DNA of 64,000 bases. Origin: Cenococcum geophilum. Its lineage: Eukaryota. Within the stretch, counting starts at the first letter, position 1, and each line of letters starts with the position of its first letter. The notes beneath the pieces were generated by a model, which was not told the DNA's origin, did not search any database, and saw only the letters and a program-made list of their open reading frames with translations. The position numbers were made by a program, and so were the translations under genes. Below, piece after piece: positions 1 to 64,000 of this stretch. Location: positions 9,114,001-9,178,000 of the forward strand of contig CP158635.1 of the NCBI GenBank assembly GCA_050273025.1, read 5' to 3'.

Positions 1-166
1 TAGGGTTATAGTGATGTTGGTTAATAAAGCTTTTTAATTGGAATGAGGAAGGGCGAGGAGCTTAAGGCTCCTCGCCACGCTAGTGCCGCGGCGACACGTG
101 ATGGCAACTTGCCATCACGTGACGGCAGTTTGCCGTACGTGACGGCAAATTGCCTTATTCCCGACA
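1..166 (-). mobile_element. Partial LTR of a Ty1/copia retrotransposon (same family as 55646-61794); element continues left of the window
   Basis: Near-identical to the LTRs at 55646-55852 and 61588-61794 and ends in ...CCCGACA; abuts the truncated gypsy pol at 167. Confidence 0.9.
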
Positions 167-3100
167 CTAAGTTAGCCTAGTTTAATAATAAATTTAACGA
201 AACTAGTCTTCCTTATAAAGAACTTATATTTCTTAATTGCTACTAGTATTTGTTCTTTTTATAGTCTCTTTAAGACCTATTTAACGTGTTCCCTGTATTT
301 TTCCTTAGTTATTAAGTAGATAATAATAATATTAAGATATACCATAACAAATTAATTTAAGTATTCTCCTAATATATTGTTAATATACTTTTAAAATATT
401 ACTAGTATATTTATAAGCCCGAATTATATAACTAATAGTTTATATAGTCCTTCTTTTAATTTAAAGGCTGCTTTTTATTTATTGCCTTCCTTAATCCTAA
501 TCTAATAGTACGCCCATCTTAGATCTATCTTTATAAAGATTTGCATATTACCTATCCTATTTTAAATTTCGCTAATTAAGGGTAAAGGATACGTATCCTT
601 CCTAGTAATGCTATTTAACTATTTATAGTTAATACACAGCCTTAGTTTACTATTTTTCTTTAGTATAAATAGTACTGGATATCCCGCTGATAACTATAAT
701 AGTCTAATATATCCTTTTTATAGATTTTCTTAGATAAACTCCTTTAATGCTCTACCTTCCTCTTTAGTAAGCTTATAGATTAGAAAGAACCTTAGACTTA
801 TTTCTAGTTCTAATTCTATTTTATAGTTCTATGCTATATACTTTAATAGCTTTTTACTTTCTGGTAACTATAGTTTCTTGCCGTATTTATGGTATCTTTT
901 TAATACGTAGCTTATCCCTTTTTCTGTTTCTTCGTAAGTTGCCCCTACTTAGTACTATACTATCTTAGCCTATTGTTATATCTTACGGCGTTAAGTATCC
1001 CTACTATTAACTTAACCTATAAACTAATTAATTTTTGGATTATATTCCTATAACTAAGGCATTCCTAGTACTGCCTTATTATTCCCTAATAGTAATATAT
1101 TAAAAGACATCTTAATTCATCTCCCTTTAATAGTTAACCAAATAGGTTCTGTTTTAAGATTAATAATACCTCCTCTATAGGCTATTAGATCTCCTAAAAT
1201 TGTTACTAATAGGTAAGGATGCTCCTTTTTCCTATATAGTAAACCTATTCTTTTTAACTGCTGCTAGTAAGATATAGTTCCTTATTACTCTACTATCTAT
1301 TAGCGCCTTAAACTATTAATCTTACTACTTAACTTATAAGTTTAAATATTGTCCCTAAATTTCTTTAAGGGTCTAAGGCTTTATTACTAGTTCCCTCTAA
1401 TTTTATAGGCCTCTACTTTTCCTAACTATTAGCTACTTAATCCTGTTTATACTTAGTCCAACTTTAGCCAATACTTAGTTTACTTTTTATCTTTAATATA
1501 CTATAGATATATATTCTCTAAGTATTCCCACTACTATTATCTATTTAGGCATTCTTCCGTAAGGAATCTTCCTAGCTAAAGTATTAAGTCCCCTTATTTT
1601 TATACTTTTACTAAATGCTAACTATATATATATTTAGCGTTTCTATACTTTGCCTTATTATATATTTAATATATTCTTCTTAAATACTTATAATACTTAT
1701 CCTTAGGTGCTTTATATATATTATATATATTATCTATATATGCGATTTATACTAATATATAATATACTTAGTATCTTAGGTTAACTCTTAGCTTGTTCTT
1801 ATTCTTAAGTTTAAACCTTTCTTATATTAATCTAAGCGTTGCAACTTTATTTATAAATACTAAAATTTATCTTTTACTTCTCTAGTCCTCTAATTACTCC
1901 TTTAGATATTTTAATATTATAATTAAGGCTCCCTTAATATAAGTTATAACCTTTTCTATAATTAGGTGGTCTTAGATAACTTTTTTATTCAGCTATATAT
2001 AGAAATGTTCCTACTTATTATTATATCGTTATCTATACCACTTTTAGTATAGCTGTTTAAGTATATATAGCATATTTATAAGGAAGTATCTTCTTATTAC
2101 TACATTATAATAGCCTTTTATATATCGTTTTTTAAACCTAATTAGAATCCCTAGATCCTCTTCTTATTTTAGTTTAGTAAGCTACTTAGCTCTTAGTATG
2201 CCTACCCTAGGCCTATTAGTAATTTGTTATACCGGTGCTCTATCTTATATACGCCCTAATATACTAGATCTCTTATCTAGTTTCTAATCTTGCTATAAGG
2301 TAATTCTTACTCCAAACTCCTTTATAGTTTTTTTCCTTTCGCGTCTTATAAGTGGATCCTTAAAGTCTTCTTACTTCTTAGTTTTAGTTTATTCGGTGGT
2401 CCTTATTTATATATTAAAGTCTTAGTCCTATAGGATTCTTAATCCTAAGCTTGCTTCTAACTTAAGCTTAGCTCTTACCTTAGTCTAACTAGGCTTAGGT
2501 ATTCTCCTCTTATCTTAAAAGTCTTAAATCTTACTTATCTTATTTTAAGAATCTTATATTTATAGGAAACTCTATCCTAAGCTTATTTATATATCTTTAA
2601 ACTAAGCTACTACTCTACTCTATTGGTTTCTGTCTATTATAGGTCCTTAAGCTTACCTTATTTCGTCTTAAGAATCTTAGTCGTCTTTATCTTATCTTAA
2701 GAATCTTAAGCCTTTAGCCTTTTGCCTTTATTAAGTGCCAAAGTAGTTCACTATTCTACTTCTCTTGCGTCTTATAAAGCGATAAACATCGTGTCTAGTA
2801 GGGTTTTAATCCCTACTAATATTCCTTGTTCTATAGTGGAATTATCCTTTACTTTTAGTATAACATCTCTAAGGTCTATATGCTTCTAGTAAGCTACCTT
2901 TATTACCTTATTATTATAAAATGTTTTACCTACGTTAAATTTATTATCCTTAATGTCTAATCTATAAACTAGTTTATTAGTTTCTCTATACGCTATAGGG
3001 TTCGGCTCCTATAGCTAATAGCTTACGCCATACTTAGCGTCTTTATAAATTTGGTATACGTTATTATAATAAAACGCAAAACTTTTAATTAAATACTCTT

Positions 3101-4719
3101 TTATTCCTTATAGTATACTATTATCCTTCTATATATATATATCTTCTACTATTAGTTTTGTTCCCTTTATTATATAGTAACTCTAACTATCTTTATAATC
3201 CCTTATAAAATAACCTTATTTCCTATAATTTATATAAGCTTCATTTTTAAACTATTAACTTTATTATAGAGTCCGCTTAAACGTCTTTTGCTACTAAGAT
3301 CTCTAGTTTAGCCTTTACTTTTTAGTCCTGTAATTACTAGATCCTTAACCTCTAAGTTTTTATAGTTTCTTACTCCATCTCTTATAGGTTTCTTTAGTAC
3401 TACTTAGGTCTATTAGCTTTGTGCTATACTATAGTTTCTAACTTAGCTTTAGTTATTGCGTACTTTACGCCTTATATAACTATAGAACTCTATCCTAACC
3501 TTTTTTAGCCTACTCCTTTTAGTAGATCTAATTATTAATCTTAATCGCCTAATCTATTAGTTCCCTTAGGGTATCTACATTTTCTATTAGAATAATTACG
3601 TTTTAAACTTTAGCCTTAAGTCCTTGTTTATACCATACTATAAGCGCCCTATTATCCTACTTAACTTATATAGCTAGCGTTTAGAACTATATTGTATACT
3701 TAATTACTAAGGTTTATTACGTAATGTTCTAAAGTTTTCTTTCTGCTATAGTTATACCTTCTGGGTCTCTAAACATTTATATAAGTTGCTCTATAAATCC
3801 TTTCTAGCTTAAAAATATAAATCACACCTTTTAATTAGTGGTCGTTATTTTATTTATCTGTATCTTTATAAGGTAAGGCTTAAACTATTTAAGTGCTCTT
3901 CCTAATAGGAATAGTCCCGTATAGGCTATTTAATCTATAGGTGTTAGTAGCTTTACCCCTTCCTGTGTAACTTTAAAGTGCATTTATATAAGAAATCCTT
4001 TAAGCTTTAATCTTTCTCCTAAGTATCTCTTAATTAATAGTAGCTTAATCTTCGCCGTTTCTATCCTATTAACCCTTTCTTCTAGTGCTGCATTATTAGT
4101 TATTAACCGGTTAATTACCTCTTATAATTATCTAACAGTTATAGGTTGCTATAAGTTAGTATTTGCTATACTGGTGTTATCTACTAACCTTAATATAGTT
4201 GCCGCCGTTATTAGCGTTATAGTGGCTGCTTTTAGTGTCATATTGTTTAACTTTCGGTATTTAATACTATAACTAGGTAGTAATTGTATAACGGAACCTT
4301 ATAGTAGAAACTCTAATAGGCTTATTATTAGGCTAGGTGTATAGGTAATATAAATTAAAGTTAACAATATAATAATAACTAGTGGAGTGGTTACCTAATA
4401 GATTAACTCTAATTGTATTCCAAGAATTACTATAAGGAAGGAACTATCTAGGTAGGGATTAAGGGTCCTTAAATACACAACCGTACTCCTATAAAATCCT
4501 TCTTATATATAATATATATATGCTCTATCTGCTTTATTATAGATCTTATAAATTATATAGATTATATAGATTATATAGATTATATTATGTGACCTTAGTT
4601 ACTATTCCTTATTATATAGCTCTATCGGCTCCATTTTAGACCGTGCTCTAATTAACCAACTAGCTTCTTTTGACTCTTCCTTAAGTAGTCATAACATCGT
4701 ACTTAAAGCGTCCGTAACA
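167..4719 (-). mobile_element. Ty3/gypsy LTR retrotransposon copy A (5' LTR, gag, protease, RT), RIP-degraded and interrupted at 166/167 by the copia LTR
   Basis: LTR at 4287-4719 is the reverse complement of 8668-9089. Gag ATG at 4241; zinc-knuckle relic 'AYINYRK*GYFIRDYK' (~3190-3240, = CxxCGKxGHFARDC). 167-1268 is the reverse complement of pol at 4721-~5820. Confidence 0.9.
4287..4719 (-). repeat. 5' LTR of gypsy copy A (~430 bp)
   Basis: Ends ...CGTCCGTAACA on + (TGTTACGGACG on -); matches LTR 8668-9089 in inverted orientation. Confidence 0.88.
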
Positions 4720-7700
4720 ACTAGCAGCAGTTAAAAAAAAATAGGGTTACTATATAGGAAAAAGGAGTATCCTTACCTATTAGTAATAATTTTAGAAGAT
4801 CCGATAGCCTATAAAGGAGGTATTATTAACCTTAAAATAGGACCTATTTAGTTAACTATTAAAGGGAAATAAATTAAGATGTCTTTTAATATATTACTAT
4901 TAGGGAATAATAAGGCAGTACTAGGAATGCCTTAGTTATAGAAATATAATCAAAAGATCGATTAGGTTATAGGTTAAGTTAATATTAGTAATACTTAACG
5001 CTATAAGATGCAATAATAAGCTAAGTTAGTATAGTACTAAGTCAGAGCAATATATAAAGAGACTAAGCAAGGCTTAAGTTATATACTAAAGAGATATTAT
5101 AAGTATGGTAAGAAACTATAGTTACCAAAAAGTAAAACGCTGTTAGAGTATATAGTATAGGGCTATAAGATAGAATTAGAACTAGGAATAAGTCTAAGAT
5201 TCTTTCTAATCTATAAGCTTACTAAAGAGGAAGGTAGAGCATTAAAGGAGTTTATCTAAGAAAATTTATAAAAGGGATATATTAGACTATCGCAGTTATC
5301 AGCGGGTTATCTAGTACTATTTATACCAAAAAAATAGCAAACTAAGGCTGTGTATTAACTATAAATAGTTAAATAGTATTACTAGAAAGAATAGGTATTC
5401 TTTACCCTTAATTAGTAGGATTTAAGATAGAATAGGTAATACGCAAATCTTTATAAAGATAGATCTAAGATAGGCGTACCATTAAATTAGAATTAAGGAA
5501 GGTAATAAATAAAAAGCAGCCTTTAGGTTAAAGAAAGGACTATATAAACTATTAGTTATACAATTTAGGCTTATAAACGCACTAGCGACGTTCTAAAAGC
5601 GTATTAATAATATATTAGGAGAATACTTAAATTAATTTATTATAGTATATCTTAATAATATTATTATTTACTTAATAAGTAAGGAAGAATATAGAGAATA
5701 TGTTAAATAGGTTTTAAAGAGACTATAAAAGGAACAGATACTAGTAGTAATTAAAAAATACAAGTTCTCCACTAGAAAGACCGATTTTATTAGATTTATT
5801 ATTAAATTAGGCTAACTTAGTATAGATCTAAAGAAGATTAAGACTATAGTAAATTAGTAAGAACTAGAGAACATTATGCAGTTAAGATTATTTTTAGGGT
5901 TTTATAATTACTATAGAAAGTTTATAGCGTAATAGTTAAAGGATATTAAACTATTTACGTAATTAATAAATAAAAAAAACTATAGGTATAGGGTAAAGAG
6001 TAATAAGAGTTATTTAAATAAGTTAAGGAATTATTTACCTAGGAGCTAGTTTTTAAAATCTATTAACTAGGATTAGAGGCGGTTATAAAAATAGATATAT
6101 TAAACTATATACTAGGAGTATACTTTATATAGAAATATTAAAATAGATAGCACCTAATGGCATATTATAGTTGGAAGATAATACTACTAAAGTTAAACTA
6201 TAATATCTATAATAAGGAGTTATTAGGTATAATTATAGTACTAAAAAAATAGAAAGTATTCTTATAATATACTAAAAAACTATTTAGAGTTAAGATAGAT
6301 TATAAAAACCTAATAGGATTTCTAATAATAAAGGAACTTAACTAAAGATAGGTTAGATAGGCAGAAATGCTTATAGAATACTATTTTAAGATTTAGTATA
6401 CTAAGGGTATAGATAATATAAGAGCAGACGCTTTAAGTTAAAAGGCTAAACTATAGAACGATAAAAAGCTATTAGGGGCTTTACTATAAAAAGACATAGA
6501 TAGACTAATTAGATATAATTATCTAAAAATTATAGTAACTTAAAAAGAACTAGATAGAGTTTATAAGTTATTAGAAAGCTTTTAGGTATAAAATTTTTTA
6601 AAGGTATAGCTAGAAAATCTATAGATAGATATATATAAATATAAAGAAGTAAAGTATATCCTAAGAAGTATAGCAGAATAATTTATAAAAGATTTCTATA
6701 AGGGATTAACTTAAGGATATAATAGAGCCGCGAACTTAGTATTAAGACTCTAGGAGGAGTATATTATTAATAGAATTTAGGGCTTAGCGCGAAAAATTAC
6801 TAAAAAAATATCTAAATTATTAAAGAAATAAACTAATAAGGTATAAGCTATATAGAGGGCTCTAACCTATTAAGATACTAGAGAAACTATAGGAAGTTAT
6901 ATTTTAGGACTTTATTATTAAGTTACTAAAGTTAAGAGATCATATTACTAGATAAGATTATAACGCGATTTTGGTAATAATAGACAAGCTTATAAAGTGG
7001 GTATACTTTATAGCATATATAGAAGAAATATTAGTAAAAGATATCGCTAAAATCTATATTAAAGAAGTATTTATAAGATATAGGGTACTAAGTAAGATTA
7101 TATTAGATAGAGATCTAAGATTTATAGTAGTATTTTAGGAGGTATTCTTAGCGGAATAAGGAGTTAGAGTAGTAACTTCTACTATATATTATCCGCAGAC
7201 AGACGGTTAAATAGAAAGATTAAATTAGATACTAAAACAGTATCTAAAACACTATATTAATCACGCGTAGAATAATTAGGTATTACTATTACTAGTTATA
7301 TAGTTTATATATAATGCAACGCTATAAAAAGGAATAGGTATATTACTATTTAAGGTAAATTATAAATATAAGCTAAGGATATTGTTATTACTATAGTAAG
7401 TAAAGAAAATAAGTAGTATAGCTAAAGAAAGAATAAAGATATTAATAAATCTTTATATAGACCTTGTGGGATTAGTAAAGAAGGTATAAGAAAGAATAAA
7501 AAAGTACTATAATACTAAGAGATTTAAGGGATTAGATCTTAAGGAGGGAGATAAAGTATAGGTACTATATAAAAATTTTAAGTGTTAACAATTAAGTAAG
7601 AAGTTAGACTATATTAAACTAGGACCTTTTAAAATTATTTAAAGGATTTTACTAGTTACGTTTAAGTTAAACCTACTAGCTAAAATAAAGATCTGCCCTA

Positions 7701-7959
7701 TATAGTATATTATAATGCTAAAGCTAGTATATAGGAATATTAAGCCGCTAGTTTATAAAGTAGATATATATAGAGGGTAAGAAGAGAATAAATAGTAAGT
7801 TTTAAGAATTATTAGTTATAAGGACATTAACAATAAAATATAGTATAAGGTAAAGTGGATAGGCTATAATAAGACTGCCTAGAAACCACTAGAGAACCTA
7901 AAAAACGCTATAGGAAAGGTATAGGAGTATTAAAAAAGATTAGGTTAGGCAGTATTAAT

Positions 7960-8559
7960 AAAGAGAGATCGCTAAAGAATAAGCTACTTAAGGGGGACTT
8001 AAGAAGAGTAGTTGCCAAACTACTTAGATCTATTCCCTTCTTAGCTAGAAGAGAATCCGTTCTCTTATTACTAAGTTCTTATAAACCCTATTTTATAAGC
8101 TTCTACTTCTTAAAATAAACCTTTTTATAAACCTTTTTAAGACGAAGTAACTAAGCGGACGCTATAATACGGGCTTTAAGAGCCTTCTGCTCTATATTAT
8201 AAGAACGTTTTAACTTAGTAAGGGTTTAAGATAGTTTACTATCTAGTTATGTAGTAGTAGATTAAACATAAAACCCTAAGATAAATTAACTAGGGAACTA
8301 GACGACTATTTAGAATAATAGGTTGCGTATATTTAGTATTAGAGGTAAAGCAAATGTTATAGGACGAATAAATATTTACTTTAGTATATTTTAAATAAGA
8401 GGACGGTTATTATAAGGATAGACTTACTAATATAATATAAACTAACCCCTCTTTTAAACAACAAGAATATAAAGATAGTATAATTTTACTAAGTAATAAT
8501 ATTGCAGCAATAGTGCGAGTACGACGTTGGGCGTATAAAGAAGAAGAAGCTTTAGGTAT
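7960..8559 (-). pseudogene. Antisense extra ORF of the gypsy element, Cys-rich (Zn-cluster-like) plus a charged, coiled-coil-like tail
   Basis: Minus strand reads 'IPKASSSLYAQRRTRTIAAILLLSKIILSLYSCCLKEGLVY...SSYLKYTKVNIYSSYN', which reverts to M...CSRCSKEGLVC...SCSECTK...SC. Confidence 0.6.
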
Positions 8560-8667
8560 AATAAGTAACAATATTAACTAAATTAATTAGACGGATATTA
8601 TACCTCTAGTAAATAACTTAAAGATACTAGAAATCTTTAAGGATAAAGATAAAGAGGAAGGAGATAG

Positions 8668-9089
8668 TATTACGGACGCTTTAAGTATAATATTATAACT
8701 ACTAGGAAAGGAGTTAAAAGAAGCTAGTTAGTTAATATAGACACGGTCTAAAATAGAGCTAATAGAACTATATAATAAGGAATAGTAGCTAAGGTTATAT
8801 AACGTGCTACGTATTAAATAAGAGGAACGGGAGAAACTTACGTACCTTATATATAAGACGTATATTACGTATAAAAAGGATTTTATAGAAGTATAGTTAT
8901 ATATTTAAGGACCTTAGTCCCTACCTAGATAGTTCTTTCCTTGTAGTAATTCTTAAAATATAATTAGAGTTAATCTATTAGGCAACCACTCTACCAGTTA
9001 TTATTACGTTATTAACTTTAATTTGCATTACCTACACACCTAGCCTAATAATGAGCCTATTGTAGTACCTGCTACAAGGTTCCGTTATA
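8668..9089 (+). repeat. 3' LTR of gypsy copy B (~420 bp)
   Basis: TATTACGGACG...GGTTCCGTTATA (RIPed TG...CA termini); inverted match to 4287-4719. Confidence 0.88.
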
Positions 9090-11823
9090 TTAACTTTTCG
9101 CTTATTTATAGACTTTAATTAAGGATTAGCTTTTTGCAATGGTTAAATAGTAAGTTCTTTTTTAGGATCTTGCGACTTAAGTATAAGAGCTATAGGAGTC
9201 CGAAAGCCTTAAGTAATAAATAGATGGCTGAGGTTTTAATATTGAGCTAGACTTAGCTCCCTAATAGTAGGCTTTTCTTTTCCAATTTCTTTTTATAGAG
9301 CATATTAAGTTATATATGGGAAATCATAAAGATAAAACGCTTATAATAGTATATAGCGAAGCTATCGGTCTTCTATAAATCTATACTTTAAATAGCGCTA
9401 CTAGCTTATCTCCAAGAACGGTATAATTAAGTTTTTAGGATAATAATAGTAAGCTTTAAAGCTCTAACGAATTGTTTGTTTTATTTTATTGCTAATTAAA
9501 TGCTTTAGTATAATATAATAAGGTTTTAGGTATTTAAGGTTCTTAAAAAAGGTTCTTAATAAAGGAATTAAACAATCTATTAAAGAAATGTTCTATAAAA
9601 TAAGGTCTCTTATTAACTGGTCTAAAATAGCTAGGAAAATCTTTCTGGACTTTATTAGCGCGGTAATACAATTTATATTAGCTTTTAAGATAGTTAGTAT
9701 AAGTAGTTTTAGATTTTAAATAGTGTTTAGATCTACTACTAATAGGGGTAAATCTATATTACTATAGCTAATAATCTTCTTCTAAATTTTAGAGATATAG
9801 TTAAGTCCATAAAGTAGTTCCTAGTTTATTTAGCTAGCACTCTTTATAAGCAAGTAGAGAATAATATACCTTATTATATTTAAGCGTTAAGAATTTATAT
9901 AGCGCTCCGATCTAAATTGGTTCCTATAGGCCTTATATTTTTACTAGGGCATTAAATACTATCGCAAAGTGGGAATTCTTAAGAAGTTGTCTTAGATTAT
10001 TTAGCTTAGACCTATCTAATAGGGCCTACTATCTATTCTCTAATTTCGTGTCATTCTTAAAATGATAGTATTATATTTTGCGAAATACTTCCCCGTTTAA
10101 CGGTTTCTGTTTATTTAAGTATTTTTTAATTATCCTTATAAGGACTATTTGTGGGAGATCTGTAATAGATTTTTTAGCTAAAAAATTAAGACACTTAAGT
10201 AAACGCGCTTACCTTTAGAGAAGAGCCTCATTATTTACTATTGGTTATTATCGTCTAAAAATTCTTTAGTAGCTTTAATATGATATAAGCCTCTAAGGTA
10301 GTTTATACTCCTTAGGCTAATAAACAGTATTAAGTTATCCTTCTAAAGTTAATAAAAACGTTATTTATTAAGACCTAAAAAGGCTAGTAACGAGATAAGA
10401 GCCATATTGTCTATAATAGTATTAATAAAAATATCTTTTTCTAGCCTTTTATAACCTACTCTTTTAAATACATTTTTAAGGCGGCGGACGTTTTTTTTAG
10501 ATAGTAACCGATGTTTTTTACGTATAAGAGGATAGTTAAAATTAAGTGCCCTAAGTTTTATTTTCGCTATATCTAGGTAGTTCCGCGCCTTAAGTATAAA
10601 CAGCTTATCCGTGGCCTTCGTAGCTGCGCCTTGACCACCCACCCGAAGGGTAGGTGGTGGACATCCAAATCGCCAGGACACCTCAATCGCCAGAATTGAT
10701 CAACTTTCTTAAATATTTAATTACTACACAACCACCACAATAAGTAATTATCTATGAATTGAAAACTAGGTCGCTTGCCTTACTTAAGCCATCTATAATA
10801 GTATATATTTTTTAATTATAAAGGTAATGCATAAAATTTATAATTTATACGGTCGCATTAAACAACGCGTTACTAGACAAAAGTCTTAATTAAATTGATC
10901 TATAATAAGTAGATAACTTAATAATTATAAAAAAGGAAGTACTATATTATAAATAATAAAAAAAAAATATTATTAGGTAACGCCTTAGCATTTTTATGCT
11001 TAAATAATTTATTAATTATATCCCTATTAACTGTTATATAGATTTTACTAAACTACTATTTATTTATAGTACTAAATAGGCTATATACTTCTGAAATATA
11101 TATTTATAAAAATAGTAACTAAAGTAACTAAAGTAGTGTTTATAGAGGCTATACTTTACCTACTTAGCCTAAAAAAAGTATTTAATAAACTGCCTTTATT
11201 ATATAAGACTACACAAAAAAAAACTTAATATTAAAGACTATTAATATTATTATATTAAAGATAATTAGGCAGATAAGTAACTTAACTTAGTATATTAAAT
11301 ATAATTAGTAAAAATAGGAAAATAAAAACCTAAATAAGGCTATATAAAAATATGTCTATAAAGTAAATACTTAATTTTAAGCTTTTAAACCCTTTAAATA
11401 GTAATTAAAAAACACTAAAATTAAAATTAAGTAATGCTAAAAGTAAAAAGCCAATACTAAAAAGGTTATATAAAAATTTGGGGTAATTATTATAGCTAAA
11501 GGCCGTTTATTAGCTAAAAAAAGAAAAATAGATAATAAAAAAAAGCTCACAAATAAGCGTAAAAAGAAGGCTAAATCACTAATACTAGAGCTTAAGACTT
11601 TTAATAACGCTAGGGATAAATATAATAAATATAATAAAGCGTATAAGCAGTAGAAAGACTTATAATTATTAATGTGGTGGTGTTATATAATTAATTCTTT
11701 TAAACTCTGGCGATTGAGGTGTCCTGGCGATTTGGATGTCCACCACCCACCCTTTAGGTGGGTGGTTAAGGCGCAGCTACGAAGGCCACGGATAGAGTTA
11801 TCTATAGTTATAGGAAGAGCTAT
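9090..11823 (-). pseudogene. DUF3723 protein (Starship-associated), interrupted by a TIR element near its 5' end and cut at its 3' side by gypsy B
   Basis: ORF-track peptide 'KNVRRLKNVFKRVGYKRLE..FINTIID', then 'NYLRGLYHIKATKEFLDDNNQ**IMRL' (CLxGxHR...WWxVxL) and 'YLNKQKPLNGEVFRKI' (YSNE..P.DGE.FRKI), which are recognisable DUF3723 N-terminal motifs. Confidence 0.8.
10608..11792 (+). mobile_element. Non-autonomous Tc1/mariner (pogo/Fot1-like) DNA transposon derivative
   Basis: GC-rich terminal inverted repeats TCCGTGGCCTTCGTAGCTGCGCC... / ...GGCGCAGCTACGAAGGCCACGGA (~85 bp well matched, weaker to ~140 bp); TA on both sides (10606-7, 11793-4); interior very AT-rich and too short for a full transposase. 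Confidence 0.85.
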
Positions 11824-12024
11824 TACTTATACTAAGAGCTTAATATTCCTACTAATGTGGGAGACTTAAAGCTCTTTTATGGGAAATATTAGTTAGAACC
11901 AAATATTAAAACTAAAATTTTTAATTTAGTATTTTAATTATACTATCTTATAGATTATAAAACTGTATTAGGCGGCACGAAGTAGAATTAAATTTTTAGG
12001 AAACTATAAATATTTAAATATATA

Positions 12025-15000
12025 TATATAAGTAAATGTTTAGAGGATTTCCTAAGCTCTACTCCTCCGCCTTATCCGCTTTTATTAATAGTAAAAATTC
12101 CTTAAATAACTGTTAATTTTAAAAGCGAAGGTGCTATTACTAAGTACTAATAAGCTTTTAAGTTCTTAATACTAGAAGAGAGCCAGTATTAGAGCCTATT
12201 ATTTATTATACTAGTTAGTAAAAAAATAAAGTCTACTATTCTGCAATACCTACTAGGAGATACTATAGATAGAAATTTTCTAGCTAATGCGTATAATTAA
12301 ATCTACCTTTAGGAAGACCTTAAACCCGCAAAGATACTTTACTAATCCTTTTTATTAATTATAAACTTTAAAACTATTCTTTATCACAGTTACTTCTTTT
12401 CTATAGCAGTGGGGAGATAGTAACGAGAAAAATCTCTTAGTAGTAGCCTTTAAAACGTCGTAAAATGCTCGGCTTATTATTATATAATTAAGTACTCTTA
12501 CCTTTTTCTAACGTAGTTTACTATTTCGTTACGGATCTGGGTAAACTAAGGGAGGTTTACCTTAGCGAGCTTAAACGTAATTTTTTTGGCTAGCGTCGGA
12601 ATAATAGCTACGCCGTCTTCCTTCTTACAAAATCACGTCTGAGAGCCTTTAGCGAGTTTTGTTAAAAGCATAAGCAAAAATCTTAGTTTTAGCAATTTTG
12701 TAAAGGGATTTCCTCTACAACATAATAAAATAAAGTCTTTAAAAGTTTATAGATATATTTTAGGTAGCTACTTTATATACTAACGGCTTTAGAATTATAA
12801 TGTCCCCTCCTAAATCTGAGATTAATTTTGTTAAAGTTAAAATTCCCGTTGTTAAAAGCATAAGCACCTTTACGTACCCTTATATACGGGCCCACGTAAG
12901 GTATAAAAAGCCTAAAATCTTATAATCTATAGAGCTAGATCTCCTAAGTAATTTAATATAATTTTTACCTTAAAATACGTGGTGGGGAGATTAATTAATT
13001 TTGTTGGGGTTTATAAGTTTTCCTTATAAAAAAAGCTTATGCTTTTATACAAATCTCGCTAAAGTTCCTTAGACAAAGAATTCGATTAAATATCTAAAGG
13101 AGATTAGCGCGTCAGCGCAATCGATTTCTTAGTATGAGTCCACTAAGGTAAAAGGGAGGTGTCTAAGCTTATAGCTTAGTAAGCTATTAAATCTCTAAGT
13201 TCTAATCTCCCCGTACTCCCCTATATTCTGCTAGTATTTAATATATCCTTACTAACCTTTAATAAAAATATTGCTAAATTAAAGTCCCTAGCTTTAATAA
13301 CTAAAATAATATAGAACTTTAAGCAATATAGTAAAGCTAAAGACGTAAATATAGATCTAAAGGCTTATTTTTACAGTATCCATATCCTTAGACTAAATTC
13401 GTCTATAAGCCTAGCGAAATGTTTATACATATTTTGAAAGCGAATTCTTTTTATATTAGAAGAAGCACGTGTTTTACGCCAATCTACTTAAGTTAAATTC
13501 CGTTTTAAGCATTTTAAGGCTTTATTAAGCTTAGCTTTAGAGCACTTTTACTCTACTATTACCGCCCTATTCTTATTTGTCTAAGTAGTATAACCTTATA
13601 GCTTCTTAAACAAGGGGTTTTTAGCGTGCCTTAGAGATCTTATTAAGCACATACCGTCTTAGGCATGGCTATAGCACTTTATCGCCCTATTAGTAGTATT
13701 AGCGTTAATTCTATTAAGCTATCCTCCGGGTTTTTATTATATAATCCCTGCCCTAAATCTAGCTAACTAACTAATGCTAATTATAGACTTTCTTCCTACT
13801 TTTATCTTCTTAAAGCATTTCTTAAATGTTTATATCTCTGTAATGTAGGACTATGCTATAAATGCGAGTATTTATATAAAAATTTTATTAGCGGTTCTGG
13901 ATAATTTCCAGTCTATATTCTAAACACTCTAATTAAACTCTTTATTAACCGCATCTTAGATTTACACGCAAAATATCGCAAGGCTTCGGCCCTAAGTAGT
14001 AGAGTTTAGAAGCTATAAGTCTTACTTCTATTATCTAATGTAAATGCCCGAAAAGGTATTAGACTGCGGTTATATACTTTATAATATATATATTAAAATA
14101 TATAGAAGATAATTATCCTTAACGAAATACAGTTATTATCTCTTATTTTATGTCCTCTATGCCTTACCTTATAGAGCGTCTGATTTTTAATTTGTACTAC
14201 CTAGTGCTAGTATTTATATTTTAAGTATAGACGGCGGAGGTATAAGGGGAGTTATATCTCTTATTTTTCTAATATATATTAAGCAGGCACTATCTAACTT
14301 TAGATATTTACTATGAGAACATTTTAACCTTATCTGTAGCACTTCTATAGGTATATAAAAATAAAATTATATTAATAAGAACTTAAGTTAATCTGGTATT
14401 TAGGTGGGATAACCGCTATAAGGATAGATATTTTAGGGTGGAGCAGAGCTGAGTCGTTATAGAGATTTAAGGATGTAGTAAGCAAGACCTTTAAGTGGCG
14501 AAAATTTAGATCTACTTTACTTACTAGGTTATAAGAGATAATGCTAAGCTACGCCTAAGATGGCTAGTATAGCCTTACCGCCATCAAATTAGGCTTTAAG
14601 GCCGCTTTTAGATCCAATTTAAAGATATTTAATCTTCTAATAAACAATACTAGAGTTGTAGTAATAATGACAACTACTAAGGAGTTACAGCCTTATTTGT
14701 TTTGTAATTATAATAGGGGTAAGCGACCTAAGAAGATTAGTAAGTAAAGTACTTTCCTAATTTAATGTAGTAGCGTCCTAATTATATAGGGTATAGTTTA
14801 ATCTAGGCCAATTATTTATAGTATAATGTATCTATTAGTGAAGCGTACGTTTAGTCTAGGAGATGCTTAAAATTAAGCTAATATATTTTAGGGTATGTTG
14901 TACTTTTACCGCACCCTAGTTAGCTAATCTATTATATATCCTATAATTTAATACTAACTTAGAAAGGTTCTTTAAACCTAAAGTAGTAAAAAACCTTAGT

Positions 15001-15842
15001 ACTTTTTAGGATAGGGGCCTTTAAAATAATAATCTAATTATTATTACCTAATTAGAAAGTCTATTCCTATAGCCTAAAAAGGGCAAGCCTAACTTTAATC
15101 TTTTATTAGGGACCGGTATAACCTTTATACTAATAGCTGCTAGCACTTAATCCCTAGTTATAGATCGATTTTACCTAAAACTCTTTAAAAGCTTTATACG
15201 GAGTTTAGACAGCGAGGAAGCATAAAAGAGGTTTATTTATACTATCCTAGTATAGTACTATAGTAGATATTATTGTTTTAATCTTTATCTCTAAGGACCT
15301 AAACCTCTATTTAATAACCTATCTATAGTAGGAGAATTAAAAAGCCAAACTATGGAATATATAAAATTAAGTTTTATAATTTCTACTATTATAGACTTAA
15401 TATATGCTATAATATTCTACTTTAAGCTTCATTATCTCCCTTAGTATATTAACGGCCGTTATAAGTGCGTTGGTTATATATTTTGCCGACTTAATCCCCC
15501 TCCTAGTGGGCGTTAATACTTATACTCTTAGCTTATTACTATATTACCTTAGTTCCTTATTTATAGTCATCTAATAGCTTATATATATTAAAAGTACTAA
15601 AAGGTTATCCCCTATTTAAACGACGTATATAATTTATGGTTAATACCTTAAGCAAAAGTATTGCGATCTCTATTAGAGGGATTATAAGTATACCTAGGTT
15701 AATAAGCGGATATCCTATATGTCTTAAAGATCTAATTAATTTACAGTAACTTTACGCTCTATTTAGCTGGGTAGATTACTTAATACTTAAAAAGCCTCTT
15801 TTTTTTATTCCAGTAAAGCGAAAAATAGATAAACTATAGTAA
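12025..15842 (+). pseudogene. Patatin-like phospholipase (PLP) with long N-terminal region, Starship-associated type
   Basis: 'LSIDGGGIRG' at ~14221, 'FNLICSTSIG' (FDLICGTSTG nucleophile elbow, ~14325), 'F*DRGL' (DGG, ~15004); N-terminal 'VLLPFSNVVYYFVTDLG' interrupted by a MITE. Confidence 0.85.
12557..13151. mobile_element. 595-bp MITE, Mutator-like (9-bp TSD)
   Basis: Direct repeat AAGGGAGGT at 12548-12556 and 13152-13160; termini TTACCTTAG.../...CTAAGGTAA; subterminal inverted match CTTTAGCGAG..TTGT..AAAAGCATAAGC (~12647-12675 vs ~13036-13066). Confidence 0.8.
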
Positions 15843-16803
15843 TTTATTTATTCTAGTAAGGCAATTACTAAGTTGCTTGCTGTATAATATTTTATACGCA
15901 TATTAGTAAAGCCTTAGCTACTAGGCGGCTAGAAGCGAAATTATCCTATAAACTATATTAGAGTATAGTAGTAAGTGTTTTACTTAATTTAGATATCTAG
16001 CTTTCTCTAGAGTTTAAGTTTAAGTTATTAGTATTTAAATTACAGGAAGTAGTTTCTTAAAATTATCTAAAAGGCGCTAAACTAACTAGGCGCTTAATAT
16101 TTAGCTAACTACACTTCTAGTCTAAAATGGTATTAAAATAACTTAATTTAAAAACAAGGTTTTCATTTTTATCTTATAGCCTGCTTTAACGGTTACTTAT
16201 TAGCTCTTACTCTTATTAGTTATAACTTTAATTTAATTACTAACCCCTATTAGTCGCCTTTCATGCTTATAATATACCTACTAGAATCTTATTGTTGGGG
16301 AAGACGCAGCCGGATTTAGAGGCTCCTCCCCCCCGTTTTAGGAGGCTGTTTCTCCTCACTTAGACCTATGTTTGTCGCCGCTTTTACAACATACTAAGCA
16401 TGCTAAGGACGGTAGGGTCTTCCTCATTTACCTACTAAACCTAGAAGCTCCCCAAACGTTATTTAAGAAGCCATAGACGTCCGCCGCCTACCTTTATCCT
16501 CATCCTTCGCCAAAAGCACTACCCTTATATAATAAAACCTCCCTTCTATACTACGCTCCTTTAACCCTTTTCCCACAGTAGCTACGTATGCATTTTCCTC
16601 TGTTATTATGTTGTTTACTTTTAATACTTAATTTCTAGGTTTCTACCTATGGGATTTTTTTGCCCTATCCCGCTCTTAAAAACGCCGATCTCCTATAAAG
16701 CCTTTTTTAGCGTTCCTATTAACAGCAGTCGCTCTTAAGCTAGCTTCTACGTGTAAGTAACTGGCAGCTATTAAAGCACTAAAATACTACGCGTTTAACC
16801 ACC

Positions 16804-19324
16804 ATGCCCTTTTAACGTAAGAAATGGCGAAATATAGATCTAGCCTTTAGCTTAGACTCCGAACTAGGCAAGCCGTTTTATTTTAAGCTAGCTTCGGACT
16901 TAGATTTAAGCTCTAACTCTAGAGCTAAGGAAGACGCCAATTCTAAGGGGGAATATTTGTAGTAGAGGATTGCGTATTATAAGGACTAAGAAAGGGCGAA
17001 GTTAAAACGGAAGCCCTAGTCTACTTTTTTTATTAAGCGTAAGTTTTAAAATTAGGAAAAGTTCGTTTATATTTAAACCAAAATTCACCTTATAATACTA
17101 ATGATTTATATTTAGGTTCTGCCTAAAAGTTAAGTCTAACCTAACTAAGGCCCTTCGTTAGTGTGTAGCTAATACGTTTAAAACATACCTTAAATAGCGC
17201 GTAAAGAATTCTTAAATTAAGAAGAAAAGCACGATCTAGTTATACTAGAGATAAATGCTATGCAAATTTATAGATGTAGTAGGCTATAGTATAAACAATA
17301 GCGCAGAACTTAATATACAAGATATAGGTAATCTTTAATTTTTTTAAAAAAATCCTGGCTGATTTATTATAGTGGATTCTAACCTACTTAACGCCAATAT
17401 ATAAGCTGGACACGTTAGAGAAAGAAAAGGATGCTATATATATGCAGGACTTATATACAATTATTAATGCCTATTAGATAATGGACGTAAAGCCTTACTA
17501 TAGTCGTTTTTAAGTATAGATAGGAGTAATCCTCCTCCTCTTTAGTGCCATGGCAATAAGACCCTAAGCTCTTATTAAAAGTTTAAGTGTAAAAGGCTCT
17601 AACAAAGCGCTTTTATATAAATATATTACAATCCTAAAAGTTCGCGATATAAAAAACTTTAATTAAACTATAACTGTTGCCCTTGTAAGTCTTATATATA
17701 TTAAGAATTCTAGAGGTATAGGTAGACGGTATATAGCGACGTTAATTAAAGACGGCGCGAATAGTGCTAATATACCTATAGTAAGAGGTTTATTTTCTGT
17801 CTTAAAAGTATCCTAGCTTTTTATATCCTATTCTATCTTATAAGCCTTACTATCGCGGATAATATATTTTAACGCCGTTACACTTCACCGGAAGAGATTT
17901 TTAGACTTAAAATCCTAGCAAAAAAAGAGAGTCTTAAAGTGAAGTTTAAGAAGGAGATAGAGAAACGACCTATTTTTTAAGATATTAAGATAATGGCTAG
18001 TTATAGGGGAGTGTTGAACACTAAAGCATTCCCTTACTAGAAATGCCGCGATTACTATATATAGTTAGGCCAAGTAGCCGGGTTTAAAAAATTGCTTAAA
18101 CTTTACTAGCTGCAATAAGCGTCTAAAAGGAAATTAAATAGTAAGTGTCTAATTTGATATAAGTGTATATATTAACTAAGTTTTCTAGGTACCCTTACTC
18201 TAAAAGAGCGAAATTAGATAATAGGTTATTATAGTAATACCTACTAACGGTTTTATTTACCTAATTTAATTAAGCGCGATTTCTAGTCGATTTACTTTAA
18301 GACTCTATTATAGGACGACCTTATTTAATATGCCGTATAGATAGGGATCTTAAGGGATAAGCGGGCCCCTATAGGTCTAACTAATAAGCAAAAGCTTAAA
18401 TTCTAGCTAGAACTTAATTAACGCCCTAATATTTTATAGCTTTATAAGAAACGAGAGCAATATAAGTAAAAGATTAGGAGCTAGGGATATTACCCTATTA
18501 ATACCGCAAAGGGAATAAAACTATATAACTATTATAACAAAGCTAGATATAAACTTTATAGTATTATAAACGTCCTACGTAAACAAAAAGAGGACTAGGT
18601 TATTCTTAATTTTTATAACGCCATCGACAATTATAATATTAAAAGATAGCTTAGTGGTAGCGTTAGGACGGAAATTCCCACCTATTTAGCTGTATAGTAT
18701 AAATTTTATAAATATATTGCTATTGCCAAACTACTATCTTAGCTGCTAAATAAGCTTGAAGAAGGACACGCTATAAAACTCCATATAAAGTTTATCCACA
18801 ATCTCGTTAAGTATTATAATTAATAAGAGAGTCAGCAGAATGGGATCCTAAGTAAGGCTATTAGATTTTAACTTAGGTCTAAAGTAGACTAAAGTATAAT
18901 AGGCGTAAAAAGAGGTGCAAGTAACGCTAATACTGGCACCTATTAGTAGGTAAAGCGGTAGAAAGAATAGATTAGCTTAGACTCGCCTTTTTAAGAAAAC
19001 CTAGATAAGACGCGGAGCGCGGTCCCGATTAAGGAAGAGGGTATTAAGATAATACAGCTGCCGTATCCTATAACGTTTATTAATCTTATTTATCTTATCT
19101 ACATCGGCAATAACTAACTCTTAACGCTAAGGCAAACCCGCCTATTTGCGAAGAAGGATATACTATAGAAGTATTTTAATAATTACGTTATAGAAGGAGT
19201 GTTTAGGCAGGGGTTCTACTATAAGCATCCTTATTGCTTAGAGTAGATTAAAGAACTTAAGCATTTTAAAAATTACGCAACCTTTATGTATAGCGTATAG
19301 CATCCAATTAAAAGGCACTACTAA
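16804..19324 (+). pseudogene. DUF3435 tyrosine recombinase (Starship captain), RIP-inactivated, with introns
   Basis: Acidic N-terminus; 'KLDTLEKEKDAIYMQDL...RF*V*IGVILLLFSAMAIRP*ALI' (R of T.RP at ~17560); 'LGQVAGFKKLLKLY*LQ*A' (YxLRR); 'ERN*IIGY' (MGH); 'RFYLP...RDF*SIY'; C-terminal Cys/His finger region 'HFKNYATFMY'. Introns at ~17729-17780 and 18141-18188. Confidence 0.88.
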
Positions 19325-19656
19325 GTAAGTTACCTTGCCTATGCGAGAATCCTATGCTAACCCTCTAGTACCTATAAAAAGGTATATAACTGGTAAATTT
19401 AGAACTATACGTTCCTTATATATAAGACCTTTTCCTAGTTATTACGCGCTTATCTTATTATTCTTTACCACTTTTTATTTTATTTTAGTCTATTATTATC
19501 TAATCCTATTCTAGTATTTAGTAAAATAGATGCAATGACTAGAATTTTGTAATTCGTTTAGGGGGGCGAGGGGTAATAAATAAGGGTGAGGGTAAGGGTG
19601 AGGGTAAGGTAAAGGATGAGATAAAGGGTAAGGTAAGAGGTGAGGTAAGGGGAGGC

Positions 19657-20817
19657 TAATAGGAGATGGATAATATAGTTGTATAATATCTAACGGACCG
19701 ACTATAAACGAGATATATATTCGAATTTCTTAAATCAACCCAAACGGAGAAAGGAATAGAAGTATTGTATAATAACTTCCTACCTAAGCCGATCTCCTAA
19801 GCTATGTATCTTTACTTATATATAATGCTCGCACCTTTTATAATAAAGTATATAAGGGTAATTAGGGTCGGATAGATAACTACTGTCCTTAATATAACAT
19901 ATAAACTCGGCTCTATAACTAATATTATAATAGGTCCTAGTTGTGCAGAGGGTATTAAGACAGTTATTAATGTTTTCGCTTTTACGCTTAGCCGCGGTAT
20001 ACCTTACCTTGGCGGATTAAAGCAGTAATTCTATTTATTGTAGCTGAGACTAGATAGCTTAAAGTTTTAGTATAAAATTTTCCTCTATATCCTTAGATGC
20101 GGTAATCGCTGTCCGTATAATGCTAATGGCAAAATCGCCTATAACGTCCAGCTCTATAAAGTCCTTAAGTTTAATAAGCTCTTTAATATACTCAGCCGCT
20201 ATTAAGGTAATTATATTATGCAATACTAAGTCACCTATTAGGCTAAAGACATCCTTAATAATATTAGGAAACCCATCTACGGACTAGCTAGTTCCTAGAA
20301 TATATTAGATTTTTATATTCGCAAGCTCTTTTAGCTATAGTATATTATAGTAATCGGCAATTATATTAATATAGACGTAACGAAGTATAATATAGGCCGT
20401 CGTTAGCCGTATTATTATATCTTTATTATCGCCACCGCTATTATTTAGTTTAGATAGCAATAAGGCATCGGCGTTGTTAATATTAGATCCTTACTCCTCC
20501 TTACCATTCTTATAGTCCCTCTTATATATAAATTAAATTATTTTCTTAATAGTGCCGGAATCAAACTCGTTGATATTTATAATATTAGTCGCTACCTCCT
20601 ACCCATTAGTTGGTTAGTTAGGGTCAATTCCACTAGACGTTTAATTAGCTTTTATCTAAAAGCCTCTATTATAGGCAGCTGCAAGTATAGGAGATTAGGT
20701 ACATATAATTACTTTATAGACTTTAAACTTTAGCCCCTAGTATATAAGTTTTAAGTTGCTATATTTCTCGCTATCTATAAGCTGCGCTAAGCTAAATAGA
20801 GCACTCTTAGATAGCAT
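19657..20817 (-). pseudogene. BTB/POZ domain protein
   Basis: ATG at 20817: 'MLSKSALFSLAQLIDSEKYSNLKLIY*GLKFKVYKVIICT*SPILAAAY' (= YSDL...FKVHKAIVCTQSPV), then 'EATNIININEFDSGTIKKII*FIY'. Confidence 0.85.
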
Positions 20818-21899
20818 GTTTCTCTAGTTTTAACTACGCCTTAAGCAATATTTAAGGGAGTAATTTAGTGTTAAATAGGACGATTAAGAATAAGAACTCT
20901 GCTTTATTAAACATAGCTCTAGAGCCTCTATATATATATTAAGAAGTCGTTATTAGCTTCGTCTAATCTGCAACGGATTTAGCTAGTTAGTTAGAGCTTT
21001 AAACGTTAGTCACTTAACTAAGGACTAGTGTAACTTCTAAAGTTCTAGGAAGGGTAAGTGGTGGGGTTAGCCGCAGCGCCTAAAAGCAGTTAGGTTATAT
21101 AATAAAGGCTTAGTTAAAGGACGTGTTCCTATAGCTTAGGTTAAGGCTCTATACTCCTTTAAGCCACATTAAGTAAAGTTAAATAGTATTATGTTCCTGC
21201 GTACCGGCCTACTAATTACACTATTCCTACGCCTCTAAGAGCGGTTTCCCGGCCAACCTTCTTATTATCGGGTAGTTGAAGTATACTTTTTAGATAAGGG
21301 GCACTAACTTAATTCTTAGTTAATTACTCTATAAGTCTTAGAGATAGTATATTCCCTACTAATAACTTACTAACTAAGTAAGTAGATTAATAAAACTAAC
21401 CTTGCGAACACACTACTATATAAAGCTTAGTAGATAAAAATATATTTCCTAAATTAATAGGATCTAGTACAAAGAGTAATTATATAATGCTTTAGCATAT
21501 TTAAGATACCTTAGAATTTTATAACTTTACTATTATTAGTATTAACAAAATGTCTTTTAGGAAATAATTCACCTTCCTCTATTATTAGTGAAGGGAACTC
21601 TCCTAGTACGTTAGATATTTATTTAATATTTTACGCATATTATAGAGGGCTTATACGTACTAAAATTAGCTAAAGGCACTAAAGAACAATGCTAAGAAGT
21701 AACGGAAGAGGTATATAATGCAGTATTGTATATCTGTAGAGGTATAAAACCTAAAGGAGTCTAACCATGCTCTATATTACTATAGTGCTTATCCCTTACG
21801 TGGCCGCACCCGTATAGCGATATTTTAGTCTTTTTAAAGAACCCTAAATATAAGTAAATCTAGCACTAGGAGATGCTTTTAAGGAGAAAATTTAGTTCT

Positions 21900-22750
21900 A
21901 GGTAATGCTGTTATTTAGGTAAGGCCGCTAAGGAGTTTAAGGAAAATAGGATAGTGGATAAACCTAAGGATAGGGAGTGGAACTAAACTCCTAGCATCGA
22001 TTTATCCTCTTTATTTCCCGTTATTCTCCTATCTATCTCTTTTACTAGTTTTTTAGCCTCCTTTAATTCTTTTAGGAGAGTCGCCTAGTTACGCCTCTAC
22101 TTATAAACGTATTATAAACCCGCTAGTAAGCATCTTAGGCAAGGTTTGTCGCTATCGCTATTATACTTAAGTTTTTTTAAGGAGCATTGAAAGTATAATC
22201 TTATTCTCCTTAGCACTAAAATTTGTAAGTCTTAACTATAGCTAGCAACAGTCCTTTTTTTATAACGCCTCTTATGTAACTTAAGGAGGTCACCTTAAAA
22301 GAAAGCTCTAGAGCATTTGTCGTAATAGTAAGTCGGCTCTTTAGCGTCTATAAGAGTTAGGAATATACACTACGGTTAAATAGAGTAGAGACTTACGGGA
22401 TTTTTAGTGTTAGTTTAAGTGCCCTACTTAAACAAAACTTCTTATATAATTGTTATAGTTATACACGTAAATTTTCTAATTTAGTAGCTGCCCCTCTATA
22501 AGTGGACTATTAACTCTAATAACTATAGGGCAGAGTATCCTTTTACTTACCTATTTCCATTCTATTGTAGCAGTTAGTGGTTAAAAGTAGACGGCTAAGT
22601 TTATATGCGATATTAAAGAGGTTTAAAATATAGAAAGATGTAGAATTAAAGATATAGACTACTAAGAGGAGGCGGGATATAAAGTTTCCACGTATTAACG
22701 TGGCGCTAATACTAATATTATATATAGAATGATCTGGCGTATTAATGATT
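21900..22750 (-). pseudogene. C2H2 zinc-finger protein (at least two fingers)
   Basis: 'VYNYNNYIRSFV*VGHLN*H*KS' (~22400-22470) and 'YYYDKCSRAFF*GDLLKLHKRRY' (~22260-22340), separated by an intron; both revert to CxxC...HxxxH. Confidence 0.75.
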
Positions 22751-23333
22751 AATATAATAATATAAGCATTCCTAATATAGAACCCTAGTTTCTATTTAAA
22801 GCGTAAGGCGTCCTACTATTTTGCGTTCTAGATAGTAGAAGAGTAGAATATAAAAAGTTAAAAAGATAGACTGTTAGGGAGCGGACTGCTAAGCTAAACC
22901 TTTAGAAGTTTTAAAGAGTTTTATATTTAGGAAACATTATATAGGTAAAAGGAGTAAGTGGGGAAAAAGGGCTATATTAATTACCTATAATGCTTATAGG
23001 GAATACGCGCTATACTTATTGCTATTATTTAGAGTATATATACTCCTAAATTGTTTCGGTTTTAAGATGGCTTATTTTCTTAAATGGGTAATAAGCTTTG
23101 GGGATGAATCCAATTAGCTCCTACTAAGCCTATTAAACGATTATATCTAAGGCTTATAGAATGTAGGGAGTCGCAGAATAAGGCTTGGGTTATCTAACCT
23201 TAAGGATCTCTCGCGATTTAGCTTAGATTATATCCGGGATAATATTAAGAGGAAAGAAAGTAATATTAGCTTCTTAATTAGCTCTTATCTAATTTATAGC
23301 AGAACCCTAAATAGTTTAGTAGCTTATAGTGCC

Positions 23334-23459
23334 TACTAAATTCTAAATACCTTTGCACCGCAACTACTAAATTATAGACGCCTTCGCATTATAACCACTA
23401 AATTATAGACACTTTTGTACCGGGACTATTAAATTATAGACGCTTTATACTATAAGCAC
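23334..23459 (-). repeat. 31-bp tandem repeat, ~4 copies
   Basis: Unit like ACTAAATTATAGACGCCTTTGCACCGCAACT repeats with 31-bp period; inverted counterpart at 27380-27500. Confidence 0.8.
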
Positions 23460-24572
23460 TAGTATAAGGAGCCCCATATTAAGATCTAATCTAATTATAG
23501 TATGCGTACTAGATTTAACAGTATTAGTAATAGATCCCGGTAGCTTAAAATAGTAGAGGGGATGTACTTAATACTTATCTAGTATTTATCTAGAGGGCCC
23601 TATATAGTGTTGCGTGATATAAGCTCTTATATAAATACTTTATTAATTTCTAGCACTCTTTAGTAGTAATAGGGATCTTAGGTACCCTACTTTTCTAACG
23701 CTTAAAGCGACATACGTTCTTTTAATTAGTGATCCTTTTTATTTAAAAATAAAATGCTCAATTTTATTGCTGTTATTTAATATCCTTTAATATCTATTCC
23801 CTTTTATTTGCTACTAGCAATGTATAATTATACCTAGGTTTACTATAAGTATACTTATCTCCGCTATACCGTAAGAGCTTAGTATACGAAATACTAGAAG
23901 ACGCAGAAAAGATATCTAGTAAACGTTGTTATAATGTAAGAGCAAACACCTAAGCCATTAATGCATAACTAATTTTCTATTATAGTAAATACAGGCTTAA
24001 TAAAAACTGCGGTGCGCCTCTATAGGTCTATATAGAGGCCTAAAAAGCTTATATAAGAATTTCTTCTAGGCGACTATAAAGACATATTAAACTAAGAGGC
24101 TTACTTAAATATGCATAAGAAGGTAAAGGAGGAAATTATTTAATAAACGCGAAGGGGGCTGCGTATTGCTGGTAAAGGGCATATATAACTCTCTTCTTTA
24201 TAGATGTACTATAAATAAGTATTTAGGGTAGAGAAACCAAACTATCTTTAATAAAGTATTTGATGTGTTCTAAACTTAGCAATAAGTCTAGTCATTATAT
24301 ATATCCGGCTCGTGGCTTAGTTATAGCCAGAATTAGGCGGTCAGCGCTGCTAAATTCCGCCTAACTTAACGCACTAAGCCTTAGCCCCTAGACGGTAAGA
24401 CCTTAGACGTAGGCTAGGTAAACCTTGGCATATACACTTATAATATTCTACTAACCGCCCGCCTGTTAAACATATCCGATAGCTTTTAAATAGAGATAAT
24501 AGTAAGTAGCTCTTCGTACGCTACAAACGGCATATATACTAACATTTATAAAGAAACTAATGTATATAATAA

Positions 24573-25760
24573 ATACATCCGTTAAAACACCTCCACCTTA
24601 CCCCCGACGTGCTAAACGTCAATATCTATTAAAGAGAAAAGATGCCGACCTATAATACTGTTTATTTATATTGTATAAAGATCTTACTACGCGAGTTAGT
24701 GTTTTAGAGGAGATGTTTAGGCTATTACCCATAATATAAGTGGACGAAGCCGCCTTTACTAAGGCCGTTACCGGTTATATTCTCGCCCTTAAGCATTATA
24801 TAGGAGTTAGATATTTTCGACCCTTAAAGTTAAAAGGAGGGTGGGATTATCCTATTAAAGATTATAATAAAATTTACCAGCGTCTAGATTTGTATTATAA
24901 GTATATTAAAACTATAAAGGGGTTTGGATATAAGATTCTAAAGCGTTATTTTAACTAGGATACGTGCCTACCGTATAGCCACCAATTTAACTCTTCTGCT
25001 GGTCTTCTTTAATATAAGCGGAAAGCTTATAGTATGGAAGCTTTATCACGGACTTAAATATTTATACTATTTATAACGTATATTAAGAAGAATATGTTAT
25101 AAGATTATATTATTTTAGAAATGCTTATAAGATATAAACTCGCAATTAGCGGAGGCTAGTAATTAAATAAAATAAACGGAAGACTTTACTGTTTATATAC
25201 CTTATACAAACTCGCTAAAACCTAGCTTTAATAGCGGTGGCTAAGGAGAATTTATTCCTCTAAGCGCTGAAATGGGCCCCTTAACTTTAAAAGCCGAAGA
25301 CAGCACTTAGATGCCTATCCCAACGTCTTTTATAAGAGGAGACTTTAAATTCACTATAGCACTAAGTACTACGCTATGTGCAATTAAACCTAAAGCATAA
25401 GGGGGTAGAAGGGTGTTTAAGTTCTTTATAGCACCGAGCGCTACTAAAAAGGGTTTTGGATTTACTATAGATCTATACACCAATTTTTCTATTAAACCTA
25501 AAGCTAGAAGGGACTTTAGGTTAGGGTTACCAAGTACCACTACGGTTAGGTTTAGTAGAAATAGTGCTAAAGGGGATTTTAGATATATGGCTCCGTAAAT
25601 AGAGTTTCCGGCAGGTAAACTAGGGGGTTATAGTAAGGGGATTTTTAAATTTAGGATGGAACCTTGCGCCGCTAACGTTCCCTTTAATAATCTTATGTTT
25701 GGAGCGGGCTAGGGTTAATAGTTATAGCTTTAGGACTCTTAATAAAGAGATTAGATAAAA
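24573..25760 (+). pseudogene. Hypothetical protein relic
   Basis: Protein-like frame 'IHPLKHLHLTPDVLNVNIY...' running into ORF-track 24740-24958; family not recognised. Confidence 0.35.
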
Positions 25761-27379
25761 TATATCTTAAATAACGCAAATAAGTTATATCTTGCTACTT
25801 ATTAAATAGGCTTATTCCTATTCTACATATAATAAACCACTATTACTTTCCCTTCTCTAATAGTAGGAGTTGGACTTAATTGTCTTAGCTACCCATTTTA
25901 AATAATACTAATTTTAATAAGAGCTGGCTTAATTAGTAGGCGCGATTACTTATATATCCCCTCCGCATGCTTTAATAATAGATATGCTATTAGTCTCTTC
26001 CTTTTAAAGGGCTAGGTTGTACTATACAATCTATCTCTAATTAATGTCTTCTCTAAGGTAATAGCAACTAATAGTAATAATATTGTTGTTATTAGCTAGC
26101 TGCTTCTAATCCGGTAATTATCTAATTAAAAATAGGGCATATTAAGGGAAATCGTGTTCTTTAACATATAAGACTTAGAAACTACTATCCCTAGTAGAAC
26201 TAATAAGGGCATTTATGAACTTTAAAGGTATTAGTAAGTAGAGCTTTTTTTCCTTAAAGGAAAGAAAACTGGCATAACCTTATTGTCATTAATTTGCGGC
26301 CACTTTAAAATGGCATTGGTTGCGCCTTTAAGGACTATAATGCTTTAATCTTATAGAAGCTATAAGATAAAACGGGTAGAGTTCTTATTGGATAGGTCTA
26401 GTAACTACTCCTTCTAATATCTATAGACTTTAAGGGTAAGAGAACTTATATCTTTAACTTAGAAAAAATCTTAACCTTTATATAACGCAATTTAAATTTA
26501 GGGCTAGTTACCTTACTAATGCTAAAAGAACTGGAAAACTGAACATGTAAATAAGAGCAAAATTTAATTAAGAAACAGCCTATACCCTAATAAAGCTTTT
26601 ATTTATCTAACAATAAGGCGCTCCCTATATACTATATATTTAGCAATATACTCTTAATTCTTATTACTATATGCTAAGTATATAACTACCTAGCGCATTA
26701 TATCCAACTACTAGAAAACACTCGCGGCGGAGTTATTTATTACCGTTTAGAATAGCATTTTCTAGTAATTATCTAGCTATATATATATTACTGACCTTAT
26801 TTTAGTTTTATAGTATATCTAGTTAATTTAGGGTGTTAGTATAATGGAGGCTTAATAACTAAAAAGTACTAAATCTATTATTGCGTCTACTTTATATATA
26901 TACACTTAAAACGTAAGTTAGCCTAATAGTATACCTAAAGAGGCGGACAGCTCTTATACGTATAAGGTAACTATTAATAGAACTTAGCCTTTAAGCCTTA
27001 CGCCCGACTTATAAGAAGGATTAAAGGTTAAGTAGGACTCGTTATATACCGATTTAACTGCTTAGGAGTAAGGCAGCGGCTCGTTTTTATATAACCTTTC
27101 CTACTTAATAGCAGCTATCTAACCGTGTCTTTAACTAGTATTAATTAGTATTTCTTAGACATTATAGAGTTTTATCCTAGGCGCCGGATTTAGTTATAAC
27201 TTAGTATTACTTTAATATTTACTTACAGATTTTAATCCTTATTTATAATTTCTGGCTTATTTAATCTTTAATTAAGGGATAATAACTATGTTAAAGCTAT
27301 AGATTTGGATTCGAATGTGCTTAGCTAAAAAAGGCGGTAATTACTACGTTGGCCGTAAGTAGCGGCTCTAATTTTTAGC

Positions 27380-27500
27380 ATATCCTATAATTTAGTAGTC
27401 GCGGTATAAAGGTATCTATAATTTAGTGGTTACAGTACAAAGGCGTCTATAATTTAGTAGTCGCGGTGCGCTACGTCTAGGATTTAGTGGTTACTGCGTA
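27380..27500 (+). repeat. 31-bp tandem repeat, ~4 copies (inverted relative to 23334-23459)
   Basis: ATTTAGTAGTCGCGGTATAAAGGTATCTATA / ATTTAGTGGTTACAGTACAAAGGCGTCTATA / ATTTAGTAGTCGCGGTG... Confidence 0.8.
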
Positions 27501-29012
27501 AAATACCTCCCCTAGCCCCCTAAAGTCAGCCCATCCCGCCTGCCCTAATACATCTACAGTCTTATACTAACTTTGTTTACCTTAGGAGATAGTATATTAC
27601 CCCCTAGAAAAGCATTTCCAATATTATATTAGTTCTTTTATAAGTCGCGATAGGATATTTAAGGCCACTTCCCTATAAGTTCTAGTATCGCTAGCACAGA
27701 TATAAGGGCGGCAGGTTAACTAGGGCGAGGATATAGTTACCTTCCCCCTTTACCGCTTTTAGTTATTTCAGTTATAAAATACACGATTATTAGTTTGCCT
27801 ACGCTACGTATTTCTATATATAGTTCTTTTATTACTTTATACTATTCTATATTATACTTTATTAGTACTACTAGCCAAGCCACTTCTAGGAGCATCTTTT
27901 GCTTTAGGTGCTCCTCCTTTTTATTTTTCCTAAACTCGCTATTAGGCTTCTTATTTAGCAGTATAAAAAGCTCCGAAAAGTCTACCTACCCTAAGACTTA
28001 TTATAGCCAATAACTTAGTTACTAGAGTCTCTATTATTGCTTATATTGGTTATTTAGGTTTATAAGGCCACTATATTAAAGGAATCCACTAATAGAGAAC
28101 TAGGTTATAAGTCTATAGAACTCCTATAAGTAATACCGCTAAAGCCCCCGCCTAGTACGCTAGGTGCTTATTGTCGCTATTTTATTCCCTTCCCTACTCT
28201 AGCCTTTTGGTATAGTGCTATTATTCTTAATATTAAGCCGACTTTTAGTACGCGTCTTAACAGCTTTAGAAAGCGTCTCGGTGTAGGTTCCATTTACTAC
28301 AGCCCAACTTATTATAAAGTGGGAGTGGCGCACGCGTCTAAACTGTAATGTATCTTCCTAAGTTATAGTAAAATAGATCTAGTTAGATAAAGCATCGCGG
28401 ATAATTATACTTAGTGCAACTATTAGCTTTTTTCCAGCTATAGTAAGTTTAATTCTCCTTATCTTATCTTAGACGGATTATTACCTCTTAGTAAGTAAAT
28501 CATTTAACCTTTAAAGAAATCCTCTAATATAAGGTAGTGGGTGTGCATTATAACGTTTGCGGTGATATCTTTATCGGAATATATAGGTTTTTAGAATTAC
28601 AAATTGTAGGAAAGTAACAGGATTAGAGATAGAAACTCTAATATCTAAAGCCGTTTAAGTATCCGCTTCTTTACGCTAGTACTTAGGCTAGGGTAGTATC
28701 TGTTATAGCGTTTATAGCGCTTATAGCGATTAGTTAAGAGCATTTTATATTAAAACCGTACTTATCCCTTAACCCGTTAATTCGCGTTTAATAGTTATCG
28801 ATAAGAACTAGCCAATTAATTAAGCTAAATTTAACGCTTATATTATTATGGGGCCATAATCGGCATCTTAACCTCTATAGCTTGGTTATCCCTTATTTAT
28901 AAGTATTGGGGATATAGGAAGGCGTATTAAGGCAAAAGTTGCTAGGGGTGGGATTTTTATACTAACTTAAGGCTTTATTAGTGGCGTCTGGGGATAGTAA
29001 GCGGGTTATACC

Positions 29013-29100
29013 GGTTAGAACGGTTAGAATAGTTAGAATAGTTAGGATAGTTAAAATAGTTAGATTAGTTAAAGCGATATAATTAGTTAGAATAGTTAGG
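29013..29100. repeat. 9-bp tandem repeat (GTTAGAATA)n, probably within a minus-strand hypothetical gene relic (~27570-29130)
   Basis: About 8-9 degenerate copies visible; period is a multiple of 3. Confidence 0.7.
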
Positions 29101-30116
29101 TCTTCGTCTTATAACTCTACTTAAGTCATATTATATCGTCCTAATCTTCCGTTTTAACGCCACTATGTCTTATAAGTCTAGCCTAAATATACGTACCGCT
29201 GTAGGATATATAGAGAAAGAATAGAGATACTTCCTAGTAAGCTATATATTGTGCGCACTATAAGTCTTAGTTAACACTAGGCAGCTCTTATTGCGTAATA
29301 AAGCTAAGGATCTTACTAAAACCTATAACTCTTAGTTATGGGTTCCTCTACTTATCTAGGGGGAGGTTTAAAACTATATAGTAGACGAGCTACGGGAAGT
29401 GAAGATATCCCTAATATATAATAAGGTTTTTCAGTGGCGTATATTACAGGCTATTAAGAGTAATTTCTCTAGGGCATAATCCTAGGGCACAATTCTATCT
29501 GGTTAGTTTTAGTTATAAATAGTCAATATAAATACTTATTTAAGTTTTAGTATAATAAGAGGCAAGCTAATTAAATAGTTAATCTAAGACGCTAGATAAG
29601 CCTTAGGATCCTATAAACTAATTAAGTATTAAACCCAAAACACCATATAAGCTGCCTTAGGATCCTATAAAGAGCAGGAATAAGTAATAAATAGCTAGGG
29701 CAAGGATATACAAGGCGGGTAAAAAACCAATATAAAGCGGGTATTTAGTGGAAGGGGGATTCTATTCTAAAGCGTTAGATCAATACTACTTAATACTAGT
29801 TTGCTATATAGCCCTCCTCTATCCACCTTATTCTAACTCCCCTAACGTATATAGAATCTACTATACACGCCTACGCTCTACTAGATACTAACTAAGAGTT
29901 GTTACTATCCTAGTCCCTATCCGTTAGATAATTTTGCTCCACATACGTTCTTATTTGGTATTTAGGCCCTAATCTAATATTGGGTTTTAGTAACAATTTT
30001 ATCTTATTTTTAGTTCTTTAACTATTTAGGGGAGACTAAGTGCAAAAGGTTTGGCAGGCTATCTTACTTAAAAAATTATAATAGTAAATATATCTTATTT
30101 TATAAAACCATAAATT

Positions 30117-32536
30117 ATGCAGCTATTTAAGACTATTAACTATATTTATTCCGTCCTTCTGGTTGTTTCTTTCCTTTACTATACCGTGCAATCTATAAGA
30201 TTGTAGTTATTACTAGTTATATATAGGAAGCGGCTAACTTAGGTATTATAGATGGTGGTAGAAATTATAGCCAGCTATATAAGTATCTAAATTCTACAAC
30301 TATAAGCTTATCTAATAATAGGTAAGGTACAGAAGGTATTCTCCAGGCTATATACTAGCAAATTACTCTACACGCATGTATATAACGTCCCTATATAAAA
30401 TTATTGTTCTATACTAACTAGATGTTTAGGTCTTTATAGAAAGTTCGATACTTATATAGAGTACTATTTAGATCCTTTTTTAACTCAAATTAATTCACCT
30501 AAGGTATTTTTATTTTAGCTCTTGCCTAATTACCTATACCCTTAAAGTCGCCCGTTTTATCGTCCTCGCCATTAACTAATTAATTAACGTCTACTAAGTT
30601 ATACGCCTTATAATACCGGTTTTGGGGATGTTTCTGTTGGTTAGGCTCTCTATCCTATATAGAATACCTTACCTAGCGAGCGAAGTGGAACCGCTACTTA
30701 AGTAGCCCTAAGCTAGTAATATTAAAAGCTGGCGGGATTGTATAGAGGATCTCTTAGTAGTTATACCGTACCTATAGCCAAAGGACTTAAAAATATAGTT
30801 GTTGCTTTGCCTAGTAGGTGTCCTATAAGTCTTAGCTAGGCTACTAGCGATATTGCCATTAATATAAACGGGTGCACTTATAAATGCTACTATAGATAGA
30901 TCTAGTTTATATTTTTGTCCTTTCTAAGTAGCATTAACTAACCGCTAAAGGTTCTATTCCTATTCTAGAATTTGTCTTATAGGTAATAACGCTACTTACC
31001 TTTATTTTAAACCGGTTTAACTTATATATAAAGGGGCACGTTATAGAATATTTAATACGTAACCTAAAAGAGCACGCCTTAAGACACGTTATAATACTCT
31101 TAATGGACTTCTATAGCAATAACAGCTCTAAGGAAGTCTTAGAGGTTATAGTCTTAGAAGAACGGTATATCCATCTTGCGGACAGTCTAATCCTTAATTT
31201 AATACCTTCTGCAATTAACATTATTACCTTTATAGTTTATTTCTCGCACTTTATTGATGCATATATAGGACTTATTATAATTAACGTAATCGTTATTTAT
31301 ATTTGGACTAAGCTCGTTAAGAATCCTAAGCTTTTTTAAATGTATTAAGATATAGTACGAATAGGTATAAGGAAAGCTAGATTAAGTACGACATAGTTAT
31401 ATACTAGGATCTAGTAAAAATAGCTAATTATTAAGATTAGGAGTAGCACGGATATTCCTCTATATTAATAGATAGTAATAAACTAGGATTATGGATAAAG
31501 TGTTTATAACTTTTTACTAGTCTATTAGGAGAGGGATTAAAAGCAATTAGCCTAGCAATTTTAGTACTAGTCTTACTTCTTTACCTTACGTAAAATACCG
31601 CAAGTGTGGGCGGCTTATTTATTTTAATTAGTTCCTAGCTAAACACATTTATGTTTATAGGCTATCTTATATAAACGTATAATATGCTAATAGGTTGCCT
31701 TATTGCAGAAGAATACTTTTCCAAACTTCTTTAAACTAAGCTATCTATCGTTAATAAAGAAGGAGTAATATACCTTAAGGTTACCGCCGGTCGCGTTAAA
31801 TTTAATAATATCTTATTTTCTTACGCCGACGAGGAGCCAACGGTAAAGAAGATTAGTTTTATAGTTAAGGGCGGAAAGACTATTACGCTTATTAGATTAA
31901 CCGGGAGTAGTAAGTCTACACTTCTTAATCTCCTAAAGCGGTTTATTAACCCTAGTAAAGGAAGCATTAAAATTAATGGCTAAAATATTAGTAATGTTAT
32001 ACTAAGAAGTCTATGAGAAGATATAGTAGTTATACCCTAAAATCTTAAAGTATTAAATAAGTTAATTAGGGAAATCGTATTGTATGGGCTCTATACTAAT
32101 AATACTAAAATTACGGAAAGCTATAAAGCCGCTTCTATATATAAACGGATTATATATTATAATACTAGATATAACATAGTGGTTAGGGAAGGAGGTATTA
32201 AACTTTTAGGCGGTAAGCGTTAACGCATTACTATCGCAAGGGCCTTTTTTAAAAATTTAAAGATTTGGCTTCTTAACGAAGCTACGTCTGCTATAGATAA
32301 TATAACGGAGAAATTAATTTACGAATCGCTTAAAAGTTGGGGGAAAGGTTAAACAATTTTAACTATTACTTATCGTCTTAGTATTGTTAAGGGTGCTAAT
32401 AAAATTATTTTCTTAGAAAACGGAGAGATAAAAGAAAGGGGAAGTTATACTAAGTTGCTTAACTAACGTAGATTATACTACGAAATGTAGATAGTAATAA
32501 ATAATGTGGACGAAATAGAGGGGGTTAGAAGCTAGT
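30117..32536 (+). pseudogene. Half-size ABCB transporter, HMT1 (heavy-metal tolerance)-like
   Basis: Hydrophobic N-terminus; 'IPYL*PKD'; transmembrane segment in ORF 31103-31339; Walker A 'RLTGSSKST' (~31895), signature 'LLGGKR*RITIARA' (~32203), Walker B 'WLLNEATSAID', 'ITYRLS' H-loop. Confidence 0.88.
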
Positions 32537-32537
32537 A

Positions 32538-32612
32538 TATACGCCTTATAGATAGCATATACGCCTTATAAATAGCTAGTACGCTTTATAGCGAGCATAG
32601 TACGCCTTATAG
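32538..32612. repeat. 20-21 bp tandem repeat, 4 copies
   Basis: TACGCCTTATAGATAGCATA-like unit immediately after the ABC transporter 3' end. Confidence 0.7.
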
Positions 32613-33944
32613 ATCTCTATATCGGTAGCTATAAATAATATACGGCCCGCTAAATATAAAAGTTTATATAATATGCCGAGACTTCTGCCTTTTAGGCTGC
32701 CCTATATGTCTACCTATAAGTTTTAGACTTTTGGCCTTTCTATTCTTAATCCTAGCAAAGAATATCTAGTATAGAAAATTACACGCAACTATTAGGACAA
32801 TTTAAAAAGCTTAATCTTAGTACCGGATCTAACTAAGAAGAAAACACGCTCGTTAAACCTAAGAGTTATAAACTATATATTATGAGTTTTGCTATTAAGT
32901 AATTCTATAGGCTCTATAATAACAATTTTAGCCGCTATAGAAACGTTGGACTTGCGTATATATCCTTCTATAATAATATTAAATGGTCTAATAGAAGGTA
33001 TAACACTGTTATAACAGAGTCGGACTTGGGGAAAGGTGCCCTAATTATGGGCATTTAATATGCGCACAGTGTAACCCTATATAAGCCTTAACTACTATTA
33101 CTATTTTAGTAGTGCTAATATAGGCTATATAGATTTCCTATAATGGAAGTTACAGAGGCCAGCCACTCTTAGTCTCCTATATCTAGCTATCTAGTCTAGT
33201 ATTATGTAAGTTTAGCCTTTTTAATTGTTAAGCTTATTATAATCGCTGCTAGTGTTACTACAGAAATAGTCTGCTAAAACGTAGAATAACGTGTATATGT
33301 AAACATGAAGCTTATACAGACTGTTTAGTGGAAATGGAAAAAGAGCTAAATATAGAGTTGGATATAACAACTTAGTGCGTTATAGGCATACCGTATAAAG
33401 AGTTAAATATATTAGATATAAAAACTTGGTACTATATAAGTATACCTGCTTATATTTATATAGCACTGCTAATAGTAAAAGAGTGTCAATATTGAGCTAG
33501 ACACGGACCTGTTAAAGGACCTGTTAAAGTTTATAAATATATACACCCCTATTATTCCAGTTGCGAATATAAGTTTTGTTAGGGAAGGTAGCTATAATAC
33601 TAATACCAGAAGCCGTAAATAAGAGGGGTAGTAGCGATAAGGATCTGGTTATAGTTTATCTTTAGTCTTAAAGTTAAAGAGCACTATATATTCGGCGCAG
33701 TTTGTTAAATTAAAATTAAATAGTGCTAGCTATTGGAGGATAAATTTAATACGCGCTTACGAATGCTCTTATGTTTATATTCCACTACTCTAACTATTGT
33801 TCCTTACTTCCTCCGTAACGATTTCCTTTAAGGCACTATTAATTAATTAAGGAATTTTATAAAAAGAGCGAGCTAGGTAATTAGGCGTAGCGCCCTATAA
33901 ATATATAGCCAGAATCTTAATAGATTTAGCGGCGATAGCTTCGG

Positions 33945-34490
33945 TTCTATAAGCTAGGAGGTTGTAGGAGCTAGGGGCTTATAGGAGCTAGGGAATCCTA
34001 GAAAGTAGGTAATTATATAAGTATAGTGGTTTAATTTAGCGCCCTCTAATTAATACCTAGCGTGTAAATAGGGTATTAATGGGTTTAATAACTTTCGTGG
34101 CTTTGATCCTATAAGCTAGGCGATCGTATAAGCTAGATGCTTGTGGGAGCTGGCCGATCCTACGAGCTAGGTAATTATGTAAGCATAGTGCTCGTGGGAG
34201 CTAGGCAATCCTGTAAGCTAGGTAATTATGCAAGCTAGGTAACCGTGTAAGTATAGTGCTTGTAAAAGTTGAGCAATCCTATGAGCTAGGTAATCGTATA
34301 AGCTAGGTGATTGTGCAAACTGGGTAATTGTGCGAGCTAGGTAATCGTGCGAGCTAGGCAATTATGCGAACTAGGTAATTATGCGAGCTAGGTAATTATA
34401 TAAGTAGAGTAATTATGTAAGCAGAGTAATTATATAAGTAGGGTAATCTAACCTAGCGCCCTCTATTAACGCCTAGTATATAAATAGGAA
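33945..34490. repeat. 17-bp minisatellite (GAGCTAGGTAATCGTGC-like), more than 20 degenerate copies
   Basis: Periodic GAGCTAGG[T/C]AAT; embedded duplicated block TAGCGCCCTCTA.TTAA..CCTAG....TAAATAGG at ~34037 and ~34454. Confidence 0.85.
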
Positions 34491-35149
34491 GTAAATATTA
34501 GGAAAATACCAGAACTATAAAAAAAAGAAAAATATAAGTCCCAGATCTAGAAATATTAAAGAAGTTCCCATATAAAGACCCCTTATATATTCTTAGAGAA
34601 GTTCCTATATAAACAGCCCTATAAGCGTAGCTATAAGTCTAAGCCCTTTCGCGTAACCTAACTACCCCTCCCTACTACACCGGAATAGATAAACAACCGC
34701 TATATACTATAAGTAGAGAAATAATTTAAATAAAAAGAAAACACTATAAAAAAATTTATATCCTTAAGATATAAATCTATAAGTACTATAGTCTTAAACA
34801 CGACTAATAGTTGCTAAGGTGGCATACGTCCCAGGTCTATAAGAAATTTAAAAAATCCTAGGTCATTAGTATAGATTTTCCTTCTATTATCGCTTTTAAG
34901 GTAGTAAATAAATTTATCTAAGTAAAAGTATAGATTATCGCGAATGCTTTATAGCTCGCTATAAGTTAAGCAGGTAGAGACTCTGGTAAAAATAGTAAAA
35001 AATTGTTTTGTTTCGCGATAGGCTAAACAAAAAGTGGCTAAAGTTTTAACCCTTTTACTAGCTTTTATTAGAAATCTTCTTTATATTTATATCCTATACT
35101 TATAGATTTAAGACTATAAAGCTAAGGCCACCGTATCTAACCGTCGCCT

Positions 35150-37183
35150 ATATGGCCTCGTCGCTTAATATCTCTTTATTATTATTTGCCCCTATTTCTT
35201 AATCTTTAGTACTAAAACCATTTTCTCCGTTATACAATATCTCTACGTCCTATTCTTAATCCTTATTACTAAAGTTACTTTCCTAACTAGCTAACGCCTC
35301 TACGTTACCGTTATCTCTAAAGTCGGTTTCTCTATCTATAAACGCCTACTTACTAGCTAACAATTTAGGGACGCTACGCTTATAAGTACTTGGGGTTATA
35401 GATACCACTTAAGGAGAAATTATAGTTAATATTGTTAGGATATAGAATAAGCCTATAGACCTTTAAGTACCGGCTGCTTAGCGCTTTAAGTAAAAGATCT
35501 CCCCTAACGCAAGGCAGATTAATAGGAGTTAATTACCACCTATATAAAGCGGAGCGCTTATAAAGGGCTTAGCCAGAATAGCAATTAAACTACCCTAGAG
35601 GCACTAATAGCTCCTTTACTATAGATAGGGGGTTAATATATAAGATTAACTGGCTAGGATAAGTTTACTATTTAGGCAGTATCTTACCCCGAGAAGGATG
35701 GGCGTTAAAAGTAGATTATATAATACTATTCCTACTAAAAAAGGCGTTATTAGGGGTTATTGTTAACTTCTAATTCTAGTTTATAACTTTATATAAACGC
35801 TTCTAAACCCCACTAAGGCATACGGCGTCTGTTAGGGATCGTTAGCTATTTAAGTTTAGCAGTAGCTTAGCTAATAGCTACCCCTAACAATGCCTTACTT
35901 ATGGATTACTCTAGGCACCTATAGTCTTAGGCATAGACAATATATAAGCTAAGAGTAATTATAGCCACTAAATATTGTACTATAGACACTACATAAAGTG
36001 GAAAGGGGCGGCTAGTATACTCTGTCTTTCCCTTCTACCTTCTGTCCTAACTTCGCCTTAGGAGAGAAATGGAATATAAATGTTATAATCCTGGTTCTTA
36101 TATACCATTAATTCGACTTACCTTTAAATCTAACCTCTTAACTATACATCCCTTACCATCCTTATAAGAATACTAGACATTATATATATTACCTTAACTA
36201 AGCTTAGATATATTGCTAATATAACCTATAGGTCCTTAATTAGTACTTATAAAAATATTACAATATACTATTACCCTAAAGATAATATACCTAATTATCA
36301 ACCTACTGGAAACCTTAAATTATCATAGAATTATATTAACGATAAAGATATAGCATCCGGTAGCGGGGAGGAGAAATAATTGTAGCTTTCTAACCCTATG
36401 CAGAAATAGATGCCTTATACGCCTACTTAAACACCTAAAAAGGTTAACTTTTATAAAATTAATGATAATACGGAGGGTAATATATAAGAGGATATGGAAA
36501 TATACGCCAATTACCTTAAGAGCCTAAAAGGCCGCAGTGAAACTAAAATAGTCTTACCTAAGCTAATAGAGAGCCATGGCGAGGCTAAGACAGACTTACC
36601 TTAACCAAAAGAGGTTTATATTAAAGGTTTACCGGTGCCTCTAGGTATGTTTATAAAACACCTATATATTGTTTAGCAATACTAATAATTAAGTAGAGAA
36701 TAGTTTAGCTAATTCTATAAACTTCCTTAGAGATATACCTCCCCTAACTAAAGTGTTAATAATTTCCAATGCTATAATTTCGGGCAGATAACTAAAATAT
36801 CTCTTATCGTGGTTACTAACTTACTATATAATAGAGGACTTAAAGCGTCTCCGAAACCCTAGATATAGATTAGTTATATCTATATATAGTCCTATTATAA
36901 TAATATCCTAGTATCCTACCTGGGTTTTACCCGCGGGTATACCGCATAAGAGACTTGTATTATACTATACTAAGAACCCACGTTACCTCTATTATTATAC
37001 TAGAATATATAAACCGCTTAAAGATATTATAATAGAGATAGCTTGGAGGGGTAAACTATATAAGCAAAGAGACCAACCAGAAAAGGCGCCAGATAATCAT
37101 TTAGAAGATCTATTAATAAGAGGGATACGTAAAAAAAAGGTGGATTGTACTATAGATAGAGCCTCTAAGAAGCTAAAGAAATG
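35150..37183 (+). pseudogene. Hypothetical protein relic
   Basis: Extended protein-like frames ('GKGRLVYSVFPFYLLS*LRLRREME...', 'YPTWVLPAGIPHKRLVLYYTKNPRY') with a probable intron at ~36645-36696; family not recognised. Confidence 0.45.
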
Positions 37184-38425
37184 AGAAATTTCTTATAAGA
37201 AAAGATTTTTATAATTACGTTTATATTTTCTAGCGCTAAGAATTAAGGCGCTAATTAGGATTTCCTTAGCTTAGTATTGTTTTTCTATCTAGTTGCTTCT
37301 ATGTTAAAAGTATCTTATTATTATTTGCCTATACATTAAATTGAAGTTAAAAACTCGCTTATAGTAAGCTTATAAGTCCTCCACCTTTATATACTTAGCA
37401 GCAATAAGTCAGCCTCTATAAAGAATTAAAGTTAAGGTATTATAGTCTCTGGCGTTTTTATAGGTAACTAGGGTGTAGGTTAACTCTAAATTTCATATTA
37501 ATAAGGTGGGAATGTTAAGGATAAATACAGGATATCTCTCTTAATATTGAAAATGGGATCTTATTCTAAGAACTAGATCCGATTTTAAAGACTATATCCT
37601 ATCCCAATTCTAAGCCAAACGTACTAAATGTGGCTAAAAAGGTATAGCGTTAAGCTAAGCGGTTTAATGGTCTTGGAAGAAAGGAGCTATTTTTAGTTAT
37701 AGCTTAAGTTATAATTCTAGGAACGGAATCTAATTCTAAAACTAAAATCCTAATTCGGGTTTATAAAGCAGACTAATTAACTGCTGTAAAAAGGGCGCGA
37801 TCCTAAAAAAGGATCTAGTTCTAAGAACTGGATCCCAGTTATAGGAAATAGGTTAATTAAGCGCTGTAAAATGGGGTTGGCTATATCTATATTTGGCATA
37901 TTAGGTTTAGCTCGTTTTAGGACTAGCTATATAATTAATTGTGGGTGCTTATATAACTAACCCAATAATTAACCCACTGTCGCTAGCTGTACCTTACCTA
38001 GCGCCTTTTAGCATCGCTGCATTAGAGCCTTACTTTATTTAAGCCTTACGCGTTATAGAACAAACTAAAAGCTAATAACTATAATTACTAAGAAATGCTA
38101 CCTGCAACTTTCTACTTTAGGTTATTATAGCTTAGTATTTAACTAAGCCCTATAAAGTCTTAGTCTAAGCCACGTTAGGTTAGCTTAACTTTTCCGCGCC
38201 TAATCTTTAATCCTTATATTTGCTCGCACCCTGCTTTCTTCCTTATACTTTTCTCCTTAGTTATTTCCTTATTATAAGACGCGCTTAACATATACTTAAC
38301 CTCCCTATACTTACCTGCTATTATACTATCCGTTATATACTAGCCTCTTTAATCTCCCCTCCTCGTCTGCCTACTTGCCTGCTACGTTAGCCCTCCTAAT
38401 ATAGCTCTTAGCGCGTTTACTTATA

Positions 38426-40826
38426 ATAGCAAATTTCTCCTAATTAGAGATAATTAAAACAAAACCTATTAAAGAAGGACTAAATAACTTTTACAATTTA
38501 TTTAACTTAGCTTATTAGGATCTAGACATCTCTAGCTCTTTAGACTTATTACACTAGATAGGTAATAAAGGTAATTACTAATATACCTATTATAAGTTTC
38601 CATCTAACGCTTATAAAACTAAAGAATATTTTACTTAATCTAATACTAGCTCTATAGGGCCTTCCCGCTTCTTATTTATTACTATTTAACGGCGGCAACA
38701 AAAGCCTTCTTATTAATTTATTAAGACTTAATTTAGCGGTCGGTTCTAATAACTTTAACATTAAGCGGTTTCTACCTCTTCTAAATATAATCCTTCGGAT
38801 TAAACCTAATGAGGTTACCTAGAAAAAGGCGTACGCCACCATAACAGAGTCTACGCCTCCTCCCTAACCGCTACCATTCTACGTTTAAACCCTATATCTA
38901 CGCAACATAAGCAGCTTTATTAACTCGTCCGAATATAGGAAATACGTAGATTATATTCTAAAGGAAGAGCTAGGCCCTCTTTATGTGGGGATTTCTAGCT
39001 TATATAAAGCATTCTTTAGAAGGATAGAAGGTCTTAAAGAGGCAAGCGCCGCCGTTTTTAAGAAATGTAAGGAAGAGGATAATTTACTATACGCTAAGGG
39101 CGGCTAGCGTAACTGGCCTAGAAGTATAGAGCAAGATAATATCCTAGAGTGGTTTAATAACCTAATTAAATTATTTTTGGGCTTTGCAGAGGAGTACGGG
39201 TCTACCCTAAAGATATAATAAACGCTTATTATATATATTAAGCAGCCCTTATAAGGGTCTACAGCAAAGCAAAAGCTAGATATCGGTTTTATGGATAATT
39301 TAATAACTAGCGAAAGTTTTTAATACTATTAGTCGCATATACTTGTACTAAGAGAGCTAAAGAGTAATCTAAACACTAATATAGCCTCGTAGGTATGATT
39401 TAATTTAGAAAAATATATAAGAGAAGTTTTTGCTACTTAGGACACTTGTCACTTTATCTTAGGCTTTACCCTCTATGGATCTATTATACGGCTATAGAAG
39501 TATAACTAGGTAGGAGGTATCGTATTATCACTATTTGATATTAATAAAGACGGACTATAATTTACCTCGGCAATATTAGGGTTTCTTTAAATAAATAAGA
39601 AGCAGCTTAGGTTTAACCCTACTATTCTAATATCGGACGGCAAGCGATATATTAAGGTCGTGCGCAATAATTAAACTAAGCGTCTTATTCTTAATAAACC
39701 CATAAAGTAGGCACGCTATATTACCGGTCAAGCAACTACTTACTAAAAAGCATATTATAAGGGGGACACCTTTAAGATACCCCTCATTATTAAAGACTTA
39801 TAGTAGTACCCGTAGCGCGAGAAAGAAGGTAAACTGCTGCGTAAGGTAATAGAGAAAGAAGTAGTTAACGTAGCTAGGTACTATTACCACGAGATAGTTT
39901 ATATAGGCGGTAAAGAAGATAATATTTATAACAACGTCCGTAAGGGGCTGGATATTATAAGAGCAACAAACTATAAGCTAGAAGACTTAATAATACTTCT
40001 AAAACCGGCTAGAGTAAAAATTAGTATAAGGTAAGGCTAAAGTTTTAGTAGAAAGAGGTCGTCCAGCTATACTAACGCCCTATTACCGCTTAGTAAGTGT
40101 ATATATTTAGGCTCTCCGCCTAAAGGCAGAAGGCGCCTTATAACCCTAAATTAAGTATATTAACACGTTATTACTAGGGACTATAAAAAGCCTCTTTATA
40201 AAGCAAGCTCTTAGGCTGTAATACTTACTGCACTAAAGGGTAGTATTAAAGGATACGAGTCTTTATATACGCGGGCTGGTATTATTTAATATAACATTTT
40301 AATAGGCAACCTTATAATAAACGAGGAAAATAATAATCCTTTTTAGCTGGCATTCTTAATTAACTTTAATCTTGCGATTAAGGAGTAGTAGGAAGGGCCT
40401 TTAGGAGCGTAGGGCAAGACCGGTATAAGAGCATTTATAGCGATTAGAGTGCTCCTAGGCAAGATATACTTAGCTTAGCATAATTTTAAGTCGTTCTTTT
40501 AGGTGCTATTTTAGATATATATTTACTATAATAGACCTAATAAAAAGGTAATATTGTTAATAGGTTTAATAAGTGGAATTCTATAGATATAGAAGAGCTA
40601 GCTAAGATAAAAAAAAGGAGAAGTAGATAATAAAGGGGATTTTCTTAAGGGTATAGGTGATAACTTTTTACCGTACTATTAGCTACTAATCCCTTAGGTT
40701 AATAGATTACAAAAAGTAGTATTTCTAGATGGTGGGAGGCGAAAGGGAAATAATAAAAAACTTCCTTTTTAAATAAAGGAGGTGCTTTAAGAAGTAAGGA
40801 AGGATTTAAAGGTACTAGTAGAGTAG
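38426..40826 (+). pseudogene. FunK1 (Pkinase_fungal) family protein kinase
   Basis: '*SHILVLRELKSN', 'REVFAT*DTCHFILGFTLYGSIIRL', 'GQATTY*KAY', 'IIKDL**YP*REKEG', 'GII*YNILIGNL', 'FLINFNLAI', 'KTGIRAFIAI', 'HNFKSFF*VLF*I'. Confidence 0.92.
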
Positions 40827-40865
40827 ATAGAATAATATTTTATTACTCTTCCACTATATAAGTGA

Positions 40866-41116
40866 AGTTTTGCGGAGATTTAGGCGGCTAAGGCTAGGTA
40901 GTAGCTTTAGTTAAAACGTATATAAAATAGCATAGGGCGAGTTACCTGGGCTAAATAAACCCAGAAAAGAATAATATTTTATTTTCCTATATTCTTCTAC
41001 TATACGGGTTTAAGTTTTGTAGGGATTTGGGCGGCTAAGGCTAAATAGTAGCCTTAGTTAGGACGTATATAGGGTAGCGTAGGGTAAGTTACCTAGGCTA
41101 AATAAACCTAGGAAAG
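40866..41116 (+). repeat. ~100-bp direct repeat pair
   Basis: 40866-40968 and ~41013-41116 align (AGTTTTG..G.GATTT.GGCGGCTAAGGCT...TAAATAAACC.AG.AAAG), differing mostly by transitions. Confidence 0.85.
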
Positions 41117-41249
41117 CGGATAACCGAATCTTCCACTAGGCCCCTATACCCTACCATCCTATATAGGCTTTAAATTTCTATAAGACACTAACCTACTCTT
41201 TAGCCTATTAGAAGCCGCCTTATACCGTCTAAATAAAGGCTATAGAAGA

Positions 41250-41880
41250 ATTAATCCCCTACTTTAGCTAATCCCCTACTTAAATAAGTCCCCTACTTAA
41301 ATAAATCCCCTATAGGATCTACTCCCCTACGCTAACAAATCCCCTACGCTAACAAATCCCCTGCGCTAATGAATCCCCTATAGGTGCTAATGCCTATGTA
41401 TTCCACCGCCCTATAGGAACTAATCCCCTATAGCTTATATTCCTATACGGCTTTTGCTCCCCTATAGGGGCTAATAGCTACGTTTTCCTCTCCTATACGG
41501 GAACTAATACCCTATAGCTTTCGTTCTCTATTCCTAGATCTATAAATACTATTAGCTATATCTTTTACTCCCCTACGGAACAAATCCCCTATAAATTCCG
41601 TTCCTATATATAGTAACTATATCTTCTACTACCCTGTAAGAACTATACCCTATAGCTCCTACTTCCGTATAGCTTTTACTCCCCTATAAGAACTAATAGT
41701 AATTTCTTCCACTCCCCTACGGAAACTAATCTTTTATAGCTTGCGGTTCTCTACAGGGGTTAATACCTACTTTCTCTATCACCTTATAGCTTTTAATTCC
41801 TTATGGGAACTAATACTTATATCTTCTACTCCCCTATAGGAACTAATGCCCTATAGCTTCTATTCTCCTATTCCCGGATC
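41250..41880. repeat. Compound minisatellite built on AATCCCCTA / CTCCCCTAYGGGAACTAAT
   Basis: 17-bp units at 41250-41385 grade into longer degenerate units up to ~41880. Confidence 0.8.
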
Positions 41881-42049
41881 TATAAGCAATTCGCCTATAC
41901 TACTGCTTACTATATGGGTCTTATTACCATAAAAGTAAAAAAGTAATTTTAAGAAAGTAATAAATAATAATGCTACTAGCTATAAGATCTATAAGATGTA
42001 TTTAATACTCTATATATATAAGCAAATCTATATATATAAGTTTAAATTC

Positions 42050-44860
42050 TTAACTAGTCTAGCGTCTTTAAAGTTACTTTTAAAATCTTAGTTTAATATA
42101 AGAGCCTTACCCAAATACTTATATATAAGTTTCTCCCCCTTACTTTTAGCTAAGCCGTAACCAATCCGTATAGTGTTCTTAATCTAATATAGTATATTAG
42201 TACTAGCCTTAAAACTCTCTCTTAAATATTACCTTACCTATCTTCCGTTTAATTAATGGTTTAAAAGCCGCTCTATATCCTTTTTAGAGATATTAGCAGC
42301 AGTATTAGCTTACTTTAGGAAGGTCTTCTATACCTACTCTTTTACTAGTCTTTTTAGCTTGTTATATTTAAGTGTAAGATATATTCTACTCTATATAGCT
42401 ACATTAAATATAGTAATCCTATTTATTATAAGAAACATAATACCTTAAAAATACTCTATCTATCGCAGGAAGATGGATACTAGGCTGTTATATTAGACAT
42501 TATTTAAAGTTCTTTCTATAAGAAAGACATCGGCCTTATCTAGAAGAAAGACAGCGCTCTAGCGGTAAACGTTCTTAACTATTAGAGCTAGGTTTTATTC
42601 TAAATGGGCTAGATCCGTATTAAGGTCTCCTATATAAGCCTTATTATAGTTAGACTAGTATATAAATACACTTATAAAGGGAAATAAACTATATAAAGGG
42701 GTCTCCTCTAAGATTTGGTAAGTGCTTTAGCTATTAATATCTTTCCCACCCTAGGTGGGCTACTAAAATGGTTAGCCTTTAAAATAGCCAATGCCCCACC
42801 AGAAAACCTACTGTAGTAAGAAAACTAGGCCTTTCCCCTTCCCTTTAATTATATTATTAAACTTTAATTTCCCGGACTTAGACTAGTAGCTCTTTATAAG
42901 TCCTTAAAGTACCATTTTTTTATCCTCTTTAATTACGAGTAACTTAAATGCTAAGGCATTCTATTTAATGTCCTTAATGTTAGCAACGGCAAATTTACCT
43001 ATTAGTGCTTATATTAATATATATAATTTGCTAACTCTAGAAAAAGTATATAAAAAGCTTAACCCTATTTTTTATCTACCAAACTAAAGGCTAGGGCTAT
43101 TAGTGGATAGATTAGGTACTTATTATCTTCTATCTCCTTAAGAACTAAACCTTAATTCTTTATATCCCCTTACTAATTAGTCCCTTAATTAATTACGCTT
43201 ATTCCATACGCATTTATAGCGATTAGTTACTTACTATAGTTAGGATTCTAACAATAAAATACTATTACGTCCACTATAATACGGCCGCTTATAGAAAATC
43301 TTAACGGGCTATCTTTAGTCCAGAAAAATGCGATCCCTTTATATTTACGGCGGTTAATATCTCTTAAAGATATAAACTTCTAGCCATTACTAATAAGATC
43401 CTTCTTTACGCTCTAGCGGAAATACTTTAAGAGATATAATTTTTATAGTTAAACGGAATTCCGGAATAGAGAGGGTGGTTTTTACCTCGCTAAACGCCTT
43501 CCCATTATAGCCGAAATAGTGACAGTTAAGTTCAAAGCTCTTTTCGCTAAAAAGTAAGGTTTTAAAGTTGCCTAAATTATATATAAGGCATCTTGGTTAA
43601 TCCGAGCCTTTATAAATTATAAGAATATATATATTTGGTTTAAATAAGGCCTAAAGGAGATCGAAATTAATTTCGCTATAGTATAGAAGCGGTAGGAGAC
43701 TATTAGTTATAGGCGCGAAATGGTCTTTAAGGAATCTTAGTAACCCCTAAAGGTGCTTAGCGCCGATTAAGTCGGGAGAAAGACTTTCCTAGTATGTTTT
43801 TAACTGGGGTAGGAAATTAAATATAAGGTTTATAGGAATCTAGAAGTTAAATTAGAATAAGCTACATCTATAAAAAGGTCTACTTACTATAGGCTTATCT
43901 TTCTAAAGGGAGATAGCTTGTATACCGTTTAGCACCACCTATAAGGCGTCTCTTACTTCTCCTAAATTTATGCTTAAGTACGTACTGTAGTCTTTCTTAT
44001 CCTTTTTTAGCTTAAAGTCAGCATCTAAGTTAATATATTTAAAGGCACCTAAGAAATAGACTAAATTTCTTCTAAAGAATATAGATATACTGATTATATA
44101 TATTACGCTTACTTAATATATCCGGCGAAGTCTCTATAGTCTTATACTAGCAGTTTTATTTATCCTAGCTGTAGTAAACGCTATATTAGCGTATTTCTAA
44201 GTATATTTTAGGGATTTCGCGAATATATATCTTATTTAACACCTTAACTTCAACCTTAGAACCTCTTACTTTGGGTATTTTTTTAACCCCTAAACTCGTA
44301 GGGGGAGGTAGAGGAGGTGGAGAAGGTAGAGGAGGTTAGGCCGCTTAGACTATCTTTAATATAGCTATAAGCACTTTAACTATAAGATACTGCGCTAACT
44401 GCCTATAATGCACATGCGTTCGGCTTAAGCTACTAGGGGGGGTATTATAAAATAGTAAAGGCGCTAGCGTAACGGGCTTGGATGTAACTGGCATTGTTAC
44501 TCTATAAAGCTTTAGTAACGTAATACTAATTTAAAGAAGGAGCTAAGTAGAAAGAGGAGCTAGATAGTATTATTTTTTGGGCCGGATTTGCCCTTTTTTT
44601 ATACAATATAAGCTGTGCTATAGGTATATCTACACCCCTTTTCTAGTAATAGGCTACCTTCCCCAATTAATCCTAGCAAACTTTAGTTAAGATATATTAA
44701 TATTGTCTTCGTTATAGTAAATAAAGCCATAGTATACGTGCTTGCTATACCTATAGAAATAGTCCCCTAGCTTATATACGGGATTTTAACTCTAGCACTA
44801 GAGTGAGCTTAAAAAAAGACATTGCCTAAAGTATAGAAGTGCTCTAATTGATATACAGGA
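42050..44860 (-). pseudogene. Fungal AAA+ ATPase with long N-terminal extension
   Basis: 'GKGKGLVFLL' [intron] 'SPPRVGKILIAKAL' (Walker A GPPGVGKT, ~42725-42765), 'SAVFLLDKADVFLIER' (Walker B), 'FLR*IEYFKGIMFLIINR'. The 5' end is approximate. Confidence 0.88.
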
Positions 44861-44989
44861 GATAGGTAATGTTTTAGGTTAAATTAAAGATATAAGTGTA
44901 GAATTAGTGCTAGTAATACTAGCCGGATTACAGCAAGCGATTTGGCTGTACATCGTTTATCTAGGGGAAGTGGCATATAATTGGGCTAA

Positions 44990-45140
44990 CCGTCCCGTCC
45001 CGTCCCGTCTTGTCTTGTCTTGTCTTGTCTTATCTCTTTCCTTCCCTTCCCTTTCTCCTTCCCTTCCCTTCCCTTCCTCCTTCCCTTCCCGTCTCTTCTT
45101 GTCCCGCTCTTTCTCGTCCTAGCTCTCTTTATCCTTCTCT
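44990..45140. repeat. Pyrimidine-rich microsatellite (CCCGT/CTTGT/CCCTT pentamers)
   Basis: Directly visible; lies between divergently oriented gene relics. Confidence 0.85.
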
Positions 45141-45161
45141 TTATTCTTAGTTAAACTTCTA

Positions 45162-46376
45162 ATAGCGCTAAATAACTAGTTTTACAAGCTACTTAAGGAA
45201 AAAAGAAAGACGTTCGACGCTAATACGTATCTATTACCCTCCTACTAGAACAACGCGTTTAAATCGTGCCTTAAGGTGCTATAAGAAAACGCGATATTTT
45301 TAGAGAAACAATTAAGCTCGCGACGAAGTGTGAGGCTATATACGCGCACTCTATTAACGGACGTTTTTATCGGCTTAGGTCCTAAAGTATTCTTCCTATA
45401 CACTTTAGCAGCGCCTATTTTAAAGCTGGCAATGGTATTAATAAAAAACCTCCTCTAAGAGCTTTAAGGATAGTAGAAGAGTTACCCCTACCCCCGCGGT
45501 CTTATAGTTGCTATAAGTACACTTTATAAGGCTAATTTAATTAGTATATTAATTCCTTCGCCTCTAAAACGTCTATCTTTAGAGGTAAATCCCTCTACTA
45601 GTATAAAAGAGCCTTATATTTTAAATAAATTATTAATAAATATTATTAGAGGAACACCTAATATTAGCCTAAGACTTTTAGTTATTGGAGAGGCATTCTA
45701 AAGCTCTAATCCCTTAGGACGCTTATTAAACGCTCGGTATATAAGTCTTAGGTGCTTATTAATTAGTTACTTATATATTTTAGAGCCAGATTTATTATAA
45801 AAGGAAAGTATAATCTTATTTAACAATTCTAAAACCAATAGTTAGACACCTTATTCCCTAAATTTAATACATTAATACTTATTTAAGATAGACGCCTCTT
45901 CTAATAGTCCTTTAAGCGCCATTATACTAGTGTATTATTAAGTTATAAATAAACTACTATTAAAGCGTCCCCGGTTAGAATTATAGCAAACTTTAGGTCT
46001 ATAAGATAACCTTTAATAAGATATTATATCTGTGGTTAACATTAAATAGGAAATCTAATATTGCTAGGGGAGAGTTAGTACTTGTTTTTTTTATTTATAA
46101 GGCGCCATATAATTAAAAATCTCCCTAAGCCATTTTACATTAGAATAGAGATAAGTAATTTATAGGGAAAGGAAAAGAAGAGCGGAGGATTAGTGGTTAT
46201 AAATTGCCTGTCTATGTATATGCTAGAAATAGACAATAAGGACACTCTTTTATTAGTTAGGATCGGCTATAAAAATAAATAAAATATCTTTAAATTATTT
46301 AGTTTGGGGGACCTAAATACTCTAAAGTTTTGGAAAATACTATAGAAGAAGCTAGAGATTAACTCTTATCTATAAT
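45162..46376 (+). pseudogene. Hypothetical protein relic
   Basis: 'IALNN*FYKLLKEKRKTFDA...RTLLTDVFIGLGPKVFFLYTLA' is protein-like, with probable introns; no function assignable. Confidence 0.5.
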
Positions 46377-47479
46377 AAATGGCATATATCGCTTCGGGTT
46401 ACTACTTATTACTACCTCTTCTTACTACCTCTTCTTTAACTTAACCCGTGCCCTTATTATATAACATTTATACCTAGTAAGAACCTCTCTTATTACTTAT
46501 CCATCTTTTATACCTAAATATTTAACCAGCTTCCCTTCGCCGTTTTTAATATTATATAATCTGCCTTTAAATATTATAGTTATATCCTCCGTTATCTTAA
46601 ATATATAACCTCCAATCTCCTTCTATTCCCCACTAAGCGCCTTATCCCTGGCCTTAGCGGATATAATCTATATAGCTAGAAATGCGACTGCGTAAGTTAG
46701 CGGGACTAGTGGCTATAAAAGAGAGGTATTCTGTAGATGTATAATATTAAGTAAATGTTATCTTTTATAAAGCGTTTTTAATTATAGATAGCCGTCTAAG
46801 GAGGAATAGCGGCTAATTTAGGAATTTATTTTAGAATAAAAGGCTATAAAGCATATGCGTATTAAAGCACAACTATTATAAAAGATATAAGTAATTAGGC
46901 ATATACTGCGCGGAATAGCCAAGCTAATATTTACCTTAATGGCAAGAATAGAATTGCTAGATAACTATAAGAGGCAGAACACAAAAAGTATAAAAGGAGG
47001 TAGATTGTAGGCTTAAATGGAGAGTAGCTTTGCGGAACTGCGCTATAAATAATTAGCAAAGTAGGGTTAAAGGAAATTTATAAGGGAAAATAGAGGTATT
47101 ACTACAGTTAATAGGTTTATGGCTGCTTAGTTATTAGTGCCTAATAGGAAGGCTTATATAAAAGAATTGCTAAGCTGCGGCCAGATTTGCCCTACCCTAC
47201 TATTAAAGCTTTCTAGCGCAGAACATTACGTATATAATTAGGCCACCAGCCAAATAACGGGTAAGGCGTCCACAATAATGCGTATTTTAACTATGCATTG
47301 GCTAAAGTCTAGGGGATTAGAGTTACTAGATATATATAGCCCCTCTACTAACTAAAATATCTCTAAGGATTAGATTCTTATGGCTCGTTCTTATTTATAA
47401 GGCAAATTAACTATAGCTAGTTTATACGCCTTTACGTTATATATATAAGTTAATTAATTATTAACGCCCGACTTTATAT

Positions 47480-49900
47480 TATTCGGACTACCGCTCGGTT
47501 TTAACTATATTATGTGATTTTAATTAGCTAGCCAAGTCGTAAACGTAGTTTTAGCCTTATATTCTCTATCGTTTATAGCGTTATAAGTAGTAATAAGTGG
47601 CTCTTGCTTACCGCCCTTAAAAAAGTAATACTCTTACGGACCTTTTTATGCGGCCCTTAAGCTTACAGCTTTAGACGATATTACGGTTAAGTAATTATAT
47701 ATAGTATAGCCGGCAGTATAGTTTATAAGGGCTTAACTTTCTTAAATTGGAAATTATAGGACGTTATAGGAAATGCGCCATAAATAGAATAAGCTAGAAG
47801 TAGAACCTAAAGCTAGAAAGAGATCTCCAAACTAGAAAGAAGGGCACTACAATTACTACCATTTCTTCCGCCCGGTAGGCCGGCCCCCTTTCTTCTACGC
47901 GGTAGGCCGGGCCTTTAATTTTAAATAGTAATACGCCTATAGTAATCTAAGACTTCTTTCTAGAAAGTAGTCTTTAATTTATTCCTATAGAAGATTACAT
48001 CCTTTCTTTAATTTAATAAGCAGCGCGTCTTCCTTTTTAGTGAATTTTATTCTAGACTTTAGCCCTTAGGGCTTTAGCTTCTAAGGCTGCTTAACTAAGT
48101 TAAAAGGTAAAGGGAATTATTAAGGAAGGATATCTAGTATATATAACCCGTCTTTCTAGTGCCTAAAAACTACTTAGAGTAAAATTTCTTTTAAATTAGC
48201 ATTTAAGGCGGCTTCTAGTATTACTTTATTAGAGTTAAAGCTAAAGGCGGGGCTTAATAGCGGTTTTTAGGTACGGAGGTGATTATATATAGGGGATGCA
48301 ACCCACTTATAATAATTGCTAGTAAGCGTAGTACTTTAGTCGGACGTATATGTAGATAAAATTAAAGGGGAATGGTAAAACCGCTAGAGATAATACTTCA
48401 CAGCACGCTTTGCCTTTAATTAACTAGTAATAGGGGTTAGTAATCCTTATCGCCCTATATACCCATAGGCCTCATTACCCTCATCGCTATTACTACTATT
48501 ATCGTCCCTAGAGTTATCATCACCCATATTATTACTGTTATTACTTCCGTCGCTATAGTTCTCGGCCTTATCTTCGTCTATAACGTTCTTACTATCTTTA
48601 TTATCGCTTTTTTTAGTTAAGCCGTTAACAAGATTATCTAGAATATAATTACAACTTTTATTAGCCCTATCCTCTGGTGGTTTAGTATCGCAAGGAAATA
48701 TATAGTGCCGAGGGGAGGAGCTAATAGGCCGCGCAGTAGAGGCTGCTCGCTCCTTAATACCATTACTATTGTTAAGGCCAAGGGTAGGAGAGCTAGAAGG
48801 CGTGGTCCTCTAGGAAGTAGGTGACCTTTGTTGCTTCCTAAGTTATATACTTTCGCTACTCTTATTAATAGAAGTATTAAAGATATAATTAATGCTACCT
48901 AGTTAATTAAGTTAATCGGACCTCTATTTCTTTAACTTCTTAGCTCCTAAAGACTCTTAACCAGTAGCTACTAATATCCTAAGCTTTTGCCTAAACTACG
49001 GAGCAGTTCTAATGTGACGCCCCTTAGCTAAATTATCCGTTTAATTGCCGTCTAGCGTTAAGGGTATAGTATGATTATACGTAGGTGTATATACCTCCTC
49101 TTCTAGCGCTTCTAACAAAGGTAGCTCTTTATTATCTTTATCGCCTTTACTACTACTATTATTCCCATTATTTACTAATTGTTAAATAAAGCCATTATAA
49201 ATTAAAAGGGGAAGCGTATACCTAATCTATAAGGTATTAGTTAATTATTAGCTTTATTAACTTCGTCGACAGCGTTATTAGCTTTATCGCCCTTAGTTTC
49301 CAAGTCTAAATCGGCTATATTGTCTTTAATAACTATTAAATTTACTACTAGTTGTTAAAATTACATATTTAGAACTTCTGGGGAAAGAAGAAGAGTAGTG
49401 GGGAAATTGCTGGGATAATTACCTTAATTACTTCCTCTAGAGACTTAACTGTCATTTCTATCCCCATAGAAATCTTCCTTATTATTCTTATTATCCTTAT
49501 TATCCTTATAATACTTATTATTAGCTTTCTTATAATTATATATAGGGTTTATAGGCGCTTTATTAGACGGAATATCTAAATTAAGGCCCTAGGTGGAATA
49601 ATATGCCGTTAAGTACCTAAGCTTATAATGCTTCTTAACTTTTTAGGGGGAAAAGAGGTACTCCCCTACTCCTCCTTTTAGGCTTACTACTTACGTTTTT
49701 CTTAAGGGCTATAATTGTATAGTGCTAAGATAAAGCTATTAATTTTTTAGGGGGACTAGTATAGAAATTATTCTTATTAAGCGAAATTTTAAAAGGAATA
49801 CGAAATAAAGACTAAGGTAGTACCAACGTTATTATTATTAGAGTTGCTATTATTTTATAGCTTTTAAAAGCTTTAAGGGGGAATTAAAGGTCTTTTTAAG
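47480..49900 (-). pseudogene. Myb/SANT-like domain protein with an acidic low-complexity region
   Basis: ~47920-48060 reads 'KFTKKEDALLIKLKKGCNLL*E*IKDYFLERSLRLL*AYY' (= FTxEEDxLLxxLK...WxxI...FPxRSxGxLQxHY); D/E-rich tract at ~48480-48610. Gene ends are approximate. Confidence 0.75.
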
Positions 49901-52900
49901 TACATATTAGTCCTCCCTTCGCCACTAGCACTCGCCTATTACCCCTTGCCCTTTACCCCTCGCCTAAGTTTCTTATTAAATTAAAGTATTTAATATGTGC
50001 GCCTCCAGCATAAACTGGGGTTAATTACCGTTTATAAAGTATAAAGGTTTATAAGGGCTTAAATTCCATGTACCTAATTAACACCTTTAGCAAATTGCGA
50101 TTAAACCGTATCCACCTATCTAAGCTAGTATGTTTAGCTTTAATATAGCTATTATATCTAGCCCCTTATTAGGAGGTTAGTGGCTTAAATTCTCTACCCT
50201 TATTCCTTAGTAAAGGGCAGTGCTAATATATTTATTTACTTCCCAACAATATCAATCTAGCTAATCTTCTATACCGCTCGTATTAATAGGATATAAAGCC
50301 CCGCTTATATATGCGCGTTATAAGCTATCTATAATAAAAGGAGGTAGTATTATTATTAGTAGCGGGCGGGGTTCTCTAATACTAACCGCCCAGTAACAGA
50401 TACGCCTGCCGCTCGCATAGTAATTATATATAAATATATAAATAAGCTAGGTAAAGGACTATATAGGGTGCTGCATAAGGTACTATATAATACTTACCCT
50501 CCTAATATAGCTAGCTGGCGTTAGATTTCTTTGTAGTTATGTTATAGTACCGCAGATCTATTATACGCCTAAAAGCTATAACCTTTTAATTTTAATCTAG
50601 GTAGTTCCTACTATAGCTCTATAGCTTAGAAGGCCGGATTATTAATCCTTTACCACTTTACCGCTAAGCAGTTAGGCAGAGCTAATAGCCCCTTAACCCT
50701 AAACTAGTAGATTAAACGGTGTCTCTAAAATATCCGTAGTAATATAACTATACCGCTAGGCAGGCATGTATGGCTACCTAGGCGACACTCTATATAATGT
50801 CCGTTTAAATAATGCCTAATATAGCCCTATATAGGGTAGTCGCTTAAATTAGCAACGTCCAGCTAATTTTCCGCTAGGTAGCCTAGTAGGCATACCAGCC
50901 GTAATATAGGTGGCTTTAGCTATCGGTAAATGCTAAAGCGGGCCGTCTAACCAATAGCATATTCTAGGTAAGAAAATAGCGTATAGGTTAGCTAAAATAA
51001 GTGCGACATAAGCTCGCTTAAGCCCTTAAGGGGGCGGATATAGTACGCCTATCCCTTTTTACCTTAGAAGGAGATATATAGTAGAGTTAAATAAGACAAT
51101 AGTGCTAACGCGGCTGGTAACTGCGGAATTTCCCTAACCCCCTTTTTATAGGATAGTTGCGGACTAGCGCTATCTAGAAGGCGAAAGGAGAGAGGGTGTA
51201 TATAAGAGAAAGAATAGAATTATAAGGATATAGACGCGCTTAGCGGACAGAGGTGGCGCTAAAAGAGCTTAATAAAAATTAAAGCTATCGGCTCCAGAGG
51301 CGGGAATTAGAAGAGGAGGCTAAGACTATTTATATATCACTATAGAATAGAGACTCGCCTATTAGAAAGGCCGCAGTTAACTATATTAATTGTTAGTTTA
51401 AGATATAGGGGAATAAAGTAATAAGCGGGCTGGACTTATATACGCATTAGCGCTAAAGGGACGGCAGAAATGCCTTAATGCGACCGTGCTAGGGACTAGT
51501 AGCAAGAAGAGGAGGAGGCGTAGTGTTGGGAGAAAGGAAAGATAGAGGATAAGAGGAAAAGCAGCGAGAGAAATGGCCTTTTATGGTTAAGGTTAAGGGG
51601 TAGTCTTAGCTTAGCCGGGGTTAACAAGTAAGGGCGCCTTGCCTGTAAAGGAAGCCTCCATTTCCTAATGCAGTTTCCTACGCAATAAAATAACTTATAA
51701 TATATATCTAATAAAAATATGCCTCTACTAATTTATATAGTTCTTATATATAATATAATTGCTATTAAAAATCCTAAGTTAGTATTATTGCTATAAAGTC
51801 CTATTTGCAAAGTTAACCTAAAATTAGCCTTTATTAACGACCTAGGTAAGACCTACTAAAATTATTAAGCGCCTAAAATAGCGAAATATATAATAATAAG
51901 GCTATAAGATGCTTTAAGTATAATAGGCTATAGCCTATAAAAAGGGTAAAGGATTTCTAATATAATAGCGGAAAGGAATCCTATCTTATTAAGTAGGAGC
52001 CTAGTATAATTAAGTTTCGCTAGCTTATAGAGAGGTACTCTAGGGAGTTACTTAAAGATATAGCTAAGTTATATAATCCTATAATTCTAAATAACGGACT
52101 ATACCGCGACCCTTATAATATTATATTGTGGAAAGTAAACTAGTCTAATACCTAGGTTTTAGTTTTTAAGTTAAAAGGGGCAGGTAAATTAATTTACGAT
52201 TATTGGATGGGAATTGGCGGTATTAGGTAAGTTTTTATACTAATAGTACTTTAATTTTCGGCTTATCTAGTTATAGGTGCCCAGAGACTCGTAGATAATT
52301 TAAATAGTGGATTAGGAAATATAAATAGATAGCAGAGATTATAAAATTTATTAGATAATAATCTATAAGTATTAGGTCTATTCTTTTACCTATTTAATTT
52401 ATTTAGCAATATATATACCCGAAATCTATAGTATTCTTTAATAATTTAGGTAAAATATATATATCTATAGAGCGTAATTAAGTTTTAGCTTACATTGCTA
52501 GGTGCTATAAAAAATAAAGGATAAAGGATAAGGGCCTTAATAGTTTTTAATTATTAGTAGGATTAATTTTAGCGGGTTAATATCGTAATATTTCTAGATT
52601 TAAGTGTGGATAATATACACTAAGGTAAAAATAATGCAATCTTAAATTTGTTAGATCTCTTAGAATACCTTAATATTTTTCCTATTTACGGCTTAGCTAA
52701 AATTTAGCAACCTAAATTTATAGATCTTTCCTATTATTAGCGCCGTATTATATCTTATTAGAGGAAGCGCTTTATTGCTAAACTTATAGGGGTTGTATAC
52801 TAAGTTAGAATTACTAAAACAGTATCTATTATTTAGAATACTTTTTGTTTTCTTATTTAGATTTCCTACTTTATAAAATTATAAAATTAAATCCTAAAAC

Positions 52901-52992
52901 AAATTCCTAAAACGCTAATAATACCCTATATAATAGGCTGCTAGCGCCTACCTAGCTAGTTAAGCTAAACTAGTAATAAGATCTAATCCTAT

Positions 52993-53520
52993 AATAAAGA
53001 CATTAATCCTCTCCTTTATCTACTTTGCGTTTGCTTTAACGTAGTTAATCTCCTTTAATTAATTTTTACCTAGTCTTATAGACCTAATCCTAGGGGCGCA
53101 AGTAGGTTAAGAGCTTATATTTTAGTAAGTTATACCCTTATAAGTCCTATTTTATAACGCTAAATCTCCTTAGGTTATTAAACTCTTAAAATGCTATATA
53201 TAAAACCACGTTAAGTTTTTAGAACTTAACTTTTTTTCTAATTTTGGCTATAACCTAACCACATAACTACGCAGGCAATTAGATGGCCCGGCTTAGGATT
53301 CCTCTAAGTACGCCAAACGGAACGGCCGCTATTTAATAGTAAGAATCTCTAACTTATTATTTAGAAGCTATAGCTAACCCTTTAAATTAAGGTAATGCGT
53401 TAGTGCGGAGGCTATATTATTCACGCTGTTAAAGATTTTTAGCGGAGTAGGCGATTATAAGGCCTTTTAAATAGATAGTAAAAGCGCTTAAGTTATGGTA
53501 AATTATAAAGGAAACCTTAT
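52993..53520 (+). pseudogene. Possible small secreted protein relic
   Basis: 'IKTLILSFIYFAFALT*LISF' resembles a RIPed signal peptide (MKTLILSF...); strand and coding status are uncertain. Confidence 0.25.
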
Positions 53521-53949
53521 TTAGGTAGGAATACTAGTACTACTAATAACTTGCTAGCCTATTAACTCTTCTAAAGAGATTTTAGAGGCAATATACTTAT
53601 AGTATATTAGTAGATTTCCTGGAATTAGTTATAATATAGTTAAATTAGTTTTTAAATTCAATCTTTAAAATAGTTAAAGTAATATTATTCTTTACTCTAC
53701 TTATAACTAACTTATAGATAGGGGCTAAAATTTAATTCCTGTTAAACGGACGATTAGGAATAAGAACTCTATTTTATTAAAGAGGGCTAGAAGCTCTCTA
53801 TATATATAAGGTAGGTCTAGGCAACTGAGATAAATATTATATGTAATTAAGACAAAATAGGTAATAGAAATAGGTGGTGAGATATAGGGTACTAGGCATT
53901 AAAGATAGTAGTAAAATAGTAGTAAGGAAATCTAATTTAGGTTAATAAT

Positions 53950-54777
53950 TCCTCTTAAAACAAGTTCTATTTACCCCTATATTACATCTACCTAGACTAT
54001 AAGAAGCCCTAGAAATACCCCCATATATCTACTATAGCCGTTTAGGTAGATTTTTACGTTATTCGCAATTAGGGGGGGAATAGTAGATAATGTTGGCGTT
54101 AATCGCCAAACTATATCTCTTATATTTGTTAGCTAAGTTAATATAATTTAAGTTATTGAGTTCTATTTAATTTAAGGAAGAGGGTATACTATTATAGAGG
54201 ATAATAGGGCTTAACTTCCTAAAGTAAACCCTAAAGCGTTTTTTATAAATTTCTCCTTAGCTTTACTAGTATTTAAGCCAAACACTATACTAGTATAGTA
54301 ATAGGATTTCTTAATAGTTTAAGCACAGTAGAACTATTACGGGGCGTGTGTTTTTACCTTATAATTAGCTAGGAATTTCCCGCTTATATTTACTAGATTA
54401 AATTAATTAAAACCTATATTAAACTAAGTATTATTTTAACAAAGGTCTCTAAAACGGCTTTGCGTTAAGGTATAGTTAAGGTTAAGAAAATTAAATCTTA
54501 ATATTGTCCCAACCGTAGCGTTAAGCGTATTTAAGGAAAAAGATAAATTCCTATAGTCTCCAATAGTTATATAAGTAGTAGGTTTTATAAGTAATAGAAG
54601 TTCACTAGCTAAGGAACTCTATATACCTGCTATAATTCCTAAAGATCGCCTGCCTATTATACTGCTTATTTAATAGATTAATAAGTTATAAAATAATACT
54701 GCTTTAGCACCCTTTAGTAAAATAGTATACTAAATTAAAGTGGCGATAATAAGAGTGGAAATAATAAATAGCTGCAT
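53950..54777 (-). pseudogene. Secreted cupredoxin-fold (extracellular serine-rich) protein
   Basis: ATG at 54777 'MQLFIISTLIIATLI' signal peptide; 'LSFSLNTLNATVGTILRFNFLNLNYTLTQSRFRDLC', 'P**FYCA*T..SYYYTSIVFGLN' (= NHTLTQS..PC; PQWFYCAQ...HC..GMVF.LN). Confidence 0.8.
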
Positions 54778-55645
54778 AATACTTTAATTTGATAGGTAGA
54801 TAATAGCTTTAATAGATATTTATATAAGATATTAGAATAAAATCCTTAAATAAGTAATCTAGTAACGTATTTAATAAAGTATAATTTAAAAAATAGAAAT
54901 ATTAAAAATAAAACTTTTTTAACTATAAATAGGAATAGTAGTTATAGAGGTTCTATAAAAGATCTTAACTCGCCCTTAATTATCTAAACTAACCTCCTTT
55001 TAACTATATAATTTAAGCTACGCTTAATTATCTACTTTTAATTATTTAACCTAACTTTAATATTACTAATTAGCACGGAAGAATACTTATAATAGTAGAC
55101 GTTTAGACTAATAGATTAGCGATTAAGTATTAGAGTTTATTATAAATTAATAATATGCTATACCTAAGTCTCTTACCTACTAACTTTAAGCTATTAAGCC
55201 TAATATCTTTAAACCTAGCGCTATTAGGAACGAACTTAAAATTAAAATTAGAGAATACTGCTAAGCCGTTTAGAATATATTTGGATTATTAGCGACCTAA
55301 AGCTTTAGCGGTAAATAATAACTCTAAGGAGGAGGAGGAGATAGAATAAGTTATCTCGGATAATAAAATAGAGAAAAATGCCTTAGATGATAAAGATAAT
55401 ATTAAAATAAAAAAGGTTAGGGTTTAGGAATTAACTAAAAAATACTACTCCCCAGACGAGGATAGGGTAGCACTTTAGCTTAAAGGGGTAGTGTAAATAT
55501 CATAAGCTTAAGAAAAAGGACTTAGCGAGGTACTAGAAGAGATAAGAAAAGTATATTATAAAGCCTTTCCCTTTATTAGACGGTGGTAGGATATAGGTAT
55601 TCCGTTAACCTATAAAAACGTAATAAATAAACTAGATATAGAAAT

Positions 55646-55852
55646 TCTTGGTCACATAGGGTGACTTACCAATAACGACTACTTAAGTAGGTTACAGTGA
55701 TGTTGGTTAATAAAGCTTATTAATTAGAATGAGGGAGGGCAAGGAACTTAAGGCTCCTCGCTACGCTAGTACCGTGGCGACACGTAATGGCAACTTGCTA
55801 TTACGTGACGGCAGTTTACCGTACGTGGCGGCAACTTACCTTATTCCTAACA
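55646..55852 (-). repeat. Copia 3' LTR
   Basis: Direct repeat of 61588-61794. Confidence 0.93.
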
Positions 55853-58800
55853 CTAGCAACTCTTCTTTTATGGTTGCCATCTATATATAAATACTGCTTA
55901 ACTATTATAACAAATATAAACCCTCCTCGCCTACTATTACCATTATAGTATAAGTCTTACTGTCCTAAAATTTGCCTCTTAGCACGCAGTGCTTTCTTGT
56001 TAAGGAGTTATAGGTAGATATTATGTTAGGGCCGTTAGGGCCGCTAAGGCGCTAGCTATAAGCGAGCTAATAGCGATTTTCTATCCTAGGGATAGAAAAT
56101 TCTAATTGGCTGGTTTAAGTTAGGGTCTATAAAATCTAACTAATTAAACAACTTTAACCGCCGGTTAAAGTTCCTAGATATCTTAAGGCCTTATATAACT
56201 AAGATATTTCTAGGGACTCCCTTTTTACCTAACCTTTAACTCGTATATGTAGAGTATTTATATTAATAAACGTCTCTAGTGCCTTATTTGGGTTCGCCTT
56301 TATTATTACATCTACCGGGTTATCTTGGCCATTAATCTATTAAATCTTAAAGAGTTTTTAACATTTATAGGATTAATAAAGTGCCATAATGTTAATTATA
56401 AGGCGCTTCTCCTTTATAGTACTAAGCTTAACTAAATACTTATAGAGGGAGTATAAGTTAGTATATATAATTATAGGGATAACGGAAAGTTCGAGTTAAT
56501 CTATAATTATCTTTAGGGTAGTTCCAATTGCAATTACTATGTTAACTCTGCTAACTATTCTATATATCTCTAATACTAAACCGCTTTAAGTAACGCGCTT
56601 ACTCTTAGTTAAGCTCTAATAAATAAGATTACCATAGATTATAAAGTTATTCTCTCCGGTAGATTCGTTTGCGATAATAATCTTATATCCTAGCTAGGAG
56701 CTAAAATCTTTATTATTTATAAACGATTTATTAATAAATATAAAGAGCTTAGCGGTGGGAAGATTAATAGGCACGTAGAGTAGTCCCTAATTAAGATAGT
56801 TTATTTACTAAGAAAGATATTTATTTAGGGCAAGGACGTTATCCTTAGTTAGTTTCTAGTATTAGGTAGCAACAGAGAGATTAAATAAAGCCTTAGGTTA
56901 ATAAATAGAAGTAATATAAGCTCCGTAAGCGCGTTACTCCATATATCCTTATTTTAGAGAGTTAGCGTTAATAACGACAATCTTCCTACCTTAACCCTTT
57001 TGGCGTAAAGCAATAGAATCCTTATTTAGGGAGAGGATGCATTTATTAAAAAATAATAGTGTTCTTAAATTAAGCTTTTCTTTAGCTTTGCTATAAGATT
57101 TGCCTTTACTAGCTTATCTTCTTTAAGAGCTAAGAACTGGTCGTCTCCTAAGATAATTATATTATTAGTTTATATGCTAATAATTCTAAATAGAGTTCCC
57201 GTAGTTATAATAAGGAAGCAGGAATTAAATATAGAAGTAGTTATTAAAAGCTTCTCTTTATAGTGCTTGCTGTAGGTAGCCTACTAATAAATTCCTACCT
57301 CTATAATTCCATATAATGGCTTAAGCATAACTATAATTATATCTTTAGGATACTAGTAGAAAATTTGCTCTGGAAGGTATGCTAATATTAAGCGCTAAAG
57401 GTATATCTCTAATTAGGTGTAGGCTTAAGTAATATCTTATAAATAAACCGCTATTCTATTCTTTATTAAGGAGGGAGCTAGCGCAATAATAACTCGCTAA
57501 CTAGCTTATTAAATTATAGGAGATTACATAAGAATTACCTCCTTACTATTATTGTTGTAGCCTTAGATAATAAGCCTTAATTTCTTAAATAGGGTATCGG
57601 TAGCTTTGCCCTTAATCTTATTAACTATTCTTAACTTAAAGATACGGACTCTATTAAATTTAGTAAGGTTATACTTCTTGAATTTAAAGACTCCTCTTAT
57701 AATAAGACCATTAATCTCCTACTTATTAGATGCTTAAAAAGAAGCTTTTAGAGTTATAATATAACCTTCCTTTTAAAGCTATTTTGTAAGTTTAAAGTTA
57801 GCCTTCTCCTTAGCTGTTATAAAGGCTATTAATAGCTTAACTTTATTCTTAATAGCGGCAACAAATTGCTCTTTAAAATTAATAAGATGTTAGTAATTTT
57901 ATAATCCCTTTAGGCGACCTCTACCGCGTTATAGTTACGGCATATCTATTATAATTATATTAGAATTATGGTCGCCTTCTAGAGTATGTTAATTATGGTT
58001 CTCCTTTAGGGTATCTTTTTTAGTATCCTATAAAGGCTCGGAACTATTATCTTTATAGTAAGGCTTAATAACAGTTAAATGGAATTAAGTGGGTCTATAA
58101 GGCATCTAAATAGTGCAAGTTTAACTATTAATTATAATAAGTTAATGTGGGCCTAACTATCCTCCCTTTTTACGCTATACGTATACCTTAGACTAAAGTA
58201 GTAGATTAAGCGTAGTTAAGGTATTTAGGCTATTTCTTATTCTTAGTGCGTTGTTAACCTAGCGTATAGCGTAGAGACGTCGTACCTCCTTTATTGCCTT
58301 ATAAATAGCCTTAGCTTATTATATAATAGAGGGAGATAGTAGAGAATTGTTAGTTATTTAAGGGTAGGCGCTAAAGACTAGTAATATGGGTATAAGTCTA
58401 TTTGGGCCAGCGGAATTATTAATAGCTTTAATAGCTATTTATAAGGTAAGTTCTTTACTAGCGTCCTTTAGTTTTAAAGAGATAATTTTATATACGCGGC
58501 GTAATGGCGTATAATATCGCTTTACTTTTCTAATACTATTATATGCCTTAATAGGGACTTCCTTAACCTTAATTGCTATTGCCTTTATTTATTATTAAAA
58601 CTCTATAGATAAGAAGTTCTTTCCTATATTATAGATGATTTAATTAGGGGGTCCTAGGTAGATATTAATTTAGTATAGTTAAAGGGTATCCTATACGTTT
58701 CTAGCTAATATATCCTTTAAGAAACGTGCAGCTTAAAAGGAGGTTAAGAAGTTAATAACTTAGAGTACTAGCTTGCCGCTAAGATATATAACGTTAATAA

Positions 58801-61587
58801 TAATACAGAAGTTAAAGTTATAGTTATCTTTAAGGGTAAACTTAAATTGGTTAGGGGACTTTTAGTTTATTTAGTAGTAATGGTGGTACTTTATAAGGTG
58901 CTTAATTGCCTTAACCTTAACTTTATAACCTACTTACTAAAGAACCCTAAGCAATTAATAAATAGATAGGTGGCTAAAATAACGGTGTAGTTGGCGTAAC
59001 TCTAACTTAGTTAAGTGGCTTTAAGTAATACTTTTTTCTAGTTAATAAAGGAGTAACTAGGGGTAACCCTACTTACGTATAACGGGCACCTAATTATCTC
59101 CCTAAATAAGTATATCCTTAAGGTTATTAAGCTTAATGCCTAATTTATTTATATCTCTAATATAAAATAGAAACGGAGTGTTTATAGGAACGATATAAAA
59201 GGTAATATACCCTAAGGGGGTTTAGACCCTAATTGTGCTAAGAGAGATTATAGTACCCTTACTAAAATAAATTGTGTGTTGGCCTGCCGTTAAATAGTTA
59301 ATCTAAATAGAGCTATTAAGCTACTAAAGGGCTTAAACTTAAGGTTCTCCTACTATAGATACTCCTGCGGCTCTAATATCTGGCATAATACCATAAAAGA
59401 CGTTCGCTAAGTATTTGTTATTAAAGGAGAACGCGGAACTCTCCCTTAGCTTATTAAAGATATCTAACTTCGTAATAGAGTGGAGCGTAGATTAGTTATT
59501 AAGAATAGTGACGGTTTATATACTATCTACTTTACTATACTTAGTAAAGTATTAGTCGGGTAAGTAGTCCTTAATTTCTATATCTATAAGGAGCTGTTCG
59601 GCCTTATTAACCTCACCTTTAAGATCTTTTACGCCTTTGTATTAAACTAGAAAGCTTTAGAAGTAAGCCATAGTAGCCTTATAATTTTTAACGTTTTTTA
59701 TACTTTAGCGAAACTTATTATATGCCTTCTTTTGCTTATTAAAAGAATGCCTAGTTAACTAGTAATTTGGTTTCTTATAAATATAGTACTTCTTCTAGCA
59801 ATTATTTTAAAATAAACCTCCATAAGGACCTCCACCTTTGCCTTATAGTCGTTAATTATACCCTCTACTATATTGCCCACTACGGCCACTATACGTTTAA
59901 TTAGTCTAGTTATAATTATATTGGCTAGGCGGGTCGATTAAAGTAGGTTAAAGTTAGGCGTTAAATTGCTATACTTCTTAAAAGCGTAAAGCGGTGCTAA
60001 TAGAAGATCTTAATTAAGTATATACTCCTTTATAAGTATTTATAGGATTAAAGAGAGTAAGGTTATATTCTTTAATACCTTAGTATACGCTAATAACTTA
60101 ATTATATAGGCTAAAGTCCTCTTAATATAATTTAGATAAACCACGCTAAATTATCTAAAGTTAATTAAAGAGCTTTTAAAGATAATTAAGCTAAGAAACA
60201 CCTGGGTTTATAGCAATAATCCTTAGAAAGGTAGTCTCTCTCTATTCTAATATATACTACTACTTATTTTTTTCTGTTTTAAAGTGGCACCTTAACTTAT
60301 ATATTATGCGGTTAAAATTATATCCTTTTCCTACTAAATAATTATAATAAAAGGCACTAGCTTGGCCCTTAAGCATAATAGAATAGGCGTTGTGGTATTA
60401 ATTAAACTCTATTCCTACCTTTTAGTAATAGTTATAAAAGATATATAGTTTCGAATTAAGAATATTATATAATTCCCTATTAAACTTCTTCTTCTAATCC
60501 AAATAGAGCTTTATAAGCTCTATAAGCAATTTTAAACTACCTCCAATTTAAAATTAAGATAAAGGAGGTGGGGGTTACATTATAGGCTGCAGTAGGGACG
60601 TAGGTCTGGTCGGTGGAGTCTAAAGGTCATTAAATCGCGAAGCAATAGGATCCTATGCCTACTCTTATTAGGGTATAGTATCCGACGTTAAGGTTACGGG
60701 TTAAATTAGATATAGAGGAGTTAAAGGCGGAGGTAGGTTTGTCTCTAGAGGTATATTACTTAGGTTCTATTATAAGTTAAGCTTCCTTATAGTGCGTAGT
60801 TAGTGCTTAATCTCTTATAGAGTCCATTTATGCTCTTCTTTTATATTAATAACCTGCTCTTAAATATTGTCTCTAATAGTACCCCCGTCCTTAGGGACAA
60901 ATACTCTATTCTCCTAAAGGAAGTTATGGAAGTCCTATATAATATCCTTGTTTATAAGGGCCTATATTTCCTTTATCCATCTAATAAAGTCCTTCTTTAT
61001 ATATTCCTATAGCGCGGTATTATTATATTTACTATCCTTATAATATACTATATAGTATAATAAAAATCCATTTAAGTCTTGTTTATTAGCGTTTGCAAGG
61101 TTAATTATAGCTTTATTCTATATATTTGGGTTAATATCTTCCTTATACTTCTTTGGGTAGGTTAACGCTATAGTAGGTATAAAATTAACGGGGTGTCGTA
61201 TATTGAAGGTAGGTAGGATTTTCGGTTTTATAGGATCTTGTAGGTTTGCTGTTAAGAGGTAGGCAATTTAAGATGTTATTTAACGCGTTTTAGACGTTGT
61301 TTAACGCGTTTTAGACGTTAACTTAGGACCCTAGGTTTAGTAATACTTTTGACCTAAAGTACTTAACCAAATCTTTATAAACGCGATTATTCTGCGTAAT
61401 AAACGCAACTTGGTATCTCCTAGTACTTAGTAACACTTCTATTACTAGTTTTTCGCAAGTCTAAGGTAGTATAGTATTGCTGGGATCCATTCTATATAAG
61501 CGTATATAGCACCCCTATACGAGACTGTCTCTTCTATTTAAAAACCTAGCTGCTCTATAGTTGACTGTATATTTAACCACTAATTAG

Positions 61588-61794
61588 TATTAGTTATATA
61601 GGGTGACTCACCAATAACGACTACTTAAGTAGGTTATAGTGATGTTAGTTAATAAAGCTTATTAATTAGAATAAGGGAGGGCGAGGAACTTAAGGCTCCT
61701 CGCCACGCTAGTACCGCGGCGACACGTGATGGCAACTTGCCATTACGTGACGGCAGTTTGCCGTACGTGGCGGCAACTTGCCTCATTCCCGACA
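61588..61794 (-). repeat. Copia 5' LTR
   Basis: Direct repeat of 55646-55852; ends ...CCCGACA followed by the TSD. Confidence 0.93.
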
Positions 61795-64000
61795 GAAATT
61801 AAGAAGTTTAACTATAATTATAATTCTAAGCTAGCTTAAGCTATCTTTTTTAAGTTTAATATAAAATACCTAAAAGCTAAAAAGGCTGTAATAAAGAATT
61901 AAATATTAGATGGAGATAATAAGGATATAGTAAAAGAGTTTTACTAGAAAGTCTAGGATAAGTTTATAAAGTTAAAAAAAAATTTAAGCAACTAGACCGC
62001 TATTAGTATTTCCCTTAAAAAATATTAGTAGATAATATTTAAACGTTTAAAAACCAGCTTAATAAAATTAATACCCTTAAGGAAGGAATAGTCGCAAGAG
62101 AGGAAAACATTAAAAAACTTACGGAGGGGTTAGTTGTGTTTATTAAGTTACTAAAGAAAGTAGGTATTAATTATAAGTTAATAACGCTAAGCTATATTAA
62201 GATTAAAATTAAGTAGTTAATTAACGAATCGCCAAATATTACTACTATCTATTTAGCCTATTTAGAGGCCTTAAGAGGCCTAATACTTAAGCAAATGGCG
62301 GTATAGAACGATGTTAGACTATAAGTATAGGAATTTTTTAACTTAGCCTGCTAAAAGAAGTCCGTAGTAAGAGATATATCTCTAAAGAATATAATTAAAG
62401 TAGCTAAATAGAAAAATATCGAGCTTATAAGAGTTAATAAAGAGCTTAACCTAGTTTTAACTAATTATAAAATACTAATTTAATCTATAAAAGAAATTCT
62501 TAGTATTTTAGAGATACCTAATAAGGACATTTAAGAATAGAAGAGAGATGTACTTATACTTAGGATTAAAGCGATATTATTATTTAGAGGTATTAATGGT
62601 ATAAGTACTTAGATTCCTAGAAAGAAGCTAGTACTATTTATAAGCGCTATAGCTTAAGAGAGTTTAAGGCTACTAAACTCTATAAAGGGCGATTTAGCCG
62701 AATAATTAAGCAGCGCTAGCGGTGCTAGGCCATCTATAAAGATTAGCTCTACTACTACTAATGCATTAAGCTCTACTAAACCCTCTATAGGTATTAACCC
62801 CACTTTTAGAGTAAGTAATACTAAAGTAAGCTCTGCTAAACGACCTATAAAAAGTAGCTCCCCTGCTAAAGTAGTAAGTTTAGCTAAAGTCGGCAGTTTT
62901 ACTAATAAAAGTAGTGTTAATAAACCACTATTTATTTTTAAGGAAGAAAGCTTTACTAAATCGCCTATAAAGAGCGGTTTTACTACTAAGAGGGTAAGGT
63001 TTATTAAACTATCTAGACTTAACGGAAAAAAAGCTAAAAGCGTTTTACCTAGATAGGACGCCCTAGAACCCGCTATAAGGCGAATACTTATAGTTCATCC
63101 CCCTATAAGGCTATTAGCTATAGCCTTTATTGCTCCAGAATATTATATACTAGAGGTAATTAAATCTGTAGAGTCTAATATAGATATTAATATAGACCTT
63201 AATAATCTAAACTCTTAATTAAATGACGATTATATTAAGATGCCTTTATATAAGGATAGAAGGACGGAATTTAGTATTCTAGAGGCTATAAGACCTTATA
63301 AAAACAAATAGTAAAGTTACTTTATTATTAATGCGGGCACAGAAAACCATCCGTTTTACTAAGTAATTAGTAGCTACTAACTTGCGCTAAGAGGTGCTGA
63401 TAAGCTCTAAAGTATAGAAGAGAAATACTTTAAGTTTAATAAGAAATGGTATAAGGCGTATATAAATAACGGGAGTAGTAAAAGAAAATGAATTAATATT
63501 ATTAAGAAACTTGGCCCATATATATAGGTCCTATAATTTTATAATAATAGTAAGCGAAAGCTAGATACCTATATTAGAACTAAGGTCTATAAGGAAAAAA
63601 CTAAAAACCCTTACGCTAATAAAATGCCGCTTATTAACTAGTTAATTAAATTAGAAATAGTTAAAATAAGTAATAAGCAATAGGGAGAGGCTTAGGTAGA
63701 GATTTTAACGCAAGCTTATATAAGGAAGAGGAAGGTATTTAAGAAATTAAGGATATACTGGCTGCATCCTAATATAGGGAAGCCACTATCAAAGGAAGAC
63801 AGAATAAACGAGCTATGGCTATTCCTAGATGTAGAAGGGTCTCTAAGTAGTTTAGATAGTGGTAGGTAATAAGCTAGTAAAGAAATTAATATATCTAGTA
63901 TTAAAGTTAATAGCTCTAGCTCTAATTCCGATTCTCTTTACAGCTAAGGCTAGATTAGTACTTTAGTATATTTAGTTATATCTATAATTAATATTTAATA

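Follow-up and report, generated by a model that had tools for sequence, protein, structure and literature searches.

The interval between positions 9090 and 16803 of the window, the whole 64-kb stretch of DNA analysed here, holds a decayed pair of divergent DUF3723 and patatin-like phospholipase (PLP) genes, directly followed by the decayed remains of a DUF3435 captain gene (Table 1). We slightly favour the reading that this pair comes from a different Starship copy or derelict and lies beside a captain that heads an element of its own. Nested or tandem Starships at this locus are plausible but unproven, and nothing in the interval is able to function or move any more.

Table 1. Features in and around the interval, with positions in the window
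Feature	Position	Strand	Description and evidence
LTR-like terminal repeat of a Ty3/Gypsy-type relic (copy B, 4734-9089)	8670..9089	+	inverted repeats and Pfam
DUF3723 relic	9122..10450	-	PF12520 positions 2-412 of 508 in three frame blocks; C-terminal part missing
MITE-like element, 1.2 kb	10591..11810		G+C-rich terminal inverted repeats, very A+T-rich interior
PLP relic	~12100..15842	+	nearly full length, several exon blocks; phmmer and tblastn
Spacer from PLP end to captain ATG	15843..16803		961 nt; candidate junction of two blocks
DUF3435 tyrosine-recombinase (captain-type) relic	16804..19324	+	full length, four blocks 37-53 nt apart
ABC transporter ATP-binding domain relic	31846-32289	+	Pfam ABC_tran, E=6.8e-15
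Fungal protein kinase relic	39276-40517	+	Pfam Pkinase_fungal, E=1.8e-69
DUF7025 relic	43411-43680	-	Pfam DUF7025, E=4.1e-15

In the DUF3723 relic, positions 180-412 of the PF12520 profile align with nt 9820-9122 (E=2.2e-27, 96.4 bits), positions 83-179 with nt 10160-9870 (E=1.4e-13, 50.8 bits) and positions 2-82 with nt 10450-10214 (E=0.0033, 16.6 bits), so that the gathering cut-off of 22 bits is exceeded in two frames. Successive blocks are separated by about 50 nt, and both gaps look like introns. The two larger blocks alone contain 19 in-frame stops in 330 codons. A word-indexed protein search, confined to proteins of 624-1988 residues, returned no relative; note that the DUF3723 gene of Zopfia rhizophila is just 1847 nt long. 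The interval of the initial annotation starts at 9090, which is not the natural end of this gene: position 9089 is the outer edge of the LTR-like repeat, which removes the 3' part of the relic at 9089/9090, and the Pfam profile scan found no DUF3723 match in 8800-9130. The Gypsy copy to which the repeat belongs carries RVT_1 (5333-5788), RT_RNaseH (6079-6381) and SH3_Tf2-1 (7547-7723) domains on the + strand, and inverted repeats link 4287-4464 with 8912-9089 and 4585-4717 with 8670-8802 (82-88%). The window at large is a repeat island affected by RIP, in which relics of LTR retrotransposons are nested and two Gypsy elements stand head to head.

The PLP relic itself gives only a weak match to Pfam Patatin (PF01734; E=0.089, 13.4 bits, nt 14221-14352), below the gathering cut-off of 27.7 bits, and we identify it through its homologues rather than through this direct score. 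Searched exhaustively with phmmer, the translation of 14101-15900 matched 312 proteins at E<=1e-3 and 70 at E<=1e-10, the best at 3.8e-49, and Patatin exceeded the cut-off in each of the nine long homologues that were scanned. As evidenced by tblastn, residues ~145-971 of homologues of ~975 aa correspond to 13114-14352, 14403-14738, 14968-15561 and 15591-15830, and N-terminal pieces could be placed at 12100-12324 and 12471-12557. The translation shows a glycine-rich 'DGGGIRG' stretch, which we take to be the patatin oxyanion motif. There are 39 in-frame stops in 803 codons, and those at 15837-15842 are consistent with the gene end at 15842 that had been proposed initially. A word-indexed protein search returned no relative of this relic.

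The captain relic is recognised by Pfam DUF3435 (PF11917, E=6.3e-25), and its closest protein is the 783-aa DUF3435 protein K469DRAFT_715808 of Z. rhizophila (E=4e-163, 50% identity), of which nt 16849-19321 span residues 35-783 in blocks at 16849-17064, 17114-17323, 17361-17729 and 17783-19321. The ATG at 16804 agrees with the start of this homologue, and the spacer between PLP and captain accordingly measures 961 nt, in keeping with the distance of about 1 kb given by the initial annotation. Its 778 codons include 54 in-frame stops, which makes the gene a pseudogene; the PF11917 match and the full-length alignment nonetheless establish that the captain gene expected of a Starship is present, in this dead form. 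The captain thus has a close intact relative, whereas the word-limited search gave none for DUF3723 (lengths 624-1988) or PLP, a difference that weakly hints at separate histories of the captain and the pair.

DUF3723 on the - strand and PLP on the + strand diverge, and PLP is co-directional with the captain, all as initially described. The shared upstream region of the pair is split by the MITE-like element, whose arms (10606-10697 and 11703-11794, 92 nt, 95% complementary) extend to 10591-10751 and 11662-11810 at 81% and enclose an interior with a GC content of 0.18-0.23. After subtraction of this 1220-nt insertion, roughly 400 nt remain between the DUF3723 start (~10450) and the PLP start (~12100). 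In the Voyager element mp102|voyager|h11 of Macrophomina phaseolina, with a captain on the + strand, DUF3723(-) at 3140052-3143286 and PLP(+) at 3143556-3146670 are likewise divergent and 270 bp apart (Gluck-Thaler 2022, Table S11), and relative to the captain the two genes are on the same strands as here. In the captain-less Starship-like region h420 of Z. rhizophila, the species that also has the closest intact relative of our captain relic, the divergent genes DUF3723(-) and PLP(+) are separated by 322 bp, and the 27 genes listed do not include a DUF3435 gene (Gluck-Thaler 2022, Table S13); this likeness concerns the layout, and PLP in h420 is followed by a Fic/DOC gene instead of a captain, with FRE and NLR genes present. 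The divergent arrangement of DUF3723(-) and PLP(+), present in both Voyager and h420, is already known as a conserved module of Starships.

In spite of these similarities, the placement of the pair differs. The initial annotation places both genes, as a rule, downstream of the captain, and this holds for the Voyager reference, where the pair is found 54-60 kb downstream and is followed by at least 11 genes (Gluck-Thaler 2022, Table S11), while here it is directly upstream, and all three relics have been killed by RIP. Described Starships begin with the captain gene, whose position and orientation are conserved (Gluck-Thaler 2022). In Tangerine, 1390 bp separate the captain from the 5' end, and the upstream boundary is reported to be usually less than 2 kb and at most ~7 kb away from the captain (Gluck-Thaler & Vogan 2024). 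Since the captain comes first in its element, the pair most likely stems from a different Starship copy or derelict.

A single Starship with an internal captain could produce the same order if its true 5' boundary lay on the far side of the Gypsy insertion, upstream of DUF3723, with the pair as cargo 5' of the captain. This would fit the boundaries reported up to 7 kb from a captain (Gluck-Thaler & Vogan 2024), the uniform RIP damage over the three relics, the Voyager-like strand relation and a spacer in which no border repeat was detected. The pair, however, occupies the region from 0.96 to 7.7 kb upstream of the captain, or up to 6.5 kb without the MITE-like insertion, and DUF3723 is still truncated at its far end, so that the boundary would have to be as far away as the greatest reported distance, or farther. 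Together with the leading position of captains in described elements (Gluck-Thaler 2022) and a GC change-point that separates PLP from the captain, this makes an internal captain quite unlikely.

This change-point, the best one in 9.09-51.75 kb, is located at 16090 (15.84-16.34 kb) and divides a GC content of 0.292 on the left from 0.336 on the right, a step reached in 0 of 500 permutations, with only ~6 kb on the left side and a permutation test that ignores autocorrelation. Its position inside the spacer marks the spacer as the candidate junction of two blocks. A G+C-richer island follows at 16251-17000 (GC 0.38-0.46); its RIP indices remain high, ruling out that it represents un-mutated unique DNA. 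A blastn comparison of 15700-17000 with the window yielded no significant terminal inverted or direct repeat that would mark a border. The 17-nt inverted match between 16236-16252 and 48428-48444 was rejected as a terminal repeat, being not extendable and equalled or exceeded in length in 6 of 60 Markov shuffles. Neither a tRNA nor an Rfam RNA gene was found at gathering score in the window, and no 5S rDNA or tRNA marks a border; with the threshold relaxed, Rfam models produced a single weak hit in 15400-17000, at chance level and to an unrelated family of small RNAs (16705-16779, E=0.33).

A junction in the spacer might also have arisen by secondary juxtaposition, with a deletion, ectopic recombination or another rearrangement moving a cargo fragment beside the captain and no insertion of one Starship into another. 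The RIP-affected repeat island described above, with its nested and head-to-head retrotransposon relics, is a fitting setting for such an event, the degraded Phoenix region phoenix-degraded h46 of M. phaseolina likewise has PLP and DUF3723 at lower coordinates than a DUF3435(+) gene (Gluck-Thaler 2022, Table S11), and PLP is not the last gene in Voyager. On the other hand, the exon blocks of each of the three relics follow the order of intact homologues in tblastn, with no large internal deletions, and no repeat able to mediate recombination was found at the spacer. We regard a rearrangement of this kind as unlikely.

In the reading that we prefer, the pair is what remains, in dead form, of the conserved divergent accessory gene pair of a Starship. 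It has suffered three injuries, the Ty3/Gypsy cut at 9089/9090, the MITE-like insertion splitting the shared upstream region, and stop codons introduced by RIP. The captain at 16804 would head its own element, running rightwards past the ABC transporter, kinase and DUF7025 relics, which may be its cargo. The copy owning the pair would either abut this element head to tail or surround it, and the junction would fall in the spacer near 15.8-16.3 kb; the meeting of two elements, as well as the order of events, is what we infer from this arrangement. As at least 11 genes follow PLP in Voyager, a simple head-to-tail junction right after PLP would presuppose that the cargo order differed or that a deletion took place. 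No second DUF3435 gene came up in six-frame Pfam scans covering the complete 64 kb, and the element to which the pair would have belonged is therefore not seen. The origin of the pair in a second, nested or tandem Starship, as put forward in the initial annotation, accordingly finds support in the upstream position of the pair and in a GC step within the predicted interval, but not in a second captain, a border repeat or uneven RIP damage.

Comparable situations are on record. Phoenix is nested in a degraded Voyager, and 'Derelict' regions have been described (Gluck-Thaler 2022, Fig. 2D legend and text); nested and tandem insertions have been resolved by starfish, and a Keraunos tandem hybrid and a nested Pegasus are also published. 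As in these cases, accessory genes of one element appear here outside or upstream of another DUF3435 gene, and as in captain-less remnants DUF3723 and PLP are retained. The published cases were resolved via empty sites or several genomes, whereas the present locus is a single RIP-mutated copy with no second captain seen. A very unlikely variant is that the order reflects a fossil head-to-tail junction of two copies of one and the same Starship, or a captain lineage that routinely carries the pair 5'. Such a fossil could derive from a tandem dimer, or from a circular intermediate re-integrated beside a resident copy, and the duplication would then have exposed the array to RIP.

It is also conceivable that there is no Starship structure at all, and that an isolated DUF3435 gene has by chance come to lie next to a DUF3723/PLP pair unrelated to it, in a gene-poor region. 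In the published tree, the DUF3435 genes of Z. rhizophila alone number in the dozens, K469DRAFT_715808 is without a candidate-region tag in the text of the supplementary tree (Gluck-Thaler 2022), and no element boundaries were found at this locus. A Starship-like region is, however, defined as one in which DUF3435 is found together with DUF3723, FRE, PLP or NLR while TSDs are lacking, and most of these accessory genes group in Starship-specific clades (Gluck-Thaler 2022). All three relics lie inside 10.3 kb, thus combining DUF3435 with two of the four accessory genes, and a chance association appears highly improbable to us. The left-hand block alone, cut by the Gypsy relic at 9089, contains DUF3723 and PLP only and falls short of the at least three conserved-gene hits without DUF3435 that denote a degraded captain-less Starship (Gluck-Thaler 2022).

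The decay of the three relics bears the signature of RIP, and their stops are mostly TAA or TAG. TpA/ApT ranges from 1.46 to 1.86 and (CpA+TpG)/(ApC+GpT) from 0.21 to 0.57 across the 32 two-kb segments of the window, all of which lie beyond the usual RIP thresholds, above 0.89 and below 1.03, respectively. In-frame stops per 100 codons amount to 5.6-6.2 for DUF3723, 2.5-6.1 for PLP and 4.9-8.6 for the captain, and with densities so alike no age difference is visible; note that stop-codon density per frame did not distinguish coding frames in this RIP-mutated DNA. When every RIP-type change is undone, the identity of the captain to the Z. rhizophila protein rises from 51% to at most 81%, and that of PLP to its best representative from 36% to at most 60% (shuffled control ~16%). 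These values do not demonstrate that the two blocks are of different origin, because the PLP comparators are representatives of 50% clusters.

Nested, tandem and degraded Starships are already known, and the locus is an ordinary dead example. If two elements do meet here, it would be another case in which one Starship inserted into or next to another and RIP then destroyed both, a process already described within Starship birth-and-death cycles, and no new mechanism would be added. If a lineage with an internal captain were true, the accepted Starship layout would be widened. For annotation, the divergent DUF3723/PLP pair is recognisable as a unit in RIP-rich Dothideomycete genomes even where patatin falls below the Pfam cut-off, and where it precedes a captain, the region should be annotated as compound or degraded and not as one element.

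The entire window is A+T-rich (GC 0.24-0.38) and bears the dinucleotide pattern that repeat-induced point mutation (RIP) leaves, in all 32 of its two-kb windows (TpA/ApT 1.46-1.86, (CpA+TpG)/(ApC+GpT) 0.21-0.57), and only five stop-to-stop frames of at least 80 aa overlap 7-24 kb, so that everything in it is to be regarded as a relic. The whole window was read through with stops as X and scanned against Pfam in all six frames, which located the captain, the DUF3435 tyrosine recombinase gene of a Starship transposon (E=6.3e-25), and three blocks of a DUF3723 gene, separated by gaps of roughly 50 nt that look like introns. The direct Patatin match on the patatin-like phospholipase (PLP) relic was below cut-off (13.4 bits); an exhaustive phmmer search with the translation of 14101-15900 yielded 312 proteins at E<=1e-3 (best 3.8e-49). 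PLP homologues of ~950-990 aa align from ~residue 145 to the C-terminus, and all nine long ones scanned contain Patatin above cut-off. As evidenced by these matches and alignments, the coordinates, strands and roughly 1-kb spacer (961 nt) of the initial annotation are correct.

Relics and repeats mapped in the window
Feature	Position	Strand	Evidence
Gypsy copy A	1-4717	-	RVT_1 at 208-666; LTR-like 4287-4717
Gypsy copy B, 5'-truncated	4734-9089	+	Pfam domains; LTR-like repeat 8670-9089
DUF3723 block	9820-9122	-	Pfam profile positions 180-412 of 508, E=2.2e-27
DUF3723 block	10160-9870	-	Pfam profile positions 83-179, E=1.4e-13
DUF3723 block	10450-10214	-	Pfam profile positions 2-82, E=0.0033
MITE-like element	10591-11810		1220 nt
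PLP N-terminal pieces	12100-12324 and 12471-12557	+	Alignment of homologues
PLP, main part	13114-15830	+	Alignment of homologues, four blocks
Captain	16849-19321	+	Alignment of homologue, four blocks, 37-53 nt between
Inverted repeat pair	23355-23439 / 27385-27469		85 nt, 88%, 3945 nt between arms
ABC transporter ATP-binding domain	31846-32289	+	Pfam E=6.8e-15
Degenerate minisatellite	33935-34462		17-nt period
Fungal protein kinase	39276-40517	+	Pkinase_fungal E=1.8e-69, profile positions 2-386 of 387
Direct-repeat families	40865-41116 and 41372-41865		105-nt unit x2; 71-nt unit x4, 68-80% identity
DUF7025	43411-43680	-	Pfam E=4.1e-15
G+C-richer segment, three direct copies	4-175, 55648-55861, 61590-61803		~170-205 nt, 86-92%

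The sole match to the captain relic in a word-indexed protein search was K469DRAFT_715808 of Zopfia rhizophila (783 aa, E=4e-163), of which residues 35-783 are aligned and the start fits the captain ATG at 16804. Identity is 51%, and at most 81% with all RIP-type changes undone, versus ~16% in a shuffled control. The same kind of search found no intact close relative of the PLP relic, nor of the DUF3723 relic, for which it covered proteins of 624-1988 aa; that the captain alone has a fairly close one is weak side evidence. K469DRAFT_715808 has no candidate-region tag in the tree text that supplements Gluck-Thaler 2022, so it was not counted there as a neighbour of accessory genes. Literature joining Starships with Zopfia amounted to one genome paper that mentions both just in passing.

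The divergent DUF3723/PLP pair is already known as a Starship module. Macrophomina phaseolina has in its Voyager reference a captain (3083507-3086172, +) accompanied by DUF3723 (3140052-3143286, -) and, 270 bp from it, PLP (3143556-3146670, +), with at least 11 more genes beyond (Gluck-Thaler et al. 2022, Table S11); the strand relation of pair to captain is the same as in our window. Region h420 of Z. rhizophila has DUF3723 (-) and PLP (+) 322 bp apart, and none of its 27 listed genes is a DUF3435 (Gluck-Thaler et al. 2022, Table S13). The reading of these relics as chance neighbours without Starship structure appears very unlikely.

From the pair upstream of the captain, the initial annotation had proposed nested or tandem Starships. 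Published descriptions have the captain always in the same position and orientation (Gluck-Thaler 2022). In Tangerine no gene precedes it, and it lies 1390 bp from the 5' end. The upstream boundary of known Starships usually lies within 2 kb and at most ~7 kb from the captain (Gluck-Thaler & Vogan 2024); here the pair occupies 0.96-7.7 kb upstream with its far end still incomplete. Within 9.09-51.75 kb, a single GC change-point fits best at 16090, and 15840 and 16340 do nearly as well (0.292 left, 0.336 right; reached in 0 of 500 permutations, with a short left arm and autocorrelation ignored). All of this counts for a junction. Other results speak against a junction or are neutral. Six-frame Pfam scans and tblastn detected no second DUF3435 gene within the window, and searches for a border repeat and for a 5S rDNA or tRNA target remnant yielded none. 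The three relics resemble one another in their density of in-frame stops, and the G+C-richer stretch at 16251-17000 looks RIP-mutated too. A single element with an internal captain might accommodate this uniform decay; set against the captain-first layout of known Starships it is unlikely.

The most likely account, held with little more than even confidence, makes the spacer (15843-16803) the meeting point of two Starship-derived blocks, in tandem, nested, or with one landed beside a derelict. The left block would be a Starship remnant bearing the DUF3723/PLP module, and the right one a captain-led element running rightwards past the ABC-transporter, fungal-kinase and DUF7025 relics; RIP would afterwards have inactivated both, and smaller transposons would have inserted into them. 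Nested or tandem insertions and captain-less remnants are in print (Gluck-Thaler 2022, Fig. 2D legend and 'Derelict' passages), the former also in Gluck-Thaler & Vogan 2024, and the Keraunos tandem hybrid and nested Pegasus are preprint examples. A degraded Phoenix region likewise lists PLP and DUF3723 genes at coordinates below those of a DUF3435(+) gene (Gluck-Thaler et al. 2022, Table S11). The locus is a RIP-dead example of an already known kind of arrangement. On Starship sequence upstream of the captain, the literature search returned only a 2026 preprint, in which circular intermediates put 3' terminal sequence there; this makes a head-to-tail fossil conceivable in principle.

Smaller transposons bound and split the pair. 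In 1-9089, two relics of Ty3/Gypsy-type retrotransposons are arranged head to head. The one beside DUF3723 has RT, RNase H and integrase SH3 domains within 5333-7723, and the left limit of DUF3723 at 9090 is the outer end of its LTR-like repeat, not a gene end. No DUF3723 match was found in 8800-9130; the last fifth of the domain and anything beyond were removed or displaced by the retrotransposon. The MITE-like element sits between the two gene starts, which without it are ~400 nt apart. Its 92-nt G+C-rich terminal inverted repeats are 95% complementary (extendable to ~160 nt at 81%), its interior is very A+T-rich (18-23% GC), and the window holds no second copy. Juxtaposition through rearrangement in such a repeat island is rather unlikely.

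Rightwards, the captain-led element may carry the ABC transporter and DUF7025 relics as cargo. The kinase relic is well preserved and has 28 in-frame stops over 414 codons; in M. phaseolina its family is also present in a degraded Phoenix region (Gluck-Thaler et al. 2022, Table S11). A DNA transposon relic of roughly 4.1 kb may have its ends in the inverted repeats at 23355-27469, whose arms enclose no Pfam domain. The minisatellite comprises 9-11 overlapping copies spaced by multiples of 17 nt, and short direct-repeat families follow the kinase. GC rises to 0.38-0.44 in 50750-51750 and falls to 0.24-0.30 at ~51.75 kb, which may be where the captain-led block ends on the right or simply where the retrotransposon-rich stretch begins. 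No Pfam domains were detected in 49.8-64 kb at E<=0.1. The last two copies of the G+C-richer segment lie at a distance of 5942 nt, much as LTRs would in an element of roughly 6 kb.

Follow-up and report, generated by a model that had tools for sequence, protein, structure and literature searches.

The question that this locus raises is how far the mobile element headed by its degenerate tyrosine recombinase extends. For the 64,000 nucleotides of Cenococcum geophilum contig CP158635.1 analysed here (positions 9,114,001 to 9,178,000; the window), the original prediction was a giant Starship transposon, inactivated by repeat-induced point mutation (RIP), with a DUF3435 captain at its 5′ end near 16.2 kb and ∼45 kb of cargo to the right. 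What we find instead is a repeat unit of about 5 kb (16263..21227, + strand), which is probably one dead copy of a compact, high-copy, two-gene transposon of the Starship (DUF3435) recombinase lineage.

The recombinase itself is what it had been taken for. A heavily RIPed reading frame opens at ATG 16804, and the relic, which ends in a C2H2-like block, covers 16804..19324 on the + strand. When the + frames of 16.2-20.2 kb were scanned with stops read as X, one of the three matched the Pfam family DUF3435 (PF11917; E = 1.1e-25, 90.9 bits where 25.8 are required, over profile positions 101-366 of 418); it was the sole Pfam family found in these frames, in which no Crypton-type domain was hit. 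The original prediction had named a lack of DUF3435 similarity as an outcome that would speak against it, and this outcome did not occur. Among 8000 scored candidates, the only match was P0020, an intact, 783-residue Dothideomycete protein carrying PF11917 (E = 3.3e-150), whose residues 35-783 align by tblastn in four frame-shifted, exon-like pieces on the + strand (16849-17064, 17114-17323, 17361-17729 and 17783-19321). Over 755 aligned residues, 388 are identical and 51 codons are stops, and 613 codons (0.81, vs 0.55-0.57 in controls) can be derived from the P0020 residue through nothing but C>T/G>A changes. Read against P0020, the motifs named in the original prediction are recognisable in RIPed form, with AIRP.AL for T.RP, LY.LQ.AS for YxLRR and IIGYY for MGHH, and in the C-terminal Cys/His block Tyr now predominates, in line with a conversion of TGY and CAY codons to TAY by RIP. 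The locus is single in the window, where 151 proteins of the family match nowhere else. No intact element-level copy of the recombinase turned up; P0020, its nearest relative of full length, is from another genus.

The extent of the element is given by two further copies, L001 and L002, taken from metagenome contigs. By blastn, positions 5259-10291 of L002 pair with 21227-16263 of the window at 89.4% identity over 5,034 aligned nt, and positions 1-1212 of L001 with 17426-16264 at 87% (87-90% overall for the two copies), which sets the 5′ end at 16263/16264, the 3′ end at 21227 and the length at ∼4,965 nt. The same four recombinase pieces are found in L002, whose identity to the window is even (0.86-0.93) through the recombinase, the spacer and the second gene, a BTB/POZ gene described below. 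Similarity ends exactly at the unit boundaries, and the flanks are unlike in all three copies: L001 leaves window similarity at 16264 and enters a different, very-high-copy repeat, while L002, 20 kb long, has beyond the unit no similarity to the window except for one 62-nt piece. The 5′ boundary is defined by three copies and the 3′ boundary by two (window and L002). Both L001 and L002 could be paralogues within a single species, in which case they document repetition but not necessarily recent mobility.

Both termini have a recognisable structure. The 5′ junction, common to the three copies, begins at about (A)TGCTTAT and opens a C-rich, less RIP-depleted non-coding region (16263..16803, +), which stands out by a step in GC content at ∼16250-16290, from at most 0.27 immediately before it to 0.37-0.49 inside. 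The recombinase starts 541 nt inside this boundary and is oriented inward on the + strand, so that the predicted position and direction of the captain hold. The 3′ terminal region (20809..21227, +) ends in ...AATTACACTATTCC, a junction that L002 shares with the window without a difference and past which the two sequences are unrelated. The three 5′ and two 3′ junctions disclosed no convincing TIR and no convincing direct repeat, either of which RIP may have erased; a search around the unit returned AT-rich, chance-like matches only, the terminal sequences have no second occurrence elsewhere in the 64 kb, and Rfam (E of 1 or better) and tRNA scans returned nothing, neither a 5S nor a tRNA target signature.

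Within these ends, the unit comprises two convergent genes, both inactivated by RIP. The second, a BTB/POZ-domain gene relic (19822..20808, - strand; coordinates mapped by tblastn with its homologues), is separated from the recombinase by a G-rich tandem repeat of 12/24 nt (19577..19652; Tandem Repeats Finder rows 19581-19609 and 19601-19652; family D1). The Pfam BTB profile scores slightly below its 20.5-bit cut-off at the same place in the window (E = 0.0082, 16.8 bits) and in L002 (E = 0.00093, 19.8 bits), and among 3861 candidates two homologues were found, P0141 (E = 3.5e-110, 60% identity) and P0142 (E = 1.5e-94), both with PF00651. The relic contains 11 stops, and 275 of its 288 codons are RIP-compatible with P0141.

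Steps in contig depth mark out the same stretch. In isolates X1, X5 and X7, summed contig depth rises near 16.0-16.7 kb and falls at ∼21.3 kb. In X1 it amounts to 1,164-2,056 in the left flank (13.3-16.0 kb), 8,673-10,949 across the recombinase, 15,000-19,954 across 19.3-21.3 kb and 1,424-4,651 in the right flank (21.3-26 kb), with a drop from 16,684 in bin 20675-21341 to 3,081 in bin 21342-22008, and the profiles of X5 and X7 have the same shape; four listed X1 pieces without differences have a depth of 103-127. Across the three isolates, this corresponds to ∼10^2 copy-equivalents for the unit vs 10-40 in the flanks, values that are not copy numbers, being sums over contigs of 150-370 nt in which paralogues of <92% identity go uncounted. 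Among 15 of the 46 joints in the isolate contigs, none spans 16263-21227 as an empty site would. X22 has almost no depth across 13.3-21 kb, and between runs sharing the species label the proportion of sampled words present varies from 0.57 to 0.00; uncovered parts are not evidence, and the small shares of runs X11-X24 say nothing on habitat or absence.

These observations bear directly on the giant Starship, in which everything from ∼16.2 kb rightwards, 45 kb or more, would be the cargo of this captain. A + strand captain next to the compositional step at ∼16.25 kb and facing right is what such an element would have, true non-TE gene relics (ABC_tran, Pkinase_fungal and DUF7025) do lie downstream and are RIPed like the captain, and RIP of entire duplicated Starships is documented (PMC10104507). 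However, L002 has both the captain and the BTB gene and yet its similarity to the window ends at 21227, L001 has only the 5′ break in common, and depth falls 5-10-fold at ∼21.3 kb in three isolates. Since the captain recurs without the downstream genes, the multiplied unit is ∼5 kb and not 45 kb or more. The absence of Pfam matches to DUF3723, FRE, PLP or NLR (at low sensitivity) and of any repetition of the terminal sequences in the window points the same way. The giant element is already largely refuted, and we regard it as highly improbable.

Nor is RIP confined to the 16.2-64 kb interval: all 32 of the window's 2-kb bins have RIP-like indices (TA/AT 1.46-1.86, (CA+TG)/(AC+GT) 0.21-0.57), and a single ORF of at least 100 aa remains in the whole 64 kb. 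As RIP covers the entire window, the 16 kb that precede the unit as much as the rest, it does not delimit an element, which again counts against a giant Starship starting at 16.2 kb. The unit itself is a RIP-mutated repeat, multi-copy, with TpA excess, CpA/TpG depletion and divergence by transitions: these make up 453 of the 465 differences between window and L002, mostly in CpA/TpG context, and X1 contigs differ from the window by 641 transitions and 41 transversions.

With only two copies defining it, the sharp break at 21227 could in principle reflect the divergence of cargo haplotypes rather than a terminus, and the unit would then be a conserved, captain-proximal module of larger Starships. 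Elements of the same family can indeed have little or no cargo in common (PMC11162782), and depth to the right of the unit, at 12-42 copy-equivalents, still exceeds a single copy. On the other hand, ∼10^2 copy-equivalents would imply tens of giants, whereas 0-4 copies are reported for the Starship Voyager (PMC9156397); the fall in depth is abrupt, confined to a single 667-nt bin in each of the three isolates; and the two flanks are alike in depth (10-19 on the left, 12-28 on the right), as for an insertion into one moderately repeated sequence. We therefore consider a module of this kind unlikely.

As for the DNA to the right, Pfam searches in all six frames from 19 to 64 kb, again with X in place of stops, recovered three gene relics only, an ABC_tran domain (31846-32289, +; E = 6.8e-15), a Pkinase_fungal domain (39276-40517, +; E = 1.8e-69) and a DUF7025 domain (43411-43680, -; E = 4.1e-15), while the BTB gene was recovered by other means. 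These three relics are real and lie outside the unit. The original prediction had counted about a dozen non-TE relics; beyond these three and the BTB gene none is demonstrated, at a sensitivity that is low on RIPed DNA: a pol-like frame on the minus strand (56.8-60.1 kb), evident by eye, scored no Pfam family, and further relics may exist. The same limit applies to DUF3723, FRE, PLP and NLR, for which the six-frame scans of 19-64 kb gave no match. With the E-value relaxed to 2, 10 of the 18 frames gave one additional, sub-threshold match in all (CysR_MRC2_N, E = 0.16), and short-frame scans detected neither ABC_membrane upstream of the ABC NBD nor AAA beside DUF7025. An AAA-like stretch near DUF7025 is apparent by eye only. 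A stop-density scan for coding frames proved non-discriminating, with ∼130 segments that included antisense frames, and was set aside.

The compact element could also be nested in a different, more extensive RIPed block, mobile or duplicated, to which the ABC, kinase and AAA relics would belong, possibly another Starship with its captain outside the window, an addition that is compatible with our preferred reading. Non-TE genes RIPed over tens of kb need duplication or nearby repeats, and an LTR retroelement (55.6-61.8 kb) is nested in the region as well. No second DUF3435 locus is present in the window, however, no boundaries or repeats delimit such a block, and the kinase could have been RIPed independently. 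Its relic is 0.58 identical and 0.87 RIP-compatible to P0021, with 44 stops, and of 8000 scored candidates 751 match its family at E of 1e-5 or better, often several of them per genome, so that the gene could have been RIPed as a multi-copy gene itself. A further kinase homologue, P0067, comes from the genus of P0020; the two are encoded on contigs of 25 kb and 933 kb, respectively, which are uninformative on synteny. A surrounding block strikes us as rather unlikely; the ABC-transporter, kinase and DUF7025 relics are probably flanking DNA, as separate RIPed repeats or duplicated genes, and not payload.

The compact two-gene transposon is the reading that we favour, and its life history may be pictured as follows. 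The recombinase would have recognised both ends of the unit, excising and re-integrating it through the kind of site-specific tyrosine recombination that experiments have demonstrated for the Starship Hephaestus, and the lineage, moving little beyond itself, could so have risen to ∼10^2 copies as an autonomous element. Duplication would have made every copy a target of RIP, and both genes would have become filled with stops because of it.

Cryptons are DNA elements of a few kb. Those of fungi (CryptonF) resemble the unit in being small and tyrosine-recombinase-based, and target-site duplications and TIRs, absent from Cryptons (for the latter, PMC13465315), were not detected in the unit either, where RIP may have erased them, but their recombinase is distinct from DUF3435 in published trees (PMC9156397), whereas that of the unit is a DUF3435 protein and not of the Crypton type. 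With the Starships Hephaestus and Voyager, the unit has in common the recombinase family, as judged by Pfam DUF3435, its 5′-proximal, inward-facing position and, with Hephaestus, which is RIP-prone once duplicated (PMC10104507), its decay. It departs from them in size and content: Starships carry many genes on 15 kb or more, from 15,020 bp to ∼700 kb in published accounts (PMC11162782, PMC12134995), while the unit has one accessory gene on ∼5 kb and falls outside this large-cargo definition. Starships also frequently carry accessory DUF3723, FRE, PLP and NLR genes, none of which was detected here, nor were direct repeats or TIRs of the kind that bound Starships, which RIP could have removed, and the 0-4 copies reported for Voyager are far below the ∼10^2 copy-equivalents of the unit. 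A BTB-domain gene is listed for Starship cargo of Aspergillus fumigatus (10.1101/2024.06.28.601215).

The solo Starship recombinases and the cargo-less "Family 11" (Gluck-Thaler and Vogan, 2024; PMC11162782) are, like the unit, DUF3435 genes without large cargo. What sets the unit apart from the solo recombinases is that its ends are defined in several copies and that a second gene is its constant companion. Starship recombinase systems are able to mobilise something small, as demonstrated by miniHφ, an engineered minimal Hephaestus with 132 mapped insertions (PMC10104507), which is artificial, whereas the unit is natural, multi-copy and dead. In the portions consulted of the literature on cargo-less, solo or high-copy Starships, we met no account of a DUF3435 element that is both natural and compact, although a prior one may exist. 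The starfish survey, in which the smallest reported Starship measures 15,020 bp, dropped predicted elements of <15 kb (PMC11162782), so that compact elements like this one would be missed.

The same survey counts 559 bounded elements and 10,212 solo recombinases, or ∼18 solo DUF3435 genes per bounded element, and its authors leave undecided whether a solo captain mobilises only itself (PMC11162782). A tentative generalisation from our unit, nearly as likely as not to hold, is that some DUF3435 lineages are compact, autonomous transposons of Crypton size (∼5 kb, recombinase plus BTB gene) that burst to ∼10^2 copies per genome. If so, compact captains would account for part of the solo excess, and the compact element would stand either at the origin of Starships or as a slimmed-down descendant of them, with its fixed BTB gene a possible necessary cofactor or host-interaction factor. 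For annotation, the lesson of the window is more modest: the predicted ∼45 kb of cargo finds no support, and RIPed gene relics beside a captain are not to be taken as its payload unless boundaries compared from copy to copy or from isolate to isolate show that they are. A natural 5-kb unit would be a concrete case of a captain moving (almost) only itself, would show that a captain lineage can act as an ordinary high-copy transposon, and would offer, with two ends and two genes, a minimal natural substrate for the study of captain recognition.

A Pfam search of translations in which stops are read as X matched DUF3435 (PF11917), the tyrosine recombinase or 'captain' of Starship giant transposons, in one of the three forward frames of 16.2-20.2 kb (E 1.1e-25, 90.9 bits; 101-366 of the 418 profile positions). 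Among 5.8 billion proteins searched by word index, of which 8000 candidates were scored, there was a sole match (E 3.3e-150): P0020, an intact 783-aa homologue that carries PF11917 and whose source entry, from Zopfia rhizophila, calls it a hypothetical protein with a C2H2 domain. By tblastn, its residues 35-783 align to the window in four frame-shifted pieces on the forward strand (16849-17064, 17114-17323, 17361-17729 and 17783-19321), and the frame has an ATG at 16804, exactly where the original prediction had it begin. Identity extends to 388 of 755 aligned residues, and 613 of these 755 codons are derivable from the P0020 residue through C>T/G>A changes alone, while controls with reverse transitions or transversions give 0.55-0.57. 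Together with 51 in-frame stops, the domain match, the alignment and the RIP-compatible codons bear out the prediction of a captain killed by RIP. With phmmer against 1.84 billion representatives, P0020 matched 1,238 proteins at E ≤1e-3, of which 103 reach E ≤1e-30; it remained the nearest full-length relative when 151 members of the family were compared, and none of the 151 matched the window outside 16.7-19.4 kb. Many short representatives of the family (P0144, P0147, P0154, P0159, P0160 and others) start exactly at P0020 residue 424, which suggests that, in many public gene models, the start was called at an internal methionine of a truncated or pseudogenised copy.

The 1.9 kb after the recombinase hold a minus-strand frame that, mapped with homologues, spans 19822-20808. 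Pfam places a BTB domain here just below its 20.5-bit cut-off, at the same place in the window and in a second copy of the region described below (16.8 and 19.8 bits), and the frame is kept in both. Among 3861 candidates, two proteins matched, both with PF00651: P0141 (292 aa, E 3.5e-110) and P0142 (316 aa, E 1.5e-94). The relic contains 11 stops; measured against P0141, 275 of 288 codons are RIP-compatible. As the recombinase lies on the plus strand, the two genes are convergent.

We took a 26-nt pattern from a part of the 5' region free of CpA and TpG, wrote its four TpA letters as Y/R, and searched metagenome contigs for other copies; two loci matched. In L002 (20 kb of a 42.8-kb contig), positions 5259-10291 correspond to window 21227-16263 at 89.4% identity over 5,034 aligned nt; beyond this unit, nothing else matches the window except one 62-nt piece. 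In L001 (an 8.2-kb contig), positions 1-1212 correspond to 17426-16264, past which the sequence differs and is a very-high-copy repeat found in the window at 8.5-9.1 kb. The 5' junction is thus common to three copies and the 3' junction to two, with unrelated flanks, and in the window GC steps from ≤0.27 to 0.40-0.49 at about 16250-16290. Identity between the window and L002 is even along the whole unit (0.86-0.93; 90.6% over 4,964 nt), and 453 of 465 differences are transitions, mostly in CpA/TpG and then in CpG context. P0020 aligns to L002 in the same four pieces.

Sequencing runs of isolates under the same species label give a similar outline. From four runs, we mapped the Logan contigs (150-370 nt) that are ≥92% alike to 6001-26000; the profile has a like shape within each of runs X1, X5 and X7, and X1 contigs differ from the window by 641 transitions and 41 transversions. 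The depth of X1 contigs without differences from the window is 103-127, and summed depth in this run is 1,164-2,056 over 13.3-16.0 kb, 8,673-10,949 over the recombinase, 15,000-19,954 over 19.3-21.3 kb and 1,424-4,651 over 21.3-26 kb. Summed contig depth is not itself copy number, and from the shape of the profile we derive a repeat unit of ~5 kb that reaches some 10^2 copy-equivalents, with less repeated flanks. In run X22, depth is close to nil over 13.3-21 kb and, over the captain unit, 300-500-fold lower than in X1 when each is set relative to its own single-copy level; the stretch may be absent there or more than 8% diverged. The share of sampled window words falls from 0.57 down to 0.00 across runs with this species label (X1-X10 versus X21-X24), and is 0.26 and 0.15 in two root metagenomes; the differences between isolates in word share and unit depth could stem from lineage-specific bursts or from deep divergence within the species label.

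What was multiplied and RIPed is therefore probably the stretch 16263-21227, a unit of ~5 kb with a recombinase and a BTB gene. A minor rival is that this stretch is the conserved captain-proximal module of elements with variable cargo, which we consider unlikely: it keeps some weight because the 3' end is defined by just two copies and because no TIRs, direct repeats or empty site were found for the unit by end-sequence search, junction comparison or the listed joints of the isolate contigs, while the abrupt drop in depth at about 21.3 kb and the roughly 10^2 copy-equivalents speak against it.

The ~45 kb to the right had been predicted to be the payload of a giant element, with about a dozen non-TE gene relics. 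Pfam on six-frame translations of 19-64 kb, with a relaxed threshold on 10 of the 18 translated frames, recovered only three such relics: an ABC-transporter nucleotide-binding domain (ABC_tran, 31846-32289, plus strand, E 6.8e-15), Pkinase_fungal (39276-40517, plus strand, E 1.8e-69) and DUF7025 (43411-43680, minus strand, E 4.1e-15). The kinase relic (PF17667) is full-length and intron-less at 38565-40823 (38426-40823 as the wider interval; plus strand), has 44 stops, and is 0.58 identical to and 0.87 RIP-compatible with its homologue P0021; 751 of 8000 scored candidates are homologues at E ≤1e-5, often several per genome. Neither ABC_membrane near the ABC relic nor AAA near DUF7025 was found by Pfam; an AAA-ATPase-like stretch beside the latter, at about 42.3-43.0 kb (minus strand), was seen by eye only. 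The missing matches are weak evidence of absence, since Pfam is insensitive on RIPed DNA: a minus-strand frame at about 56.8-60.1 kb, in which a copia-like pol is readable by eye, matched no Pfam family. As the shared unit ends at 21227, the ABC, kinase and DUF7025 relics are its flank. RIP does not set 16.2-64 kb apart but affects the entire window: all 32 of 32 2-kb bins have strong indices (TA/AT 1.46-1.86, (CA+TG)/(AC+GT) 0.21-0.57), the whole 64 kb is AT-rich (GC 0.245-0.372 in 2-kb windows), and just one ORF of ≥100 aa is present. The first observation is thus largely right, and the giant-cargo interpretation unsupported.

Further repeats and frames surround the unit. A very-high-copy repeat (4258-9093 and 166-1268) has inverted copies at 166-1268 versus 5821-4720 (87%) and 4287-4717 versus 9089-8670 (79%); it is also the repeat that adjoins the L001 copy of the captain unit, and X1 summed depth over 6.0-9.3 kb reaches 0.54-1.26 million versus about 110 for single-copy pieces. 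A ~200-nt direct repeat at 55648-55855 and 61590-61823 (89-92%), again at 4-197, has the look of LTRs, which would make the first two the ends of a nested ~6.2-kb retroelement (55648-61823) and the third a further LTR at the window start. Directly right of the second LTR, a long low-stop frame at 61923-63962 (plus strand; stop share 0.008 in its best 120-codon window) matched no Pfam family, relaxed threshold included, and an antisense frame at 62021-63280 contains a stop-free 120-codon window. At 34106-34448 and 41252-41871 lie degenerate tandem arrays whose periods are 17, 34, 51 and 68 nt.

In the excerpts of published work cited here, duplicated Starships undergo RIP (PMC10104507), so a RIP-killed captain by itself is not new, and the recombinases of Cryptons are reported to differ from captains (PMC9156397). 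Starships range there from 15,020 bp to about 700 kb (PMC11162782, PMC12134995), in contrast to the ~5 kb of the recombinase-BTB unit, and the starfish pipeline drops predictions <15 kb (PMC11162782). Within the published passages searched, no natural DUF3435 element of compact size and high copy number is described. The unit is likely to be of this type, a member of the Starship recombinase lineage that is compact, has two genes and many copies, and was killed by RIP. The same excerpts count 559 bounded elements versus 10,212 'solo' recombinases, the authors leaving it undecided whether a solo captain mobilises anything but itself (PMC11162782), and list Family 11 as being without a known cargo element (PMC11162782, PMC12134995). 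It is on this 'solo captain' question that the compact two-gene unit bears.
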